Shown piece by piece: positions 1-64,000 of a stretch of DNA of 64,000 nt. The translations under genes and the position numbers were made by a program. Within the stretch, counting starts at the first letter, position 1. Every line of letters begins with the position of its first letter. The DNA lies in contig JAUFOQ010000004.1 in the NCBI GenBank assembly GCA_040285855.1, forward strand, positions 1,984,001 to 2,048,000, given 5' to 3'. The notes under the pieces are model-generated. The model did not search any database. It had not been told where the DNA came from and saw only the letters and a list, made by a program, of their open reading frames with translations. This DNA comes from Eukaryota sp. GEM-RC1. Its lineage: Eukaryota.

Positions 1-605
1 TGAGAGTTACTAAAGGAGATGGTATTATTCCAAACAAGAGTAGAATTTCGGTAGCGAACTCCTGGTCAAAGTGACTAAAACAGAAAACAGGAAAATTGAG
101 AATCTAGTGGAGAACAACTCAAGTTTCAGATACTCAAAGAGACAAATCATAGAGATCTTGTTCAGAGATCGTACGTACGTAGAATTGAATATGTTAAGGA
201 AAGAACTCCTTTAAACCAATGGCATGACAGTAGTGGTATTTAAACTCTTACGAGACGATTGATCTTAAAGGAGAGAAACTACGAGAGGGGAACCAAAAAA
301 TAGGGTGTGGTTAAAAGATGATAACGCAGATGATTGGCGATAAACAAGGGTAAACTCACGTCTTAAGTTTAGCCTTTGTTTCTTTGCAGCTTAAAACAAG
401 CGACATTGCACCAACAATACTCTCTGTTCTTTACCCTTTCTAGATGTCTAAAAAGAAAACAGTGATCCCCGGTTGAGCTAGATTGTGTATATGGGAATGT
501 TGCAAAGAGAAGGTATCGAAGTTGGCTTATATATGGTACTATAACTGTTCGAAGAGGTATAGAAAGTGTCCGAAAGGAGACAAAATGAGGTTAGAGTTAT
601 CCAAA

Positions 606-2145
606 ATGAACTCTGAAGTCTGGATTCCATCAGATCATCTAGATTTTCTGCTTAAAATGTCCCACTATCTATGTGACATTTGTCATGAAATTCTCAAGAA
701 TCCAGTAACTACTTGGTGTGGCCACACCTTTTGCATGTCGCATTTACAGGAGTGGCTTGTTTCTCATGATGGATGTCCAATCTGCCGAGCTGAAGTGGAC
801 AAGTCAAGGCTGTGTCCTAACTACAAGTTGAAAGAAGCTTTTGAAGCCTCCATCACTGGTCAGGGGGGAATCTGTTTGTTTTGAGTGTGAAAAAGCTGCT
901 GCCACTTGTTATTGTGCAGAATGCGATGCCGATTTATGCGACCAATGTTTTAAGGATACTCATCGACCGAAGCTCTTCCGATCCCATGTTGCAATTCCCC
1001 TACAAAAGAAACACGTATCCATTGTGCTTAAATGTCCGATCCATACGACCAAATCCTTTAATCTCTTCTGTACTTCTTGTTCCGTTGCCCTTTGCTCAAC
1101 GTGTGCTATTGCAGACGACCATGACCAGCACAAAAAGAAGTTAATACCCTCTGATGAAGGTCGAGCCTCAGTTGAACAAAGTATCAACTCTATTAACCAG
1201 GAGTTGTTGGTAGCTGTAGAAACAGTCTCACAGTCAGCTCAAACTGCTCTTCAACAAGTAACAAATGACTTTGCCCAAATTAAAGAAAGGCTAACCTCTC
1301 TACTTGAAACAACCATGCTGGATTCTCCTGCCAATATGAATGACTTGAAATCAGAAAAACCAGTTATTTTCAAACCAAAGATCAGCCGAGACTTCATCAC
1401 CGCTTCCAAACAAATCCAAAAGCAATTAGCTGTAATCTCCTCTCTAAGTGACGAACTACTATTGGCTTTCCCTACAACTTCTGAACTTCTAGCTGCTCTT
1501 TCGGTGGATTCTAAGTATTACGTATCTTCCACTGAATCAGAAGGTGAAGAGAAGAAACTTTTTATTGATTGGATCAAACTTAACTCTGATTTGAAGAAGG
1601 TTTACGATCAGATGGTGAAGAATGAGGTTTCTAGCATCAATCTTTATAACAACTCAATTGGTTCTGAAGGCGGTATTGCAAATGCTGAAGCGTTAAAGGT
1701 AAATTCGTCTGTTTCTTCACTAGATTTACGAAACAACTCAATTGGTCCTGAAGGCGCTATTGCGATTGCTGAAGCTTTAATGGTGAATTTGTCTGTTTCT
1801 ATGATTTATCTAGATAACAACTCAATTGGTCCTGACGGCGCTATTGCAATGGCTGAAGCTTTAAAGGTGAATTCTTCTGTTTCTACGATCAGTCTAAATA
1901 ACAACTCAATTGGTAATGAAGTCGCTATTGCAATTGCTGAAGCTTTGGTGGAGAATTCGTCTGTTTCTACGATGGATCTTTACAGCAACTCAATTGGTAA
2001 TGAAGGGGCTATTGCAATTGCTGAAGCTTTGGTGGAGAATTCCACTGTTTCTACGATTTATCTACAGAACAACTCAATTGATATTCAAACACAACAGTCA
2101 TTAAAATCATTGCACAAGAGTAGAATCTATTTCGAGATCACATAA
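606..2145 (+). CDS. TRIM-like RING / B-box / B-box / coiled-coil protein with six C-terminal 28-aa RI/NLRC3-type LRRs; one +1 frameshift at G6 run 863-868
   Basis: RING CDICHEILKNPVTTWCGHTFC..CPICR from ATG 606. The other frame has B-boxes CFECEKAAATCYCAECDADLCDQCFKDTH and CPIH..LFCTSCSVALCSTCAIADDH, a helical region, then NSIGxEGAIAIAEALKVNSSV repeats. Removing one G from caggggggaa joins the frames (TGQ-GESVCFECE); the paralog at 19790 is in frame across this junction. Confidence 0.85.
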
Positions 2146-3025
2146 AGATCACATTCTTTTGTAATCATGAATCTTTTCTTTTGAACACATTATCAGTTTT
2201 AATGACGAACGAATTATACCCCAAAATTATTTGAACCAGTTCTATCAGTGTGATTCTAAATAAAAGTCCGTAGTGATTTATTAAAAACATCAGATCCATC
2301 AAAAATGATTGACTGTAGATCTTAAGTATTTACTGTTGATGCAAGTGACATTGAACAGTTCATTTGTTATTATTCTAAATAACACCCAGTATTAATTAGT
2401 ATGTGAAATAAATCAACTTGATACAAACTGTTACACCTTTTGGAATCACCATAAATTCCCATTATTTACGATATTTAAGTGTTTTTAAAGAACAAGCTAT
2501 TCAAAGATTCATTGTCAATAAATGGTGTGTTGAATATTTTCATTGATGTTTCATATGTATGTATTTTTATTTTTCCAACAAAACTGTTAGTTGTATACAA
2601 ATCACTGTCCAACCTGTTATGTTGAATGATGGGTTATTAATGGCGACTAATCAAATTAAAGTAAAATAACAGTTACACTCTTGGAAAATGTTGTTGTTGA
2701 GCAGTTGACGACAGAGTTGACATTTTAGTGCGAGTACGAATCCGGTCTGCGTATAATTCAAAATGTCAAATACTAGTTTGCTTAATGTAGTCCTACAATG
2801 TGTAAGTTGGTACATCAAATTCAGTGTTTTATTGTGCTTCCATGTTATTGCTGAAAAATATTAGTTCCAATTTGTTGAAATGTGAGTTCCATGTACGCTT
2901 TAAGTTTTAGTCAAATTATCGTTGAAGTTTCAACAGTAGATCCATGTGCTAAAACTTATCTTTATGGCTTAAATTCAATAACTTTCAATCAAGTAGAAAC
3001 ACTTTTTTGAAAAATCTTTTCTTTT

Positions 3026-3575
3026 TTATAAATGTAATAGATCAAACAACTGAAATTTGATATCATTAAAACAACACCCGTCGCTGTCAAACATTACAAC
3101 AGCTTTGTCCTCATAAAAGGAACTAACTGCCAATAAAGTTTTGGAGATGATTAGGGGAACTGTTTTAAAATCAGTAAAAACGAAGCGATTCAACCATAAC
3201 ATATGAACAAAACGGTTGTTCATTCTATTTTTAACGATTTTCCCGAAACTGGTTAACAAATTCAATGCACTTTTTCCTAAACGTCCATAAATTGGAAACA
3301 GGAAAAGGGCATTATTTGTATTCAACATGTTTCGCATGTTTTAAAGCCATCAATGGTTTCTTGTACTTATCGTACTTGGCTTGTTCAGAGATGTCTAAAG
3401 GAGAAGTTTCAGAATACGCATTCTTTAAAGAGTTCTTTTTACAAACATCCACTGACACTACATCAACAACAGACAATTTGTCTGCAGAAGAAAGGACAAC
3501 AACGTCTGCTTTTCGTTTACTAAAACATATTACATATATATTATACAACAAAGTATTTGGTCGAAATATTTTCAA
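3026..3575 (-). mobile_element. Degenerate non-LTR retrotransposon 3' end, restriction-like endonuclease (RLE) domain
   Basis: Frameshifted ORFs give KADVVV..VVDVVSVD..EQAKYDKY then P-IYGRLGKSALNLL. This matches the RxD..D..E..KxxKY..P..G.lG pattern of RLE domains. Confidence 0.55.
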
Positions 3576-4732
3576 TTCTGTTTAATTTTAAAAGAAGCCA
3601 AATTAGTATTTTTTCAGACACTTCATTGCTAGTTCAACTATTGTTTTCATTCAGCAAATCCCATTTCGTCAGGTATAAACATAGATGAAGACCCACACTG
3701 TTACATTAGTGTCAGTAACACAGCCAGCCTCGATCAGCTCGTCGAAAGTATCGTTAGTTGTTTTAAAAATGACTTCATCATTGAAAACTAATTAAGAATG
3801 TAAACAAAACAAACAGGTTGTTCCACATACACTTAAACTTGGTAATCAAACTTAGTAGCCATAGCTATGAATCGTTATGTGCCTGAGAGAAAAGAAGTGA
3901 CACTGCACTGGTTTCCCAATGTGACTACGGTCGTACCAGGCTACTTTCCTATAGATACTAGAACTTTGTGGAGTATCGTTAGGCAAAACAAAAAACCAAG
4001 GATCTGAAGTCAATGAACAATGAGACAGAGGTTTCCTGTCTAGTTCTGAAATTTGAGTAAACGGTCGAAACAGTCTCTGTAAGAGCTCCTAGCTTTACGA
4101 CTTCTTCCCTCCATTGTGCTCATAACAGATGGAACTAGGTCCATTGTTGATTCGTTTGATGCTTTTGCGTACTTCTCTTGCCAGGCTGAAAGGTAATAAA
4201 GCTGGCTGTGGTGTTTTTATGTCTTCGAACAAAACCTTCTAGCGTTTTGTTGTATTGTCTGGGGACGTAATAGCTTCTTGCAGTACAGTACATACAGAAA
4301 CATTTTGTTTTGGATTTGTAAGATTCAGCAATAGCTTTCTTACTACAAGTAGCTTATTCCTAGTTAAAAGGATCTTCATTTGTTTACAGTCACGATGAGG
4401 GACATGTTAGAGAAGTGATTGTAAAACAACAGATTATATTCCAAGGAACACGTTTTCAATACAGAGTAGCCTTTAATTTCATGAGGGTGATGGTTTTTAT
4501 ATACTTCCGGTAAGGAAGTGAGTTCCTGCTTGAATTGACAACATAAACGAATGCATGAAGGAAATGGAGATAAGTACTGTTTTTTTGCCAAGTGTCCAAG
4601 ATTAAACTAAATCCAGCATCTAACTTTTGTGAAAGCTTCAGTCGTTTAGTCCAAAAAAAGATAGAAGAATAGCGTATTTAAGAAGAGTCTTGGAACATAA
4701 TAGCTTCATTTTCGATTACTTTCAAGACCGGG

Positions 4733-5412
4733 CTAAATCGACAAAATTATAGGGTGACAATCTCCGAAGACATAGTAAGATTTCTGCTTTCCAACACCTT
4801 CATCTCCAATACAATTGTCATCCATATTAATATAGGTAACTACAGTATTTACTTTCAACAATTCCATCAATGAGGTAGACATAGAACGATGAACACGCAC
4901 ATGAAGTTGCTTAAGACGTGGAAAGTATTTAGAAGACTTCTTCAGATACTGTAAGTCATTATGATTCTCTAAGAATAATTCCAATACTGTAATTACGAGA
5001 AAATAACAGTGAAATTCTTCAACATTAAACGGCCCGTCTACGTGTAAGAAAATAGAACTAAGATCAGCTCCAAAGAAAGAAGGAAGTGAAAAAAGTTGTG
5101 CAAGATCTTGAGGTAATAAATGAAGCGTGTTTAATTGGAAAAACACCTTTACTGCTGACAAAGCAGATTCAAAGAAACAATAACTTACATAGCCAACTTT
5201 CTTAAAGAACGAGATCAATTCTGTGTTCAAACTATGGAAAGCACGACGAGGTTCATCATAATTCCATTCAAGAGCAGACTCTAAACGCTGATTCAGAAAG
5301 TGGAGATGAATCAAAACAAGCAAGGACTGTTGGAAATGCAAGGAGATAGAAGGAAAAGTAGAGGAGGAGGAGGACGATGTACTAGAGCTAGGTTTTGAGG
5401 AGGAGTTTTCAT
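4733..5412 (-). pseudogene. Degenerate gene of a second, divergent RI-like LRR family
   Basis: FPRLKQLHVRV..LMELLKVNTVVTYINMDDNCIGDEG is one RI-type repeat, then the frame breaks. The nearest upstream ATG (about 5412) is not in an open frame with it. Confidence 0.5.
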
Positions 5413-6622
5413 AACACTCAACAAGGTCAGCAACTGAGACATCACCATCTGATGAATGACTACTGTTCAGAGGAGGTTCAGAGAGGAATATGTAGTTTTG
5501 GTATGGACTTAACCAACATCTAATTTAGATGCGTTCCCTTTCATCTTCTATAACAAAGTTCATTGCTGTTCAGGATGTCTTTAAGTCGACGTCTTGCTCT
5601 TTCTTTCGATCGTTTAGTTCAAATGTAACAAACCCTCTCATTTGCAACCCACTTCCCCAACTTTTGTTCTTTTAATATCTACAGTAAGACACACGGATAA
5701 CGCTAGATATCTTCATTGTTCATTCTGCTTAAGGTTTCTTGTTTTGTGTCTGTAATCATTGAACTACCATGATTGATCTAAATCTCGAAAAAATCTATTC
5801 TACTACTTCTCTGATTAACTTTCTGAAGTCATTGAATCGTCTGTTGTTTTACGAATGTTCTTCTGCCATCCTATCAGTTGATAGTTCTGATGGACTCACG
5901 TGAACGCCAAGAAACCGACTGCGTCTGCAGTCCTCATGACGTGTTGGTGAACCACAATAGAAACCTGTTTGCTCGACGAGATTCATGAGAAGTCTCCTTG
6001 AGTTTTGACCTTCATCTATAAGAAAAACTAGTAACTTGCTATTGATCACTGTTTTATTTGTATGGTATTTTACCAAGATGTCGGTTGTAGTTGAATCTAA
6101 ACTAGTTGATCTCTATTAACTAATCACATGTCATGATATTAGGGCTATGGTTCCCAACACGCGATGCAGTAGCACGCTCTTTTCTTGTCAATACTGCCGT
6201 TGGATGACATGGCGTGATTACTGATTCGCGTTCGAACTAAGTGACTTGGAATGGAACTACGTATTTATTTCTTTTTTTTCTTGATTTCTAGAGAGTTTTG
6301 ATTGTCATTTGGCATTTGACCAGAAGTCTGTGTACACATGAATACAGACTATGTATTTCTCTTATCAAATGCTATGTTCTTCAGCTTTGTGGTGGAAGAA
6401 ATTTCCCCACTGAGAATTCCAACATTGGTTATCGATTCTTTTTATTAGTGATTAAGAATTTGTTTATAAGTCCTGCGGTAGATCTCTCCAATGTGTTGCA
6501 ACTACTGTATAAGATCGCTTGGGAAAATAACGCTGTATTATGATGCAACATAATCGAAGAGGCGGCCAAAAGGATCACATGATGATGCTGTGATTCATGG
6601 AGAGAGAGGGGAAAGTAATCGA

Positions 6623-7224
6623 TCATGGTGTTCTAGAGTTTTGACCTTGGTTAAGTCTCAGAGGAAGTTTATATAGTATATTGGTTGGAGAGAAATGAGT
6701 TGAAATAAGTTGGATGGAATTCATCACATCTCTTGAGATACAGACGTGGAAGTCGTCATGTGGAGCTAGAGTGTCTTCGAATGGGGAAGGAAGGGTGGCA
6801 GTAGTTTCTCCTTTGGCTGAGACTTCGGCAGTTAAAGTTGAGTGGGCACCTTCTAACTGTTCCTTCCATTCCGGGAGAGGTTTAGACTTAGCAAATTTCA
6901 AGGGAGCATATAGTTGGTTCTTCGTTCAGGGAGCAGGTTCGTGGTACGGTATATAAATAGCTTCTGAGGAGGGAGTTGTTGGTATCTTCTTTAGTGATGG
7001 CGTAGGCGGCAATGTCTTCAATCCAGGACAAGATATGGTCACCGTCTAGAGCTTTGAGGAGGGGTACATTGGTTTCTATTCCCTTTCGACCTAGGGTAAA
7101 GTTCAGTAAGGCGACGTTACGGTCGGAAACTCTAGCTTCTTGGGTTTCATCATGACGGTCTGAGTCGGAAGCGGACTTTAGCAATTGGAGAGACAAGGGA
7201 GCGGTGGCAACTTCTGGGCGGCAT
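6623..7224 (-). mobile_element. Possible gag-like remnant of an LTR retrotransposon
   Basis: Frameshifted ORFs. VPLLKALDGDHILSWIEDIAAY resembles PPILKSLGRRGVIHFLEHFELY inside the LTR element at 16519-17370. Confidence 0.3.
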
Positions 7225-8599
7225 TTCTAGTACAAATCTGAATGTGAGGAGGCGTGACAGCAGTCCTCCTCCATCCATAGTGACACTAATATGGTTCATT
7301 CAGGAGCCCCCTGCATTTTCTCGAACGGTTTGCTAAATTGAACGATGTCAATCAGACATCAGTCAGCAAGTAACAAATTAGGGCCACGTTCGGTTTTTTT
7401 GTACCAATGAAGCTTGTGGGATACTTTGTGTTTCATACAAACAAAAGAAAACAATGTCACAGCATCCCAATCACAGTCAACGCTAGAAACATCATAGTAT
7501 AGTCGTCATTTGTGTTGTAACGATAACCAAAACAACCATGGAAAGGAGGTATGGGGGAAACAGAAAGAGATCACTGGATTGAAACCACGTCAAAAAAAAG
7601 CTTTGGAATGTGGACGAACACTGGTAGAATCATTCTGTAAACATGGTAGGTAACGTTCCTGACCAGAATCAGTGTTGGTGGACTTACCCTATCTGGACTC
7701 TATAATAAAATCCAAATTTACTAAATAATATTGAATTTAATCTAGATTACAATCACATCACGCAATATTTATATTTATATATATGCAAATGGAAATAGAT
7801 TACTTAACCTCATAGTGGCAAGTAGTTCTCTTCGAAGAATAAAAAAAGGTACATCGAAGTTTAAGTAAAAAATAATCAGAATATGTGGTGCATTTACTCG
7901 GAGTATTAAAATATTGTCGAATTATTGTTTTAATTGGATCAAACTGTTCTTTGTCTAACATGATTTCGGGTGAATCCCTGGGAAGAGAGATGAAACTGTC
8001 ACCATTTGCATTAGAGAAATGCAAACGTCTTGAATGAATCGAATGACATGAGCTGGGAGATTGGAGTCATAGTTGGGAAATGCACTGTTTTGTATTTTGT
8101 GGATTATAGTGTCGTATTGTATTTTTGTGTATTATATTATCGGAGGTCGTGTATTTCCCAACCATGATTCAAGTCACGGAGGGACGAAATGAATCCTTTC
8201 TTCATCGAGATGGTGCCTGAAATAGACACGTTTCAAACAAAAATAAACACGTCGTTCAATTCTTCCAATGTCCTGTATGAATGAAAGATGACAAAATTGT
8301 GCTAGCATTCAAGGACAGCGGTTTTGTAAAGTTGATGCAAATTTAACTTCAGGTCTAGATATCTATCCAATGTTGCGTGTGAAGGACGTTTCGCCGTTTT
8401 TGACTCTTGATGGTCAAGATAAAAGGTCCTACATAAAAGAGCACCCAAAAACCAAGGGAAAAGGTGCTCTAGAATAGATTACGATGCTATATTAGGCAGG
8501 ATATAGTACTTATGAGTGGAAGAAACAGAATGAACATCAGAGCAACAGACGTATGACATTTTTCAAAGTGATTTTTGTTTCATAAACTGTAGTGTCTAT

Positions 8600-9611
8600 C
8601 AGGGCTGTCTAAAAATTGAACCGTAAATTAATTTTGCGATGAGACTAAACCATAAATTAATTGCCGTAACTAATCCAAACCGTAAATTAATTTCCGTAAT
8701 AAGATTTAGCCGTAAATTAATTTCCGAAGCAATTCAAAACCGTAAATTAATTTCCGTAATAATATTTAGTCGTAAATTATTTTTTGGAACAATTCAAAAC
8801 CGTAAATTAATTTCCGTAATAATATTTAGCCGTAAATTAATTTCCGTAACATTTCAAAACCGTAAATTAACTTCCGTAATTTATCAAAAAGCCATAAATG
8901 ACGTCCTGGAGGCGCATGAACACTGTAATTTCAATACCCAAATTTTCAATACACCTTACTATCAAACAATAATTATCTAGTCTACAGAGCTGGACAAAAT
9001 TGGAACTTGTGATTTGTGTTTCCATACTTTCCTTATACATATGCTCAAACACTGTAACGGGTTCTTCTATCTTGCAGCTATCCACACTTAAGTCTTGCAG
9101 GTTCTGATCGTCCATTCTCAGCATCATTTGCAATTACATTCGTGTGATGGTAATCACTTGAAACTTGATCTTTCTGCTTAGCACAACGGGTTTCATGTTA
9201 GAAACTTCAAACACAATGTCAGACGCATGTTTCACTCTCTCCTAAATTTATGACAAATCGACTTTCCACTGATCTCATAGATTGACAGACTTTCAGCTTT
9301 TACGACATTGCTTGTATTGTAAAACACATCCATTTCTGTTTCAAATAGACATTTGAGATTGATTTTGATGTGTATTGATTTTATTGGTAATACGTTCCGT
9401 AAATTAATTTCCGTAATAATCTAAAACCGTAAATTAATTTCCGTAATGTTGGAGTTCCGTAAATCAATTTCCGTAATAATCTAAAACCGTAAATCAATTT
9501 CCATAATGTAGGAGTTCCGTAAATTAATTTCCGTAATTCTCAATTTACGGTATTTTATGGAACCAAAATTAAATATTAATTTACGGGGAAATTAATTTTT
9601 AGGCAGCCCTG
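8600..9611. mobile_element. Non-autonomous hAT-type DNA transposon (1012 bp)
   Basis: TIRs CAGGGCTGTCTAAAAATT / AATTTTTAGGCAGCCCTG. 8-bp TSD GTGTCTAT / GTGTCTTT (7/8 match). Subterminal arrays of CCGTAAATTAATTTCCGTAA at both ends. Confidence 0.85.
8620..8900. repeat. Subterminal ~30-bp tandem repeat (CCGTAAATTAATTTCCGTAA core)
   Basis: About 9 copies here; the same motif recurs at 9396-9540. Confidence 0.85.
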
Positions 9612-9655
9612 GTGTCTTTACAGTAAAAGAATGGTTTTTATACAATGGAATCCAA

Positions 9656-10315
9656 TTAAAAAATGAATCTATTCTTATGTGATGATTGTAATGACTGTTG
9701 TGTTTGACTGTCAATTGAGTTGCCACGTACATCAATCTCAGAAATACATAAATTTACCTCTAAAGCTTCTGCAAATGCAATAGCTCCTTCGTTACCAATT
9801 GAGTTGTCACTTAGATAGATCTCAGAAACATAAGAATTCACCTTTAAAGCATCTGCAAATGCAATAGCACCTTCAGGACCAATTGAGTTGTTACGTATAT
9901 CGATCCTAGAAACTGAAGAATTCAGCTTCAAAGCTTCAGCAATTGCAATAGCGCCTTCAGAACCAATTGAGTTACCACATAGACCGACCGTCAAAACCGA
10001 AGAGTTCACCTTCAAGGCCTCTGCAATTGCTGCAGCGCCTTCAGGACCAATTGAGTTGTCACCCAAAACAATCGTAGAAACAGACGAGTTCTCCTTCAAA
10101 GCCTCTGCAATTGCTGTAGCGCCTTCAGCACCAATTGAGCTGTCACCCATATTGATCAGCGAGACCTCATTTTTGACCATCTGATCATAAACAGTCCGCA
10201 ACTCAGAGCTCAGCTTGCTCCAGTCAATACCAAGTTTCTTCTCTTCAACTTGCTCAAGAAGAGAGGCACTTTCCACAGATTTGATAGATGTAAGAGTTGA
10301 ATCATCTTGAGCCAT
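9656..10315 (-). CDS. RI/NLRC3-type LRR protein, six modules; divergent solo member of the array family
   Basis: ATG-started ORF with QVEEKKLGIDWSKLSSELRTVYDQMVKNEV, 28-aa repeats and an IDSQTQQSL..HKNR cap. Confidence 0.8.
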   Translation of the reverse strand: MAQDDSTLTSIKSVESASLLEQVEEKKLGIDWSKLSSELRTVYDQMVKNEVSLINMGDSSIGAEGATAIAEALKENSSVSTIVLGDNSIGPEGAAAIAEALKVNSSVLTVGLCGNSIGSEGAIAIAEALKLNSSVSRIDIRNNSIGPEGAIAFADALKVNSYVSEIYLSDNSIGNEGAIAFAEALEVNLCISEIDVRGNSIDSQTQQSLQSSHKNRFIF

Positions 10316-12628
10316 GATTCCTTCAGGTTCTCTACTACTATTAGACTCAAGTTAGCCATACGGATCCATGTCGTGAAGAATATGATCTCCTTGCTCTTCA
10401 AGTAGGGGTTGGTGTTCTTGTTCAGAGGTCATTCTATTAATATCATTTTTGATCGGAACGCTTTTCTTTATCCGCCTCTTCACACTGACTCAATGATCTC
10501 TGGTTCAGGGTGTTTTCATTCCCTCACTTTCGGTTAAGCTTTCACTCTTACACGCAAAAATCTAACATAGGATGGTTCTTTTAGATCAGAAGTTCCTGCC
10601 ACGGTTTCATCTGTTAGATTCCCCATTCCCTTGTATCCTATCTCCTTTACTAGTGATTCGGTCGCCAATATTACTGGTCATTGTCATCAACCTCGTTTTC
10701 TCCATTTGGAGACAGAACTGAACTTCTGCCTTTTGAAGAACTCTACAGAAGCGATCCATCGTCATTCCTCTTCAACACTTCCACAACCCCTCTTCTCCTT
10801 GGCTTTGACTTCTTTGTCCTTCACACAGCTTGATTGTCACTTTACACATGTCTTGACCTCATAGACTTTTACCATTACTCAAGTGAAGTGATGCTGTGCA
10901 CGTCTGGCTCTTACCCTATTAAAAGCAGCTTCCATGTGTCACATTTGATATCAGACAGTTGGGTCATCTGACATTTTCTAAAAAAAGATCAGGCGTCCCT
11001 TTTTCCAGGTGTCTTCCGATCCAAATGGAATGGGTGGTTGGCTTTGACCACAGTTGTTGTATTGATACACACTTTTTCAATGATGGTGCGATACTTTGAT
11101 GGTAGAAAATATTGAGCATTTTTGAAATAGGATTATTAGTAAAAACTTATTACAGAACCATCAAATATGGTTTGGAAAATTTCAAAAATACTGTCGAATA
11201 GAAAACTGTACTGTTAAATACATGAAAATTTGTCTATTTTGTTGTTAGGTAAGAACCGTATCAGAGTTGATATGGAAGAAATTTTACCAGTGTTGATGGG
11301 TACGGTGTCCACACCCCCATCAAATCTTTTTTTTGGAAGAACTCCTCTCCTTACAAGATATCTGCGATGGTAGTTCAAAAACGACAATAGCTGCTCTCTT
11401 ACTGTAATTTCTACACTTAGCTCAGCCCACGATACTTATATTGGACTTCCTTATTTGTCAAAAACATCGCTATCATTGTTTCACACACTTCGTTCTTGCT
11501 GTATCTTATCAATTCCCTCACTGATCACGTGTCTGAAGATGTAATCTATCATGAGTAAAACACTGTATTGAACCACTAAATGGGTCTCCCAAGTCCTCAG
11601 TCAAAAGCTCCAGAACTTCGCTTCCATTGACAACATGAGCTTCATTGTTAACGTCCTCTTCTTCTTCACTCATCCCAACATCTGATATGACAACTTCATT
11701 ATCATCTTCATGTTCAACTACATTTGCTTCTTGTGCTGATCTCTGATTATGTACAGTGTTAGATTGTTCAGCAATTTTCGAATTTGACGTTGTAAATACA
11801 AGCCGTTTTAAGAATGCGTGGCCTAAACGACTTATGTATGAATCGATCCAAAAACAGATCAGTTTCGTCCAGAAGAAGACATTGATGATACTTAAGCAAG
11901 AATTCTCTGCCGAACGAACTGTAACTGGGGAACACGAGCTCCATAGCGAACCCACCAAGTATAACCCTTAGGGCCATGTGCTGCTTTTTGGGCTATTTAC
12001 CATCCGAATACACCGCTTTTAAGCTTATAATTCTCAAGTTGTTCTTGAGCCTTCTCCACTTTTTTATCATCTACCATCAGTTTCTTGAAAATATTGGCAC
12101 ATACAGTGACAATTCGTTCATCATCATGGATCCAGATGTCAATGTACTGGGGATCCAGAGCTTAGGCTGCCAAATGAAGATTATTAATCAAAATGGAAGC
12201 CCTGTGGTTAACAATGGAAACTAATTGGTCACGTGACCAATTTCGGATAAGACCATATTCAAAGCAACGAATATGAATCAAAATGTTTTAAAAAATGGTT
12301 CCAGTTAAGTGGCTTACTTTAGATTTCTATTGAGAGTTCATCGTCATTTCATTTGTTTTTTTAATTAGAATTCTATTTTCTCGGAAGTCTGTACTAATAT
12401 TTCGCTACTATTCCGTCCTTTGTAGTTTCATTCTGTGGAAGAAGGAATTTCGTCTACTCGAAATTTCAACACTTGAAACCGAAGAATTTCTTACAAAACA
12501 ACTGTTGAGTATATTTTTGGTATTCAAAAACATATTATCTGTGATAGTTGATTGAACTCATAGTCGATCATCATTGAGGAATGGATTACTCAAAGAAATG
12601 AAGTGAAACATTAACCAGTATTGAGGAA

Positions 12629-13081
12629 TTAAGAGGGCCATTCCCTTCCAGAAATTTGTGTCAAATTGTTGGCATCGTGAGATCTCTGTGTATTATTTGG
12701 AGGAGTGCGGGACAAACCCATATGTTGGTCAACGCCTTTGTTTTCAACTTTTGTATAGTGTAAACTCCGAGAGTCAAAACCACACACATCCAGATATAGA
12801 AGAACTTTAAAGTTTTTACAAATATTTGAATCATGTGATGCTTGTAAAATCCTTTGCATTTTTGAACCATTCTTTCTCTTTAAATGCTTCATCCACCGAC
12901 TTTTAGGATGACCTATCTCAGAGGTTGAGATTCCGCAGTAATATTGGTCTTCAATTTGGCACACATAGACGTAACGCCTCTTTCCAATGATAGGAGGCAA
13001 CAAATCGGACCACAAATTAATCGCTAATTTTGTGTTTCTTTCCCTTATTGCATTTAAAAAGGGCATGCAGATTGAACCCAA
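12629..13081 (-). CDS. Possible GIY-YIG nuclease-like ORF, probably a transposon fragment
   Basis: YVYVCQIEDQYYCGISTSEIGHPKSRWMKH fits the GIY..YIG..R..H motif. No canonical ATG at the ORF start. Confidence 0.4.
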   Translation of the reverse strand: MGSICMPFLNAIRERNTKLAINLWSDLLPPIIGKRRYVYVCQIEDQYYCGISTSEIGHPKSRWMKHLKRKNGSKMQRILQASHDSNICKNFKVLLYLDVCGFDSRSLHYTKVENKGVDQHMGLSRTPPNNTQRSHDANNLTQISGREWPS

Positions 13082-13349
13082 TCATTGATTATTGTGTTGT
13101 GCTGTTCAACAAAAAGAAGTGACATAATTTCTTACCCTAAACCATTGACTTTAAATTTTCCGAAAGCCTAAAGAAGCTGAAACAATGAAATATGAATTTG
13201 AGGGAAAGATGTGGAGGAAGTTACTTCCACCACATGGAAAAAAAAGATGAACTATTAGTTTTGGACTGAAAAACACTCATAAAAGTGTGGGAAAAAACAC
13301 TATCATGTTTTTCACAATTCAATTCTTCCATACACAACTCACTTTCTAC

Positions 13350-14886
13350 TAGGGCTCCCAATTCACCCCACCCTGGGTGATGTCACCCATCAAAGAGGAC
13401 TCGGCCTTTGTTCGCCTCTTTTTAGTCTTTTTAGGCTTCATTGAGAAAGTGAATCTCAATGAGACTCCATCAGAGGAAATTGTATAAGTCTCAAATTTCT
13501 TCTTTCTAAAAACATCATGTGGATTTTTCAATAAAACCTTTCGAGTATGCTGTGCTGTTGTGCTCTTGCACTAAACAGGTCTGGGGTGACCCGGGGTCGA
13601 TTTAGCCTTGGGGTGAGGTGACCCGGGTGATCTCTCATTTTATTGGAACATGATTTCATTCATGTGTGCTTCATGTTGTATTATTGGCTTCATTTACATA
13701 GTTGATTTTTTTAGACTCTGGGTAAATGCACCACATTATGCACCACATATTCTATTTATTTTGTAAAATGCACCACATAAATACAACCACACCACACATC
13801 ACCAGTGAACATTACCCTGATCAACACGAATGTTGAACATTGCACAATTGTGGATTACTTAAGATCCTTAAATGACAGATGTTCTTTAACCAAACAGAAT
13901 GTATCTAACATCAAGAAAAAGAGAACACAGAAGACTAAACTTACTTCGTTCCATAGTATGGTTGAGCATTTAAATGACCAAAATGACCTCATTTGTATCA
14001 ACGAATTCAAGGAATTTGTCACCTCTTACAAGGTGGTTAAAGATTGAGAACAACTGTGTAATAAGACATAACAATCTCTGCCAAGGAACCTAGACGAAGA
14101 TTACTTAAGGCAACAATTAGGTTCTCTCCCTAGCGAGCTTCCTAACATGTGCTCCCTGTTGCACGTAGACCTTGGAGAAGACTTTCTGGATCTCCCAATA
14201 AGAATCCATTTAAGTTTACTCTTAGAGATCAGTCCTCCTTTGAACTACCTGTTAGACGTACAAGAAATCAACCCAACAAGGCCAAAGACAATTGCTTGTC
14301 TTTTTGATCTATAAAGATGTTTACTGTTGCTTCTGTAAAATGAAAAATATATTATGTGGTGCAAGTTGTATTGTGTGGTGCATTTCACAAAATAAATAGA
14401 ATATGTGATGCAGAATGTGGTGCATTTACCCAGAGTCTTTTTATGATCTTTATACCACAGTCAGGTTTTTTGTGAATTGTTTGTGGAACAAAAACAGTAC
14501 TGCTAAAACAGTAAGATAAGTACATGTACAAAAACTAGAACTCAATATCATTAAATCAACATCCATTGACATTAAAACTCACATCACCGTTTTCTTCATA
14601 AAAAATACTGAGAGCTAATAGAGCTTTCGAAATCAAAATAGGAATTGTTTTAAATATGGTAAAGACAATACGATTCAACCATAACTTACAATAGACACTT
14701 CACTTATGAGAGCTCATGTTAGCTGTTTGAATAGATAAAGTATTTCGTGTTTCAAGTAATTTATTACATGTCCAGATTTCTGCTTTTTCATGGGTGAGCC
14801 GGGTAAAGCGGGTGACTTCACCCGCTTCACCCGGCTCACTCAGGGTGATTCTCAAATATTGATTGTGGGGTGAATTGGGAGCCCTA
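13350..14886. mobile_element. Non-autonomous hAT-type element containing a nested long-TIR element
   Basis: 21-bp TIR TAGGGCTCCCAATTCACCCCA / TGGGGTGAATTGGGAGCCCTA. Perfect 8-bp TSD CTTTCTAC (13342-13349, 14887-14894). GGGTGA subterminal repeats. Confidence 0.9.
13713..14438. mobile_element. Non-autonomous element with ~85-bp TIRs, probably MULE-derived
   Basis: AGACTCTGGGTAAATGCACCACAT... is inverted at 14352-14438. Internal remnant LTKQNVSNIKKK resembles the MULE/FAR1 N-terminal region. TSD is ambiguous in T-rich flanks. Confidence 0.75.
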
Positions 14887-15786
14887 CTTTCTACATGTCT
14901 CTTGGTAGTAGGTTCATTAATTGGAGATGACCGTCTGTTTAACTCATGATTAGGTGCTGTTTCTACGATCGAACCTTCGTCTGGTGAAATTACTGGACCA
15001 ACATTTCTAAATGTATAAAAATCTTCCACATTTTTAAAGACTATTTCAATGTTGTTATGTGGGACTACTTTTCTTAAGAATGATTCGTACGATCGAAGAA
15101 TCGAGAATTAAAGCACCACGAACATTTTCTTAGATGTTTTGAGTACGACACAATTCAAGTCAAATCATGACTTCTGCGTTATGCCTTCTGCCACTATTCA
15201 GTCGAATGCATTTAGTTTTCTAAACAGTTCTATTTCAGTTCTTTTTTCTGAGTGTTTATCAGGAAACCATGAAGAACTGAAGTTTTTTCCAAAAACTGTT
15301 GTACCTTCTTGTTGTAGAGTTTCGTTCTACATTGGAAGACAGAATTGGTCATGTCATGGAGAAGTTAATTGAATTGCACATTGTAGCAAGACTCTCAATC
15401 TGAAGAAATCCTAAAGGAACTCAAACATTCAAGTGTTGTTAACGTATTTGTTTAAGTCAAAACAAAGGACAAATGCACATTGTGATGACATCTGTGTCAG
15501 AACCATAGTGCAATCATTCATCATTTCATAGAAAAAGCGAGAAAACGGCGGAGGTACAAACATTGTTATCATTTGTAATGATCGAATAGGGTCGTTTATA
15601 CTGTTGCTAAACTAATTTTATTGGTTAGCAAAGCTCTACAAGTAGTGAATTCCTTCTATAAAGATGAAACTGAGATTTGTTAGTGATGGATGTTGTTGTA
15701 ATCGTATCAAATTTTAGTTTTTGCTGTCCATTACATTTATAACTACAGAATCATAATAAACATTTTTCCGGCTTAATAGTTGAAAT

Positions 15787-16021
15787 TTGTTATTTGTAAC
15801 ATCTGCTAGAAAACGACCTCGAATTGTTGCAATTTTCGACATTTTTCTGAACGAAGAGGACTTTGTAGAAGAAACGCCTCCGACAGTGCTAATTTCCATC
15901 AATGATTGTGCCATGTTTATATCAAGAATTAAAACACAAACTGTTGAGGTGAACAATGAAAATGGCCTGGAAAACATTAATTTACCTTATTTTCAAATTG
16001 AACCCAATTGAAAATATTTGG
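15787..16021 (+). mobile_element. Tc1/mariner (IS630-like DDE) transposase remnant
   Basis: VLISINDCAMF..ENINLPY, then a frameshift to KLNPIENIW, resembling the SPxLNPIExxW motif. Confidence 0.45.
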
Positions 16022-16189
16022 ATCAGTAATTTTTCAGGCACAATTGTGTATGGTTATTCCCCGAAAACCACCATAAAATTAACCAAAATTTTTTTTCTGT
16101 CATCCCACTTTATTTTCCACCATCATCTATTTAACTTCAAACATCACATCAGACAATTTATAATTTCCGAATTTAATATTTAACAATCT

Positions 16190-17688
16190 CCGTAAGACCC
16201 TGCTAGTCCCAACATCCAGTTCAAGAGAAAAGATTGCAAAGTGGTTTCTCGCGAGAGAAGAAGAGGGGAAGAATGCTGAAAAGGGGGTTACTGAGGCTGT
16301 GGAAAAATTGTTGGTCTCTAGGATGAATGTTGTAATTGAAGAAGAGCTGTATACAACCAAGGCTGACGAAGGATTGTACGAGGTACGATACAAGGGCAAA
16401 ATGATTAGAGTAAACGTAGGGGAAAGCTGTTGCGACAGCGACTGTCAATGTGGAAGATGGAAAAAGGAAGGTATCCCTTGTGTCCACGCTCTTATTGTAC
16501 TTCGTAATTTCGGATCCCTGTTATGTATTGTTAATGCCACGTCATCACTAGTTTTAGTGTCATTTGAGTTGTATAAAGATTACCTTTCCGTTTATATCTA
16601 GATATAGGCTACAGTAACGTTACTGAATATCGGAGTAAGACTTTGTACCGTCTACCGATAGCGCACTAGACACTGCGCACTCCGATATCGATACCGTATC
16701 CGATTTAGAATCCGATATCGATACCGTATCCTCACATAGAAGCAATCCAGAATATGCTCCCGAATCAAACCCGAAGCTGACCTCAGACTCCGACAATACC
16801 GACGAAGAAGAGTTTAAGAAAAAACACGACGACCTCTCTAGTAGCCAATTATCCAAAGCATTGAAGAGCTTTCTAACATAAGGAGCCGCCGTCAAACCAC
16901 CAATTCTGAAATCGCTAGGACGCAGGGGTGTAATCCATTTCCTTGAACATTTCGAACTATATGAGAACTCAACTCAAGGCCTTCCCATCACGCAATTCAT
17001 ACCAAAAAGGTTAAGACAAGTAATTGCCAATGGAAATTGAAAGCAAAGCCCCAAGAAAGGTACAACGGTACCTGGAATCCTTAGTCAAAATCACAGATCC
17101 GTATCAAGCCAAAAGTGAAATGAAACGCTGTCACCCGAACGAGTCCATAAAGAACCCACTCCACAGACTGACTGATTATTACATCAGGTTTCTGGAAGTT
17201 ATTCAACTCTGCAGTTTGTCCCATACAAGTAAAACTGTATGCAAATACTTCTTAAGGAACTTGAAACCGAAATTCATAGCCGAACAACTAGAACAAAACC
17301 TTGATCTAGGGTATCAGAAGAATCTTAAGGAGATATACAAAGATCCGTTTATATCTAGATATAGGCTACATCTCGGGGACAAAATTACTGTAGTCAAAAA
17401 AACTCCACTGAAACCTTCCTGGAGGTCTACCAAGGGAAGGTATTTGGTGTAGATGATGTAATGAAAAATGACTCTGTGCCACAGATAGAGCCTCATGTGA
17501 ACAAACCGCCTCCAGGACGTCCAGGAAGGGTAAGAGGAAGAAAAGGAGCAAAACCGACTGTTGCTTTCAAACGCTCTACTAACCAGTCAGAGAATGAAGA
17601 GTTCCGTGAAGAAAAAGAACAAAGAAGATGTAATCTTTGTAGACAAGGTGGACACAACAAAGCAACATGTCCCCAACTTCGGCGTTAG
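16190..17688 (+). mobile_element. MULE (Mutator) transposase C-terminal remnant with SWIM and zinc knuckle, split by an LTR element
   Basis: SWIM CQCGRWKKEGIPCVH (16299-16518). Removing the insert and one TSD copy restores FGSRGQNYC..EVYQGKV..PPPGRP..RRCNLCRQGGHNKATCP in frame. Confidence 0.75.
16519..17370 (+). mobile_element. Internally deleted LTR retrotransposon: short 5' LTR, decayed gag, last 27 bp of 3' LTR
   Basis: TG...CA termini. Direct repeat TCCGTTTATATCTAGATATAGGCTACA at 16587-16613 and 17344-17370. 4-bp TSD TCCC/TCTC. Confidence 0.65.
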
Positions 17689-17985
17689 CTCATTGATTGT
17701 AGTTGTAGTTGTAATATCGTACCACAAAGTGGTTTATTTCATAGAAGATATAGGTAATACTTGTGAGAAGTGAACACAAGTAGGGCGAATATGGCAAGTT
17801 TCTTGATTGACGATTAGATTGAAGTCACGTCAGATGGTGGATTTGGGCGAAGAAAAAAATGATGGCGGAAAAAGAATTTATTGATTTCATATGGTGGATT
17901 AGGGCGATGTCTGATTGTGTATAATATATGTAAAGATGTTGTAGAGAAATTCCAAGTGCATTAAATTACTTTTTAATAATCAATA

Positions 17986-18747
17986 TCGAACACTTCATTC
18001 AAGAAACAGCTTGAACTGAAGAAGACCAGAATCCAGCATCCTCCTAACGAAAAAGAGTCTTTGATTGACCTTCTCGCCGAATTTAGTGATGTATTTAGTG
18101 ACCTGCCACACCCTGATGGTATCGACTGTGACCCCATGAGGACCCCATTTGCTGCCGAATCCCGCATCGTTAGTCAACCCCGTAGAAACCTAAGCCCCGA
18201 AAAATTAGCTGTCGCCAACAAAACCAAATGATCTGACAAATAAAGGTCTTTTATATCACTAAAACGCATCATATACCTACTATAACAAAGAATTCGATGA
18301 CTTGCTCAAGAAAAACTTCGCTATCCCCAACAAAACCAAATGGTCCTCTCCCATTTGCTTGGTAACCTATGCCGACAAAGCTCCCCGAGTGACTGGCGAT
18401 TTCAGCGGCAAGAATGGTGTTAATGATCTTTCCCTTGCTTTAGATGCTGATTTACAAAATCGTTGATATTCTGCAAGTCTTGTCAAAAGCCAAGTACATA
18501 GCCACTCTTGACCTACCCAAAGTTTTCTGGCAAGTCAAACTCCACCCAGACAACGTGAAGAAAGCCTCTTTGTCCATCCCTGGTCGATCAATCTCATTTA
18601 CCCGTGCTGCTTTTGGACTGAAAAATGTCCCAGCATTCTTTCAAAATTTAATGGTCTGGTTTTTTGTCGACGAAGACATTTTTATTTTTATTGACGATAT
18701 GGTCGTGTGTTCCGAAGATTTCCCCAATCTACTCTCTAAGCTTAGGC
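17986..18747 (+). mobile_element. Ty3/Gypsy reverse transcriptase fragment (pseudogene)
   Basis: EFSDVF, WSSPICLV, ATLDLPKVFWQV, AAFGLKNVPAFFQ and FIDD motifs. Frameshifted, with a ~69-bp insertion near 18222-18290. Confidence 0.85.
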
Positions 18748-19675
18748 TATTAATTATTAATTAAGTATAATATATGTAAAGATGTTGTAAAGAAATTCCA
18801 AGTGAATTAAATTACTTTTTTCACTGAATAGAATCACTTTTGTAAGATGAAATTGATTGAAAAGGTTAAACTATTTGAACCTTTTGCACATGACAGATCA
18901 TTCGTGACGTCATCATAGTAACTCCTCGTAATATTTATTAGTACTGTATTTGTATCAGATACAGAGGACTTCACACTATTTAAAACAATTAAATTATGAT
19001 CAACTTGAGGACGATTTAGAAGAAACCAGACCACAGCTTAGTAACAATATTTTTAACAGTTACTGGACTAAAATCATTGAAAGAGGCACCTCATTTGATT
19101 TAATCAAGCAAACCAGAAACAACTCATGAAAAACAACGAGCTCTTCTTTGATTAACAAAGAGCTCATATATCACGATACCAAGGTCACTATGTGTCATTA
19201 GGGAAAACTGTCCGTTAAACTGTTAAGAAGCTATGTATTACCGTGTTACTGGTGAGGTATGGGTTGATGAAAGAATTCTTGAGGACCAATATCATCCACT
19301 TTAACCACGGCTATCCACCAAAAGAACCCTTTTCAAATCTTCAGAAAATGAGGATCATGAACTAGCTTGTGCTGTACTTGTTGGTCAAAGATAACATCGA
19401 AGTGTTGGACTCAAACGGGGAATTGCTCAACACAAGTATACTTGAGTGGTCAATAGTATAAATTCCGTGAGACCAAGATAGAATTGAAGTGAAGATCAAT
19501 CTTTAAAGATACTGTCAGACGCACAAAGAAGTCAAAAACCAATGAGTGTGGAACTGTTGGAAAAGGGGGATGATGAATGATTCTAGAGAGTTTTTAGAAG
19601 CTTCACACTTTAACAAAAGTAGGATATCATGTCCTGTTGTCCAATCAATAGGAAACCCATCGCCAAGAAATACCA

Positions 19676-20017
19676 AAGAATCCCGTGACAACATTGTATG
19701 ACCACACCTTCTGTAAGGCAAAACTTGAAGAATGACTTCTCCCCCAGGATGGATGTTCTGTCTGTAGAGCCGAAGAGGACAAGTCTAGGATGTGCCCAAA
19801 CTTCAAGTTAAAGGAAGCCCTTGAAGCTTTTGTTGCTGGTTACACTGATTCTATTTGCTTTACTTGCTTTGAGTGTGAAGAAGCTGCGACAAGTTGTTGT
19901 GGTGAATGCGATGCCGATCTATGTAACCAATGCTTAATAACTATACATTGTCTGAAACTCTTCCGATCCCATACACCAACAATACATGCAAGCAGTTCAC
20001 GAACAGTAGTAGTGTAG
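19676..20017 (+). pseudogene. RING / B-box1 pseudogene fragment, paralog of the TRIM-LRR gene
   Basis: KNPVTTLYDHTFCKAKLEE*LLPQDGCSVCRAEEDKSRMCPNFKLKEALE..CFECEEAATSCCGECDADLCNQC..LFRSH. TGA at 19733 replaces Trp. Confidence 0.8.
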
Positions 20018-20292
20018 TGGCTCTACTATCCACTAGTGAATCCACTAGTGGATCTACGTTCTTGAAGAGAATCCAGAAAGGAAAGTCCAGGATTCAAAGG
20101 ACGATATGAAAACAAATGCAGATCAAACGGAAGTGAAGACATCATTCAAGGAAATATTCCGTCAAGATTTCTAGCAAAAGAGATAAGTTGTCAAGATTCT
20201 AGTCAGCTGTCAAGAGCATATAAGTTCGTAGGAGTTGTTCAGATGGTGTCCAAAAATTTCTTCCACATAGTTTGCTCCAACTCGCAAATGGA

Positions 20293-22368
20293 ATGAACAC
20301 TACAGTTACAGAGCTACATCTATGTGGCCAGGGTATTACCACGATGTGTAATCTTACATATGACCATCAATTATCCGATCTTCCCAAGCTTTCTGTTATA
20401 CATTTCTTTGGTAATGAAATCCGCAAACTAGAATGCCTTGATCATCTCCAACATCTTATTGAGCTGAATCTCGGTTCAAATCAAATCAGAAAGCTTAGAC
20501 CAGCTCCTCTTCTAACCTCTCTACGTATATTCGACGTCTCTTGTAATAAGATGGACAACCTCGATGGAATAGAAAACTTCCCCAATCTTCGATCTCTCTT
20601 AATTGCCCATAACCGCATTTCCTCTCTCATTCCTATTGCCTCTTTTCGATTGCTCGAACACCTTGATGCTCGTAACAACAAACTCTCAAAGCTCTCCCAA
20701 CTAAGTCCTCTGGGCCTCCTCCATTCCCTTTCTTCTCTCTCACTTGTTCACTCGTCTGGGAATCCTATCACAGACGATCCTGGTTATAAGACGAAAGTTC
20801 TACAGCTGTGTAATCAGCTTAAAGAACTCGATGGGGTTTCGCTATTGAAAGAACGTGAAGATGACAATTTAACAGTATTAAGAAGAGCTTTATCTAAGAT
20901 CCAGAAAGAAAATTCTAAATTAAGAGCAAAGATTGATGTGTTGAAAACTGAGTTGAGTAGGGCTCACGGTCAGATTCATGTACACCGTCCAGTTGAGGAA
21001 GGAGCTGCAATTTCTGTATTGCGGCGACAAAATGCTGAGAAAGATACAGAAATAGAAAGGGGTTTGACTAAGAATCAGCAACTTTCGGAACAACTTTCTA
21101 TCGAAAAGGAAAAGAGAATCGAAGCAGAATCTCAAATTTCTGAGTTAAATAATCTAAATTCCACAAAAAAATCTGAAAATACTAGAATTTTGAATGAAAA
21201 CAATCAGCTAATTCAGCAAGTTTCACTGCAAAAACAGCGGACAGTTGAAGCTGAAGCTGCTATTTCTCAACTTCAAAAAGAATATTCAGAAAACGATACA
21301 AAAATCTCTACATTGACCACCCAAAATCAACTACTTTCTGAACAACTTTCAATTAAAAAAAAGAAGACAGCCAAAACTGAGTCGTCTCTCCTTCAACTTC
21401 AACAGGAAAATTTTAAAAAGTATCAGCAATTGAACGAATTTTCTAAGGAAATTCAAAAGATGTCTGAATGTCTTTTGCTTGAGCAGTATCGGATAACAGA
21501 GCTTCAATCTAGTTTTGAAGGAGAAAAACGAGAGAATATAGAGTTAAAAAAGGAGCTGAAATCTGTAAAGGCACAGTTGGGCACAAGAAAAACTGAGTTT
21601 TCTAAAATTTATCACCGTTTTGAAAAGCAGAAGTTTGAGTTGGAATCCAAATTTTCTAATATGTCTTTAAAATTGACTTCTTCGCAACAGCAATGTCAGC
21701 AGTTACAAAGTCAATTGTCTTCTCTTAAAGCGCAAAATTCAAATTCTCTTTCTGAATTAAGTGTGGCGCACTCAAATCTGGAATCCCAAAAATCCAAAAT
21801 ATTCGAATTAGAACAACTTTTGAATTATCGTGATTCTGAGATTGAAGTTACTGTAAAAGCCTATGAACACGCTGCTTCTGAAATAGCATCTTTAAAAGAA
21901 TTTATTGAAGTTGAGAATTCCTCTAAAACTGAGATTTCTTCCTTAAATGATTTATTAAAGGATCAGGAATATCAGTACAGAAATGTTCTCGCAGACAATG
22001 CAAGACTTTCTGAAGAAGTCAAGCGATACACGTCATTGTTTCAACGACTTTCTGATAAAAATTCTTCTCTACGAAGGGAAGTTTCTGAACATCAGTCACG
22101 AGTCCATGATTTAGAAAACTCGTTCACTCAAAAGAATATTGAATTAAGAAACAGTGTAAATCAGCTCAAGAGTCAGCTTTCTAATGAAGTTAGTAAGGTA
22201 AATGAATTGGAGAATGAGTTGAAATTCTCGAAACAGCAGTTGGTGGAATCTTTGAAAGCTAACGAAGAATTTTCTAGAGAGAATTCTACTTTATCAGTGA
22301 AAATTGACAAGTTACAACAAGTTGTTCAACATTTACAGTCATTGAATACAGTTTTGACCACGGAATAA
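20293..22368 (+). CDS. SDS22-type LRR + LRRcap + long coiled-coil protein (LRRCC1/centriolin-like, probably centrosomal or ciliary)
   Basis: Repeats such as LIELNLGSNQIRKL and LRSLLIAHNRISSL, LRRcap NPITDDPGYKTKVLQLCNQLKELDG, then about 500 aa of heptads. Intact ORF, first ATG 20293. Confidence 0.85.
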   Translation: MNTTVTELHLCGQGITTMCNLTYDHQLSDLPKLSVIHFFGNEIRKLECLDHLQHLIELNLGSNQIRKLRPAPLLTSLRIFDVSCNKMDNLDGIENFPNLRSLLIAHNRISSLIPIASFRLLEHLDARNNKLSKLSQLSPLGLLHSLSSLSLVHSSGNPITDDPGYKTKVLQLCNQLKELDGVSLLKEREDDNLTVLRRALSKIQKENSKLRAKIDVLKTELSRAHGQIHVHRPVEEGAAISVLRRQNAEKDTEIERGLTKNQQLSEQLSIEKEKRIEAESQISELNNLNSTKKSENTRILNENNQLIQQVSLQKQRTVEAEAAISQLQKEYSENDTKISTLTTQNQLLSEQLSIKKKKTAKTESSLLQLQQENFKKYQQLNEFSKEIQKMSECLLLEQYRITELQSSFEGEKRENIELKKELKSVKAQLGTRKTEFSKIYHRFEKQKFELESKFSNMSLKLTSSQQQCQQLQSQLSSLKAQNSNSLSELSVAHSNLESQKSKIFELEQLLNYRDSEIEVTVKAYEHAASEIASLKEFIEVENSSKTEISSLNDLLKDQEYQYRNVLADNARLSEEVKRYTSLFQRLSDKNSSLRREVSEHQSRVHDLENSFTQKNIELRNSVNQLKSQLSNEVSKVNELENELKFSKQQLVESLKANEEFSRENSTLSVKIDKLQQVVQHLQSLNTVLTTE

Positions 22369-22877
22369 AATATTATTATTACTGCCTTAATCAGATGTCT
22401 TTTCTGTTGACGAGGCTATTATGTATGATTGGAACAATGGCCTTTCAATCATAGTTGATTTCAAACAAGTAAATCATTTGGATTCATTGAAAGACAGGAA
22501 CAATAGATTGATGTCTCACTTGGACAGAATATCCAAATTTTAGGGTCGTCAAATTGAATTTGGAAAACGGAAAAAAGTATATAGATGAAATGCTCAACAG
22601 TTAATATAATGTATCGATATATAGCACTTTTTCCACATCAACACGAGAATTATCCCTATACAACTTCGAATAAATGGAACTTAAATACTTGGGAATGTTT
22701 TTATAAAGAGCAAACATAATTCTGAAAATCGATGCAGAACCATAGAAATCTTGCCCTTAGAACGACACAAAAGACTAAAATCGCTGAAAATTTTTGAACT
22801 GCTGGACCATTATTTCCAAAATCTGAAATAACAAATGGAACATGAGAAAGCTTAACCAGAACACTTTCACTGTTCAG

Positions 22878-23794
22878 TAGTGTTGGCAAATAACGTGATG
22901 CGTTATAATGTGTTGTGACGTGACGCAACGCAATGTGTGATGTAACGCAAATATTTCAGATTACTCAACGTGTGATGAAACGCAAGTATTTTTCTCGTCA
23001 CGTTGCGTCACGTCGTGACGTACTTATCTGTTTTCAATGTATCTTTTTATGCAACCATATTTGTGATGAAGAGATGAGGTATCCATCTGTCATTTGCTGT
23101 TATTCTTTCTATGCCAACGACAACTTAAAATCTGTTTATTTCTGAAACTAAATGTTGTTCTTCAACCATGAACAAAGACATAACTGTTTGAACTGGTGAT
23201 TAACCAAGTACGTTACGTTTTTTTGTCACTACAAGACCAGCTTCTGAGAAAAGTCTTTCATTGGGGATGGAAGTGCATTGAACAGGAAACCGACTCTGAT
23301 TTTGTTTCCATTAAGTCACTATGTCAATTGACTTAACGGTTCCTTCAAATACACACACAACTCATCTTCTTCATGAGTGTCGATGTCTTTCACATCCGAA
23401 TCGTCGGAAATTTTATCACGAATATCCAATGAAGATGCATCAGAGTCTGACATCTGTTCAGCATATGCATGATAAATTTGTTGTACATCCGGAAATACAG
23501 ATTCGGTGTTGAAAGTTCTAGTAGTTTTACGTTTTTTGAGTTTTGGGTTCAATAAACAAAGCAAATAGGCTGTGAAATTGCTCATATGATGTACTAGTAT
23601 GTATTGCCTCACTTTGGAGTACATGATTTCAAATATTTTCTTAAACAACGTATAATATTTTATATGTTTAAAAGAGTTTCACGTACGTCAACGTGACGCG
23701 ACGTGACGCAACGTAAGAGGTGACACGGAAATATTCTACGTTGCGTCTCGTCACGCAACAACTTGTGACGCATCGTGATCATTTGCCAACACTA
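22878..23794 (-). mobile_element. Non-autonomous hAT transposon (917 bp) with dimerisation-domain remnant
   Basis: TIR TAGTGTTGGCAAAT / ATTTGCCAACACTA. Perfect 8-bp TSD CTGTTCAG. GTGAC/CGTCAC subterminal repeats. Minus strand reads DELCVYLKEP..PVQCTSIPNERLFSEAGLVVTKKRNVL. Confidence 0.92.
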
Positions 23795-25044
23795 CTGTTC
23801 AGCCTTTTCAAGATGGCCATTTGAATCATTCAAAATGGACTCTTTGTAGACTTTTGCAAACGGGTCAACTGTGGTAAAATCAACCACAACTTGAGATGAA
23901 TCCAGGAAAGGAGCAATTAGATCACCACGCCGAGAATCAAACACATTTTATTGTTATTATAATGTTTCAGAAGAGGTTTAATTTTGCAACTATAGTTTAA
24001 CATATCTTAAGTGACACTACAAACATTTCCTGTAACTGACAGCAAGTCAAAAGGGGGCTGTAGATCTGATATTCCGGACACAAATAGAATTATTAAGCAA
24101 ATCACCAAATAGCCCTAGTCGAAGACGCATATTTTGCTTCCAAGCATCATTGTTCAAATGTAAACCTGAAGGTCTAGGTTGTTGAGTGATGGAGCTAGAA
24201 CAGATGATGTAAAACAAAAAACCGCCTTTCATTTACATTTACATTTACATTTACAATTAAAAAATATTAACAACGGAGATACTAATACATCCACATCATC
24301 TCAGCTTCATGTCCTAATTCAAAGAGACTGTTTAAAATCGAATCAATGCTTTGACGAGGAACATGTCAACCTTCTTTCCAATCACTTTCATAAAACAAAA
24401 TTCTTTCCATACTATACTGCTTACACTTTGCTGAAAGTGTGAAAATTTTTGTCCCAAAAAGCCATGTAAAGAGCAATAGCAAAATGATGGAAAACAAACG
24501 GATTGTGTCGACGAGAATTCTTTTGATAATTAATTCACTATAGAGATCTGATTTTTTCCTTTCAGCAGTTCCAAGAGCTTACTAATTTTCGTCTAAAATT
24601 TTGTTAATAGAAGATGAGTTACAAGGATCAACTGTAGTAAAGTCCATAATTAGTTCTGGAGGGGACAAACGAGAATCAATCAACTCTCCTCTTCTCTAAT
24701 CTCTCATAAATGAGTTAGACAAAGTTCTAAAAACTGATTCGATTCTCCCATGAACACTATTGGTCTTGAACAATTTTAAACATTGATCACTAAACTGTTG
24801 TAAATGATTGATCATAAATGAATAGACTTATGACAGTTGCCCACATGATTGAAAGAGGCTAAAGAAGAACCACATACACAAGTAGACTTTTGACGGAGAC
24901 CAACAAACATTTCAGCTAACATCAAGCAAATGTTGATAAGCTATTCATGATCTTTTAAGTGGAAACTATATCTTTGAGGATATCGAATTTATTTTTAAAG
25001 TGAAAGAAGTTATCATTATATCCCAGGAATTCATGTTTAGCAAG

Positions 25045-25779
25045 TTAATAACAGACTCTACTCTTGTGTAATGATTCTAATGACTTTTTTGTTTGTCTGT
25101 TGATTGAGTTCCTACATTGAAAGACCACCTTAAGAGACGACTTCACCTTTAAAGCTTCAGCAATTGCAATTGCACCTTCATTACCAATTGAGTTGTGCTC
25201 TAGATTCACACAAGAAAGAGAGGAATTCACCTTTATAGCTTCTGCAATCGCTACAGCGCCTTCAGGACCAATTAAGTTGTAACTTAGACAGATCGTAGAA
25301 ACAGAAGAATTCACCTTTAAAGTTTCAGCAATTGCAACAGCACCTTCATTCCCAATTGAGTTTTTCATTAGATTGATCCTAGAAACAGAAGAATTCACCT
25401 TTAAAGCTTCCGCAATTGCAATAGCACCTTCATTACCAATTGAGTTGGCATGTAGATAGATCCTGGAAACAGACGAATTCACCTTTAAAGCTTCAGCAAT
25501 TGCAATAGCCCCTTGAGAACCAGCTGAGGTGTAACCTAGCTCGATCATATAAACCTCATTTCCCACCATTTGATCATAACAATTCTTCAACTTAGAGCTA
25601 AGCTTACTCCAATCAATAACAAGTTTCTTTTCTTCAACTTGCTGGACAGGAGACACACTTTCAGCAGACTTGATTGGTAAAACAAAGGAATCATCTTGAG
25701 ACCCAACTGAAGCAACACTGGATTCAGAATCCACAGACAGAGAGGTCAAACGACGAGAAGCAGCGGAGTGGACTGACAA
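25045..25779 (-). CDS. LRR cassette 1 (type A, 6 modules, divergent)
   Basis: 28-aa repeats; ORF start is TTG, first in-frame ATG at MVGNEV. Confidence 0.7.
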   Translation of the reverse strand: MSVHSAASRRLTSLSVDSESSVASVGSQDDSFVLPIKSAESVSPVQQVEEKKLVIDWSKLSSKLKNCYDQMVGNEVYMIELGYTSAGSQGAIAIAEALKVNSSVSRIYLHANSIGNEGAIAIAEALKVNSSVSRINLMKNSIGNEGAVAIAETLKVNSSVSTICLSYNLIGPEGAVAIAEAIKVNSSLSCVNLEHNSIGNEGAIAIAEALKVKSSLKVVFQCRNSINRQTKKSLESLHKSRVCY

Positions 25780-26762
25780 AAGTTCTTCATTTAGGGAGGA
25801 GATGATGGAGGACTGGTGTTGAAGAAGGGTGGAAGTAGTTGTAATGAATTGTTCGTTAATCTGTGGTTGGAAGATACAGTTCGAGTAATAAGGTTATGAG
25901 GTTTTCCTGACTTTAAATCTCACGTTTTTCAACATGCTATCTACATTTCCGATTTTTGTTCTCCAGCTGGTTTACAGAGTACAGATTCATATTCATTACA
26001 GTGTAGCTTAGTGAATGTTAGATAAGTTACTCTATTAAAGATGTCCAAAGACCGGTTCTGTGTGTTGTGACAAATACAAAACAAGATGTCACATTTAATG
26101 AAAGATCATTAAAATAAAATCTAACGAACAACCTAATTCTAACCAGTAGTTAGCACCAAGAGATATATCACCAAAACGTTGTTATTGTGGTGTGTTTGTG
26201 ATATACCACCACCATTTGATTTCCTCCTATTGACTGCACCATTCAATACCACTATTTTGGCAATTCTTTGTCTATAACTAACAGGTTGGTTGCGCACATA
26301 AAAATGAATACATATAAAAACTCATGTAGAATTAGCATTCAAAATAATCAAAACATCATTCAGTTACAGTGAATCTTTCAAAAGCTTTTTCTTGAGAGAA
26401 AATACAATTATTTTGATTATGAGTCAGTATGTTGATGATTCCAAAAGTGTAAACAATTGATATTAAGTGGCATTATTTCATATACTAATTGATATCTGGT
26501 GTTGTTGAAAACAATAGCAAATGTACTACTAAATATGACGTGTCTTATTCGCCAGAGTAGTAGTATTGTATCTGAACATCTGCTAAGCAGCTTTGGTATT
26601 GGTGTATCTGTGTGTCACTTTGGAGTTGTATTTGAGATAATGATTGTTCTGACCTAAACGATATTTGAAGTATGAAATACATTCACCTGATGATGGGGCT
26701 TTTGATAAGAAATCATTTATGATTTTTGAGCAATGTGATCTTTATGTCTAAGGAAAATATCT

Positions 26763-27287
26763 TTAGAAACGCATTCTATTTTTGTGCAGTGGTTTTAATG
26801 ACTGTTGTGTTTGACTGTTGATTGAGTTGTTACCTAGATAGATCTCAGTAACAGAAGAATTCACCTTTAAAGCTTCAGCAATTGCAATAGCGCCTTCATT
26901 ACCAATTGAGTTGTTCTCTAGATAGATCTGAGAAACAGAAGAATTCACCTTTAAAGCTTCAGCAATTGCAATAGCGCCTTCATTACCAATTGAGTTGCTA
27001 CGTAGATAGATCACAGTAACAGACGAATTCACCTTTAAAGCTTGAGCAATTGCAATATCGCCTCCAGGACCAATTGAGTTGGTACCTAGATCGATCACAG
27101 TAACAGAATAATTCACCTTTAAAGCTTCAGCAATTGCAATAGCGCCCTCATTACCAATTGAGTTGTTCTCTAGATAGATCTCAGTAACAGAAGAATTCAC
27201 CTTTAAAGCTTCAGCAATTGCAATAGCGCCTTCAGGACCAATTGAGTTGTTACATAGATTGATCGTAGACAAATCATTTCCCACCAT
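26763..27287 (-). CDS. LRR cassette 2 (type B, 6 modules)
   Basis: ATG MVGNDL, 28-aa repeats, KPLHKNRMRF cap. Confidence 0.7.
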   Translation of the reverse strand: MVGNDLSTINLCNNSIGPEGAIAIAEALKVNSSVTEIYLENNSIGNEGAIAIAEALKVNYSVTVIDLGTNSIGPGGDIAIAQALKVNSSVTVIYLRSNSIGNEGAIAIAEALKVNSSVSQIYLENNSIGNEGAIAIAEALKVNSSVTEIYLGNNSINSQTQQSLKPLHKNRMRF

Positions 27288-28428
27288 TCTCCTCCTTAAA
27301 TGAAGAGCTTTTGTCAGTCCACTCCGATGCTTCTCGTCGTTTGACCTCTCTGTCTGTGGATTCTGAATCCAGTGTTGCTTCAGTTGGGTCTCCAGATTGC
27401 CCTATTTTACAACGCTAACCTTTGGTTGGAAGATACAGTTCGAGTAATAAGTTTATGAGCTTTACTTAAATCTCACGTCTTTCAACTGGCTATCTACATT
27501 TGCGATTTTTGTTTTCCAGCTGGTTTACAGAGTACATATTCCTTACAGTGTGGCTTAGAGAATGTTAGATTATTTACTCTATTAAAGATGTCCAAAGACC
27601 GGTCCTGTGTGTTGAGACAAATACAAAACAAGATGTCATATTTATTTAAAGATCATCAAAACAAAATGTAACTAACAACTAATTCTAACCAGTCGTCAGC
27701 ACCAAGTGATATATCTACATATATTTTTTTCCAGTTTAAATTGAGGAGTTTCCGAACAAATTCTGAACAGACAGTTTTAAACAATACAATCTCTTAAGTT
27801 AAATAACTAATGCTTCCCTATAGAGAAACCGTGGAAGCATAACATTGTTATTGTGGTGTGTTTGTGATATACCAACACCACCAGTTGATTTCCTCCTATT
27901 GACTGCACCATTCAAGAAAACTATTTTGGCAATTCTTTGTCTATAACTGACAGGTTTTTTCCGCACATAGCAATGATTACATATAAAAACACATGTAAAC
28001 TTACCAAAGAAAATAATCAAAGCATCATTCAGTTACACTGAATCTTTCAAAAGCTTTTCCTTGAGAGAAAATGTAATCGTTTTGATTATGAGTCAGTATG
28101 TTGATTCCAAAAGTGTAAACAATTGATATTAAGTTGCATTCTTTCATATACTAATTGATATCTGGTGTTGTTGAAAACTATAGCAAATGTACTACTAAAT
28201 ATGACGTGTCTTATTCGCCAGAGTAGTAGTATTGTATCTGAACATCTGCTAAGCAGCTTTGGTATTGGTGTATCTGTGTGTCACTTTGGAGTTGTATTTG
28301 AGATAATGATTGTTCTGACCTAAACGATATTTGAAGTATGTAATACATTCACCTGATGATGGGGCTTTTGATAAGAAATCATTTATGATTATTGAACAAT
28401 GTGATCTTTATGTCTAAGGAAAATATCT

Positions 28429-28617
28429 TTAGAAACGCATTCTATTTTTGTGCAGTGGTTTTAATGACTGTTGTGTTTGACTGTTGATTGAGTTGTTACC
28501 TAGATAGATCTCAGTAACAGAAGAATTCACCTTTAAAGCTTCAGCAATTGGAATAGCGCCTTCACTACCAATTGAGTTGCTACGTAGATAGATCCCAGAA
28601 ACCTCATTTCTCACCAT
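28429..28617 (-). CDS. LRR cassette 3 (type B minimal, 2 modules)
   Basis: 62-aa ORF, first module plus cap. Confidence 0.55.
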   Translation of the reverse strand: MVRNEVSGIYLRSNSIGSEGAIPIAEALKVNSSVTEIYLGNNSINSQTQQSLKPLHKNRMRF

Positions 28618-29639
28618 TCTCCTCCTTAAATGAAGAGCTTTTGTCAGTCCACTCCGATGCTTCTCGTCGTTTGACCTCTCTGTCTGTGGATTCTGAATCC
28701 AGTGTTGCTTCAGTTGGGTCTCCAGATTGCCCTATTTTACAACGCTAACCTTTGGTTGGAAGATACAGTTCGCGTAATAAGGTTATGAGCTTTACTTAAA
28801 TCTCACGTCTTTCAACTGGCTATCTACATTTGCGATTTTTGTTTTCCAGCTGGTTTACAGAGTACATATTCCTTACAGTGTGGCTTAGTGAATGTTAGAT
28901 AAGTTACTCTATTAAAGATGTCCAAAGACCGGTTTTGTGTGTTGTGACAAATACAAAACAAGATGTCACATTTAATGAAAGATCATTAAAATAAAATCTA
29001 ACGAACAACCTAATTCTAACCAGTAGTTAGCACCAAGAGATATATCACCAAAACGTTGTTATTGTGGTGTGTTTGTGATATACCACCACCATTTGATTTC
29101 CTCCTATCGATTGCACCATTCAATAACACTATTTTGGCAATTCATTGTCTATAACTAACAGGTTTGTTGCGCACATAAAAATGAATACATATAAAAACAA
29201 ATGTAAAATTACCATTGAAAATAATCAAAGCATCATTCAGTTACAGTGAATCTTTCAAAAGCTTTTTCTTGAGAGAAAATACAATTATTTTGATTATGAG
29301 TCAGTATGTTGATCATTCCAAAAGTGTAAACAATTGATATTAAGTTGCATTCTTTCATATACTAATTGATATCTGGTGTTGTTGAAAACTATAGCAAATG
29401 TACTACTAAATATGACGTGTCTTATTCGCCAGAGTAGTAGTATTGTATCTGAACATCTGCTAAGCAGCTTTGGTATTGGTGTATCTGTGTGTCACTTTGG
29501 AGTTGTATTTGAGATAATGATTGTTCTGACCTAAACGATATTTGAAGTATGTAATACATTCACCTGATGATGGGGCTTTTGATAAGAAATCATTTATGAT
29601 TATTGAACAATGTGATCTTTATGTCTAAGGAAAATATCT

Positions 29640-29828
29640 TTAGAAACGCATTCTATTTTTGTGCAGTGGTTTTAATGACTGTTGTGTTTGACTGTTGATT
29701 GAGTTGTTACCTAGATAGATCTCAGTAACAGAAGAATTCACCTTTAAAGCTTCAGCAATTGGAATAGCGCCTTCACTACCAATTGAGTTGCTACGTAGAT
29801 AGATCCCAGAAACCTCATTTCTCACCAT
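29640..29828 (-). CDS. LRR cassette 4 (type B minimal)
   Basis: 62-aa ORF identical to cassette 3. Confidence 0.55.
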   Translation of the reverse strand: MVRNEVSGIYLRSNSIGSEGAIPIAEALKVNSSVTEIYLGNNSINSQTQQSLKPLHKNRMRF

Positions 29829-29990
29829 TCTCCTCCTTAAATGAAGAGCTTTTGTCAGTCCACTCCGATGCTTCTCGTCGTTTGACCTCTCTGTCTGTGG
29901 ATTCTGAATCCAGTGTTGCTTCAGTTGGGTCTCCAGATTGCCCTATTTTACAACGCTAACCTTTGGTTGGAAGATACAGTTCGCGTAATA

Positions 29991-30620
29991 ACCATGAACA
30001 AAGACATAACTGTTTGAACTGGTGATTAACCAAGTACGTTACGTTTTTTTGTCACTACAAGACCAGCTTCTGAGAAAAGTCTTTCATTGGGGATGGAAGT
30101 GCATTGAACAGGAAACCGACTCTGATTTTGTTTCCATTAAGTCACTATGTCAATTGACTTAACGGTTCCTTCAAATACACACACAACTCATCTTCTTCAT
30201 GAGTGTCGATGTCTTTCACATCCGAATCGTCGGAAATTTTATCACGAATATCCAATGAAGATGCATCAGAGTCTGACATCTGTTCAGCATATGCATGATA
30301 AATTTGTTGTACATCCGGAAATACAGATTCGGTGTTGAAAGTTCTAGTAGTTTTACGTTTTTTGAGTTTTGGGTTCAATAAACAAAGCAAATAGGCTGTG
30401 AAATTGCTCATATGATGTACTAGTATGTATTGCCTCACTTTGGAGTACATGATTTCAAATATTTTCTTAAACAACGTATAATATTTTATATGTTTAAAAG
30501 AGTTTCACGTACGTCAACGTGACGCGACGTGACGCAACGTAAGAGGTGACACGGAAATATTCTACGTTGCGTCTCGTCACGCAACAACTTGTGACGCATC
30601 GTGATCATTTGCCAACACTA
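29991..30620 (-). mobile_element. Truncated duplicate of the hAT element (one TIR only)
   Basis: Matches 23165-23794; part of the segmental duplication. Confidence 0.88.
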
Positions 30621-31870
30621 CTGTTCAGCCTTTTCAAGATGGCCATTTGAATCATTCAAAATGGACTCTTTGTAGACTTTTGCAAACGGGTCAACTGTGG
30701 TAAAATCAACCACAACTTGAGATGAATCCAGGAAAGGAGCAATTAGATCACCACGCCGAGAATCAAACACATTTTATTGTTATTATAATGTTTCAGAAGA
30801 GGTTTAATTTTGCAACTATAGTTTAACATATCTTAAGTGACACTACAAACATTTCCTGTAACTGACAGCAAGTCAAAAGGGGGCTGTAGATCTGATATTC
30901 CGGACACAAATAGAATTATTAAGCAAATCACCAAATAGCCCTAGTCGAAGACGCATATTTTGCTTCCAAGCATCATTGTTCAAATGTAAACCTAAAGGTC
31001 TAGGTTGTTGAGTGATGTAGCTAGAACAGATGATGTAAAACAAAAAACCGCCTTTCATTTACATTTACATTTACATTTACAATTAAAAAATATTAACAAC
31101 GGAGATACTAATACATCCACATCATCTCAGCTTCATGTCCCAATTCAAAGAGACTGTTTAAAATCGAATCAATGCTTTGACGAGGAACATGTCAACCTTC
31201 TTTCCAATCACTTTCATAAAACAAAATTCTTTCCATACTATACTGCTTACACTTTGCTGAAAGTGTGAAAATTTTTGTCCCAAAAAGCCATGTAAAGAGC
31301 AATAGCAAAATGATGGAAAACAAACGGATTGTGTCGACGAGAATTCTTTTGATAATTAATTCACTATAAAGATCTGATTTTTTCCTTTCAGCAGTTCCAA
31401 GAGCTTACTAATTTTCGTCTAAAATTTTGTTAATAGAAGATGAGTTACAATGATCAACTGTAGTAAAGTCCATAATTAGTTCTGGAGGGGACAAACGAGA
31501 ATCAATCAACTCTCCTCTTCTCTAATCTCTCATAAATGAGTTAGACAAAGTTCTAAAAACTGATTCGATTCTCCCATGAACACTATTGGTCTTGAACAAT
31601 TTTAAACATTGATCACTAAACTGTTGTAAATGATTGATCATAAATGAATAGACTTATGACAGTTGCCCACATGATTGAAAGAGGCTAAAGAAGAACCACA
31701 TACACAAGTAGACTTTTGACGGAGACCAACAAACATTTCAGCTAACATCAAGCAAATGTTGATAAGCTATTCATGATCTTTTAAGTGGAAACTATATCTT
31801 TGAGGATATCGAATTTATTTTTAAAGTGAAAGAAGTTATCATTATATCCCAGGAATTCATGTTTAGCAAG

Positions 31871-32605
31871 TTAATAACAGACTCTACTCTTGTGTAATGA
31901 TTCTAATGACTTTTTTGTTTGTCTGTTGATTGAGTTCCTACATTGAAAGACCACCTTAAGAGACGACTTCACCTTTAAAGCTTCAGCAATTGCAATTGCA
32001 CCTTCATTACCAATTGAGTTGTGCTCTAGATTCACACAAGAAAGAGAGGAATTCACCTTTATAGCTTCTGCAATCGCTACAGCGCCTTCAGGACCAATTA
32101 AGTTGTAACTTAGACAGATCGTAGAAACAGAAGAATTCACCTTTAAAGTTTCAGCAATTGCAACAGCACCTTCATTCCCAATTGAGTTTTTCATTAGATT
32201 GATCCTAAAAACAGAAGAATTCACCTTTAAAGCTTCCGCAATTGCAATAGCACCTTCATTACCAATTGAGTTGGCATGTAGATAGATCCTGGAAACAGAC
32301 GAATTCACCTTTAAAGCTTCAGCAATTGCAATAGCCCCTTGAGAACCAGCTGAGGTGTAACCTAGCTCGATCATATAAACCTCATTTCCCACCATTTGAT
32401 CATAACAATTCTTCAACTTAGAGCTAAGCTTACTCCAATCAATAACAAGTTTCTTTTCTTCAACTTGCTGGACAGGAGACACACTTTCAGCAGACTTGAT
32501 TGGTAAAACAAAGGAATCATCTTGAGACCCAACTGAAGCAACACTGGATTCAGAATCCACAGACAGAGAGGTCAAACGACGAGAAGCAGCGGAGTGGACT
32601 GACAA
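31871..32605 (-). CDS. LRR cassette 5 (type A, duplicate of cassette 1)
   Basis: One amino-acid difference (S to F) from 25045-25779. Confidence 0.7.
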   Translation of the reverse strand: MSVHSAASRRLTSLSVDSESSVASVGSQDDSFVLPIKSAESVSPVQQVEEKKLVIDWSKLSSKLKNCYDQMVGNEVYMIELGYTSAGSQGAIAIAEALKVNSSVSRIYLHANSIGNEGAIAIAEALKVNSSVFRINLMKNSIGNEGAVAIAETLKVNSSVSTICLSYNLIGPEGAVAIAEAIKVNSSLSCVNLEHNSIGNEGAIAIAEALKVKSSLKVVFQCRNSINRQTKKSLESLHKSRVCY

Positions 32606-33584
32606 AAGTTCTTCATTTAGGGAGGAGATGATGGAGGACTGGTGTTGAAGAAGGGTGGAAGTAGTTGTAATGAATTGTTCGTTAATCTTTGGTTGGAAAA
32701 TACAGTTTGAGTATTAAGGTTATGAGGTTTTTCGGACCTTAAAATCTCACGTTTTTCAACAGGCTTTCTACATTTACGATTTTCGTTTTCCAGCTGGTTT
32801 ACAGAATACATATTCATACTCATTACAGTGTAGCTTAGTGAGTGCTAGATAAGTTACTCTATTAAAGATGTACAAAGATCGGTTCTGTGTGTTGAGACAA
32901 ATACAAAACAAGATGTGACCTTTAATTAAAGACCATTCACAATCTACGAACAACCAAATTCTAACCAGTTGTTAGCACCAAGTGATATATCACCAAAACG
33001 TTGTTATTGTGGTGTGTTTGTGATATACCACCACCATTTGATTTCCTCCTATTGACTGCACCATTCAATACCACTATTTTGGCAATTCTTTGTCTATAAC
33101 TAACAGGTTGGTTGCGCACATAAAAATGAATACATATAAAAACTCATGTAGAATTAGCATTCAAAATAATCAAAACATCATTCAGTTACAGTGAATCTTT
33201 CAAAAGCTTTTTCTTGAGAGAAAATACAATTATTTTGATTATGAGTCAGTATGTTGATGATTCCAAAAGTGTAAACAATTGATATTAAGTTGCATTCTTT
33301 CATATACTAATTGATATCTGGTGTTGTTGAAAACTATAGCAAATGTACTACTAAATATAACGTGTCTTATTCGCCAGAGTAGTAGTATTGTATCTGAACA
33401 TCTACTAAGCAGCTTTGGTATTGGTGTATCTGTGTGTCACTTTGGAGTTGTATTTGAGATAATGATTGTTCTGACCTAAACGATATTTGAAGTATGTAAT
33501 ACATTCACCTGATGATGGGGCTTTTGATAAGAAATCATTTATGATTATTGAACAATGTGATCTTTATGTCTAAGGAAAATATCT

Positions 33585-34025
33585 TTAGAAACGCATTCTA
33601 TTTTTGTGCAGTGGTTTTAATGACTGTTGTGTTTGACTGTCGATTGAGTTGTTACCTAGATAGATCTCAGTAACAGAAGAATTCACCTTTAAAGCTTCAG
33701 CAATTGCAATAGCGCCTTCATTACCAATTGAGTTGTTACCTAGATCGATCACAGTAACAGACGAATTCACCTTTAAAGCTTGAGCAATTGCAATATCGCC
33801 TCCAGGACCAATTCAGTTGGTACCTAGATCGATCACAGTAACAGAATAATTCACCTTTAAAGCTTCAGCAATTGCAATAGCGCCCTCATTACCAATTGAG
33901 TTGTTCTCTAGATAGATCTCAGTAACAGAAGAATTCACCTTTAAAGCTTCAGCAATTGCAATAGCGCCTTCAGGACCAATTGAGTTGTTACATAGATTGA
34001 TCGTAGACAAATCATTTCCCACCAT
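33585..34025 (-). pseudogene. LRR cassette 6 (type B, 5 modules, internal stop)
   Basis: TCA to TGA at 33813-33815 splits the ORF. Confidence 0.7.
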
Positions 34026-35167
34026 TCTCCTCCTTAAATGAAGAGCTTTTGTCAGTCCACTCCGATGCTTCTCGTCGTTTGACCTCTCTGTCTGTGGATT
34101 CTGAATCCAGTGTTGCTTCAGTTGGGTCTCCAGATTGCCCTATTTTACAACGCTAACCTTTGGTTGGAAGATACAGTTCGAGTAATAAGGCTATGAGCTT
34201 TACTTAAATCTCACGTCTTTCAACTGGCTATCTACATTTGCGATTTTTGTTTTCCAGCTGGTTTACAGAGTACATATTCCTTACAGTGTGGCTTAGAGAA
34301 TGTTAGATTATTTACTCTATTAAAGATGTCCAAAGACTGGTCCTGTGTGTTTAGACAAATACAAAACAAGATGTCATATTTATTTAAAGATCATCAAAAC
34401 AAAATGTAACTAACAACTAATTCTAACCAGTCGTCAGCACCAAGTGATATATCTACATATATTTTTTTTCCAGTTTAAATTGAGGAGTTTCCGAACAAAT
34501 TCTGAACAGACAGTTTTAAACAATGCAATCCCTTAAGTTAAATAACTAATGCTTCCCTATAGAGAAACCGTGGAAGCATAACATTGTTATTGTGGTGTGT
34601 TTGTGATATACCACCACCACCAGTTGATTTCCTCCTATTGACTGCACCATTCAAGAAAACTATTTATGCAATTCTTTGTCTATAACTGACAGGTTTTTTC
34701 CGCACATAGCAATGATTACATATAAAAACACATGTAAACTTACCAAAGAAAATAATCAAAGCATCATTCAGTTACACTGAATCTTTCAAAAGCTTTTCCT
34801 TGAGAGAAAATGTAATCGTTTTGATTATGAGTCAGTATGTTGATTCCAAAAGTGTAAACAATTGATATTAAGTTGCATTCTTTCATATACTAATTGATAT
34901 CTGGTGTTGTTGAAAACTATAGCAAATGTACTACTAAATATGACGTGTCTTATTCGCCAGAGTAGTAGTATTGTATCTGAACATCTGCTAAGCAGCTTTG
35001 GTATTGGTGTATCTGTGTGTCACTTTGGAGTTGTATTTGAGATAATGATTGTTCTGACCTAAACGATATTTGAAGTATGTAATACATTCACCTGATGATG
35101 GGGCTTTTGATAAGAAATCATTTATGATTATTGAACAATGTGATCTTTATGTCTAAGGAAAATATCT

Positions 35168-35356
35168 TTAGAAACGCATTCTATTTTTGTGCAGTGGTTT
35201 TAATGACTGTTGTGTTTGACTGTTGATTGAGTTGTTACCTAGATAGATCTCAGTAACAGAAGAATTCACCTTTAAAGCTTCAGCAATTGGAATAGCGCCT
35301 TCACTACCAATTGAGTTGCTACGTAGATAGATCCCAGAAACCTCATTTCTCACCAT
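35168..35356 (-). CDS. LRR cassette 7 (type B minimal)
   Basis: 62-aa ORF. Confidence 0.55.
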   Translation of the reverse strand: MVRNEVSGIYLRSNSIGSEGAIPIAEALKVNSSVTEIYLGNNSINSQTQQSLKPLHKNRMRF

Positions 35357-36498
35357 TCTCCTCCTTAAATGAAGAGCTTTTGTCAGTCCACTCCGATGCT
35401 TCTCGTCGTTTGACCTCTCTGTCTGTGGATTCTGAATCCAGTGTTGCTTCAGTTGGGTCTCCAGATTGCCCTATTTTACAACGCTAACCTTTGGTTGGAA
35501 GATACAGTTCGAGTAATAAGGCTATGAGCTTTACTTAAATCTCACGTCTTTCAACTGGCTATCTACATTTGCGATTTTTGTTTTCCAGCTGGTTTACAGA
35601 GTACATATTCCTTACAGTGTGGCTTAGAGAATGTTAGATTATTTACTCTATTAAAGATGTCCAAAGACCGGTCCTGTGTGTTGAGACAAATACAAAACAA
35701 GATGTCATATTTATTTAAAGATCATCAAAACAAAATGTAACTAACAACTAATTCTAACCAGTCGTCAGCACCAAGTGATATATCTACATATATTTTTTTT
35801 CCAGTTTAAATTGAGGAGTTTCCGAACAAATTCTGAACAGACAGTTTTAAACAATACAATCTCTTAAGTTAAATAACTAATGCTTCCCTATAGAGAAACC
35901 GTGGAAGCATAACATTGTTATTGTGGTGTGTTTGTGATATACCACCACCACCAGTTGATTTCCTCCTATTGACTGCACCATTCAAGAAAACTATTTTGGC
36001 AATTCTTTGTTTATAACTGACAGGTTTTTTCCGCACATAGCAATGATTACATATAAAAACACATGTAAACTTACCAAAGAAAATAATCAAAGCATCATTC
36101 AGTTACACTGAATCTTTCAAAAGCTTTTCCTTGAGAGAAAATGTAATCGTTTTGATTATGAGTCAGTATGTTGATTCCAAAAGTGTAAACAATTGATATT
36201 AAGTTGCATTCTTTCATATACTAATTGATATCTGGTGTTGTTGAAAACTATAGCAAATGTACTACTAAATATGACGTGTCTTATTCGCCAGAGTAGTAGT
36301 ATTGTATCTGAACAGCTGCTAAGCAGCTTTGGTATTGGTGTATCTGTGTGTCACTTTGGAGTTGTATTTGAGATAATGATTGTTCTGACCTAAACGATAT
36401 TTGAAGTATGTAATACATTCACCTGATGATGGGGCTTTTGATAAGAAATCATTTATGATTATTGAACAATGTGATCTTTATGTCTAAGGAAAATATCT

Positions 36499-36687
36499 TT
36501 AGAAACGCATTCTATTTTTGTGCAGTGGTTTTAATGACTGTTGTGTTTGACTGTTGATTGAGTTGTTACCTAGATAGATCTCAGTAACAGAAGAATTCAC
36601 CTTTAAAGCTTCAGCAATTGGAATAGCGCCTCCACTACCAATTGAGTTGCTACGTAGATAGATCCCAGAAACCTCATTTGTCACCAT
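36499..36687 (-). CDS. LRR cassette 8 (type B minimal)
   Basis: 62-aa ORF with two substitutions. Confidence 0.55.
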   Translation of the reverse strand: MVTNEVSGIYLRSNSIGSGGAIPIAEALKVNSSVTEIYLGNNSINSQTQQSLKPLHKNRMRF

Positions 36688-37827
36688 TCTCCTCCTTAAA
36701 TGAAGAGCTTTTGTCAGTCCACTCCGATGCTTCTCGTCGTTTGACCTCTCTGTCTGTGGATTCTGAATCCAGTGTTGCTTCAGTTGGGTCTCCAGATTGC
36801 CCTATTTTACAACGCTAACCTTTGGTTGGAAGATACAGTTCGAGTAATAAGGCTATGAGCTTTACTTAAATCTCACGTCTTTCAACTGGCTATCTACATT
36901 TGCGATTTTTGTTTTCCAGCTGGTTTACAGAGTACATATTCCTTACAGTGTGGCTTAGAGAATGTTAGATTATTTACTCTATTAAAGATTTCCAAAGACC
37001 GGTCCTGTGTGTTGAGACAAATACAAAACAAGATGTCATATTTATTTAAAGATCATCAAAACAAAATGTAACTAACAACTAATTCTAACCAGTCGTCAGC
37101 ACCAAGTGATATATCTACATATATTTTTTTCCAGTTTAAATTGAGGAGTTTCCGAACAAATTCTGAACAGACAGTTTTAAACAATACAATCTCTTAAGTT
37201 AAATAACTAATGCTTCCCTATAGAGAAACCGTGGAGGCATAACATTGTTATTGTGGTGTGTTTGTGATATACCACCACCACCAGTTGATTTCCTCCTATT
37301 GACTGCACCATTCAAGAAAACTATTTTGGCAATTCTTTGTTTATAACTGACAGGTTTTTTCCGCACATAGCAATGATTACATATAAAAACACATGTAAAC
37401 TTACCAAAGAAAATAATCAAAGCATCATTCAGTTACACTGAATCTTTCAAAAGCTTTTCCTTGAGAGAAAATGTAATCGTTTTGATTATGAGTCAGTATG
37501 TTGATTCCAAAAGTGTAAACAATTGATATTAAGTTGCATTCTTTCATATACTAATTGATATCTGGTGTTGTTGAAAACTATAGCAAATGTACTACTAAAT
37601 ATGACGTGTCTTATTCGCCAGAGTAGTAGTATTGTATCTGAACATCTACTAAGCAGCTTTGGTATTGGTGTATCTGTGTGTCACTTTGGAGTTGTATTTG
37701 AGATAATGATTGTTCTGACCTAAACGATATTTGAAGTATGTAATACATTCACCTGATGATGGGGCTTTTGATAAGAAATCATTTATGATTATTGAACAAT
37801 GTGATCTTTATGTCTAAGGAAAATACT

Positions 37828-38016
37828 TTAGAAACGCATTCTATTTTTGTGCAGTGGTTTTAATGACTGTTGTGTTTGACTGTTGATTGAGTTGTTACCT
37901 AGATAGATCTCAGTAACAGAAGAATTCACCTTTAAAGCTTCAGCAATTGGAATAGCACCTTCACTACCAATTGAGTTGCTACGTAGATAGATCCCAGAAA
38001 CCTCATTTCTCACCAT
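37828..38016 (-). CDS. LRR cassette 9 (type B minimal)
   Basis: 62-aa ORF. Confidence 0.55.
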   Translation of the reverse strand: MVRNEVSGIYLRSNSIGSEGAIPIAEALKVNSSVTEIYLGNNSINSQTQQSLKPLHKNRMRF

Positions 38017-39157
38017 TCTCCTCCTTAAATGAAGAGCTTTTGTCAGTCCACTCCGATGCTTCTCGTCGTTTGACCTCTCTGTCTGTGGATTCTGAATCCA
38101 GTGTTGCTTCAGTTGGGTCTCCAGATTGCCCTATTTTACAACGCTAACCTTTGGTTGGAAGATACAGTTCGAGTAATAAGGTTATGAGCTTTACTTAAAT
38201 CTCACGTCTTTCAACTGGCTATCTACATTTGCGATTTTTGTTTTCCAGCTGGTTTACAGAGTACATATTCCTTACAGTGTGGCTTAGAGAATGTTAGATT
38301 ATTTACTCTATTAAAGATGTCCACAGACCGGTCCTGTGTGTTGAGACAAATACAAAACAAGATGTCATATTTATTTAAAGATCATCAAAACAAAATGTAA
38401 CTAACAACTAATTCTAACCAGTCGTCAGCACCAAGTGATATATCTACATATATTTTTTTCCAGTTTAAATTGAGGAGTTTCCGAACAAATTCTGAACAGA
38501 CAGTTTTAAACAATACAATCTCTTAAGTTAAATAACTAATGCTTCCCTATAGAGAAACCGTGGAAGCATAACATTGTTATTGTGGTGTGTTTGTGATATA
38601 CCACCACCACCAGTTGATTTCCTCCTATTGACTGCACCATTCAAGAAAACTATTTTGGCAATTCTTTGTTTATAACTGACAGGTTTTTTCCGCACATAGC
38701 AATGATTACATATAAAAACACATGTAAACTTACCAAAGAAAATAATCAAAGCATCATTCAGTTACACTGAATCTTTCAAAAGCTTTTCCTTGAGAGAAAA
38801 TGTAATCGTTTTGATTATGAGTCAGTATGTTGATTCCAAAAGTGTAAACAATTGATATTAAGTTGCATTCTTTCATATACTAATTGATATCTGGTGTTGT
38901 TGAAAACTATAGCAAATGTACTACTAAATATGACGTGTCTTATTCGCCAGAGTAGTAGTATTGTATCTGAACATCTGCTAAGCAGCTTTGGTATTGGTGT
39001 ATCTGTGTGTCACTTTGGAGTTGTATTTGAGATAATGATTGTTCTGACCTAAACGATATTTGAAGTATGTAATACATTCACCTGATGATGGGGCTTTTGA
39101 TAAGAAATCATTTATGATTATTGAACAATGTGATCTTTATGTCTAAGGAAAATATCT

Positions 39158-39346
39158 TTAGAAACGCATTCTATTTTTGTGCAGTGGTTTTAATGACTGT
39201 TGTGTTTGACTGTTGATTGAGTTGTTACCTAGATAGATCTCAGTAACAGAAGAATTCACCTTTAAAGCTTCAGCAATTGGAATAGCGCCTTCACTACCAA
39301 TTGAGTTGCTACGTAGATAGATCCCAGAAACCTCATTTCTCACCAT
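39158..39346 (-). CDS. LRR cassette 10 (type B minimal)
   Basis: 62-aa ORF. Confidence 0.55.
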   Translation of the reverse strand: MVRNEVSGIYLRSNSIGSEGAIPIAEALKVNSSVTEIYLGNNSINSQTQQSLKPLHKNRMRF

Positions 39347-40487
39347 TCTCCTCCTTAAATGAAGAGCTTTTGTCAGTCCACTCCGATGCTTCTCGTCGTT
39401 TGACCTCTCTGTCTGTGGATTCTGAATCCAGTGTTGCTTCAGTTGGGTCTCCAGATTGCCCTATTTTACAACGCTAACCTTTGGTTGGAAGATACAGTTC
39501 GAGTAATAAGGCTATGAGCTTTACTTAAATCTCACGTCTTTCAACTGGCTATCTACATTTGCGATTTTTGTTTTCCAGCTGGTTTACAGAGTACATATTC
39601 CTTACAGTGTGGCTTAGAGAATGTTAGATTATTTACTCTATTAAAGATGTCCAAAGACCGGTCCTGTGTGTTGAGACAAATACAAAACAAGATGTCATAT
39701 TTATTTAAAGATCATCAAAACAAAATGTAACTAACAACTAATTCTAACCAGTCGTCAGCACCAAGTGATATATCTACATATATTTTTTTCCAGTTTAAAT
39801 TGAGGAGTTTCCGAACAAATTCTGAACAGACAGTTTTAAACAATACAATCTCTTAAGTTAAATAACTAATGCTTCCCTATAGAGAAACCGTGGAAGCATA
39901 ACATTGTTATTGTGGTGTGTTTGTGATATACCACCACCACCAGTTGATTTCCTCCTATTGACTGCACCATTCAAGAAAACTATTTTGGCAATTCTTTGTT
40001 TATAACTGACAGGTTTTTTCCGCACATAGCAATGATTACATATAAAAACACATGTAAACTTACCAAAGAAAATAATCAAAGCATCATTCAGTTACACTGA
40101 ATCTTTCAAAAGCTTTTCCTTGAGAGAAAATGTAATCGTTTTGATTATGAGTCAGTATGTTGATTCCAAAAGTGTAAACAATTGATATTAAGTTGCATTC
40201 TTTCATATACTAATTGATATCTGGTGTTGTTGAAAACTATAGCAAATGTACTACTAAATATGACGTGTCTTATTCGCCAGAGTAGTAGTATTGTATCTGA
40301 ACAGCTGCTAAGCAGCTTTGGTATTGGTGTATCTGTGTGTCACTTTGGAGTTGTATTTGAGATAATGATTGTTCTGACCTAAACGATATTTGAAGTATGT
40401 AATACATTCACCTGATGATGGGGCTTTTGATAAGAAATCATTTATGATTATTGAACAATGTGATCTTTATGTCTAAGGAAAATATCT

Positions 40488-40907
40488 TTAGAAACGCATT
40501 CTATTTTTGTGCAGTGGTTTTAATGACTGTTGTGTTTGACTGTTGATTGAGTTGTTAAGTAGATCGATCCTAGTAACAGAATAATTCACCTTTAAAGCTC
40601 CAGCAATTGCAATAGCGCCTTCACTACCAATTGAATTGTTATTTAGATTGATCCCAGAAACAGACGAATTCACCTTTAAAGCTTCAGCAATTGCAATAGC
40701 GCCTTCAGGACCAATTGAGTTGTTACTTAGATCGATCGTAGAAGCCTCATTTCTCACCATCTGATCATAACAATTCTTCAACTTAGAGCTAAGCTTACTC
40801 CAATCAATAACAAGTTTCTTCTCTTCAACTTGCTGGACAGGAGATACATGTTTAACCGATTTGATTGGTAAAAACAGTGTCATCTTGGGAGGTAGAAGAA
40901 GCAACAC
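40488..40907 (-). CDS. LRR cassette 11 (type A, 3 modules; extra base in the N-terminal linker near 40870)
   Basis: ggtaaaaacag here versus ggtaaaacag in sister copies; LRR part intact. Confidence 0.6.
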   Translation of the reverse strand: MLLLLPPKMTLFLPIKSVKHVSPVQQVEEKKLVIDWSKLSSKLKNCYDQMVRNEASTIDLSNNSIGPEGAIAIAEALKVNSSVSGINLNNNSIGSEGAIAIAGALKVNYSVTRIDLLNNSINSQTQQSLKPLHKNRMRF

Positions 40908-42061
40908 TGGATTCAGAATCCACAGACAGAGAGGTCAAACGACGAGAAGCAGCGGAGTGGACTGACAAAAGTTCTTCATTTAGGGAGGAGATGATGGAGG
41001 ACTGGTGTTGAAGAAGGGTGGAAGTAGTGGTGATGAAGTCTTCGCTAACCTTTGGTTGGAAAATACAGTTTCAGTATTAAGGTTATGAGGTTTTCTGGAC
41101 CTTAAAATCTCACGTTTTTCAACAGGCTTTCTACATTTACGATTTTTGTTTTCCAGCTGGTTTACAGAATACATATTCATACTCATTACAGTGTGGCTTA
41201 GTGAGTGCTAGATAAGTTACTCTATTAAAGATGTACAAAGATCGGTTCTGTGTGTTGAGACAAATACAAAACAAGATGTGACCTTTAATTAAAGACCATT
41301 CACAATCTACGAACAACCAAATTCTAACCAGTTGTTAGCACCAAGTGATATATCTAAATACTTTTTCCAGTTTTCATTGTGGAACTTCTGAACAAATTCT
41401 AAACACAAAGTTTTTAACAATACAAATTCTTAATTTCGTCGACTGTAAACTTCCCCATAAAGAAACCGTGGAAGCAAAACTTTGATATTGTGGTGTGTTC
41501 GTGTTATAACTCCGCCATTTGATTGTCTCCTGCTGACTGCAAACTATTTTGGCAATTCTTTGTCTATAACTAACAGGTTTATTATGCACATGGCAATGAG
41601 TACATATAAAAACACATGTAAAATTATCATTGAAAACAAACAAAGCATCATTTAGTTACATTGAATATTTCAAAAACTTGTTCTTGAGCGAAAATACAAT
41701 CGTGTTAATTATGAGTCAAAATGTTGATGATTCCAAGAGTGTAAACATTCGAAATAATGTAGCATTATTTCAGAAACTAATTACTATCTGGTGTTTTTGA
41801 CAACAATAGTGAATGAACTACTGAACACGATGTGTCTATTCGCCAGAGTAGTCTTGTATCTGAAAATCTGCTAAGCAGTTTTGGTATTGGTTTCTTTGTG
41901 GGTCACTTTGGAGTTGTATTTGAGATAATGATTGCTCTGACCTAAACGATATTTGAAGTGTAATACATTCATTCTTTGATGGCTGATGATGATGGTGCTC
42001 TTGATAAGAAATCATTTATGATTTTTTGAGTAATGTGATTTTATGTCCAAGGAAAATATCT

Positions 42062-43804
42062 TTAGAAATAAATTCTATTCTTGTGTAGTGATTTTAATGA
42101 CTGTTGTGTTTGACTGTCGATTGAGTTGTTCTCTAGATAGATCACAGTAACAGACGAATTCAACTTTAAAGCTTCAGCAATTGCAATAGCGCCTTCATTA
42201 CCAATTGAGTTGTTACCTAGATTGATCACAGTAACAGACGAATTCACCTTTAAAGCTTCAGCAATTGCAATAGCGCATTCATTACCAATTGAGTTGTTAC
42301 CTAGATTGATCACAGTAACAGACGAATTCACCTTTAAAGCTTCAGCAATTGCAATAGCGCCTTCAGGACCAGTTGAGTTGTTATGTAGATAAATCTGAGA
42401 AACAGACGAATTCACCTTTAAAGCTTCAGCAATTGCAATAACGCCTTCATTACCAATTGAGTTGTTATATAGATCGATCACAGTAACAGACGAATTCACC
42501 TTTAAAGCTTCAGCAATTGCAATAGCGCCTTCAGGACCAATTGAGTTGTTATGTAGATAAATCTGAGAAACAGACGAATTCACCTTTAAAGCTTCAGCAA
42601 TTGCAATAGCGCATTCATTACCAATTGAGTTGTTACCTAGATTGATCACAGTAACAGACGAATTCACCTTTAAAGCTTCAGCAATTGCAATAGCGCCTTC
42701 AGGACCAGTTGAGTTGTTATGTAGATAAATCTGAGAAACAGACGAATTCACCTTTAAAGCTTCAGCAATTGCAATAACGCCTTCATTACCAATTGAGTTG
42801 TTATATAGATCGATCACAGTAACAGACGAATTCACCTTTAAAGCTTCAGCAATTGCAATAGCGCCTTCAGGACCAATTGAGTTGTTATGTAGATAAATCT
42901 GAGAAACAGACGAATTCACCTTTAAAGCTTCAGCAATTGCAATAGCGCATTCATTACCAATTGAGTTGTTACCTAGATTGATCACAGTAACAGACGAATT
43001 CACCTTTAAAGCTTCAGCAATTGCAATAGCGCCTTCAGGACCAGTTGAGTTGTTATGTAGATAAATCTGAGAAACAGACGAATTCACCTTTAAAGCTTCA
43101 GCAATTGCAATAACGCCTTCATTACCAATTGAGTTGTTATATAGATCGATCACAGTAACAGACGAATTCACCTTTAAAGCTTCAGCAATTGCAATAGCGC
43201 CTTCAGGACCAATTGAGTTGTTATGTAGATAAATCTGAGAAACAGACGAATTCACCTTTAAAGCTTCAGCAATTGCAATAGCGCCTTCAGGACCAATTGA
43301 GTTGTTATGTAGATCGATCCTACTAACAGACGAATTCACCTTTAAAGCTTCAGCAATTGCAATAGCGCCTTCAGGACCAATTGAGTTGTTATGTAGATAA
43401 ATCTGAGAAACAGACGAATTCACCTTTAAAGCTTCAGCAATTGCAATAACGCCTTCATTACCAATTGAGTTGTTATATAGATAGATATCAGAAACAGACG
43501 AATTCAGCTTTAAAGCTTCTGCAATTGCAATAGCGCCTTCAGGACCAATTGAGTTGTTATCTAGACCGATCGCAGAAACCTCATTTCTCACCATCTGATC
43601 ATAACAGTTCTTCAGCTCAGAGCTCAGCTTTCTCCAATCAATAACAAGTTTCTTCTCTTCAACTTGCTGGACAGGAGACACACTTTCAGCAGACTTGATT
43701 GGTAAAACAAAGGAATCATCTTGAGACCCAACTGAAGCAACACTGGATTCAGAATCCACAGACAGAGAGGTTAAACGACGGGAAGCAGCAGAGTAGACTG
43801 ACAA
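42062..43804 (-). CDS. LRR cassette 12 (type A, 18 modules)
   Basis: 580-aa ORF: 17 full 28-aa repeats plus terminal cap module. Confidence 0.8.
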   Translation of the reverse strand: MSVYSAASRRLTSLSVDSESSVASVGSQDDSFVLPIKSAESVSPVQQVEEKKLVIDWRKLSSELKNCYDQMVRNEVSAIGLDNNSIGPEGAIAIAEALKLNSSVSDIYLYNNSIGNEGVIAIAEALKVNSSVSQIYLHNNSIGPEGAIAIAEALKVNSSVSRIDLHNNSIGPEGAIAIAEALKVNSSVSQIYLHNNSIGPEGAIAIAEALKVNSSVTVIDLYNNSIGNEGVIAIAEALKVNSSVSQIYLHNNSTGPEGAIAIAEALKVNSSVTVINLGNNSIGNECAIAIAEALKVNSSVSQIYLHNNSIGPEGAIAIAEALKVNSSVTVIDLYNNSIGNEGVIAIAEALKVNSSVSQIYLHNNSTGPEGAIAIAEALKVNSSVTVINLGNNSIGNECAIAIAEALKVNSSVSQIYLHNNSIGPEGAIAIAEALKVNSSVTVIDLYNNSIGNEGVIAIAEALKVNSSVSQIYLHNNSTGPEGAIAIAEALKVNSSVTVINLGNNSIGNECAIAIAEALKVNSSVTVINLGNNSIGNEGAIAIAEALKLNSSVTVIYLENNSIDSQTQQSLKSLHKNRIYF

Positions 43805-44898
43805 AAGTTCTTCATTTAGGGAGGAGATGATGGAGGACTGGTGTTGAAGAAGGGTGGAAGTAGTTGTAATGAATTGTTCGTTAATCTGTGGTTGGAAAAT
43901 ACAGTTTGAGTATTAAGGTTATGAGGTTTTTCGGACCTTAAAATCTCACGTTTTTCAACAGGCTTTCTACATTTACGATTTTCGTTTTCCAGCTGGTTTA
44001 CAGAATACATATTCATACTCATTACAGTGTAGCTTAGTGAGTGCTAGATAAGTTACTCTATTAAAGATGTACAAAGATCGGTTCTGTGTGTTGAGACAAA
44101 TACAAAACAAGATGTGACCTTTAATTAAAGAACATTCACAATCTACGAACAACCAAATTCTAACCAGTTGTTAGCACCAAGTGATATATCTAAATACTTT
44201 TTTCCAGTTTTCATTGTGGAACTTCTGAACAAATTCTAAACACAAAGTTTTTAACAATACAAATTCTCAATTTCGTCAACTGTAAACTTCCCCATAAAGA
44301 AACCGTGGAAGCAAAACTTTGATATTGTGGTGTGTTCGTGTTATAACTCCGCCATTTGATTGTCTCCTGCTGACTGCAAACTATTTTGGCAATTCTTTGT
44401 CTATAACTAACAGGTTTATTATGCACATGGCAATGAGTACATATAAAAACACATGTAAAATTATCATTGAAAACAAACAAAGCATCATTTAGTTACATTG
44501 AATCTTTCAAAAACTTGTTCTTGAGCGAAAATACAATCGTGTTAATTATGAGTCAAAATGTTGATGATTCCAAGAGTGTAAACATTCGAAATAATGTAGC
44601 ATTATTTCAGAAACTAATTACTATCTGGTGTTTTTGACAACAATAGTAAATGAACTACTGAACACGATGTGTCTATTCGCCAGAGTAGTGTTGTATCTGA
44701 AAATCTGCTAAGCAGTTTTGGTATTGGTTTCTTTGTGGGTCACTTTGGAGTTGTATTTGAGATAATGATTGCTCTGACCTAAACGATATTTGAAGTGTAA
44801 TACATTCATTCTTTGATGGCTGATGATGATGGGGCTTTTGATAAGAAATCATTTATGATTTTTGAGCAATGTGTTCTTTATGTCTAAGGAAAATATCT

Positions 44899-45423
44899 TT
44901 AGAAACGCATTCTATTTTTGTGCAGTGGTTTTAATGACTGTTGTGTTTGACTGTTGATTGAGTTGTTACATAGATAGATCTCAGTAACAGAAGAATTCAC
45001 CTTTAAAGCTTCAGCAATTGCAATAGCGCCTTCATTACCAATTGAGTTGTTCTCTAGATAGATCTGAGAAACAGAAGAATTCACCTTTAAAGCTTCAGCA
45101 ATTGCAATAGCGCCTTCATTACCAATTGAGTTGTTACCTAGATCGATCACAGTAACAGACGAATTCACCTTTAAAGCTTGAGCAATTGCAATAGCGCCTT
45201 CATTACCAATTGAGTTGTTACCTAGATCGATCACAGTAACAGACGAATGCACCTTTAAAGCTTGAGCAATTGCAATATCGCCTCCAGGACCAATTGAGTT
45301 GGTACCTAGATAGATCTCAGAAACAGAAGAATTCACCTTTAAAGCTTCAGCAATTGCAATAGCGCCTTCAGGACCAATTGAGTTGTTACATAGATTGATC
45401 GTAGACAAATCATTTCCCACCAT
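44899..45423 (-). CDS. LRR cassette 13 (type B, 6 modules)
   Basis: 174-aa ORF. Confidence 0.7.
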   Translation of the reverse strand: MVGNDLSTINLCNNSIGPEGAIAIAEALKVNSSVSEIYLGTNSIGPGGDIAIAQALKVHSSVTVIDLGNNSIGNEGAIAIAQALKVNSSVTVIDLGNNSIGNEGAIAIAEALKVNSSVSQIYLENNSIGNEGAIAIAEALKVNSSVTEIYLCNNSINSQTQQSLKPLHKNRMRF

Positions 45424-46562
45424 TCTCCTCCTTAAATGAAGAGCTTTTGTCAGTCCACTCCGATGCTTCTCGTCGTTTGACCTCTCTGTCTGTGGATTCT
45501 GAATCCAGTGTTGCTTCAGTTGGGTCTCCAGATTGCCCTATTTTACAACGCTAACCTTTGGTTGGAAGATACAGTTCGAGTAATAAGGCTATGAGCTTTA
45601 CTTAAATCTCACGTCTTTCAACTGGCTATCTACATTTGCGATTTTTGTTTTCCAGCTGGTTTACAGAGTACATATTCCTTACAGTGTGGCTTAGAGAATG
45701 TTAGATTATTTACTCTATTAAAGATGTCCAAAGACCGGTCCTGTGTGTTGAGACAAATACAAAACAAGATGTCATATTTATTTAAAGATCATCAAAACAA
45801 AATGTAACTAACAACTAATTCTAACCAGTCGTCAGCACCAAGTGATATATCTACATATATTTTTTTTCCAGTTTAAATTGAGGAGTTTCCGAACAAATTC
45901 TGAACAGACAGTTTTAAACAATACAATCTCTTAAGTTAAATAACTAATGCTTCCCTATAGAGAAACCGTGGAAGCATAACATTGTTATTGTGGTGTGTTT
46001 GTGATATACCACCACCACCAGTTGATTTCCTCCTATTGACTGCACCATTCAAGAAAACTATTTTGGCAATTCTTTGTTTATAACTGACAGGTTTTTTCTG
46101 CACATAGCAATGATTACATATAAAAACACATGTAAACTTACCAAAGAAAATAATCAAAGCATCATTCAGTTACACTGAATCTTTCAAAAGCTTTTCCTTG
46201 AGAGAAAATGTAATCGTTTTGATTATGAGTCAGTATGTTGATTCCAAAAGTGTAAACAATTGATATTAAGTTGCATTCTTTCATATACTAATTGATATCT
46301 GGTGTTGTTGAAAACTATAGCAAATGTACTACTAAATATGACGTGTCTTATTCGCCAGAGTAGTAGTATTGTATCTGAACATCTAAGCAGCTTTGGTATT
46401 GGTGTATCTGTGTGTCACTTTGGAGTTGTATTTGAGATAATGATTGTTCTGACCTAAACGATATTTGAAGTATGTAATACATTCACCTGATGATGGGGCT
46501 TTTGATAAGAAATCATTTATGATTATTGAACAATGTGATCTTTATGTCTAAGGAAAATATCT

Positions 46563-46751
46563 TTAGAAACGCATTCTATTTTTGTGCAGTGGTTTTAATG
46601 ACTGTTGTGTTTGACTGTTGATTGAGTTGTTACCTAGATAGATCTCAGTAACAGAAGAATTCACCTTTAAAGCTTCAGCAATTGGAATAGCGCCTTCACT
46701 ACCAATTGAGTTGCTACGTAGATAGATCCCAGAAACCTCATTTCTCACCAT
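46563..46751 (-). CDS. LRR cassette 14 (type B minimal)
   Basis: 62-aa ORF. Confidence 0.55.
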   Translation of the reverse strand: MVRNEVSGIYLRSNSIGSEGAIPIAEALKVNSSVTEIYLGNNSINSQTQQSLKPLHKNRMRF

Positions 46752-47379
46752 TCTCCTCCTTAAATGAAGAGCTTTTGTCAGTCCACTCTGATGCTTCTCG
46801 TCGTTTGACCTCTCTGTCTGTGGATTCTGAATCCAGTGTTGCTTCAGTTGGGTCTCCAGATTGCCCTATTTTACAACGCTAACCTTTGGTTGGAAGATAC
46901 AGTTCGAGTAATAAGGTTATGAGCTTTACTTAAATCTCACGTCTTTCAACTGGCTATCTACATTTGCGATTTTTGTTTTCCAGCTGGTTTACAGAGTACA
47001 TATTCCTTACAGTGTGGCTTAGAGAATGTTAGATTATTTACTCTATTAAAGATGTCCAAAGACCGGTCCTGTGTGTTGAGACAAATACAAAACAAGATGT
47101 CATATTTAATTAAAGATCATCAAAACAAAATGTAACTAACAACTAATTCTAACCAGTCGTCAGCACCAAGTGATATATCTACATATATTTTTTTCCAGTT
47201 TAAATTGAGGAGTTTCCGAACAAATTCTGAACAAATTTGGAGTTGTATTTGAGATAATGATTGTTCTGACCTAAACGATATTTGAAGTATGTAATACATT
47301 CACCTGATGATGGGGCTTTTGATAAGAAATCATTTATGATTATTGAACAATGTGATCTTTATGTCTAAGGAAAATATCT

Positions 47380-47568
47380 TTAGAAACGCATTCTATTTTT
47401 GTGCAGTGGTTTTAATGACTGTTGTGTTTGACTGTTGATTGAGTTGTTACCTAGATAGATCTCAGTAACAGAAGAATTCACCTTTAAAGCTTCAGCAATT
47501 GGAATAGCGCCTTCACTACCAATTGAGTTGCTACGTAGATAGATCCCAGAAACCTCATTTCTCACCAT
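47380..47568 (-). CDS. LRR cassette 15 (type B minimal)
   Basis: 62-aa ORF. Confidence 0.55.
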   Translation of the reverse strand: MVRNEVSGIYLRSNSIGSEGAIPIAEALKVNSSVTEIYLGNNSINSQTQQSLKPLHKNRMRF

Positions 47569-48586
47569 TCTCCTCCTTAAATGAAGAGCTTTTGTCAGTC
47601 CACTCCGATGCTTCTCGTCGTTTGACCTCTCTGTCTGTGGATTCTGAATCCAGTGTTGCTTCAGTTGGGTCTCCAGATTGCCCTATTTTACAACGCTAAC
47701 CTTTGGTTGGAAGATACAGTTCGCGTAATAAGGTTATGAGCTTTACTTAAATCTCACGTCTTTCAACTGGCTATCTACATTTGCGATTTTTGTTTTCCAG
47801 CTGGTTTACAGAGTACATATTCCTTACAGTGTGGCTTAGTGAATGTTAGATAAGTTACTCTATTAAAGATGTCCAAAGACCGGTTTTGTGTGTTGTGACA
47901 AATACAAAACAAGATGTCACATTTAATGAAAGATCATTAAAATAAAATTTAACGAACAACCTAATTCTAACCAGTAGTTAGCACCAAGAGATATATCACC
48001 AAAACGTTGTTATTGTGGTGTGTTTGTGATATACCACCACCATTTGATTTCCTCCTATCGATTGCACCATTCAATAACACTATTTTGGCAATTCATTGTC
48101 TATAACTAACAGGTTTGTTGCGCACATAAAAATGAATACATATAAAACAAATGTAAAATTACCATTGAAAATAATCAAAGCATCATTCAGTTACAGTGAA
48201 TCTTTCAAAAGCTTTTTCTTGAGAGAAAATACAATTATTTTGATTATGAGTCAGTATGTTGATGATTCCAAAAGTGTAAACAATTGATATTAAGTTGCAT
48301 TCTTTCATATACTAATTGATATCTGGTGTTGTTGAAAACTATAGCAAATGTACTACTAAATATGACGTGTCTTATTCGCCAGAGTAGTAGTATTGTATCT
48401 GAACATCTAAGCAGCTTTGGTATTGGTGTATCTGTGTGTCACTTTGGAGTTGTATTTGAGATAATGATTGTTCTGACCTAAACGATATTTGAAGTATGTA
48501 ATACATTCACCTGATGATGGGGCTTTTGATAAGAAATCATTTATGATTATTGAACAATGTGATCTTTATGTCTAAGGAAAATATCT

Positions 48587-48775
48587 TTAGAAACGCATTC
48601 TATTTTTGTGCAGTGGTTTTAATGACTGTTGTGTTTGACTGTTGATTGAGTTGTTACCTAGATAGATCTCAGTAACAGAAGAATTCACCTTTAAAGCTTC
48701 AGCAATTGGAATAGCACCTTCACTACCAATTGAGTTGCTACGTAGATAGATCCCAGAAACCTCATTTCTCACCAT
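48587..48775 (-). CDS. LRR cassette 16 (type B minimal)
   Basis: 62-aa ORF. Confidence 0.55.
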   Translation of the reverse strand: MVRNEVSGIYLRSNSIGSEGAIPIAEALKVNSSVTEIYLGNNSINSQTQQSLKPLHKNRMRF

Positions 48776-49916
48776 TCTCCTCCTTAAATGAAGAGCTTTT
48801 GTCAGTCCACTCCGATGCTTCTCGTCGTTTGACCTCTCTGTCTGTGGATTCTGAATCCAGTGTTGCTTCAGTTGGGTCTCCAGATTGCCCTATTTTACAA
48901 CGCTAACCTTTGGTTGGAAGATACAGTTCGAGTAATAAGGTTATGAGCTTTACTTAAATCTCACGTCTTTCAACTGGCTATCTACATTTGCGATTTTTGT
49001 TTTCCAGCTGGTTTACAGAGTACATATTCCTTACAGTGTGGCTTAGAGAATGTTAGATTATTTACTCTATTAAAGATGTCCAAAGACCGGTCCTGTGTGT
49101 TGAGACAAATACAAAACAAGATGTCATATTTAATTAAAGATCATCAAAACAAAATGTAACTAACAACTCATTCTAACCAGTCGTCAGCACCAAGTGATAT
49201 ATCTACATATATTTTTTTTCCAGTTTAAATTGAGGAGTTTCCGAACAAATTCTGAACAGACAGTTTTAAACAATACAATCTCTTAAGTTAAATAACTAAT
49301 GCTTCCCTATAGAGAAACCGTGGAGGCATAACATTGTTATTGTGGTGTGTTTGTGATATACCACCACCACCAGTTGATTTCCTCCTATTGACTGCACCAT
49401 TCAAGAAAACTATTTTGGCAATTCTTTGTTTATAACTGACAGGTTTTTTCCGCACATAGCAATGATTACATATAAAAACACATGTAAACTTACCAAAGAA
49501 AATAATCAAAGCATCATTCAGTTACACTGAATCTTTCAAAAGCTTTTCCTTGAGAGAAAATGTAATCGTTTTGATTATGAGTCAGTATGTTGATTCCAAA
49601 AGTGTAAACAATTGATATTAAGTTGCATTCTTTCATATACTAATTGATATCTGGTGTTGTTGAAAACTATAGCAAATGTACTACTAAATATGACGTGTCT
49701 TATTCGCCAGAGTAGTAGTATTGTATCTGAACATCTACTAAGCAGCTTTGGTATTGGTGTATCTGTGTGTCACTTTGGAGTTGTATTTGAGATAATGATT
49801 GTTCTGACCTAAACGATATTTGAAGTATGTAATACATTCACCTGATGATGGGGCTTTTGATAAGAAATCATTTATGATTATTGAACAATGTGATCTTTAT
49901 GTCTAAGGAAAATACT

Positions 49917-50105
49917 TTAGAAACGCATTCTATTTTTGTGCAGTGGTTTTAATGACTGTTGTGTTTGACTGTTGATTGAGTTGTTACCTAGATAGATCTC
50001 AGTAACAGAAGAATTCACCTTTAAAGCTTCAGCAATTGGAATAGCACCTTCACTACCAATTGAGTTGCTACGTAGATAGATCCCAGAAACCTCATTTCTC
50101 ACCAT
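49917..50105 (-). CDS. LRR cassette 17 (type B minimal)
   Basis: 62-aa ORF. Confidence 0.55.
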   Translation of the reverse strand: MVRNEVSGIYLRSNSIGSEGAIPIAEALKVNSSVTEIYLGNNSINSQTQQSLKPLHKNRMRF

Positions 50106-51254
50106 TCTCCTCCTTAAATGAAGAGCTTTTGTCAGTCCACTCCGATGCTTCTCGTCGTTTGACCTCTCTGTCTGTGGATTCTGAATCCAGTGTTGCTTCA
50201 GTTGGGTCTCCAGATTGCCCTATTTTACAACGCTAACCTTTGGTTGGAAGATACAGTTCGAGTAATAAGGTTATGAGCTTTACTTAAATCTCACGTCTTT
50301 CAACTGGCTATCTACATTTGCGATTTTTGTTTTCCAGCTGGTTTACAGAGTACATATTCCTTACAGTGTGGCTTAGAGAATGTTAGATTATTTACTCTAT
50401 TAAAGATGTCCAAAGACCGGTCCTGTGTGTTGAGACAAATACAAAACAAGATGTCATATTTAATTAAAGATCATCAAAACAAAATGTAACTAACAACTAA
50501 TTCTAACCAGTCGTCAGCACCAAGTGATATATCTACATATATTTTTTTTCCAGTTTAAATTGAGGAGTTTCCGAACAAATTCTGAACAGACAGTTTTAAA
50601 CAATACAATCTCTTAAGTTAAATAACTAATGCTTCCCTATAGAGAAACCGTGGAAGTATAACATTGTTATTGTGGTGTGTTTGTGATATACCACCACCAT
50701 TTGATTTCCTCCTATTGACTGCACCATTCAATAACACTATTTTGGCAATTTTTTGTTTATAACTGACAGGTTTTTTCCGCACATAGCAATGATTACATAT
50801 AAAAACACATGTAAACTTACCAAAGAAAATAATCAAAACATCATTCAGTTACACTGAATCTTTCAAAAGCTTTTCCTTGGGAGAAAATGTAATCGTTTTG
50901 ATTATGAGTCAGTATGTTGATTCCAAAAGTGTAAACAATTGATATTAAGTTGCATTATTTCATATACTAATTGATATCTGGTGTTGTTGAAAACAATAGC
51001 AAATGTACTACTAAATATGACGTGTCTTATTCGCCAGAGTAGTAGTATTGTATCTGAACATCTGCTAAGCAGCTTTGGTATTGGTGTATCTGTGTGTCAC
51101 TTTGGAGTTGTATTTGAGATAATGATTGTTCTGACCTAAACGATATTTGAAGTGTAATACATTCATTCTTTGATGGCTGATGATGATGGTGCTCTTGATA
51201 AGAAATCATTTATGATTTTTGAGTAATGTGATTTTATGTCCAAGGAAAATATCT

Positions 51255-52322
51255 TTAGAAATAAATTCTATTCTTGTGTAGTGATTTTAATGACTGTTGT
51301 GTTTGACTGTTGATTGAGTTGTTACATAGATAGATCTCAGTTACAGACGAATTGACCTTTAAAGCTTCAGCAATTGCAATAGCGCCTTCATTACCAATTG
51401 AGTTGTAACCAAGATAGATCACAGTAACAGACGAATTCAACTTTAAAGCTTCAGCAATTGCAATAGCGCCTTCAGGACCAATTGAGTTGTTATGTAGATA
51501 AATCTGAGAAACAGACGAATTCACCTTTAAAGCTTCAGCAATTGCAATAACGCCTTCATTACCAATTGAGTTGTTATATAGATAGATATCAGAAACAGAC
51601 GAATTCAGCTTTAAAGCTTCTGCAATTGCAATAGCGCCTTCAGGACCAATTGAGTTGGTACCTAGATCGATCACAGTAACAGAATAATTCACCTTTAAAG
51701 CTTCAGCAATTGCAATAGCGCCTTCAGGACCAATTGAGTTGTTCTCTAGATAGATCTCAGTAACAGAAGAATTCACCTTTAAAGCTTCAGCAATTGCAAT
51801 AGCGCCTTCAGGACCAATTGAGTTGGTACCTAGATCGATCACAGTAACAGAATAATTCACCTTTAAAGCTTCAGCAATTGCAATAGCGCCCTCATTACCA
51901 ATTGAGTTGTTCTCTAGATAGATCTCAGTAACAGAAGAATTCACCTTTAAAGCTTCAGCAATTGCAATAACGCCTTCATTACCAATTGAGTTGTTATATA
52001 GATAGATATCAGAAACAGACGAATTCAGCTTTAAAGCTTCTGCAATTGCAATAGCGCCTTCAGGACCAATTGAGTTGTTATCTAGACCGATCGCAGAAAC
52101 CTCATTTCTCACCATCTGATCATAACAGTTCTTCAGCTCAGAGCTCAGCTTTCTCCAATCAATAACAAGTTTCTTCTCTTCAACTTGCTGGACAGGAGAT
52201 ACATGTTTAACCGATTTGATTGGTAAAACAGTGTCATCTTGGGAGGTAGAAGAAGCAACACTGGATTCAGAATCCACAGACAGAGAGGTCAAACGACGAG
52301 AAGCAGCGGAGTGGACTGACAA
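51255..52322 (-). CDS. LRR cassette 18 (type A, 10 modules)
   Basis: 355-aa ORF. Confidence 0.75.
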   Translation of the reverse strand: MSVHSAASRRLTSLSVDSESSVASSTSQDDTVLPIKSVKHVSPVQQVEEKKLVIDWRKLSSELKNCYDQMVRNEVSAIGLDNNSIGPEGAIAIAEALKLNSSVSDIYLYNNSIGNEGVIAIAEALKVNSSVTEIYLENNSIGNEGAIAIAEALKVNYSVTVIDLGTNSIGPEGAIAIAEALKVNSSVTEIYLENNSIGPEGAIAIAEALKVNYSVTVIDLGTNSIGPEGAIAIAEALKLNSSVSDIYLYNNSIGNEGVIAIAEALKVNSSVSQIYLHNNSIGPEGAIAIAEALKLNSSVTVIYLGYNSIGNEGAIAIAEALKVNSSVTEIYLCNNSINSQTQQSLKSLHKNRIYF

Positions 52323-53413
52323 AAGCTCTTCATTTAAGGAGGAGATGATGGAGGACTGGTGTTGAAGAAGGGTGGAAGTAGTGGTGATGAAGTCTTCGCT
52401 AACCTTTGGTTGGAAAATACAGTTTGAGTATTAAGGTTATGAGGTTTTTCGGACCTTAAAATCTCACGTTTTTCAACAGGCTTTCTACATTTACGATTTT
52501 CGTTTTCCAGCTGGTTTACAGAATACATATTCATACTCATTACAGTGTAGCTTAGTGAGTGCTAGATAAGTTACTCTATTAAAGATATACAAAGATCGGT
52601 TCTGTGTGTTGAGACAAATACAAAACAAGATGTGACCTTTAATTAAAGACCATTCACAATCTACGAACAACCAAATTCTAACCAGTTGTTAGCACCAAGT
52701 GATATATCTAAATACTTTTTCCAGTTTTCATTGTGGAACTTCTGAACAAATTCTAAACACAAAGTTTTTAACAATACAAATTCTTAATTTCGTCAACTGT
52801 AAACTTCCCCATAAAGAAACCGTGGAAGCAAAACTTTGATATTGTGGTGTGTTCGTGTTATAACTCCGCCATTTGATTGTCTCCTGCTGACTGCAAACTA
52901 TTTTGGCAATTCTTTGTCTATAACTAACAGGTTTATTATGCACATGGCAATGAGTACATATAAAAACACATGTAAAATTATCATTGAAAACAAACAAAGC
53001 ATCATTTAGTTACATTGAATCTTTCAAAAACTTGTTCTTGAGCGAAAATACAATCGTGTTAATTATGAGTCAAAATGTTGATGATTCCAAGAGTGTAAAC
53101 ATTCGAAATAATGTAGCATTATTTCAGAAACTAATTACTATCTGGTGTTTTTGACAACAATAGTAAATGAACTACTGAACACGATGTGTCTATTCGCCAG
53201 AGTAGTCTTGTATCTGAAAATCTGCTAAGCAGTTTTGGTATTGGTTTCTTTGTGGGTCACTTTGGAGTTGTATTTGAGATAATGATTGCCTGACCTAAAC
53301 GATATTTGAAGTGTAATACATTCATTCTTTGATGGCTGATGATGATGGTGCTCTTGATAAGAAATCATTTATGATTATTGAACAATGTGATCTTTATGTC
53401 TAAGGAAAATACT

Positions 53414-53602
53414 TTAGAAACGCATTCTATTTTTGTGCAGTGGTTTTAATGACTGTTGTGTTTGACTGTTGATTGAGTTGTTACCTAGATAGATCTCAGT
53501 AACAGAAGAATTCACCTTTAAAGCTTCAGCAATTGGAATAGCACCTTCACTACCAATTGAGTTGCTACGTAGATAGATCCCAGAAACCTCATTTCTCACC
53601 AT
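53414..53602 (-). CDS. LRR cassette 19 (type B minimal)
   Basis: 62-aa ORF. Confidence 0.55.
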   Translation of the reverse strand: MVRNEVSGIYLRSNSIGSEGAIPIAEALKVNSSVTEIYLGNNSINSQTQQSLKPLHKNRMRF

Positions 53603-54743
53603 TCTCCTCCTTAAATGAAGAGCTTTTGTCAGTCCACTCCGATGCTTCTCGTCGTTTGACCTCTCTGTCTGTGGATTCTGAATCCAGTGTTGCTTCAGTT
53701 GGGTCTCCAGATTGCCCTATTTTACAACGCTAACCTTTGGTTGGAAGATACAGTTCGCGTAATAAGGTTATGAGCTTTACTTAAATCTCACGTCTTTCAA
53801 CTGGCTATCTACATTTGCGATTTTTGTTTTCCAGCTGGTATACAGAGTACATATTCCTTACAGTGTGGCTTAGAGAATGTTAGATTATTTACTCTATTAA
53901 AGATGTCCAAAGACCGGTCCTGTGTGTTGAGACAAATACAAAACAAGATGTCATATTTAATTAAAGATCATCAAAACAAAATGTAACTAACAACTAATTC
54001 TAACCAGTCGTCAGCACCAAGTGATATATCTACATATATTTTTTTCCAGTTTAAATTGAGGAGTTTCCGAACAAATTCTGAACAGACAGTTTTAAACAAT
54101 ACAATCTCTTAAGTTAAATAACTAATGCTTCCCTATAGAGAAACCGTGGAAGCATAACATTGTTATTGTGGTGTGTTTGTGATATACCACCACCACCAGT
54201 TGATTTCCTCCTATTGACTGCACCATTCAAGAAAACTATTTTGGCAATTCTTTGTCTATAACTGACAGGTTTTTTCCGCACATAGCAATGATTACATATA
54301 AAAACACATGTAAACTTACCAAAGAAAATAATTAAAGCATCATTCAGTTACACTGAATCTTTCAAAAGCTTTTCCTTGGGAGAAAATGTAATCGTTTTGA
54401 TTATGAGTCAGTATGTTGATTCCAAAAGTGTAAACAATTGATATTAAGTTGCATTCTTTCATATACTAATTGATATCTGGTGTTGTTGAAAACTATAGCA
54501 AATGTACTACTAAATGTGACGTGTCTTATTCGCCAGAGTAGTAGTATTGTATCTGAACATCTGCTAAGCAGCTTTGGTATTGGTGTATCTGTGTGTCACT
54601 TTGGAGTTCTATTTGAGATAATGATTGTTCTGACCTAAACGATATTTGAAGTATGTAATACATTCACCTGATGATGGGGCTTTTGATAAGAAATCATTTA
54701 TGATTATTGAACAATGTGATCTTTATATCTAAGGAAAGTATCT

Positions 54744-55223
54744 TTAGAAATAAATTCTATTTTTGTGCAGTGATTTTAATGACTGTTGTGTTTGACTGTT
54801 GATTGAGTTGTTACGTAGATCGATCCTAGTAACAGAATAATTCACCTTTAAAGCTCCAGCAATTGCAATAGCGCCTTCACTACCAATTGAATTGTTATTT
54901 AGATTGATCCCAGAAACAGACGAATTCACCTTTAAAGCTTCAGCAATTGCAATAGCGCCTTCAGGACCAATTGAGTTGTTATCTAGACCGATCGCAGAAA
55001 CCTCATTTCTCACCATCTGATCATAACAATTCTTCAACTTAGAGCTAAGCTTACTCCAATCAATAACAAGTTTCTTCTCTTCAACTTGCTGGACAGGAGA
55101 TACATGTTTAACCGATTTGATTGGTAAAACAGTGTCATCTTGGGAGGTAGAAGAAGCAACACTGGATTCAGAATCCACAGACAGAGAGGTCAAACGACGA
55201 GAAGCAGCGGAGTGGACTGACAA
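54744..55223 (-). CDS. LRR cassette 20 (type A, 3 modules)
   Basis: 159-aa ORF. Confidence 0.65.
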   Translation of the reverse strand: MSVHSAASRRLTSLSVDSESSVASSTSQDDTVLPIKSVKHVSPVQQVEEKKLVIDWSKLSSKLKNCYDQMVRNEVSAIGLDNNSIGPEGAIAIAEALKVNSSVSGINLNNNSIGSEGAIAIAGALKVNYSVTRIDLRNNSINSQTQQSLKSLHKNRIYF

Positions 55224-56302
55224 AAGTTCTTCATTTAGGGAGGAGATGATGGAGGACTGGTGTTGAAGAAGGGTGGAAGTAGTTGTAATGAATTGTTCGT
55301 TAATCTTTGGTTGGAAAATACAGTTTGAGTATTAAGGTTATGAGGTTTTTCGGACCTTAAAATCTCACGTTTTTCAACAGGCTTTCTACATTTACGATTT
55401 TCGTTTTCCAGCTGGTTTACAGAATACATATTCATACTCATTACAGTGTAGCTTAGTGAGTGCTAGATAAGTTACTCTATTAAAGATGTACAAAGATCGG
55501 TTCTGTGTGTTGAGACAAATACAAAACAAGATGTGACCTTTAATTAAAGACCATTCACAATCTACGAACAACCAAATTCTAACCAGTTGTTAGCACCAAG
55601 TGATATATCTAAATACTTTTTTCCAGTTTTCATTGTGGAACTTCTGAACAAATTCTAAACACAAAGTTTTTAACAATACAAATTCTTAATTTCGTCAACT
55701 GTAAACTTCCCCATAAAGAAACCGTGGAAGCAAAACTTTGATATTGTGGTGTGCTCGTGTTATAACTCCGCCATTTGATTGTCTCCTGCTGACTGCAAAC
55801 TATTTTGGCAATTCTTTGTCTATAACTAACAGGTTTATTATGCACATGGCAATGAGTACATATAAAAACACATGTAAAATTATCATTGAAAACAAACAAA
55901 GCATCATTTAGTTACATTGAATCTTTCAAAAACTTGTTCTTGAGCGAAAATACAATCGTGTTAATTATGAGTCAAAATGTTGATGATTCCAAGAGTGTAA
56001 ACATTCGAAATAATGTAGCATTATTTCAGAAACTAATTACTATCTGGTGTTTTTGACAACAATAGTAAATGAACTACTGAACACGATGTGTCTATTCGCC
56101 AGAGTAGTCCTGTATCTGAAAATCTGCTAAGCAGTTTTGGTATTGGTTTCTTTGTGGGTCACTTTGGAGTTGTATTTGAGATAATGATTGCTCTGACCTA
56201 AACGATATTTGAAGTGTAATACATTCATTCTTTGATGGCTGATGATGATGGGGCTTTTGATAAGAAATCATTTATGATTTTTGAGCAATGTGATCTTTAT
56301 GT

Positions 56303-56713
56303 CTAAGGAAAATATCTTTGGAAACGCATTCTATTCTTGTGTAGTGATTTTAATGACTGTTGTGTTTGACTGTTGATTGAGTTGTTACCTAGATAGATAT
56401 CAGAAACAGACGAATTCACCTTTAAAGCTTCAGCAATTGCAATAGCGCCTTCAGGACCAATTGAGTTGTTATCTAGACCGATCGCAGAAACCTCATTTCT
56501 CACCATCTGATCATAACAGTTCTTCAGCTCAGAGCTCAGCTTTCTCCAATCAATAACAAGTTTCTTCTCTTCAACTTGCTGGACAGGAGATACATGTTTA
56601 ACCGATTTGATTGGTAAAACAGTGTCATCTTGGGAGGTAGAAGAAGCAACACTGGATTCAGAATCCACAGACAGAGAGGTTAAACGACGGGAAGCAGCAG
56701 AGTAGACTGACAA
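56303..56713 (-). CDS. LRR cassette 21 (type A, 2 modules, stop lost)
   Basis: 136-aa ORF; TAA to CAA adds QRYFP. Confidence 0.6.
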   Translation of the reverse strand: MSVYSAASRRLTSLSVDSESSVASSTSQDDTVLPIKSVKHVSPVQQVEEKKLVIDWRKLSSELKNCYDQMVRNEVSAIGLDNNSIGPEGAIAIAEALKVNSSVSDIYLGNNSINSQTQQSLKSLHKNRMRFQRYFP

Positions 56714-57806
56714 AAGTTCTTCATTTAGGGAGGAGATGATGGAGGACTGGTGTTGAAGATGGGTGGAAGTAGTTGTAATGAATTGTTCGTTAATCTTTGG
56801 TTGGAAAATACAGTTTGAGTATTAAGGTTATGAGGTTTTTCGGACCTTAAAATCTCACGTTTTTCAACAGGCTTTCTACATTTACGATTTTCGTTTTCCA
56901 GCTGGTTTACAGAATACATATTCATACTCATTACAGTGTAGCTTAGTGAGTGCTAGATAAGTTACTCTATTAAAGATGTACAAAGATCGGTTCTGTGTGT
57001 TGAGACAAATACAAAACAAGATGTGACCTTTAATTAAAGACCATTCACAATCTACGAACAACCAAATTCTAACCAGTTGTTAGCACCAAGTGATATATCT
57101 AAATACTTTTTTCCAGTTTTCATTGTGGAACTTCTGAACAAATTCTAAACACAAAGTTTTTAACAATACAAATTCTTAATTTCGTCAACTGTAAACTTCC
57201 CCATAAAGAAACCGTGGAAGCAAAACTTTGATATTGTGGTGTGCTCGTGTTATAACTCCGCCATTTGATTGTCTCCTGCTGACTGCAAACTATTTTGGCA
57301 ATTCTTTGTCTATAACTAACAGGTTTATTATGCACATGGCAATGAGTACATATAAAAACACATGTAAAATTATCATTGAAAACAAACAAAGCATCATTTA
57401 GTTACATTGAATCTTTCAAAAACTTGTTCTTGAGCGAAAATACAATCGTGTTAATTATGAGTCAAAATGTTGATGATTCCAAGAGTGTAAACATTCGAAA
57501 TAATGTAGCATTATTTCAGAAACTAATTACTATCTGGTGTTTTTGACAACAATAGTAAATGAACTACTGAACACGATGTGTCTATTCGCCAGAGTAGTCC
57601 TGTATCTGAAAATCTGCTAAGCAGTTTTGGTATTGGTTTCTTTGTGGGTCACTTTGGAGTTGTATTTGAGATAATGATTGCTCTGACCTAAACGATATTT
57701 GAAGTGTAATACATTCATTCTTTGATGGCTGATGATGATGGTGCTCTTGATAAGAAATCATTTATGATTTTTGAGTAATGTGATTTTATGTCCAAGGAAA
57801 ATATCT

Positions 57807-58628
57807 TTAGAAATAAATTCTATTCTTGTGTAGTGATTTTAATGACTGTTGTGTTTGACTGTCGATTGAGTTGTTACCTAGATTGATCACAGTAACAGAC
57901 GAATTCAACTTTAAAGCTTCAGCAATTGCAATAGCGCCTCCAGGACCAATTGAGTTGTTAGATAGATCGATCCTAGTAACAGACGAATTCAACTTTAAAG
58001 CTTCAGCAATTGCAATAGCGCCTCCAGGACCAATTGAGTTGTTAGATAGATCGATCCTAGTAACAGACGAATTCAACTTTAAAGCTTCAGCAATTGCAAT
58101 AGCGCCTTCAGGACCAATTGAGTTGTTAGATAGATTGATCCTAGTAACAGAAACAGACGAATTCACCTTTAAAGCTTCAGCAATTGCAATAGCGCCTTCA
58201 GGACCAATTGAGTTGTTATGTAGATAGATATCAGAAACAGACGAATTCAGCTTTAAAGCTTCAGCAATTGCAATAGCGCCTTCAGGACCAATTGAGTTGT
58301 TATGTAGATAGATCCTGCTAACAGACGAATTCACCTTTAAAGCTTCAGCAATTGCAATAGCGCCTTCAGGACCAATTGAGTTGTTTCTTAGATCGATCGT
58401 AGAAGCCTCATTTCTCACCATCTGATCATAACAATTCTTCAACTTAGAGCTCAGCTTTCTCCAATCAATAACAAGTTTCTTCTCTTCAACTTGCTGGACA
58501 GGAGATACATGTTTAACCGATTTGATTGGTAAAACAGTGTCATCTTGGGAGGTAGAAGAAGCAACACTGGATTCAGAATCCACAGACAGAGAGGTTAAAC
58601 GACGGGAAGCAGCAGAGTAGACTGACAA
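57807..58628 (-). CDS. LRR cassette 22 (type A, 7 modules)
   Basis: 273-aa ORF; one module has a 2-aa insertion. Confidence 0.75.
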   Translation of the reverse strand: MSVYSAASRRLTSLSVDSESSVASSTSQDDTVLPIKSVKHVSPVQQVEEKKLVIDWRKLSSKLKNCYDQMVRNEASTIDLRNNSIGPEGAIAIAEALKVNSSVSRIYLHNNSIGPEGAIAIAEALKLNSSVSDIYLHNNSIGPEGAIAIAEALKVNSSVSVTRINLSNNSIGPEGAIAIAEALKLNSSVTRIDLSNNSIGPGGAIAIAEALKLNSSVTRIDLSNNSIGPGGAIAIAEALKLNSSVTVINLGNNSIDSQTQQSLKSLHKNRIYF

Positions 58629-59720
58629 AAGTTCTTCATTTAGGGAGGAGATGATGGAGGACTGGTGTTGAAGATGGGTGGAAGTAGTTGTAATGAATTG
58701 TTCGTTAATCTTTGGTTGGAAAATACAGTTTGAGTATTAAGGTTATGAGGTTTTTCGGACCTTAAAATCTCACGTTTTTCAACAGGCTTTCTACATTTAC
58801 GATTTTCGTTTTCCAGCTGGTTTACAGAATACATATTCATACTCATTACAGTGTAGCTTAGTGAGTGCTAGATAAGTTACTCTATTAAAGATGTACAAAG
58901 ATCGGTTCTGTGTGTTGAGACAAATACAAAACAAGATGTGACCTTTAATTAAAGACCATTCACAATCTACGAACAACCAAATTCTAACCAGTTGTTAGCA
59001 CCAAGTGATATATCTAAATACTTTTTCCAGTTTTCATTGTGGAACTTCTGAACAAATTCTAAACACAAAGTTTTTAACAATACAAATTCTTAATTTCGTC
59101 AACTGTAAACTTCCCCATAAAGAAACCGTGGAAGCAAAACTTTGATATTGTGGTGTGCTCGTGTTATAACTCCGCCATTTGATTGTCTCCTGCTGACTGC
59201 AAACTATTTTGGCAATTCTTTGTCTATAACTAACAGGTTTATTATGCACATGGCAATGAGTACATATAAAAACACATGTAAAATTATCATTGAAAACAAA
59301 CAAAGCATCATTTAGTTACATTGAATCTTTCAAAAACTTGTTCTTGAGCGAAAATACAATCGTGTTAATTATGAGTCAAAATGTTGATGATTCCAAGAGT
59401 GTAAACATTCGAAATAATGTAGCATTATTTCAGAAACTAATTACTATCTGGTGTTTTTGACAACAATAGTAAATGAACTACTGAACACGATGTGTCTATT
59501 CGCCAGAGTAGTCCTGTATCTGAAAATCTGCTAAGCAGTTTTGGTATTGGTTTCTTTGTGGGTCACTTTGGAGTTGTATTTGAGATAATGATTGCTCTGA
59601 CCTAAACGATATTTGAAGTGTAATACATTCATTCTTTGATGGCTGATGATGATGGTGCTCTTGATAAGAAATCATTTATGATTTTTGAGTAATGTGATTT
59701 TATGTCCAAGGAAAATATCT

Positions 59721-60542
59721 TTAGAAATAAATTCTATTCTTGTGTAGTGATTTTAATGACTGTTGTGTTTGACTGTCGATTGAGTTGTTACCTAGATTGA
59801 TCACAGTAACAGACGAATTCAACTTTAAAGCTTCAGCAATTGCAATAGCGCCTCCAGGACCAATTGAGTTGTTAGATAGATCGATCCTAGTAACAGACGA
59901 ATTCAACTTTAAAGCTTCAGCAATTGCAATAGCGCCTCCAGGACCAATTGAGTTGTTAGATAGATCGATCCTAGTAACAGACGAATTCAACTTTAAAGCT
60001 TCAGCAATTGCAATAGCGCCTTCAGGACCAATTGAGTTGTTAGATAGATTGATCCTAGTAACAGAAACAGACGAATTCACCTTTAAAGCTTCAGCAATTG
60101 CAATAGCGCCTTCAGGACCAATTGAGTTGTTATGTAGATAGATATCAGAAACAGACGAATTCAGCTTTAAAGCTTCAGCAATTGCAATAGCGCCTTCAGG
60201 ACCAATTGAGTTGTTATGTAGATAGATCCTGCTAACAGACGAATTCACCTTTAAAGCTTCAGCAATTGCAATAGCGCCTTCAGGACCAATTGAGTTGTTT
60301 CTTAGATCGATCGTAGAAGCCTCATTTCTCACCATCTGATCATAACAATTCTTCAACTTAGAGCTCAGCTTTCTCCAATCAATAACAAGTTTCTTCTCTT
60401 CAACTTGCTGGACAGGAGATACATGTTTAACCGATTTGATTGGTAAAACAGTGTCATCTTGGGAGGTAGAAGAAGCAACACTGGATTCAGAATCCACAGA
60501 CAGAGAGGTTAAACGACGGGAAGCAGCAGAGTAGACTGACAA
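59721..60542 (-). CDS. LRR cassette 23 (type A, 7 modules, same protein as 22)
   Basis: 273-aa ORF at a 1914-bp period. Confidence 0.75.
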   Translation of the reverse strand: MSVYSAASRRLTSLSVDSESSVASSTSQDDTVLPIKSVKHVSPVQQVEEKKLVIDWRKLSSKLKNCYDQMVRNEASTIDLRNNSIGPEGAIAIAEALKVNSSVSRIYLHNNSIGPEGAIAIAEALKLNSSVSDIYLHNNSIGPEGAIAIAEALKVNSSVSVTRINLSNNSIGPEGAIAIAEALKLNSSVTRIDLSNNSIGPGGAIAIAEALKLNSSVTRIDLSNNSIGPGGAIAIAEALKLNSSVTVINLGNNSIDSQTQQSLKSLHKNRIYF

Positions 60543-61634
60543 AAGTTCTTCATTTAGGGAGGAGATGATGGAGGACTGGTGTTGAAGATGGGTGGAAGTA
60601 GTTGTAATGAATTGTTCGTTAATCTTTGGTTGGAAAATACAGTTTGAGTATTAAGGTTATGAGGTTTTTCGGACCTTAAAATCTCACGTTTTTCAACAGG
60701 CTTTCTACATTTACGATTTTCGTTTTCCAGCTGGTTTACAGAATACATATTCATACTCATTACAGTGTAGCTTAGTGAGTGCTAGATAAGTTACTCTATT
60801 AAAGATGTACAAAGATCGGTTCTGTGTGTTGAGACAAATACAAAACAAGATGTGACCTTTAATTAAAGACCATTCACAATCTACGAACAACCAAATTCTA
60901 ACCAGTTGTTAGCACCAAGTGATATATCTAAATACTTTTTCCAGTTTTCATTGTGGAACTTCTGAACAAATTCTAAACACAAAGTTTTTAACAATACAAA
61001 TTCTTAATTTCGTCAACTGTAAACTTCCCCATAAAGAAACCGTGGAAGCAAAACTTTGATATTGTGGTGTGCTCGTGTTATAACTCCGCCATTTGATTGT
61101 CTCCTGCTGACTGCAAACTATTTTGGCAATTCTTTGTCTATAACTAACAGGTTTATTATGCACATGGCAATGAGTACATATAAAAACACATGTAAAATTA
61201 TCATTGAAAACAAACAAAGCATCATTTAGTTACATTGAATCTTTCAAAAACTTGTTCTTGAGCGAAAATACAATCGTGTTAATTATGAGTCAAAATGTTG
61301 ATGATTCCAAGAGTGTAAACATTCGAAATAATGTAGCATTATTTCAGAAACTAATTACTATCTGGTGTTTTTGACAACAATAGTAAATGAACTACTGAAC
61401 ACGATGTGTCTATTCGCCAGAGTAGTCCTGTATCTGAAAATCTGCTAAGCAGTTTTGGTATTGGTTTCTTTGTGGGTCACTTTGGAGTTGTATTTGAGAT
61501 AATGATTGCTCTGACCTAAACGATATTTGAAGTGTAATACATTCATTCTTTGATGGCTGATGATGATGGTGCTCTTGATAAGAAATCATTTATGATTTTT
61601 GAGTAATGTGATTTTATGTCCAAGGAAAAAATCT

Positions 61635-62288
61635 TTAGAAATAAATTCTATTCTTGTGTAGTGATTTTAATGACTGTTGTGTTTGACTGTCGATTGAGTT
61701 GTTACCTAGATCGATCCTAGTAACAGACGAATTCAACTTTAAAGCTTCAGCAATTGCAATAGCGCCTTCAGGACCAATTGAGTTGTTAGATAGATTGATC
61801 CTAGTAACAGAAACAGACGAATTCACCTTTAAAGCTTCAGCAATTGCAATAGCGCCTTCAGGACCAATTGAGTTGTTATGTAGATAGATATCAGAAACAG
61901 ACGAATTCAGCTTTAAAGCTTCAGCAATTGCAATAGCGCCTTCAGGACCAATTGAGTTGTTATGTAGATAGATCCTGCTAACAGACGAATTCACCTTTAA
62001 AGCTTCAGCAATTGCAATAGCGCCTTCAGGACCAATTGAGTTGTTTCTTAGATCGATCGTAGAAGCCTCATTTCTCACCATCTGATCATAACAATTCTTC
62101 AACTTAGAGCTCAGCTTTCTCCAATCAATAACAAGTTTCTTCTCTTCAACTTGCTGGACAGGAGATACATGTTTAACCGATTTGATTGGTAAAACAGTGT
62201 CATCTTGGGAGGTAGAAGAAGCAACACTGGATTCAGAATCCACAGACAGAGAGGTTAAACGACGGGAAGCAGCAGAGTAGACTGACAA
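61635..62288 (-). CDS. LRR cassette 24 (type A, 5 modules)
   Basis: 217-aa ORF; cassette 22 minus two modules. Confidence 0.72.
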   Translation of the reverse strand: MSVYSAASRRLTSLSVDSESSVASSTSQDDTVLPIKSVKHVSPVQQVEEKKLVIDWRKLSSKLKNCYDQMVRNEASTIDLRNNSIGPEGAIAIAEALKVNSSVSRIYLHNNSIGPEGAIAIAEALKLNSSVSDIYLHNNSIGPEGAIAIAEALKVNSSVSVTRINLSNNSIGPEGAIAIAEALKLNSSVTRIDLGNNSIDSQTQQSLKSLHKNRIYF

Positions 62289-63381
62289 AAGTTCTTCATT
62301 TAGGGAGGAGATGATGGAGGACTGGTGTTGAAGATGGGTGGAAGTAGTTGTAATGAATTGTTCGTTAATCTTTGGTTGGAAAATACAGTTTGAGTGTTAA
62401 GGTTATGAGGTTTTTCGGACCTTAAAATCTCACGTTTTTCAACAGGCTTTCTACATTTACGATTTTCGTTTTCCAGCTGGTTTACAGAATACATATTCAT
62501 ACTCATTACAGTGTAGCTTAGTGAGTGCTAGATAAGTTACTCTATTAAAGATGTACAAAGATCGGTTCTGTGTGTTGAGACAAATACAAAACAAGATGTG
62601 ACCTTTAATTAAAGACCATTCACAATCTACGAACAACCAAATTCTAACCAGTTGTTAGCACCAAGTGATATATCTAAATACTTTTTTCCAGTTTTCATTG
62701 TGGAACTTCTGAACAAATTCTAAACACAAAGTTTTTAACAATACAAATTCTTAATTTCGTCAACTGTAAACTTCCCCATAAAGAAACCGTGGAAGCAAAA
62801 CTTTGATATTGTGGTGTGTTCGTGTTATAACTCCGCCATTTGATTGTCTCCTGCTGACTGCAAACTATTTTGGCAATTCTTTGTCTATAACTAACAGGTT
62901 TATTATGCACATGGCAATGAGTACATATAAAAACACATGTAAAATTATCATTGAAAACAAACAAAGCATCATTTAGTTACATTGAATCTTTCAAAAACTT
63001 GTTCTTGAGCGAAAATACAATCGTGTTAATTATGAGTCAAAATGTTGATGATTCCAAGAGTGTAAACATTCGAAATAATGTAGCATTATTTCAGAAACTA
63101 ATTACTATCTGGTGTTTTTGACAACAATAGTAAATGAACTACTGAACACGATGTGTCTATTCGCCAGAGTAGTCTTGTATCTGAAAATCTGCTAAGCAGG
63201 TTTGGTATTGGTTTCTTTGTGGGTCACTTTGGAGTTGTATTTGAGATAATGATTGCTCTGACCTAAACGATATTTGAAGTGTAATACATTCATTCTTTGA
63301 TGGCTGATGATGATGGTGCTCTTGATAAGAAATCATTTATGATTTTTGAGTAATGTGATTTTATGTCCAAGGAAAATATCT

Positions 63382-64000
63382 TTAGAAACGCATTCTATTC
63401 TTGTGTAGTGATTTTAATGACTGTTGTGTTTGACTGTTGATTGAGTTGTTAGATAGATAGATCACAGTAACAGACGAATTCAACTTTAAAGCTTCAGCAA
63501 TTGCAGTAGCGCCTTCATTACCAATTGAGTTGTTATGTAGATAGATCACAGTAACAGACGAATTCAACTTTAAAGCTTCAGCAATTGCAGTAGCGCCTTC
63601 ATTACCAATTGAGTTGCTAGATAGATCGATCCTAGTAACAGACGAATTCAACTTTAAAGCTTCAGCAATTGCAATAGCGCCTCCAGGACCAATTGAGTTG
63701 TTATGTAGATAGATATCAGAAACAGACGAATTCAGCTTTAAAGCTTCAGCAATTGCAATAGCGCCTTCAGGACCAATTGAGTTGTTATGTAGATAGATCC
63801 TGCTAACAGACGAATTCACCTTTAAAGCTTCAGCAATTGCAATAGCGCCTTCAGGACCAATTGAGTTGTTTCTTAGATCGATCGTAGAAGCCTCATTTCT
63901 CACCATCTGATCATAACAATTCTTCAACTTAGAGCTAAGCTTACTCCAATCAATAACAAGTTTCTTCTCTTCAACTTGCTGGACAGGAGATACATGTTTA
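63382..64000 (-). CDS. LRR cassette 25 (type A, 6 modules, 5' end outside window)
   Basis: Frame stays open to the window edge. Confidence 0.7.
   Translation of the reverse strand, partial: KHVSPVQQVEEKKLVIDWSKLSSKLKNCYDQMVRNEASTIDLRNNSIGPEGAIAIAEALKVNSSVSRIYLHNNSIGPEGAIAIAEALKLNSSVSDIYLHNNSIGPGGAIAIAEALKLNSSVTRIDLSSNSIGNEGATAIAEALKLNSSVTVIYLHNNSIGNEGATAIAEALKLNSSVTVIYLSNNSINSQTQQSLKSLHKNRMRF

Follow-up and report, generated by a model that had tools for sequence, protein, structure and literature searches.

Domain organization of the 606-2145 locus

Positions 606-2145 of the window, the window being the whole 64,000-nucleotide stretch of Eukaryota sp. GEM-RC1 DNA that was analysed, contain a RING finger, two B-boxes (B-box1 and B-box2), two long helices and six RI-type leucine-rich repeats (LRRs), all of them present and split over two reading frames. 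The initial annotation had described a complete tripartite motif at this site; the domains were indeed all found in order, but they do not form one ORF, a +1 offset at 863-868 having been missed. The features of the locus and of related parts of the window are as follows.

657..884, plus strand: 5' frame with RING finger (672-788; C3H-C-H-C2) and the helix that follows it; upstream in-frame ATGs at 585 and 606
863..868, plus strand: run of six G with a frame offset of one base (from the sequence)
877..987, plus strand: B-box type 1, eight ligands in the genomic frame (Pfam, ligand pattern)
1033..1131, plus strand: B-box type 2 (Pfam, ligand pattern)
1150..1498, plus strand: coiled-coil region, H1 at about 1150-1320, a linker, and H2 at about 1384-1498 (placed according to the model of P0002, a paralog)
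1499..1617, plus strand: flexible linker, shorter by about 19 aa than that of P0002, and the LRR N-cap common to all H2-type array cassettes
1618..2145, plus strand: six 28-aa RI-type LRR units (five full units and a capping unit) and stop codon
2146..2630, plus strand: 3' flank, 64-70% identical to the LRR-array spacers
19664..19975, plus strand: decayed fragment covering RING and B-box1 of a family member; it contains an in-frame stop, has lost ligands and is in frame over the RING/B-box junction
25048..63999, minus strand: 25 headless LRR cassettes of the same family in tandem, none with a RING or B-box (ORFs, sequence comparison)

The RING frame (477-884, stop at 882-884) gave a match to Pfam zf-C3HC4_2 (E 1.3e-9, 606-881). 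Its offset of +1 relative to the B-box-to-LRR frame falls at GGGGGG (863-868), the sole run of six or more G or C within the 64 kb window. The B-box-to-LRR frame (832-2145, 437 aa) is free of stops over its 437 codons and keeps every zinc ligand, with its first Met only at residue 162. Two stretches matched Pfam zf-B_box (E 1.8e-13) and the zinc-ligand patterns were complete for B-box1 (877-987) as well as B-box2 (1033-1131). The repeats form six units of 28 aa at 1618-2121, the sixth being a cap, and match LRR_6 (E 4.8e-11), in agreement with the earlier description of six LRRs of the array family; the LRR units have an 84-nt period and are intronless. Translation more likely begins at ATG 657, the start in 10 of the other 11 paralog models that have a RING, than at position 606, where the stretch in the initial annotation begins.

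No match to Pfam TRIM_CC was obtained for the locus at E≤0.1, and the assignment of a coiled coil comes from predicted helices and the predicted dimer of paralog P0002. Pfam scans of the locus and its paralogs detected neither a MATH domain nor NACHT/NB-ARC. The repeats do belong to the 28-residue RI class and are NOD2-like, but as a NACHT domain is absent the label "NLR-type" given to them initially covers the repeat class only.

Paralogs in the same genome

Eukaryota sp. GEM-RC1, unclassified in NCBI taxonomy, is probably, judging from the match of the names, the same organism as Skoliomonas sp. GEMRC, a free-living anaerobic metamonad with a genome reported as 48% repetitive (PMC11316075). 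A search with the B-box/helix part returned 5 matches among 1157 candidates, all from Eukaryota sp. GEM-RC1. Besides the locus itself there are at least 11 RING-bearing family models, a minimum figure, of which 4 carry LRRs, 1 has another tail (P0004) and 6 are truncated. The gene predictions P0002, P0003, P0007 and P0011 each hold RING, both B-boxes, helices and LRRs in a single chain; in P0011 one head and two cassettes have probably been merged into a single model. With P0004, five gene models thus combine RING, B-box and coiled coil within a single polypeptide. Further members are P0033, with a degenerate RING, one B-box and LRRs, and P0027 and P0031, with helices and LRRs only. The initial annotation had allowed that RING and B-box/LRR might never be joined in a paralog; given four single-chain models, the architecture of a RING-B-box-coiled-coil (RBCC) head with RI-type LRRs stands at the family level.

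The heads are 77-81% identical or more, and the number of LRRs varies from 6 to 11 in P0002, P0003 and P0007. Intact fusions lie on at least three contigs, 2818101, 2144279 and 2095613 in length, with zinc ligands conserved. The sixth RING ligand is His at 606-2145 and Asp in most paralogs, and not Cys. The Ile, Trp, Pro and linchpin Arg of the RING, which are used for E2 binding, were kept in 7 of the 8 models checked, the exception being the degenerate P0033.

P0004 has the same RBCC head followed by a non-LRR tail (residues 325-403) that looks RRM-like by eye and had no Pfam match at E≤1, which suggests tail swapping at the same junction. In P0110, P0162 and P0116, likewise from GEM-RC1, related RI-type LRR tails are joined to protein kinase or reticulon domains.

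The break in the reading frame

As assembled, the 606-2145 copy is unable to make the full protein. Paralog models continue in frame across the site matching 863-868. The database model of the locus, P0001, equals the window translation with 859-895 (37 nt, GT..AG) spliced out. That intron deletes 12 residues kept in the paralogs, including the first CxxC of B-box1, and because two B-box1 zinc ligands go with it, the intron is probably the predictor's way of bridging a frameshift.

An uncorrected homopolymer error in the assembly is the likeliest explanation, one that we consider somewhat probable. The Skoliomonas sp. GEMRC assembly was made from nanopore R9.4 reads with Canu and short-read polishing, and the genome has 27 fragmented BUSCOs, the most of four long-read assemblies, compared with 9 in its own transcriptome (PMC11316075). 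Near-identical array copies in the window differ in having A5 or A6 (4 versus 4 copies), and in 1 of 10 array copies the frame is broken by an additional T. The models P0008, P0009, P0010 and P0012 go out of frame directly after B-box2, at the position of an A-run in the window, to which we attribute their loss of frame. The downstream frame of the 606-2145 copy, open for 437 codons and with its zinc ligands complete, also speaks for an error.

That the copy is a young pseudogene is possible, at rather less than even likelihood. Of 145 RBCC positions that are otherwise invariant, 11 carry private changes in this copy, compared with 1, 1, 4, 7 and 24 in five paralogs, and there are scaffold changes in LRR1 and LRR4, all of which fits early decay. 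The LRR scaffold ratio of the copy, 0.41, is similar to that of other divergent copies (0.22-0.39).

It is very doubtful that the 37-nt intron, or else a programmed +1 recoding at G6, is real in this copy and yields protein: the GT..AG ends of 859-895 do bring the frame back and give P0001 exactly, and RNA-seq served both to train and to check the annotation pipeline (PMC11316075). But the intron cuts out sequence that is coding in the paralogs, two B-box1 cysteines included; of 16 frame-restoring GT/GC-AG candidates, the 6 that keep the RING and B-box1 patterns are each 37-97 nt long and likewise cut paralog-coding sequence; and at 19664 the decayed copy passes from RING to B-box in one frame.

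Structural comparison of the head and the LRRs

The RBCC part matched PDB chains of TRIM28 (E 1.8e-10, colinear), TRIM2, TRIM3, TRIM25 and TRIM21, and was 23% identical to amphioxus TRIM2 over 240 columns. For the B-box pair the best sequence match was Toxoplasma PCR5/PCR4 (9ya0, E 9.3e-12). NOD2 was the top match of the LRRs by both sequence and structure (Foldseek, rmsd 1.8); ribonuclease inhibitor also matched, and many of the RI-type LRR matches were axonemal or actin-binding proteins.

In an AlphaFold model of P0002, built on an 8-row alignment, the LRRs had a pLDDT of about 90 and the helices 165-220 and 244-281 were of moderate confidence, while residues 1-124 were below 50, making the zinc fingers unreliable. 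Residues 118-290 were predicted to form a homodimer with a score of 0.53, compared with 0.00 for the best of 3 controls. The dimer runs had at least 77% of contacts in common and pLDDT of at least 67, and the register is antiparallel (201-201, 190-208, 187-215). Among microbial proteins, 21 of 30 pairs and 0 of 23 single chains came up to the mark used for this score; for eukaryotes the figures were 17 of 29 pairs and 0 of 30 single chains. As only 1 of 7 pairs without an older solved relative reached it, the score for P0002 may reflect memory of TRIM structures. We read the prediction as showing likeness to TRIM dimers and not binding.

Variation of the LRR binding face

A pattern search of the window found 81 repeat units, 46 of them distinct, and after removal of 8 first-repeat units 38 internal units were compared; the pattern missed unit 4 of the 606-2145 gene and a few other divergent units. 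At four strand positions, which were chosen after the entropy profile had been seen and are also the expected concave-face positions, pN was 0.49 and pS 0.14 (0.138), compared with a pN of 0.09 and a pS of 0.13 (0.130) in the scaffold. The resulting pN/pS was 3.7 for the strand positions (taken against the all-site pS of 0.13; bootstrap 2.9-5.3) and 0.70 for the scaffold. Counted as distinct variants, amino-acid-changing to silent differences were 31:3 at the strand positions and 31:27 in the scaffold (Fisher p 1.7e-4), or 28:1 and 24:25 when the 606-2145 gene was left out. These figures come mostly from headless array cassettes, treat units that are non-independent and ignore recombination. 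The concave face of the LRRs is diversifying, and the equal silent rates on face and scaffold speak against a mutation hotspot.

The headless LRR array and other features of the window

The window holds 27 LRR ORFs of the TRIM-LRR family; 26 of these are headless, and 25 of the headless ORFs make up the minus-strand array. Ten array cassettes start at helix H2, 13 have an inverted linker upstream, one is broken and one is cut by the end of the window. They are spaced 1.2-2.8 kb apart, with one step of 817 nt and bigger gaps between blocks, and different cassettes share identical 81-nt repeats. By comparison of sequences, the headless cassettes read as 5'-truncated descendants of a TRIM-LRR gene, and the homology of the array spacers to the 3' flank at 2146-2630 indicates that gene and array share descent. 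Use of the cassettes as alternative 3' exons was not supported, the GT-AG signals at the breakpoints all being present in the coding ancestor too.

The cassette family has one more headless LRR ORF, solitary and more divergent, at 9659-10351 (minus strand). A 263-aa open frame at 4733-5524 (minus strand), which ends after one LRR, shares 40% identity with the N-terminal portion of P0094; it appears from this likeness to belong, in truncated form, to a second LRR family. An intact frame of 714 aa at 20224-22365 (plus strand) has LRR_4/LRR_9 repeats and a long likely coiled coil, and its product presumably resembles centrosomal LRR coiled-coil proteins. Two short frames are probably transposon remains: the one at 12632-13081 (minus strand) we take by eye to be a piece of a GIY-YIG-type nuclease, and the one at 16164-16598 (plus strand), again by eye, presumably the SWIM zinc finger of a MULE transposase.

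Distribution of the architecture

Outside GEM-RC1 no protein with RING, B-box and RI-type LRRs was found in homolog searches which, being word-limited, are weak evidence of absence. One gave 4 matches among 48 candidates, all from GEM-RC1. Another gave 8 among 6762, namely 3 family members, two animal SPRY-type TRIMs, amphioxus TRIM2 and two unassigned B-box proteins, and none of the five non-family matches among these candidates had LRRs. A representative search was dominated by LRR proteins, with RING or B-box seen only in P0001 and P0033 among the best 150 of 48,849. A metagenome scan gave 3 loci out of 79 pattern matches, all RING-only, and a viral scan 0 of 18.

The ESM Atlas contained a RING and B-box cluster in which the commonest phylum was Ciliophora (6 with a record), and clusters of B-box with LRR_4/LRR_8 of 108 and 91 members. 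The B-box thus evidently exists elsewhere with other LRR classes, to judge from these domain assignments, and LRRs have probably been joined to TRIM parts more than once. As the Atlas displays at most three Pfam families per cluster, further domains of the RING and B-box cluster are hidden and a cluster with RING, B-box and LRR may exist there. We found no paper on a RING-B-box-CC-LRR class in the literature covered, subscription papers and InterPro/CDART lying outside that coverage. With the reservation that the searches were weak, these results agree with the initial opinion that this is not a standard TRIM class, and at the family level the RBCC-LRR proteins are a real TRIM variant and apparently an undescribed one.

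Discussion

On balance, we favour the view that these proteins are a lineage-specific TRIM (RBCC) family in which the intact proteins carry RI-type LRR tails and likely act as dimeric ubiquitin ligases that choose fast-changing targets by means of these tails, with 606-2145 a frameshifted copy. In the modelled arrangement the H1/H2 pair would be antiparallel; B-boxes and RINGs would sit at either end, and flexible linkers would carry the two LRR solenoids. The LRRs of such a dimeric RING E3 would select the substrate. TRIM5 is activated when clustering on a repetitive target brings its RINGs into action, and from TRIM biology a repetitive target might here too cluster dimers so that RINGs pair; E2-dependent ubiquitination would then lead to proteasomal or autophagic removal of the target. 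A diversifying LRR face points to foreign or selfish targets, most plausibly escaped prey or symbiont bacteria, a virus or a transposon protein, and by analogy the family may have an immune role. The initial annotation had proposed an LRR sensor wired to ubiquitination in the manner of TRIM5. This gains from the E2-binding residues kept in the RING and from the diversifying LRR face, but the LRR cassette is also found on kinases and a reticulon domain, so that fusion alone does not imply a TRIM5-like role.

Much of the same material could have arisen through neutral shuffling, in which a highly amplifying LRR cassette came to lie downstream of an ordinary RBCC gene and the fusion was spread by tandem duplication, most copies dying, that at 606-2145 included. 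A genome that is 48% repetitive (PMC11316075), 26 of 27 LRR ORFs in the window without a head, the LRR cassette on kinase and reticulon domains as well, the same head with a non-LRR tail in P0004, the decayed RING-B-box at 19664 and the weak constraint implied by a scaffold pN/pS of 0.70 would all be expected. We nevertheless consider it unlikely, as the excess of amino acid changes is restricted to the binding face at equal silent rates (0.138 versus 0.130) and intact fusions with conserved zinc ligands persist on at least three contigs.

It is improbable in our estimation that the family is a housekeeping or structural E3, or a scaffold, for self proteins of the cytoskeleton, flagellum or membranes, with the LRR variation tracking paralogous self targets. 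Strong diversification, an LRR number of 6 to 11 and no ortholog detected beyond the organism would be unusual for such a protein, even if the best match of the B-box pair is Toxoplasma PCR5/PCR4 (9ya0), axonemal or actin-binding proteins are among the many RI-type LRR matches, and the oldest TRIM roles have been argued to be housekeeping (Marin 2012, PMC3503706).

An extension to which we give a similarly low likelihood is a variable-receptor system, in which a few expressed TRIM heads would take LRR tails from the headless arrays by gene conversion or unequal crossover, making a reshufflable, antibody-like E3 repertoire. Hints of tail exchange are that ten cassettes begin at the same point, helix H2, that 9 of these 10 show 86-96% identity with P0002 over 100 residues, that identical 81-nt repeats occur in different cassettes, and that P0002 has 2 of 5 scored strand cores in common with the array; against it, the 606-2145 copy has 0 of 4 in common and P0003, P0007 and P0011 have none.

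If ligases of fast-changing targets are indeed what the family encodes, then the design of a constant ligase head and a variable sensor tail seen in TRIM5 and finTRIMs would have arisen independently in a single-celled lineage, and would offer a direct handle on cell-autonomous defence in protists as well as a small modular LRR-E3 scaffold. It is the family that is of value, and P0002 and P0003 are better subjects than the 606-2145 copy.

Comparison with known systems

TRIMs reported outside animals are TRIM37-like subfamily A proteins of the MATH type, almost always with one B-box, Trichomonas members included, and the words "LRR" and "leucine" have 0 occurrences in the main text of that survey (Marin 2012, PMC3503706); Dictyostelium has one TRIM37 ortholog (PMC5758549). 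Subfamily A shares with the GEM-RC1 family a RING and B-box in a non-animal eukaryote, whereas the latter has two B-boxes and LRRs and is without MATH. In a free-living metamonad, a TRIM family with two B-boxes and a diversifying binding domain of its own would contrast with the MATH-type, mostly single-B-box picture of 2012.

With NLR receptors (NOD2, NLRP) and ribonuclease inhibitor the family shares the 28-residue RI-type LRR fold and nothing beyond the repeat class. The brown algal ROCO proteins also show shuffled LRR modules and diversifying selection in a non-animal lineage, although there each LRR is an exon and sits on a GTPase, compared with intronless 84-nt units and a ligase head in GEM-RC1 (PMC11378527).

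LRSAM1 (LRR-CC-SAM-RING), a xenophagy E3, combines LRR recognition, coiled-coil oligomerisation and a RING in one chain (PMC8567218). It is the best functional counterpart; its domain order is the reverse, it is without B-boxes and it has a SAM domain. To our knowledge LRSAM1 is not an expanded variable family.

Animal TRIM/RBCC proteins (TRIM28, TRIM2/3, TRIM25, TRIM5 and the teleost finTRIMs) have the same RING-B-box1-B-box2-helix order with sequence homology. They differ in ending in PRY-SPRY, NHL, PHD-bromo or MATH and not in RI-type LRRs, and the GEM-RC1 RING has His or Asp as its sixth ligand and its host is a unicellular metamonad. Animal TRIM coiled coils are longer than the H1 of the GEM-RC1 family (about 56 residues). 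In the finTRIMs, as in the GEM-RC1 family, near-identical RING/B-box heads are combined with a diversifying C-terminal binding domain (PMC2657112).

What the first reader, a model, noticed from the sequence alone, without database searches (positions are those of the whole stretch)
25045..64000. Library of 25 variable LRR cassettes, a candidate recombination-diversified receptor repertoire
Seen: 25 head-to-tail cassettes carry 2, 3, 5, 6, 7, 10 or 18 exact 84-bp modules between a conserved N-linker (IDWxKLSSxLKNCYDQM, type A) and a cap (QTQQSLKxLHKNR). Only one cassette has a stop inside the LRR part, while the upstream parts are frameshifted, deleted or inverted. None has the RING/B-box head of the homologous gene at 606-2145. 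Known: lamprey VLRs and trypanosome VSG or Borrelia vls systems use libraries of partial cassettes copied by gene conversion into an expressed locus. Inference: this could be an analogous donor library, or a family of LRR-only sensors or adaptors, diversifying the recognition surface of TRIM-like E3 ligases in an organism that is probably a protist.
Basis: partly seen in the sequence, partly recalled or inferred. Interest (0 to 1): 0.88.

Follow-up and report, generated by a model that had tools for sequence, protein, structure and literature searches.

The report
Spare LRR tails for TRIM-like gene
A free-living anaerobic protist carries a tandem row of at least 25 headless copies of the binding half of a TRIM-like ubiquitin-ligase gene. 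These copies share one pool of shuffled leucine-rich repeats with a single intact copy of the gene and likely serve as its heritable stock of spare recognition surfaces; programmed, lamprey-style assembly is untested.

Summary
The array is real: 25 minus-strand cassettes with 2-18 LRR modules, running off the window end. It is less diverse than stated: 15 distinct proteins, 11 near-identical 2-module copies, and 14 cassettes with a linker destroyed by one shared inversion. Each unit is the 3' half (linker + LRR) of a RING-B-box-coiled-coil-LRR gene plus about 1 kb of its 3' flank, and all begin at one shared junction. Matching database records carry the label Eukaryota sp. GEM-RC1 (the metamonad Skoliomonas). 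The partner is not the gene at 606 but an intact paralogue, P0002 (GEMRC1_008804), on a contig of the same length. Its 272-residue tail is covered by 13 exact peptides from array cassettes; five other paralogues need 50-86. Modules show pN/pS 4.6 on the concave face, 0.40 in the scaffold, no frameshifts, and recombination between codons 6 bp apart. Best reading: a partial duplication amplified by unequal crossover that trades sequence with P0002 and likely supplies it with new LRR surfaces across generations, as fungal NWD pseudogenes do. Direction of transfer, expression and any programmed mechanism are untested; no genome or reads were available. New variant of a known kind.

The parts
25045..64000 (-). 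Tandem array of at least 25 headless [linker-LRR-cap-stop] cassettes, each preceded by a spacer of usually ~1 kb; open at the right end of the window
25045..25878 (-). U01, type A, 6 divergent modules (near-twin U05 at 31871-32704)
26763..27437 (-). U02, type B (inverted linker), 6 modules; related units U06 at 33585-34175 (5 modules, in-frame stop) and U13 at 44899-45573 (6 modules)
28429..53752 (-). Eleven near-identical 2-module type-B cassettes of 339 bp scattered over this span: U03 28429, U04 29640, U07 35168, U08 36499, U09 37828, U10 39158, U14 46563, U15 47380, U16 48587, U17 49917, U19 53414
   Evidence: 3 or fewer differences in 339 bp
40488..41067 (-). U11, type A, 3 modules, one extra T in the linker (related U20 at 54744-55322 has an open linker)
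42062..43903 (-). U12, type A, 18 modules with an internal 4-module block repeated about three times; shares a 96-residue exact peptide with P0002
51255..52421 (-). U18, type A, 10 modules that mix U12-type and U02-type strands
56318..56812 (-). U21, type A, 2 modules, stop codon lost (reads on to 56303)
57807..62387 (-). U22, U23 and U24, type A, 7/7/5 modules, each with one 90-bp module; gene model P0013 has the same LRR part as U24
63382..64000 (-). U25, type A, 6 modules; linker cut by the window end
58728..59720 (-). Example spacer. The first ~560 bp are homologous to the 3' flank of the gene at 606; it ends at the junction shared by all cassettes (xF[QK]PK loop). A DLKSGKP remnant lies 41 bp upstream of the junction in U01
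606..2145 (+). Full-architecture paralogue (RING, two B-boxes, coiled coil, linker, 6 LRR), frameshifted at a G run near 860-867; corresponds to model P0001. An older relative, not the array's partner
9656..10315 (-). Solitary, more divergent headless copy (part of the linker + 6 LRR) with its own in-frame ATG
19664..19975 (+). Decayed RING + B-box fragment with a stop codon
23164..34002 (.). Recent segmental duplication, 23164-27180 to 29990-34002 (97.8%). The 1881-bp non-array parts differ at 5 sites, yet U02 and U06 already differ in module number

Best explanation
The array is a tandem stack of headless 3' halves of a TRIM-like RING-B-box-coiled-coil-LRR gene that shares one recombining sequence pool with the intact paralogue P0002, and it likely acts as a heritable reservoir that feeds P0002 new LRR binding faces by ordinary unequal crossover and short gene conversion. 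Shown: (1) unit anatomy and one shared junction; (2) mosaic spacers, linkers and modules; (3) excess amino-acid change on the concave strand with a conserved scaffold; (4) P0002's tail is built from array peptides. Inferred: (a) one partial duplication joined the 3' flank to the loop before the last coiled-coil helix; (b) crossover in the 300-bp linker or in the 84-bp modules swaps whole tails or parts of tails onto the head; (c) selection acts on the intact gene, and exchange keeps the cassettes open; (d) the protein is a cytosolic E3 ligase that recognises a fast-changing target such as a virus, an intracellular bacterium or a mobile-element protein.
For: Unit = xF[QK]PK-linker-LRR-cap plus 3' flank. 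The junction is shared by spacer lineages 14-15% apart, so the headless state is old. In 23 spacers aligned (U04 and U25 left out), 18 of 24 gap events are not multiples of 3; the LRR parts have none. A rough expectation is 7.6 frameshifts, P(0) about 5e-4. pN/pS over 49 distinct modules: concave codons 4.63, scaffold 0.40; 8 type-A linkers: 0.36. All four gametes occur between codons 19/21, 21/23 and 23/24, but not 18/19. P0002's tail tiles in 13 exact peptides (mean 20.9 aa), similar to 8 of 9 cassettes left out in turn (14.6-125 aa; divergent U01 4.9), against 3.3-5.4 aa for five other paralogues. 3 of 6 P0002 strands match array strands; 0 of 56 do in seven other paralogue models. P0002's linker combines an H allele seen only in U21-U24 with a segment seen only in U01/U05/U12. 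Of 18 pairs with both flanks under 1.2% apart, 8 of the 9 involving long type-A units differ in module number. The head matches RING and B-box families and TRIM structures, and the LRR fold matches NOD2. The model puts the junction in a loop before helix 244-281 (overall pLDDT 63).
Against: Direction of transfer is not shown: the shared alleles also fit flow from gene to array, or a cassette matching P0002 beyond 64000. 14 of 25 cassettes lack a usable linker, and 11 are redundant 2-module copies. Decay is visible: a stop in U06, a lost stop in U21, and scaffold changes such as A>P, A>D and G>C. The selection signals may all have been acquired in intact genes before copying. Some 1-base spacer indels may be nanopore errors, which would inflate the frameshift expectation. 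P0002 is known only as a predicted protein; its DNA, position and expression were not seen. Same contig is inferred from equal contig length. Pairwise pN/pS on recombining, non-independent modules is descriptive, not a formal test. No target or immune role was tested.
Confidence: 0.55

Rival explanations
1. Neutral by-product: the array is runaway amplification of a broken gene end in a repeat-rich genome. It looks selected only because its pieces were copied from working genes, and it gives nothing useful back.
For: 11 of 25 cassettes are one 2-module copy, and 14 of 25 have an inverted linker. There is a stop, a lost stop and radical scaffold changes. The neighbourhood holds transposon debris and other family fragments. 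The published genome for this organism label is 48% repetitive (PMC11316075 section 6).
Against: The junction is shared by lineages 14-15% apart, yet LRR frames are intact and 9 of 10 type-A linkers are open, with pN/pS 0.36, so repeated exchange with a selected gene is needed. P0002 holds allele combinations found in no single cassette seen. Once exchange happens, flow back to the gene is hard to avoid.
Confidence: 0.25
2. Programmed diversification like lamprey VLR, Borrelia vls or Anaplasma msp2: a dedicated, possibly induced mechanism copies cassette segments into P0002 at high rate within a clonal lineage.
For: One intact partner and many partial copies; patchwork within single modules; conserved 5' linker and 3' cap that could act as homology arms; module turnover faster than point mutation.
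Against: The partner gene is complete in the assembly. No 9-base or longer direct or inverted repeats flank 3 of 3 cassettes tested, and there is no G4-like motif. The cassettes themselves are rearranged and amplified, whereas VLR donors are not rearranged during copying (PMC3308329 passages). The repertoire is small and redundant.
Confidence: 0.1
3. The cassettes are expressed, either as LRR-only proteins from the ATG of the DQM/RRM motif or as alternative last exons spliced to an upstream head.
For: All 25 keep an in-frame ATG, and 24 have an open LRR frame. An AG is kept just inside the junction. Gene models join such blocks: P0013 (U24-like) and P0011 (head + three linker-LRR blocks).
Against: The ATG and the AG are ordinary coding letters of the parent gene. 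The spacer's recognisable part is 3' flank, not promoter. The gene at 606 reads through the junction without an intron. Two-module products are unlikely to fold as solenoids (inference). The gene models are predictions; P0001 uses a 37-base intron that spans the frameshift.
Confidence: 0.07
4. Assembly or polishing artefact: copy number or micro-mosaicism was created by long-read assembly and short-read correction of repeats.
For: The published assembly for this organism label used R9.4 nanopore reads, Canu, Nanopolish and Illumina correction (PMC11316075 section 17 and passages). Single-base homopolymer shifts break several family members. Some units differ by 0-0.1%.
Against: Units are 0.8-2.8 kb and mostly distinguishable (up to 15% apart). 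Variants are multi-base codon alleles and in-frame 84n changes with a codon-position pattern that errors would not give.
Confidence: 0.03

Closest known systems
Podospora NWD/HNWD family (het-d, het-e) WD40 repeat pool (PMC1805685, passages)
   Same: Repeats under concerted evolution across loci; a few surface codons under positive selection; pseudogene loci keep intact repeats through exchange with active loci; heritable and unprogrammed.
   Different: LRR, not WD40; a TRIM-like E3 head, not NACHT; the non-coding members form a dedicated tandem stack of 25 or more headless halves rather than a few dispersed pseudogenes; the pool looks specific to one partner gene.
Lamprey and hagfish VLR loci (PMC3308329 and PMC13428168, passages)
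   Same: Partial LRR cassettes and patchwork modules built from several donors; locus-specific cassette pools.
   Different: The VLR germline gene is incomplete and is assembled somatically with CDA1/2, from hundreds of donors that are not rearranged. Here the partner is complete, donors are whole 3' halves that rearrange, the predicted product is cytosolic, and somatic assembly is untested.
Anaplasma msp2, Borrelia vls and trypanosome VSG donor libraries (msp2 and VSG from PMC5816788 passages; vls details recalled)
   Same: Partial silent copies with conserved flanks around a variable core, and one complete locus that is a mosaic of them.
   Different: Those are surface antigens of parasites evading host antibodies, with demonstrated high-rate one-way conversion. 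This is a free-living cell, a predicted intracellular binder, with rate and direction unknown.
Tetrahymena 90-bp-exon LRR genes (PMC6564038, passages) and brown-algal ROCO LRR exon shuffling (PMC11378527, abstract)
   Same: Lineage-specific LRR expansion in a eukaryote outside animals and land plants; variable repeat number; ectopic recombination; diversifying selection (ROCO).
   Different: There each repeat is an exon of a complete gene. Here modules are intron-free, and the shuffling substrate is an array of headless gene halves.
Animal TRIM/RBCC E3 ligases (TRIM5, TRIM21, TRIM25; sequence hits, functions recalled)
   Same: RING, B-boxes, a predicted long coiled coil with fold-back helix, then a variable C-terminal binding domain.
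   Different: The C-terminal domain is a NOD2-like 28-residue LRR instead of PRY-SPRY. None of 7 named relatives labelled TZLM1-RC matched the LRR module profile.

Membership tests
VLR-type programmed LRR assembly | Incomplete germline recipient gene | tested here: not met
   P0002 is a complete 512-aa RING-B-box-CC-LRR model; seen as a protein model only
VLR-type programmed LRR assembly | Library of partial LRR cassettes near the recipient | tested here: inconclusive
   Cassettes shown; P0002 is on a contig of equal length but cannot be placed
VLR-type programmed LRR assembly | Patchwork modules templated by several cassettes | tested here: met
   Tiling and four-gamete results, at protein level for P0002; direction unknown
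VLR-type programmed LRR assembly | Somatic or clonal rearrangement driven by AID/APOBEC deaminases | not testable with these tools
   No genome and no reads listed
vls/msp2/VSG donor-cassette systems | Silent 5'-truncated copies with conserved flanks around a variable core | tested here: met
   Headless units with conserved linker and cap; silence itself untested
vls/msp2/VSG donor-cassette systems | High-rate one-way conversion into an expression site | not testable with these tools
   Needs reads or clones
vls/msp2/VSG donor-cassette systems | Surface antigen of a parasite | tested here: not met
   Product has a RING-B-box head; the labelled organism is a free-living bacterivore (PMC11603281 abstract listing and passages)
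NWD-type repeat pool under concerted evolution | Repeats exchanged within and between loci | tested here: met
   Identical modules in different cassettes, mosaic spacers, P0002 tiling
NWD-type repeat pool under concerted evolution | Few surface codons diversifying, remainder purifying | tested here: met
   pN/pS 4.63 against 0.40
NWD-type repeat pool under concerted evolution | Broken loci keep intact repeats | tested here: met
   0 frameshifts and 1 stop in 112 modules, against 18 non-3n gap events in spacers
NWD-type repeat pool under concerted evolution | NACHT domain and WD40 repeats (family membership proper) | tested here: not met
   Pfam finds RING, B-box and LRR_6: it works like the family but is not a member
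TRIM/RBCC proteins (parent gene) | RING then B-box(es) then coiled coil, in order | tested here: met
   Pfam, TRIM hits in PDB, predicted helices 164-221 and 244-281 (moderate confidence)
TRIM/RBCC proteins (parent gene) | E3 ligase activity and antiparallel dimer | not tested
   No assay; no complex prediction was run

The most novel reading that the evidence does not exclude
A free-living metamonad has independently evolved a cassette-based diversification system for an intracellular immune receptor: silent LRR tails are copied at high rate into one TRIM-like E3 gene, so that sister cells of a clone carry different recognition surfaces. That would be an adaptive-like repertoire in a single-celled eukaryote.
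Probability: 0.12. Interest if true: 0.92.

Novelty: new variant of a known kind. Interest (0 to 1): 0.62.

Why it matters
How free-living protists recognise viruses and intracellular invaders is largely unknown. This locus gives a concrete, culturable case: one TRIM-like gene with a strongly diversified LRR face and a stack of spare tails, apparently on the same contig. Donor libraries are known from parasites' surface antigens and from lamprey lymphocytes. I found no description of one for a cytosolic E3 ligase or in a free-living protist. The searches behind this were made; the genome paper's main text has no 'leucine-rich', 5 of its 6 listed supplements have no LRR term, and one scan and one oversized PDF were unreadable. 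Subscription journals are not covered. Even the unprogrammed version makes the question directly testable with long reads and sub-clones.

Tried and rejected
No whole genome is held. No sequencing run was listed for 56318-61634, so no read, copy-number or expression test could be made; this is no evidence either way. Metagenome scans found nothing: 115 pattern matches with none confirmed, and 0 matches for a cap motif. Exact look-ups of 10 ATG-started window ORFs were all absent. Placing P0002 by locus tag was rejected: P0013 (tag 9080) has U24's LRR part, 61 kb from tag 8890, so tags do not seem to be positional. The gene at 606 was rejected as partner. A decayed head in the spacer was rejected: the best alignments were not above shuffles (12, 25 and 84 of 200 reached the score), and the second half of the spacer has no clear source in window 1-23100. 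Only the DLKSGKP remnant stands out (16 of 20 bases in U01, 13 or fewer in five other spacers). No flanking repeats or G4 signal. No Rfam match. A search for longer forms returned only P0003. The scan's earlier findings returned nothing. The ESM Atlas gave B-box and B-box+LRR clusters at 0.86-0.92, leads only. Paper searches for 'GEM-RC1' and two analogue queries returned 0. P0011 (head + three linker-LRR blocks, another contig) could be a second such array or three adjacent genes merged by the predictor; without DNA it is left as a lead.
Full report
Observation. A six-frame motif scan finds 25 caps on the minus strand from 25057 to 63394, 11 IDW linkers and 14 copies of an alternative upstream motif. 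Parsing gives 112 LRR modules in cassettes of 2, 3, 5, 6, 7, 10 or 18, one in-frame stop (U06) and no frameshift; three modules are 90 bp. Eleven cassettes are one 339-bp unit differing at 3 or fewer sites. The array is cut by the window end.

Anatomy. Each cassette begins where the parent protein reads KPVxF[KQ]PK and runs through a linker of about 103 codons, the LRR modules and a cap. The spacer's first ~560 bp align with the 3' flank of the paralogue at 606 (about 70% in blastn). A unit is therefore the 3' half of the gene plus its downstream flank, the product expected from a partial tandem duplication. A DLKSGKP remnant lies 41 bp upstream of the junction in U01, followed by about 20 inserted bases that break the frame. 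Type-B units carry one shared lesion: about 110 bp of the linker inverted and the rest deleted. Spacers fall into lineages up to 15% apart, all with the same junction, and several units switch lineage at sharp points (U03, U05, U15, U17, U18), as unequal crossover gives. A 4-kb segmental duplication whose unique parts differ at 5 of 1881 sites already has copies differing in module number.

Organism and family. The closest database proteins are named models of Eukaryota sp. GEM-RC1. The literature calls this Skoliomonas sp. GEMRC or GEM-RC, a free-living anaerobic metamonad with a 33.5-Mb, 48% repetitive genome (PMC11316075: passages and sections 6 and 17; PMC11603281: passages). Twelve named models carry this RING head, five of them with LRRs. 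A profile search of 1.84 billion representatives returned further RING-B-box proteins. Of 167 proteins held, 11 match a profile of the array modules: 10 carry the GEM-RC1 label and one (P0034) is unnamed. None of the 7 named TZLM1-RC relatives matches. The predicted structure of P0002 has a confident LRR solenoid, closest to NOD2 (rmsd 1.7 A), and moderate-confidence long helices like a TRIM coiled coil, with the cassette junction in the loop before helix 244-281.

The partner gene. P0002 (GEMRC1_008804) is complete and is listed on a contig of the same length as P0001, the model of the gene at 606. It shares a 96-residue exact peptide with U12. Its 272-residue tail tiles fully with 13 exact array peptides (mean 20.9 aa). 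Eight of nine cassettes left out in turn give 14.6-125 aa; the divergent U01 gives 4.9. P0001, P0003, P0007, P0014 and P0015 give 3.3-5.4 aa. Three of its six strands, and one of five full modules, match the array exactly, against 0 of 56 strands in seven other models. Its linker pairs an allele seen only in U21-U24 with a segment seen only in U01, U05 and U12, completing a four-gamete set, and its TRIYLG strand joins halves found in different cassettes. P0002 belongs to this array's recombining pool. Its DNA and position were not available, and the comparison is at protein level.

Selection. Across 49 distinct modules, pN/pS is 4.63 at the five exposed codons of the xxIxLxxN strand and 0.40 in the scaffold; without U01 and U05 it is 6.29 and 0.43. 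Codon alleles 6 bp apart recombine in three of four adjacent pairs tested. Eight type-A linkers give 0.36. Spacers hold 18 non-3n gap events per 218 substitutions; scaled to the module pool, this predicts about 7.6 frameshifts against 0 seen. These are descriptive statistics on non-independent sequences, and some spacer indels may be sequencing errors. They show that the pool has passed through working genes. They do not show that the array itself is selected. Against in-place selection stand the stop, the lost stop, A>P, A>D and G>C scaffold changes, and the spread of the broken 2-module unit.

Mechanism. The simplest model that fits both sides is an unprogrammed reservoir. Homologous recombination in the linker, the modules and the flank reshuffles cassettes: 8 of 9 close pairs of long type-A units differ in module number. 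It would now and then move a tail or a tract onto the head, where selection acts. Exchange in the other direction would keep the cassettes open, as argued for WD40 repeats in Podospora NWD pseudogenes (PMC1805685 passages). The neutral by-product reading remains possible because direction is unknown. Programmed assembly lacks its defining marks here: the recipient is complete, the donors rearrange, and no flanking signals were found in 3 of 3 cassettes (VLR features from PMC3308329 passages). It cannot be excluded without reads. An immune role is inferred from the TRIM-like architecture and the diversified face only.

Verdict. A real and unusual locus; a new variant of repeat-pool diversification rather than a demonstrated adaptive system. 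Interest 0.62.

Noticed in passing
window 22878-23794: 917-bp element with 13-bp terminal inverted repeats and an 8-bp target duplication. This is hAT-like by recalled criteria; Pfam gave no family for its ORF. A truncated second copy lies inside the array's segmental duplication from 29990.
   Followed up: partly
LRR modules, e.g. window 42062-43594: Module DNA is rich in 6-bp palindromes: 6.2 per 84 bp against about 2 in synonymous shuffles (P 0.004-0.023 for three modules, post hoc) and about 1 or fewer in spacer, linker and another gene. Cause unknown.
   Followed up: partly
P0011 (GEMRC1_009458, another contig): The gene model has a head followed by three linker-LRR blocks, the later two starting at VFKPK, the loop where the window's cassettes start. 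It is either a second array of this kind or merged neighbouring genes.
   Followed up: no
P0006, P0016, P0076: Other family models are truncated, extended or apparently frameshifted at the same DLKSGKP-V-x-FKP loop, which may be a break-prone site.
   Followed up: no
window 860-867; P0008, P0009, P0010, P0012: The gene at 606 and four head models appear broken by single-base shifts, at least the first in a homopolymer run, probably sequencing errors; intact family members may be undercounted.
   Followed up: partly
window 8619-8889 and 9394-9537: Two patches of a 30-bp tandem repeat with the same core, next to the solitary LRR copy at 9656.
   Followed up: no
window 16164-18764: Mobile-element debris: a SWIM zinc finger ORF and a reverse-transcriptase fragment.
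   Followed up: no
window 20224-22368: Unrelated long ORF with LRR_4-type repeats followed by a long, probably coiled-coil region.
   Followed up: no
P0021-P0037 and cluster members: Further RING-B-box proteins with varied non-LRR C-termini; 10 were looked up and carry GEM-RC1 or TZLM1-RC labels, suggesting a wider TRIM-like expansion in the genus.
   Followed up: partly
window 4733-5524: ORF ending in a single LRR_6-like repeat of a different LRR family (weak).
   Followed up: no

Follow-up and report, generated by a model that had tools for sequence, protein, structure and literature searches.

Lamprey VLRs are built from LRR cassettes with a hypervariable concave face located near an LRR gene; their assembly is somatic and deaminase-linked, and it fills an incomplete germline gene. 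In contrast, the related gene at the locus described here is complete, and no deaminase bias was observed. Among fungi, the NWD/het WD40 repeats of Podospora were reportedly the subject of a study by Paoletti et al. in 2007. According to the accessible text of PMC1805685, the NWD repeats undergo concerted evolution, positive selection acts on four codons of their surface, and pseudogene loci retain intact repeats by exchange with active ones. As far as that text goes, our locus shares with them near-identical repeats evolving in concert within and between loci, and selection at a few codons of the interaction surface. The Podospora proteins are, however, WD40 proteins of the HET-NACHT type from a fungus, whereas here LRRs follow an RBCC head in a metamonad. 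Furthermore, the non-full-length copies found here are 3'-end duplicates that have a junction in common and lie together in a single tandem array, and there is no RIP-like bias, in contrast to Podospora NWD. Since no NACHT/STAND NTPase domain was found in Pfam scans or protein matches, the locus works like the NWD system but is not a member of it.

Other described systems show further resemblances. The Ectocarpus ROCO LRR genes share module shuffling, positive selection on the concave face, many pseudogenes and a proposed immune role, but each of their repeats has its own exon and the proteins carry a GTPase domain, whereas here the modules are contiguous in one frame and associated with a TRIM-like head (available text of PMC3341825, in which lamprey VLRs are also mentioned). 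Borrelia vls also has tandem partial copies whose dN/dS exceeds 1, alongside a full-length relative; it encodes a bacterial surface antigen with demonstrated one-way conversion into one expression site, whereas our array is known from its sequence (PMC3828179, as accessible). For their part, teleost finTRIMs and TRIM5alpha use B30.2 as the recognition domain, in place of the RI-type LRR found here, and neither a headless array nor repeat shuffling appears in the finTRIM abstract (PMC2657112). Ectocarpus ROCO LRRs, vls and finTRIMs each match part of the picture. Homogenised repeats that bear a hypervariable concave face are a familiar pattern, and the finding is not new in kind. Two features do appear to be undescribed in the literature searched. 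One is the combination, in a metamonad, of a variable LRR with a TRIM-like head of RING, B-box and coiled coil; the other is an extensive array of headless copies having alleles in common with one intact gene.

Skoliomonas sp. GEM-RC is a free-living anaerobic metamonad of soda lakes whose genome is 48% repetitive (PMC11316075, accessible text). That paper does not use the word "leucine" anywhere in its main text (0 occurrences); the supplements could list such families. No paper on skoliomonad LRR or TRIM genes was found in a mostly open-access literature, nor were RBCC-LRR proteins by title or start of abstract. The window, that is, the whole 64-kb stretch analysed, is AT-rich eukaryotic DNA, probably of this organism, to judge from the 100% identical protein P0001, which is labelled Eukaryota sp. 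GEM-RC1.

The focal LRR frame (42062-43594, minus strand) comprises Met-Val-Arg, 17 full 28-aa repeats of the RI/NOD2 type, a capping repeat and a stop. Counting the cap with the 17 full repeats, this makes 18 modules of 84 bp, of which only 9 are distinct: 12 belong to three 336-bp blocks, each of four modules, that are identical to one another (42242-43249, minus strand; 0 mismatches) and represent a recent internal expansion. Preceding the frame is a coiled-coil tail plus linker (43595-43902, minus strand), open and lacking a Met, that differs from the intact protein P0003 by 2 residues over 102 aligned columns. Homology to the intact gene starts at a junction motif (43890-43902, minus strand) present in 24 of 25 units, the 25th being cut by the window edge. 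Beyond it lies a spacer of ∼1.0 kb (43903-44910, minus strand), part of which was 68% identical over 265 nt by blastn to the 3' flank of a TRIM-like gene at 657-2145 (plus strand). The latter is a divergent RING-B-box-B-box-coiled-coil-LRR paralog with six LRR modules (Pfam RING, zf-B_box twice, LRR_6), and its 3' flank (2140-2601, plus strand; blastn) matched the array spacers at 68 to 71% identity. The shared junction and the likeness of the spacer to this flank indicate that each unit corresponds to the 3' half of an RBCC-LRR gene plus its flank.

Twenty-five such headless units form a tandem array (25045-64000, minus strand) that runs past the end of the window, each laid out as spacer, coiled-coil tail, 2 to 18 modules and cap. 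Eleven units were of type A, with the linker, while in the 14 of type B the linker was deleted and partly inverted; an inverted 110-bp linker piece (for example at 45424-45533, plus strand; blastn 92.7% in reverse orientation) was present in 14/14 type-B units. No credible RING or B-box was detected in the array between 25 and 64 kb (tblastn, E up to 10), and the units lack the RING/B-box head of the TRIM (RBCC) arrangement. They are instead partial copies without the 5' end, related to a full-length gene, as silent cassettes are. An in-frame Met-Val-Arg, with its Met three codons before the first repeat, was kept in 25/25 units, and the type-A linkers were open for 108 to 111 codons in 9 of the 10 units fully in view. 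Twelve units had a single repeat plus cap, 11 carried a helix proline, and one contained an in-frame TGA (module 33765-33848, minus strand; read from the sequence). P0121 is an array unit, and its public gene model uses a two-codon first exon. From the sequence, expression through an upstream frame of 40 codons, linked to the unit across an intron of 17 nt, or use of the units as alternative last exons, may also be considered. Two structural details were recorded besides: a 4-kb segmental duplication (23164-27180 and 29990-34002, 97.8%), by which the array end, a divergent unit and outside flank were copied into the array, and, in three units that are nearly identical, 6 extra bp (Ser-Val) between modules (58071-58160, 59985-60074 and 61731-61820).

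To describe where the repeats vary, the window was scanned at the nucleotide level, yielding 122 LRR modules of 84 bp in 27 groups, all counts resting on one assembly. The main counts were made on 100 modules (47 distinct) from 23 recent array units. The remaining 22 (18 distinct), from the divergent units 25560 and 32386 and two outlying paralogs, were set apart; the cap repeats of both divergent units scored under the scan threshold. The codons tested were chosen in advance as the x positions of LxxLxLxxN (codons 4, 5, 7, 9 and 10).

The 47 distinct modules carried 32 strand types. Over the 100 array modules, amino-acid entropy reached 0.98, 2.72, 1.59, 2.86 and 1.10 bits at codons 4, 5, 7, 9 and 10, respectively, with 2, 8, 4, 10 and 4 residues seen, whereas the interleaved I6, L8 and N11 had an entropy of 0 and a constant residue. 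Extra alleles per site were 1.8 and 2.0 at positions 1 and 2 of the x codons, compared with 0.30 to 0.43 at scaffold sites. Both the contrast drawn in the initial annotation between a variable strand and a near-invariant scaffold and its placing of most changes at codon positions 1 and 2 were therefore borne out, and the variable codons that it listed were correct. The variation is concentrated in the strand but not confined to xxIxLxx, as had been claimed. While codons 5 and 9 showed pN values of 0.58 and 0.61, codon 15 (P/N/S) reached 0.48, above codons 4, 7 and 10, and codons 27 (pN 0.21) and 1, 18, 16 and 23 (pN 0.10 to 0.13) varied as well. Two other subfamilies (15 and 17 distinct protein modules) likewise vary at the x positions and codon 15. 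Of the nine strands attributed to the cassettes, six are found within 42062-43594, whereas TEIYLEN, SGIYLRS and TRIDLSN occur only in other units. The reported conservation of the third base is real at codons 5 (G in 43/47 distinct modules), 7 (T in 47/47), 9 (T in 42/47) and 10 (C in 47/47). It is nothing special, though, since scaffold third bases are equally constant: third positions were polymorphic in 3 of 5 x codons and 9 of 23 scaffold codons (Fisher p=0.62).

In pairwise comparisons, the x codons had a pN of 0.370 and a pS of 0.056; the corresponding scaffold values were 0.053 and 0.060. The x-codon pN was thus 6.3 times the all-site pS (codon bootstrap 2.9 to 15.4), while scaffold pN/pS was 0.88. 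The strand sites had been expected to show a dN/dS at or below 1 if selection were not involved, and the value found was well above it, in counts that are tree-free and assume no single genealogy. In agreement with this, a minimum-step count per codon gave 26 nonsynonymous steps on 11.8 x sites versus 11 synonymous steps on 21.1 sites (p=2e-5), the synonymous counts being small, and the interval 42062-43594 alone gave 15 versus 4 (p=2e-4). A codon model fitted to 35 modules rejected omega=1 for the x partition (lnL -202.2 versus -210.9; 2 x delta lnL = 17.5) and retained it for the scaffold (lnL -310.9 versus -311.2; 2 x delta lnL = 0.5); the tree-based omega at x codons reached its bound (50), inflated by recombination, and is used as support only. 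In the 22 modules set apart, pN(x)/pS(scaffold) was 1.6 and the scaffold ratio 0.45. Positive selection therefore acts at a few surface codons, as judged from pN/pS and the step counts.

These figures bear directly on the idea that the variation comes from a junk tandem array decaying neutrally, or is noise of the assembly, which we regard as very improbable. The scaffold is indeed near-neutral, the assembly was made from Nanopore data with Illumina correction (accessible text of PMC11316075), and several genes of the family are frameshifted. Neither decay nor noise, however, can pile changes into positions 1 and 2 of five preset codons while sparing those between them (p=2e-5), and individual alleles turn up repeatedly, both across many units and in other genes. 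For the pattern at the x sites, this reading is refuted.

The other process proposed in the initial annotation was a targeted mutational one, and the preservation of the third base gives it some appeal: the variable codons match NNG, NNT and NNC, are derivable from AAG, AAT and AAC, and so recall the targets of DGRs, which mutate template adenines. A DGR would target synonymous adenines too, but those at CTA8, TCA12, GAA16, GCA20, GAA23 and TTA25 were kept at 236 of 238 module-sites (129 of 130 at fourfold sites), even though CTA8 sits between two of the most variable codons; a DGR-like mutator thus fails. No all-A template module was present among the 122 window modules, nor was an intact DGR reverse transcriptase found in the window, the sole reverse transcriptase being a 106-aa RVT_1 fragment at 18444-18764. 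The substitution spectrum was checked, as had been suggested, for adenine- or cytosine-specific bias, and neither was seen. All 27 edges between minimal alleles were single-base changes, 18 of them transversions and 9 transitions (kappa 1.2 to 1.4), so that a deaminase signature is absent; C/T accounted for 2 and A/G for 7, with no excess among the 27 of C:G to T:A transitions of the AID/APOBEC or RIP type. The kept third base follows from dN far exceeding dS on a low synonymous background, and no special process is needed. That the strand variation is the work of a targeted mutator, be it a cytosine deaminase or adenine mutagenesis of the DGR type, is hardly credible, and within the window it has already been largely refuted. 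We infer that the excess of amino-acid-changing differences at the x codons reflects diversifying selection rather than a mutator.

Recombination was evident within the strand itself. Among 36 non-cap modules, all four gametes were found in 154 of 456 pairs of alleles from different codons, including 27% of the pairs within 6 nt, and r2 dropped with distance (permutation p=0.004). Recurrent mutation may add some of the four-gamete pairs; multi-base alleles still combine freely, codon-5 GTG and AGG each occurring with AAT, GAT and TAT at codon 7. Codon alleles inside the strand are thus reshuffled by recombination. Exchange also seems to cross the two unit types. Whereas type-A and type-B spacers were 14.4% apart and differed by ∼1% within type (18 full-length spacers), fourfold sites of the LRR scaffold were 6.1% apart between types and ∼4% within, and one identical whole module and three strand haplotypes were common to both. 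The greater divergence of the spacers suggests LRR exchange across unit types, but the inverted linker piece is also ∼7% apart between types, so the contrast in homogenisation is not unique to the LRRs. Concerted evolution was present both within and between loci, the latter at the protein level only.

An AlphaFold2 model of frame 42062-43594 (pLDDT 94.3, pTM 0.86) contains 18 strands spaced 28 residues apart, which start at codon 5 in 18/18 repeats, with helices at about codons 14 to 27. Codons 5 and 7 fall within the strand, codon 9 just after it and codon 15 at the helix start. The best match of the LRR was NOD2 (5irl/5irm; sequence E 1.7e-34), and a model of P0003 superposed on it with an rmsd of 1.3 to 1.8 Å over 163 to 183 columns. 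When aligned to 5irl with an offset of 190, W911 corresponded to codon 5, R857, G885, S913 and C941 to codon 7, and W887 and V915 to codon 9. These NOD2 residues form a pocket on the concave surface (PMC4906405, accessible text). The repeats are therefore 28-residue strand-helix repeats of the RI/NOD2 type with a variable concave face. As anticipated when structural mapping of the variable sites was proposed, codons 5, 7 and 9 lie at the concave sheet or the turn that follows it, and are predicted to belong to the binding face, their exposure following from the 5irl alignment and the known LRR pattern. The claim of strong diversifying selection on the concave face accordingly holds on the pN/pS of ∼6, the strand register and the NOD2 pocket alignment taken together. 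NOD2 shares with the array the 28-residue spacing and the alignment of its pocket residues to codons 5, 7 and 9; it differs in having a NACHT domain and a conserved pocket, whereas the array LRR has no NACHT and a hypervariable face.

The closest intact relative of the array, P0003 (GEMRC1_008804), is a complete RBCC-LRR protein of 512 aa. Pfam recognised RING and zf-B_box, the model showed long helices at 164-232 and 244-281 (its N-terminal part being of low confidence), and the protein matched the TIF1-beta RBCC; RING, B-boxes and coiled coil thus occur in TRIM order. The records of P0001, P0003 and P0121 each give a contig of 2,818,101 bases. The P0003 linker is 2 residues from that of the focal unit, 5 to 12 from eight other type-A linkers and 25 to 59 from those of four other paralogs; each of its residues is found in some unit, while no unit matches throughout. 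Of its six strands, three match array strands exactly and all are built of array residues, and its six modules are 1 to 3 residues from array modules, the comparison being at the protein level only. None of ten other proteins checked contained an exact array strand. Since a single crossover explains the linker, its mosaicism indicates exchange rather than flow from donor to recipient, and the likeness of P0003 to the array is, as far as the protein sequences tell, a matter of recent exchange or common descent. From its domain content, P0003 would be a cytosolic E3 ligase, acting as a dimer, whose LRR face senses ligands.

The family includes at least three further full-length paralogs (P0002, P0124 and P0128). 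The gene model of P0128, on another contig, comprises an intact gene followed by two restarts at the same VFKPK point; a second array of this kind is hinted at, though the restarts may be a prediction artefact. Within the window, frame 832-2142 of the paralog at 657-2145 had P0001 as its best match, 100% identical, the equality holding over the LRR frame. This paralog changes frame at a G6 run (863-868) between the RING and the first B-box, which may be real, slippage or an assembly error; the public model P0001 skips the run by a short intron, removing part of the B-box. Changes of frame also occur in P0125 to P0127 and P0129, in their case close to a shared lysine run that follows the second B-box. 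An older headless or short paralog with a linker tail and six modules lies at 9656-10351 (minus strand; module scan), and a decayed RING plus B-box remnant with stops and no LRR after it at 19664-19972 (plus strand; tblastn). Gene order could not be taken from locus tags and was rejected, since P0001 and P0121 are 62 kb apart in the window yet 190 tags apart.

A search of representative sequences with P0003 returned mostly LRR-only matches, and a metagenome scan gave 83 pattern matches, 0 of them confirmed. A word-index search with residues 1-240 found 5 proteins, all from the same organism; this index covers close relatives of 281 to 896 residues, and absence elsewhere is not implied. At other loci, this LRR type is joined to BTB, to a kinase or to an unnamed N-terminal domain (P0010, P0040, P0053, P0020 and P0078); judging from these fusions, the organism may have a wider modular repertoire of LRR receptors. 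Window positions 4733-5524 correspond to a fragment of the kind with the unnamed domain. P0014 carries the same RBCC head with a different, non-LRR C-terminus, that is, domain swapping behind one head.

Elsewhere in the window, an element at 8600-9611 has 18-nt inverted repeats (94% complementary) at its bounds and subterminal repeats of 30 bp next to each of them, and resembles a non-autonomous DNA transposon. The RVT_1 fragment and a SWIM zinc-finger fragment (16164-16601) are probably transposon debris. A 714-codon frame (20224-22368) encodes SDS22-type LRRs (LRR_4/LRR_9), of a class that differs from that of the array, followed by a long predicted coiled coil.

Taken as a whole, the locus is in our view likely to be the product of ordinary point mutation, diversifying selection and module recombination, with the headless copies exchanging repeats with the intact TRIM-like gene as a reservoir. 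One tandem 3'-end duplication, to which the shared junction points, followed by unequal crossing-over, would have generated the 25 units, with point mutations then falling on any of about a hundred copies of the module. Crossing-over and gene conversion over short tracts would keep the scaffold uniform and shuffle the strands. Exchange between P0003 and the array, suggested by the array alleles of P0003, could run in either direction. Selection would act on the intact TRIM-like sensor, whose LRR face, to judge from its domains, might recognise fast-changing foreign or self ligands, and the headless copies would store and recombine the selected repeats. The reservoir role, the immune function and selection in the intact gene are all parts of the explanation that we infer. 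Two observations weigh against it: paralogs on other contigs, for which no array is shown, vary at the same positions, so the pattern needs no archive, and the Met kept before the first repeat in every unit makes LRR-only proteins possible.

A one-way silent-cassette system is a stronger form of this explanation. Here, an unexpressed donor bank, as in vls or VLRs, would convert one expressed TRIM-like locus at a high rate in clonal populations. The headless units do share one junction, the near-identical intact gene is made of array alleles, the nonsynonymous excess occurs in units unable to encode the full protein, and P0128 with its two restarts could be a parallel; moreover, dN/dS above 1 is recorded in unexpressed vls cassettes (Graves et al., PMC3828179, accessible text). 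We nevertheless consider such a dedicated system rather unlikely. Besides P0003 there are the other full-length paralogs, the restarts of P0128 are possibly gene-prediction artefacts, and the array is messy (deletions, an inversion, 1 to 18 repeats), as passive unequal crossing-over leaves it.

The same Met-Val-Arg, the open type-A linkers and the good fold of the focal frame in the AlphaFold2 model would fit units expressed as LRR-only or linker-LRR proteins under direct selection, serving as decoys or adaptors. Judged from sequence features, this is unlikely to be the primary account: 12 of the 25 units would yield one-repeat products of ∼62 aa, 11 units have the helix proline and one the stop, scaffold pN/pS is not below 1, and the public model of P0121 required its two-codon first exon. 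Expressed LRR-only products could, even so, coexist with the reservoir explanation that we prefer.

If P0003 is a sensor-ligase, it would represent cell-autonomous recognition in the style of TRIM5 in a deep-branching anaerobic protist. The observed x alleles allow 2,560 residue combinations; if an expressed TRIM-like E3 ligase were to have its sensing domain converted by a silent bank of headless LRRs, which we hold to be possible but doubtful, thousands of binding faces per repeat could arise in a clonal population. Were that silent-bank reading true, the protist would have a counterpart of lamprey VLRs and Borrelia vls that works inside the cell, needs no lymphocytes and serves recognition instead of evasion. 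Since the organism is cultured, silent receptor archives in unicellular eukaryotes would be directly testable.

What the first reader, a model, noticed from the sequence alone, without database searches (positions are those of the whole stretch)
51255..52322. Combinatorial reuse of identical modules between cassettes
Seen: cassette 18 combines SAIGLDN, SDIYLYN-NEGV and SQIYLHN (shared with cassette 12) with TEIYLEN and NYSV-TVIDLGT (shared with type B cassettes 2 and 6). Cassettes 11 and 20 share the SGINLNN/AGALKVNYSV-TRIDL core but differ in first module and cap. Hybrid caps (KSLHKNRMRF) occur in cassettes 21 and 25. Inference: module-level gene conversion or unequal exchange through the invariant scaffold, in frame because the period is 84 bp.
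Basis: seen in the sequence. Interest (0 to 1): 0.7.

Follow-up and report, generated by a model that had tools for sequence, protein, structure and literature searches.

The report
Headless LRR cassette library, TRIM-like genes
In a single-celled anaerobic eukaryote, 25 tandem copies of the tail half of a TRIM-like gene share identical leucine-rich-repeat modules with each other and with intact genes, and likely serve as a spare-parts store that refits the binding surface of a predicted immune sensor.

Summary
Observation confirmed. Cassette 18 is a patchwork of exact 56-217 nt tracts also found in cassettes 12, 2/6 and 13; the 11/20 core and hybrid caps are real. An intact-type member in the window is identical to a protein named Eukaryota sp. 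GEM-RC1, a free-living metamonad. Variation sits on the five exposed strand positions of the RI/NOD2-like repeat (26 nonsynonymous:1 synonymous versus 17:11). Two database gene models have near-identical heads (224/225) but different LRR sets drawn from the array's alphabet (8/8 and 3/6 cores). Best reading: ordinary homologous recombination among 84-bp repeats makes the array a passive reservoir for intact receptors. Exchange is not limited to scaffolds. No reads were available, so expression, rate and single-read support are untested. Close precedents exist (Podospora NLR repeats, Tetrahymena LRRs, vlhA); the TRIM-LRR head-plus-headless-array layout was not found in print.

The parts
51255..52115 (-). 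Cassette 18 LRR frame (ATG to stop): 10 modules of 28 aa plus cap; mosaic of long-linker and inverted-linker lineages
   Evidence: AlphaFold2 pLDDT 97 RI-like solenoid, best fold match NOD2 LRR TM 0.92
52116..52418 (-). In-frame linker homologous to residues 237-339 of intact gene P0003; 52,418 is the junction where RING, B-boxes and coiled coil are missing; no in-frame ATG, stop 106 codons above the LRR start
51937..52115 (-). 179-nt tract identical to cassette 12 (SAIGLDN, SDIYLYN)
51641..51969 (-). Overlapping tracts of 161, 97 and 82 nt identical to cassettes 2/6 (TEIYLEN, NYSV-TVIDLGT, twice)
51441..51657 (-). 217-nt tract identical to cassette 12 (SDIYLYN, SQIYLHN)
51255..51341 (-). 57-nt tract identical to cassette 13 (TEIYLCN) running into a 56-nt cap tract identical to 12/22-24
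25045..63906 (-). Tandem array of 25 cassettes, 112 LRR modules, 39 distinct cores; 10 with forward linker (1,5,11,12,18,20-24), 14 with partly inverted linker (2-4,6-10,13-17,19), cassette 25 junction outside the window; 11 are near-identical two-module 62-aa frames
42062..43594 (-). Cassette 12, 18 modules with an internal 336-bp block repeated; linker 99/103 identical to intact P0003
26763..27287 (-). Cassette 2 (inverted-linker lineage), source of TEIYLEN/TVIDLGT tracts; cassette 6 (33,585-34,025) is its relative with the only internal stop in the array
40488..40760 (-). Cassette 11; shares 167 nt with cassette 20; 1-nt linker frameshift
54744..55016 (-). Cassette 20; first module of 12/18/21, core of 11, double-switch cap
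56303..56506 (-). Cassette 21; hybrid cap, stop codon lost
63382..63999 (-). Cassette 25 with linker running off the window; matches intact gene model P0143 exactly for 121 aa (start) and 144 aa (end), P0143 having two extra modules
25045..25875 (-). Cassette 1 (copy: cassette 5, 31,871-32,701): P0003-type linker joined to LRRs and cap of the divergent P0131/P0134 subfamily
606..2145 (+). RING-B-box-B-box-coiled-coil-linker-LRR-cap gene (= P0001), an older paralogue that shows the parent layout; frame shifts in a G6 run

Best explanation
The array is 25 tandem tail-halves of a TRIM-like RING-B-box-coiled-coil-LRR gene whose 84-bp repeats share long identical tracts, and it likely works as a passive reservoir: ordinary homologous recombination would shuffle modules among cassettes and refit the LRR surface of intact genes, which are predicted to be intracellular sensor-ubiquitin ligases. 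Steps: (1) one partial duplication beginning at residue 237 founded the unit, later split into forward-linker and inverted-linker lineages (junction shown; history inferred). (2) Unequal exchange and short gene conversion between misaligned repeats change module number and order, always in frame (mosaics shown; mechanism inferred). (3) The ~300-nt linker and the scaffold give homology through which a head can take a whole LRR domain or single modules from a cassette (shared modules shown at protein level; direction inferred). (4) Selection on intact genes favours new residues on the concave face, against microbial or viral ligands (excess of amino-acid changes shown; ligand unknown).
For: 24 of 24 visible cassettes begin at the same junction. 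Exact tracts and lineage alternation in cassette 18. 12 of 24 cores have two or more different successors. Changes concentrate at codons 9, 10, 12, 14, 15, the x positions of the LRR motif: 5.4 versus 1.2 changes per codon, 26:1 versus 17:11 nonsynonymous:synonymous, Fisher P=0.002; P=0.015 against neutral expectation; codons 10-12 form the strand in the model. Intact models P0143 and P0003, on a contig of the same length as P0001's, have heads 224/225 identical but no core in common; 8 of 8 P0143 cores occur in cassettes 22-25 and 3 of 6 P0003 cores occur in 2/6/18 and 12/18, i.e. in both lineages. 0 of 29 family or LRR proteins from other contigs share an exact core with the array, so exchange looks local. 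Model P0126 on another contig shows a head followed by two pieces that start at the same VFKPK position. Cassette 1/5 joins a P0003-type linker to another subfamily's LRRs.
Against: Heads are known only as ab initio protein models; their DNA and position were not seen, and P0143 may be a predicted splice from an upstream head into cassette 25, so it is not independent of it. Flow from cassette to head is not proven: heads could have spawned cassettes and been homogenised themselves. Only 3 of 32 cores cross lineages, all via cassette 18; the core-to-next-core graph has no cycles. Within-core recombination falls from 5 cycles to 1 and 0 when cores seen once are dropped. The 'buildable from half-cores' test is unspecific (12 of 15 in P0126). 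The face signal may be inherited from parents. The RING has Asp or His at the sixth ligand. No ligand, expression or activity data.
Confidence: 0.58

Rival explanations
1. A dedicated, high-rate diversification system like lamprey VLR or Mycoplasma synoviae vlhA: heads are expression sites that are rewritten from silent cassettes within a culture.
For: Uniform headless junction; same head with different LRR sets; patchwork within modules, as described for VLR (PMC3308329, passages).
Against: Several complete heads exist, not one; heads already carry LRRs; 11 of 25 cassettes are near-identical copies, poor for a library; all face alleles connect by single-base steps; no recombination signal seen in spacers.
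Confidence: 0.13
2. The cassettes are neutral by-products: frozen copies of gene tails shuffled by drift, with no return to intact genes.
For: No head, no in-frame ATG in the linker; 14 have a scrambled linker; one stop, one lost stop, one linker frameshift; spacers within a lineage differ by only 0.7-1.6%, so open frames need no selection.
Against: P0003 carries cores of both cassette lineages behind a head almost identical to P0143's; this needs donors.
Confidence: 0.12
3. Cassettes are genes for small LRR-only proteins (decoys or stand-alone binders) starting at MVRNE, or alternative 3' exons spliced to a head.
For: First in-frame ATG is at the LRR start and survives the inversion; 24 of 25 frames are open over 9,951 nt; cassette 18 folds well alone; linker open in 9 of 10; ab initio models exist for several cassettes.
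Against: Twelve have only two repeats; the helix before the first repeat (330-340 in P0003) lies upstream of that Met; the intact gene has no intron at the junction.
Confidence: 0.1
4. The mosaics are assembly artefacts: consensus or short-read polishing mixed near-identical repeats.
For: The published assembly for the organism named was Nanopore R9.4 with Canu, Nanopolish and short-read polishing (PMC11316075); homopolymer frameshifts recur in family models; within-core recombinants are mostly singletons.
Against: Tracts run to 217 nt with no frameshift in 9,951 nt; multi-module joins recur in separate cassettes; variation is confined to five codons and is nonsynonymous, which errors would not give; 119x long-read cover is reported.
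Confidence: 0.07

Closest known systems
Podospora NWD/HNWD NLRs with high internal conservation (PMC13449251, passages)
   Same: Near-identical repeats with a few hypervariable positions under diversifying selection; gain, loss and shuffling of repeats; identical repeats in different genes; repeats of pseudogenes stay nearly intact.
   Different: WD40/TPR/ANK sensor on a NACHT or NB-ARC ATPase, dispersed genes. Here RI-type LRR on RING-B-box-coiled coil, no ATPase, and a tandem array of copies cut at one point.
Tetrahymena 90-bp-exon LRR genes (PMC6564038, passages)
   Same: Protist LRR repeats scrambled between paralogues by ectopic recombination; variable repeat number.
   Different: One exon per repeat with phase-2 introns and REP retrotransposons; few whole-gene tandem copies; mostly purifying selection. 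Here intronless repeats in a tandem headless array with a diversified face.
[quoted passage not shown]
   Same: Shuffled LRR modules under diversifying selection in candidate immune receptors; somatic recombination proposed.
   Different: Exon-encoded repeats, GTPase or NB-ARC effectors.
Mycoplasma synoviae vlhA (PMC2825196, passages)
   Same: Complete gene plus a clustered pool of 5'-truncated copies that replace its 3' part.
   Different: Bacterial surface adhesin, single promoter, high-frequency switching shown. Here several heads, an intracellular-type protein, and no rate measured.
Lamprey VLR (PMC3308329, passages)
   Same: Flanking LRR cassettes as donors; patchwork within modules through short homology.
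   Different: Germline VLR is incomplete and assembled somatically; here heads are complete and cassettes carry linker, LRRs, cap and 3' flank.
TRIM/RBCC ligases (PMC2533329 and PMC3503706, passages)
   Same: RING, two B-boxes, long helix, then a C-terminal binding domain; TRIM28 matched at E=1e-11.
   Different: C-terminal RI-type LRR in place of SPRY, NHL or MATH; non-animal TRIMs in PMC3503706 are the MATH subfamily; non-canonical sixth RING ligand.

Membership tests
RI-like (LRR_6) leucine-rich repeat | 28-29 aa repeats, strand-helix solenoid | tested here: met
   Pfam LRR_6 E=1e-34; 84-bp period; model pLDDT 97; NOD2 LRR TM 0.92
TRIM/RBCC (intact heads) | RING then B-box1 then B-box2 in order | tested here: met
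   P0003: RING 6-43, B-box 73-111 (24.7 bits, below the cut-off of 27) and 124-160; TRIM28 match over 39-210
TRIM/RBCC (intact heads) | Coiled coil directly after B-box2 | tested here: inconclusive
   Helix 155-221 at pLDDT about 60-70 from a 12-row alignment; Pfam TRIM_CC not hit
TRIM/RBCC (intact heads) | Canonical C3HC4 zinc ligands | tested here: not met
   Sixth ligand is Asp in 5 of 7 heads and His in 2 of 7; so called TRIM-like, not filed as TRIM
TRIM/RBCC (intact heads) | E3 ubiquitin ligase activity | not testable with these tools
   needs an assay
TRIM/RBCC (intact heads) | Common descent with animal TRIMs | not tested
   no tree built; convergent assembly is possible
HIC-repeat receptors (Podospora type) | Repeats 80-100% identical with few hypervariable sites | tested here: met
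   82-91% matches within arrays; five hypervariable codons
HIC-repeat receptors (Podospora type) | Identical repeats in different genes | tested here: met
   16 exact 84-nt units occur more than once, 13 of them in two or more cassettes; cores shared with P0143 and P0003 at protein level
NLR | NACHT or NB-ARC ATPase | tested here: not met
   none in 5 family models or in 13 window frames
vlhA-type silent-cassette system | Clustered 5'-truncated copies of a complete gene | tested here: met
   24 of 24 visible junctions
vlhA-type silent-cassette system | Single complete expression site | tested here: not met
   at least P0001, P0002, P0003, P0122, P0126, P0143 carry a head and LRRs
vlhA-type silent-cassette system | Cassettes silent; switching within clones | not testable with these tools
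   no reads could be laid
VLR-type assembly | Incomplete germline gene lacking LRRs | tested here: not met
   heads carry 6-11 repeats; head-only models such as P0121 exist but were not examined at DNA level

The most novel reading that the evidence does not exclude
A free-living metamonad runs a cassette-based anticipatory immune system: near-identical TRIM-like ubiquitin-ligase heads are rewritten at high rate from a tandem library of headless LRR cassettes, so that cells in one clone carry different intracellular binding surfaces coupled directly to degradation, a single-celled counterpart of lamprey VLR assembly.
Probability: 0.13. Interest if true: 0.92.

Novelty: new variant of a known kind. 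Interest (0 to 1): 0.6.

Why it matters
How free-living protists recognise viruses and intracellular bacteria is largely open. This locus offers a concrete candidate: a sensor face under diversifying selection, joined to a predicted ubiquitin ligase, with a local store of variant modules. The organism is cultured and long-read sequenced (PMC11316075), so the rate and direction of exchange can be measured. RBCC heads with RI-type LRRs were absent from 147 of 147 other head relatives tested, so the layout looks lineage-specific and shows TRIM-like and LRR logic meeting outside animals. If exchange proves slow and passive, it is one more convergent case of the Podospora/Tetrahymena pattern.

Tried and rejected
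No whole genome was held, so heads and sequence beyond 64,000 were not seen. Sequencing runs: none was listed, no RNA holder listed; no reads were laid; this is no evidence either way. Metagenome scan with P0003: 83 pattern matches, none a relative. Rfam: 0 matches. Spacer repeats: only short chance-like pairs, no transposon ends. Locus tags as a map: rejected, since models matching cassettes 21 and 24 and gene 1 carry tags hundreds apart. Decayed RING/B-box in spacers: none, tblastn to E=10. A 23-nt intron at the junction: rejected, the intact gene is continuous there and homology simply ends. P0130 N-terminus as homologue of the spacer: not significant. FPKM for these genes: not found in 5 searchable supplements; one PDF had no text and the main supplement was too large, so they may bear on expression. 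Atlas: B-box plus LRR_4 clusters at 0.86, a lead only; second Atlas call unanswered. Earlier scan notes: nothing. Cassettes 1 and 5 (12 of 112 modules) were left out of the recombination and selection counts as a divergent subfamily; with them face pN/pS is 0.43/0.086. Spacer 4 was left out of the painting.

Full report
The observation. They contain 112 modules with 39 distinct 21-nt cores. Cassette 18 parses into exact tracts shared with cassette 12 (179, 217 nt), 2 (161, 82 nt), 2/6 (97 nt), 13 (57 nt) and 12/22-24 (56 nt), with a few private bases. Nine of its 10 cores and 4 of its 9 neighbour pairs recur elsewhere (P=0.026 against shuffled order).

What the cassettes are. The window's first gene (606-2,145) is RING, two B-boxes, a long helix, a linker, LRRs and the same cap. 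It is identical to P0001, which its source names Eukaryota sp. GEM-RC1; a paper on BaSk metamonads treats Skoliomonas sp. GEMRC as a free-living anaerobe and has no mention of 'leucine-rich' in its main text (PMC11316075; passages and sections 6 and 17 read). That the window comes from that assembly was not established. Searching with the intact paralogue P0003 shows that cassette homology starts at residue 237 and that no RING or B-box remnant lies in the spacers. The junction is present in 24 of 24 cassettes whose upstream DNA is in the window; cassette 25's would fall near 64,209. Ten keep the linker forward (open in 9), 14 have part of it inverted just above the ATG. The two lineages differ by 18% in spacers and by 0.7-1.6% within, so the array is young. 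About 460 nt of 3' flank is homologous to gene 1's: the unit is a gene tail plus its downstream DNA.

Where exchange falls. Cassette 18 has a forward linker, yet its modules are nearest A, A, b, b, b, b, A, A, tie, b. Painting spacers at 130 diagnostic sites shows flank and following linker travelling together; by eye, lineage switches at cassettes 11, 13, 18, 19 and 20 fall in the LRR, cap or first ~100 nt of flank, one clear switch is mid-spacer (spacer 5), and spacers 1, 3 and 15 are mosaics with a third haplotype. The scaffold is 93.8% identical between lineages, so this fits homology-driven exchange. Inside the unit, four non-overlapping intervals need a crossover (codons 6-9, 9-18, 20-21, 21-25) and incompatibility rises with distance (P=0.018). 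Left and right halves of the core form 5 cycles against a mean of 0.2-0.6 in clonal simulations (P<=0.005 in six sets of 400) and 4.0 under free shuffling; this drops to 1 and 0 when cores seen in one module or one cassette are removed, so sub-module shuffling is the part most exposed to polishing error. Only 3 of 32 cores are shared between lineages, all through cassette 18.

Selection. Among 45 distinct module haplotypes (cassettes 1 and 5 left out), codons 9, 10, 12, 14 and 15, the x positions of the LxxLxLxxN motif (motif recalled), carry 27 of 55 changes: 26 nonsynonymous to 1 synonymous against 17 to 11 elsewhere (Fisher P=0.002; P=0.015 against a neutral 21% synonymous share). pN is 0.37 there and 0.056 elsewhere. 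The AlphaFold2 model of cassette 18 (pLDDT 97) puts codons 10-12 in each strand and matches the NOD2 LRR (TM 0.92). That the strand and following loop form the binding face follows from established knowledge of RI-type LRRs. The signal may come from the intact parents, not from the cassettes.

Link to intact genes. P0143, on a contig of the same length as P0001's, has a full head and an LRR equal to cassette 25 plus a two-module duplication (121-aa and 144-aa exact runs); all 8 cores occur in cassettes 22-25. It is either a separate gene or a model spliced from an upstream head into cassette 25; either way a head is joined to this lineage's first modules. P0003 has a head 224/225 identical, a linker closest to cassette 12 (99/103) and a different LRR set, 3 of 6 cores matching cassettes of both lineages. 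Of 35 proteins compared, the 29 from other contigs share no exact core with the array. P0126 shows a head followed by two pieces starting at the same position on another contig. Cassettes 1/5 join a P0003-type linker to LRRs of the P0131/P0134 subfamily. All of this rests on ab initio protein models.

Mechanism. Shown: headless tandem copies, in-frame mosaics, face-restricted amino-acid change, modules shared with intact models. Inferred: unequal exchange and gene conversion as the process; return flow into heads; a role as ligand-binding ubiquitin ligases in defence. I put the passive reservoir at 0.58, a programmed system at 0.13, neutral by-product at 0.12, LRR-only or spliced products at 0.10 and artefact at 0.07.

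Comparison. It works like Podospora high-internal-conservation NLR repeats and Tetrahymena or Ectocarpus LRR shuffling, and is laid out like M. synoviae vlhA. It is not an NLR, has no single expression site and no incomplete germline gene. The heads are TRIM-like in domain order but have Asp or His at the sixth RING ligand. A full HMMER search with the head found 5,183 relatives; of the best 150, three were already-known GEM-RC1 LRR proteins and 0 of the other 147 carried an RI-type LRR (Pfam on 20 of them agrees); the remaining 5,033 were not examined. Nine literature searches found no description of this array or of RBCC-LRR proteins in protists; most subscription papers are not searched.

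Verdict. Real as far as the assembly can show, largely explained by known repeat-shuffling processes, but in an undescribed receptor layout with a plausible donor library. New variant of a known kind; interest 0.6.

Noticed in passing
window 858-894: Gene 1 shifts frame in a G6 run; models P0001 and P0143 both bridge this spot with a short predicted intron, while P0002 and P0003 read through, which suggests a homopolymer error.
   Followed up: partly
window 8619-8889 and 9394-9537: Two arrays of a 30-bp AT-rich repeat just downstream of a lone, diverged, headless LRR frame at 9656-10351.
   Followed up: no
window 19664-22368: A RING-B-box fragment lies directly upstream of a 714-aa LRR_4 plus long helical frame of a different LRR class.
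   Followed up: no
window 23164-27180 and 29990-34002: A duplication with 6.8-kb period carries the array's 3' end and 1.9 kb of unique flank, 99.7% identical in the flank.
   Followed up: partly
window 57807-60335: Cassettes 22 and 23 have identical frames and near-identical spacers: a very recent duplication or an uncollapsed assembly copy.
   Followed up: no
window 46752-47379: Spacer 14 has a deletion of about 510 nt.
   Followed up: no
window 63382-63906 and other cassettes: Each module has a donor-like site after the lysine codon and an acceptor-like AG in the same phase, so splicing between modules of different cassettes would stay in frame; models P0129 and P0126 join neighbouring units.
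   Followed up: no
P0007, P0023, P0061, P0009 (outside the window): The same LRR type is fused to BTB and kinase domains, and the same head to a non-LRR tail (P0009), in this organism.
   Followed up: no
window 16164-18764: Fragments that look like transposon proteins (a zinc-finger-like frame and a reverse-transcriptase-like frame); labels recalled, not tested.
   Followed up: no
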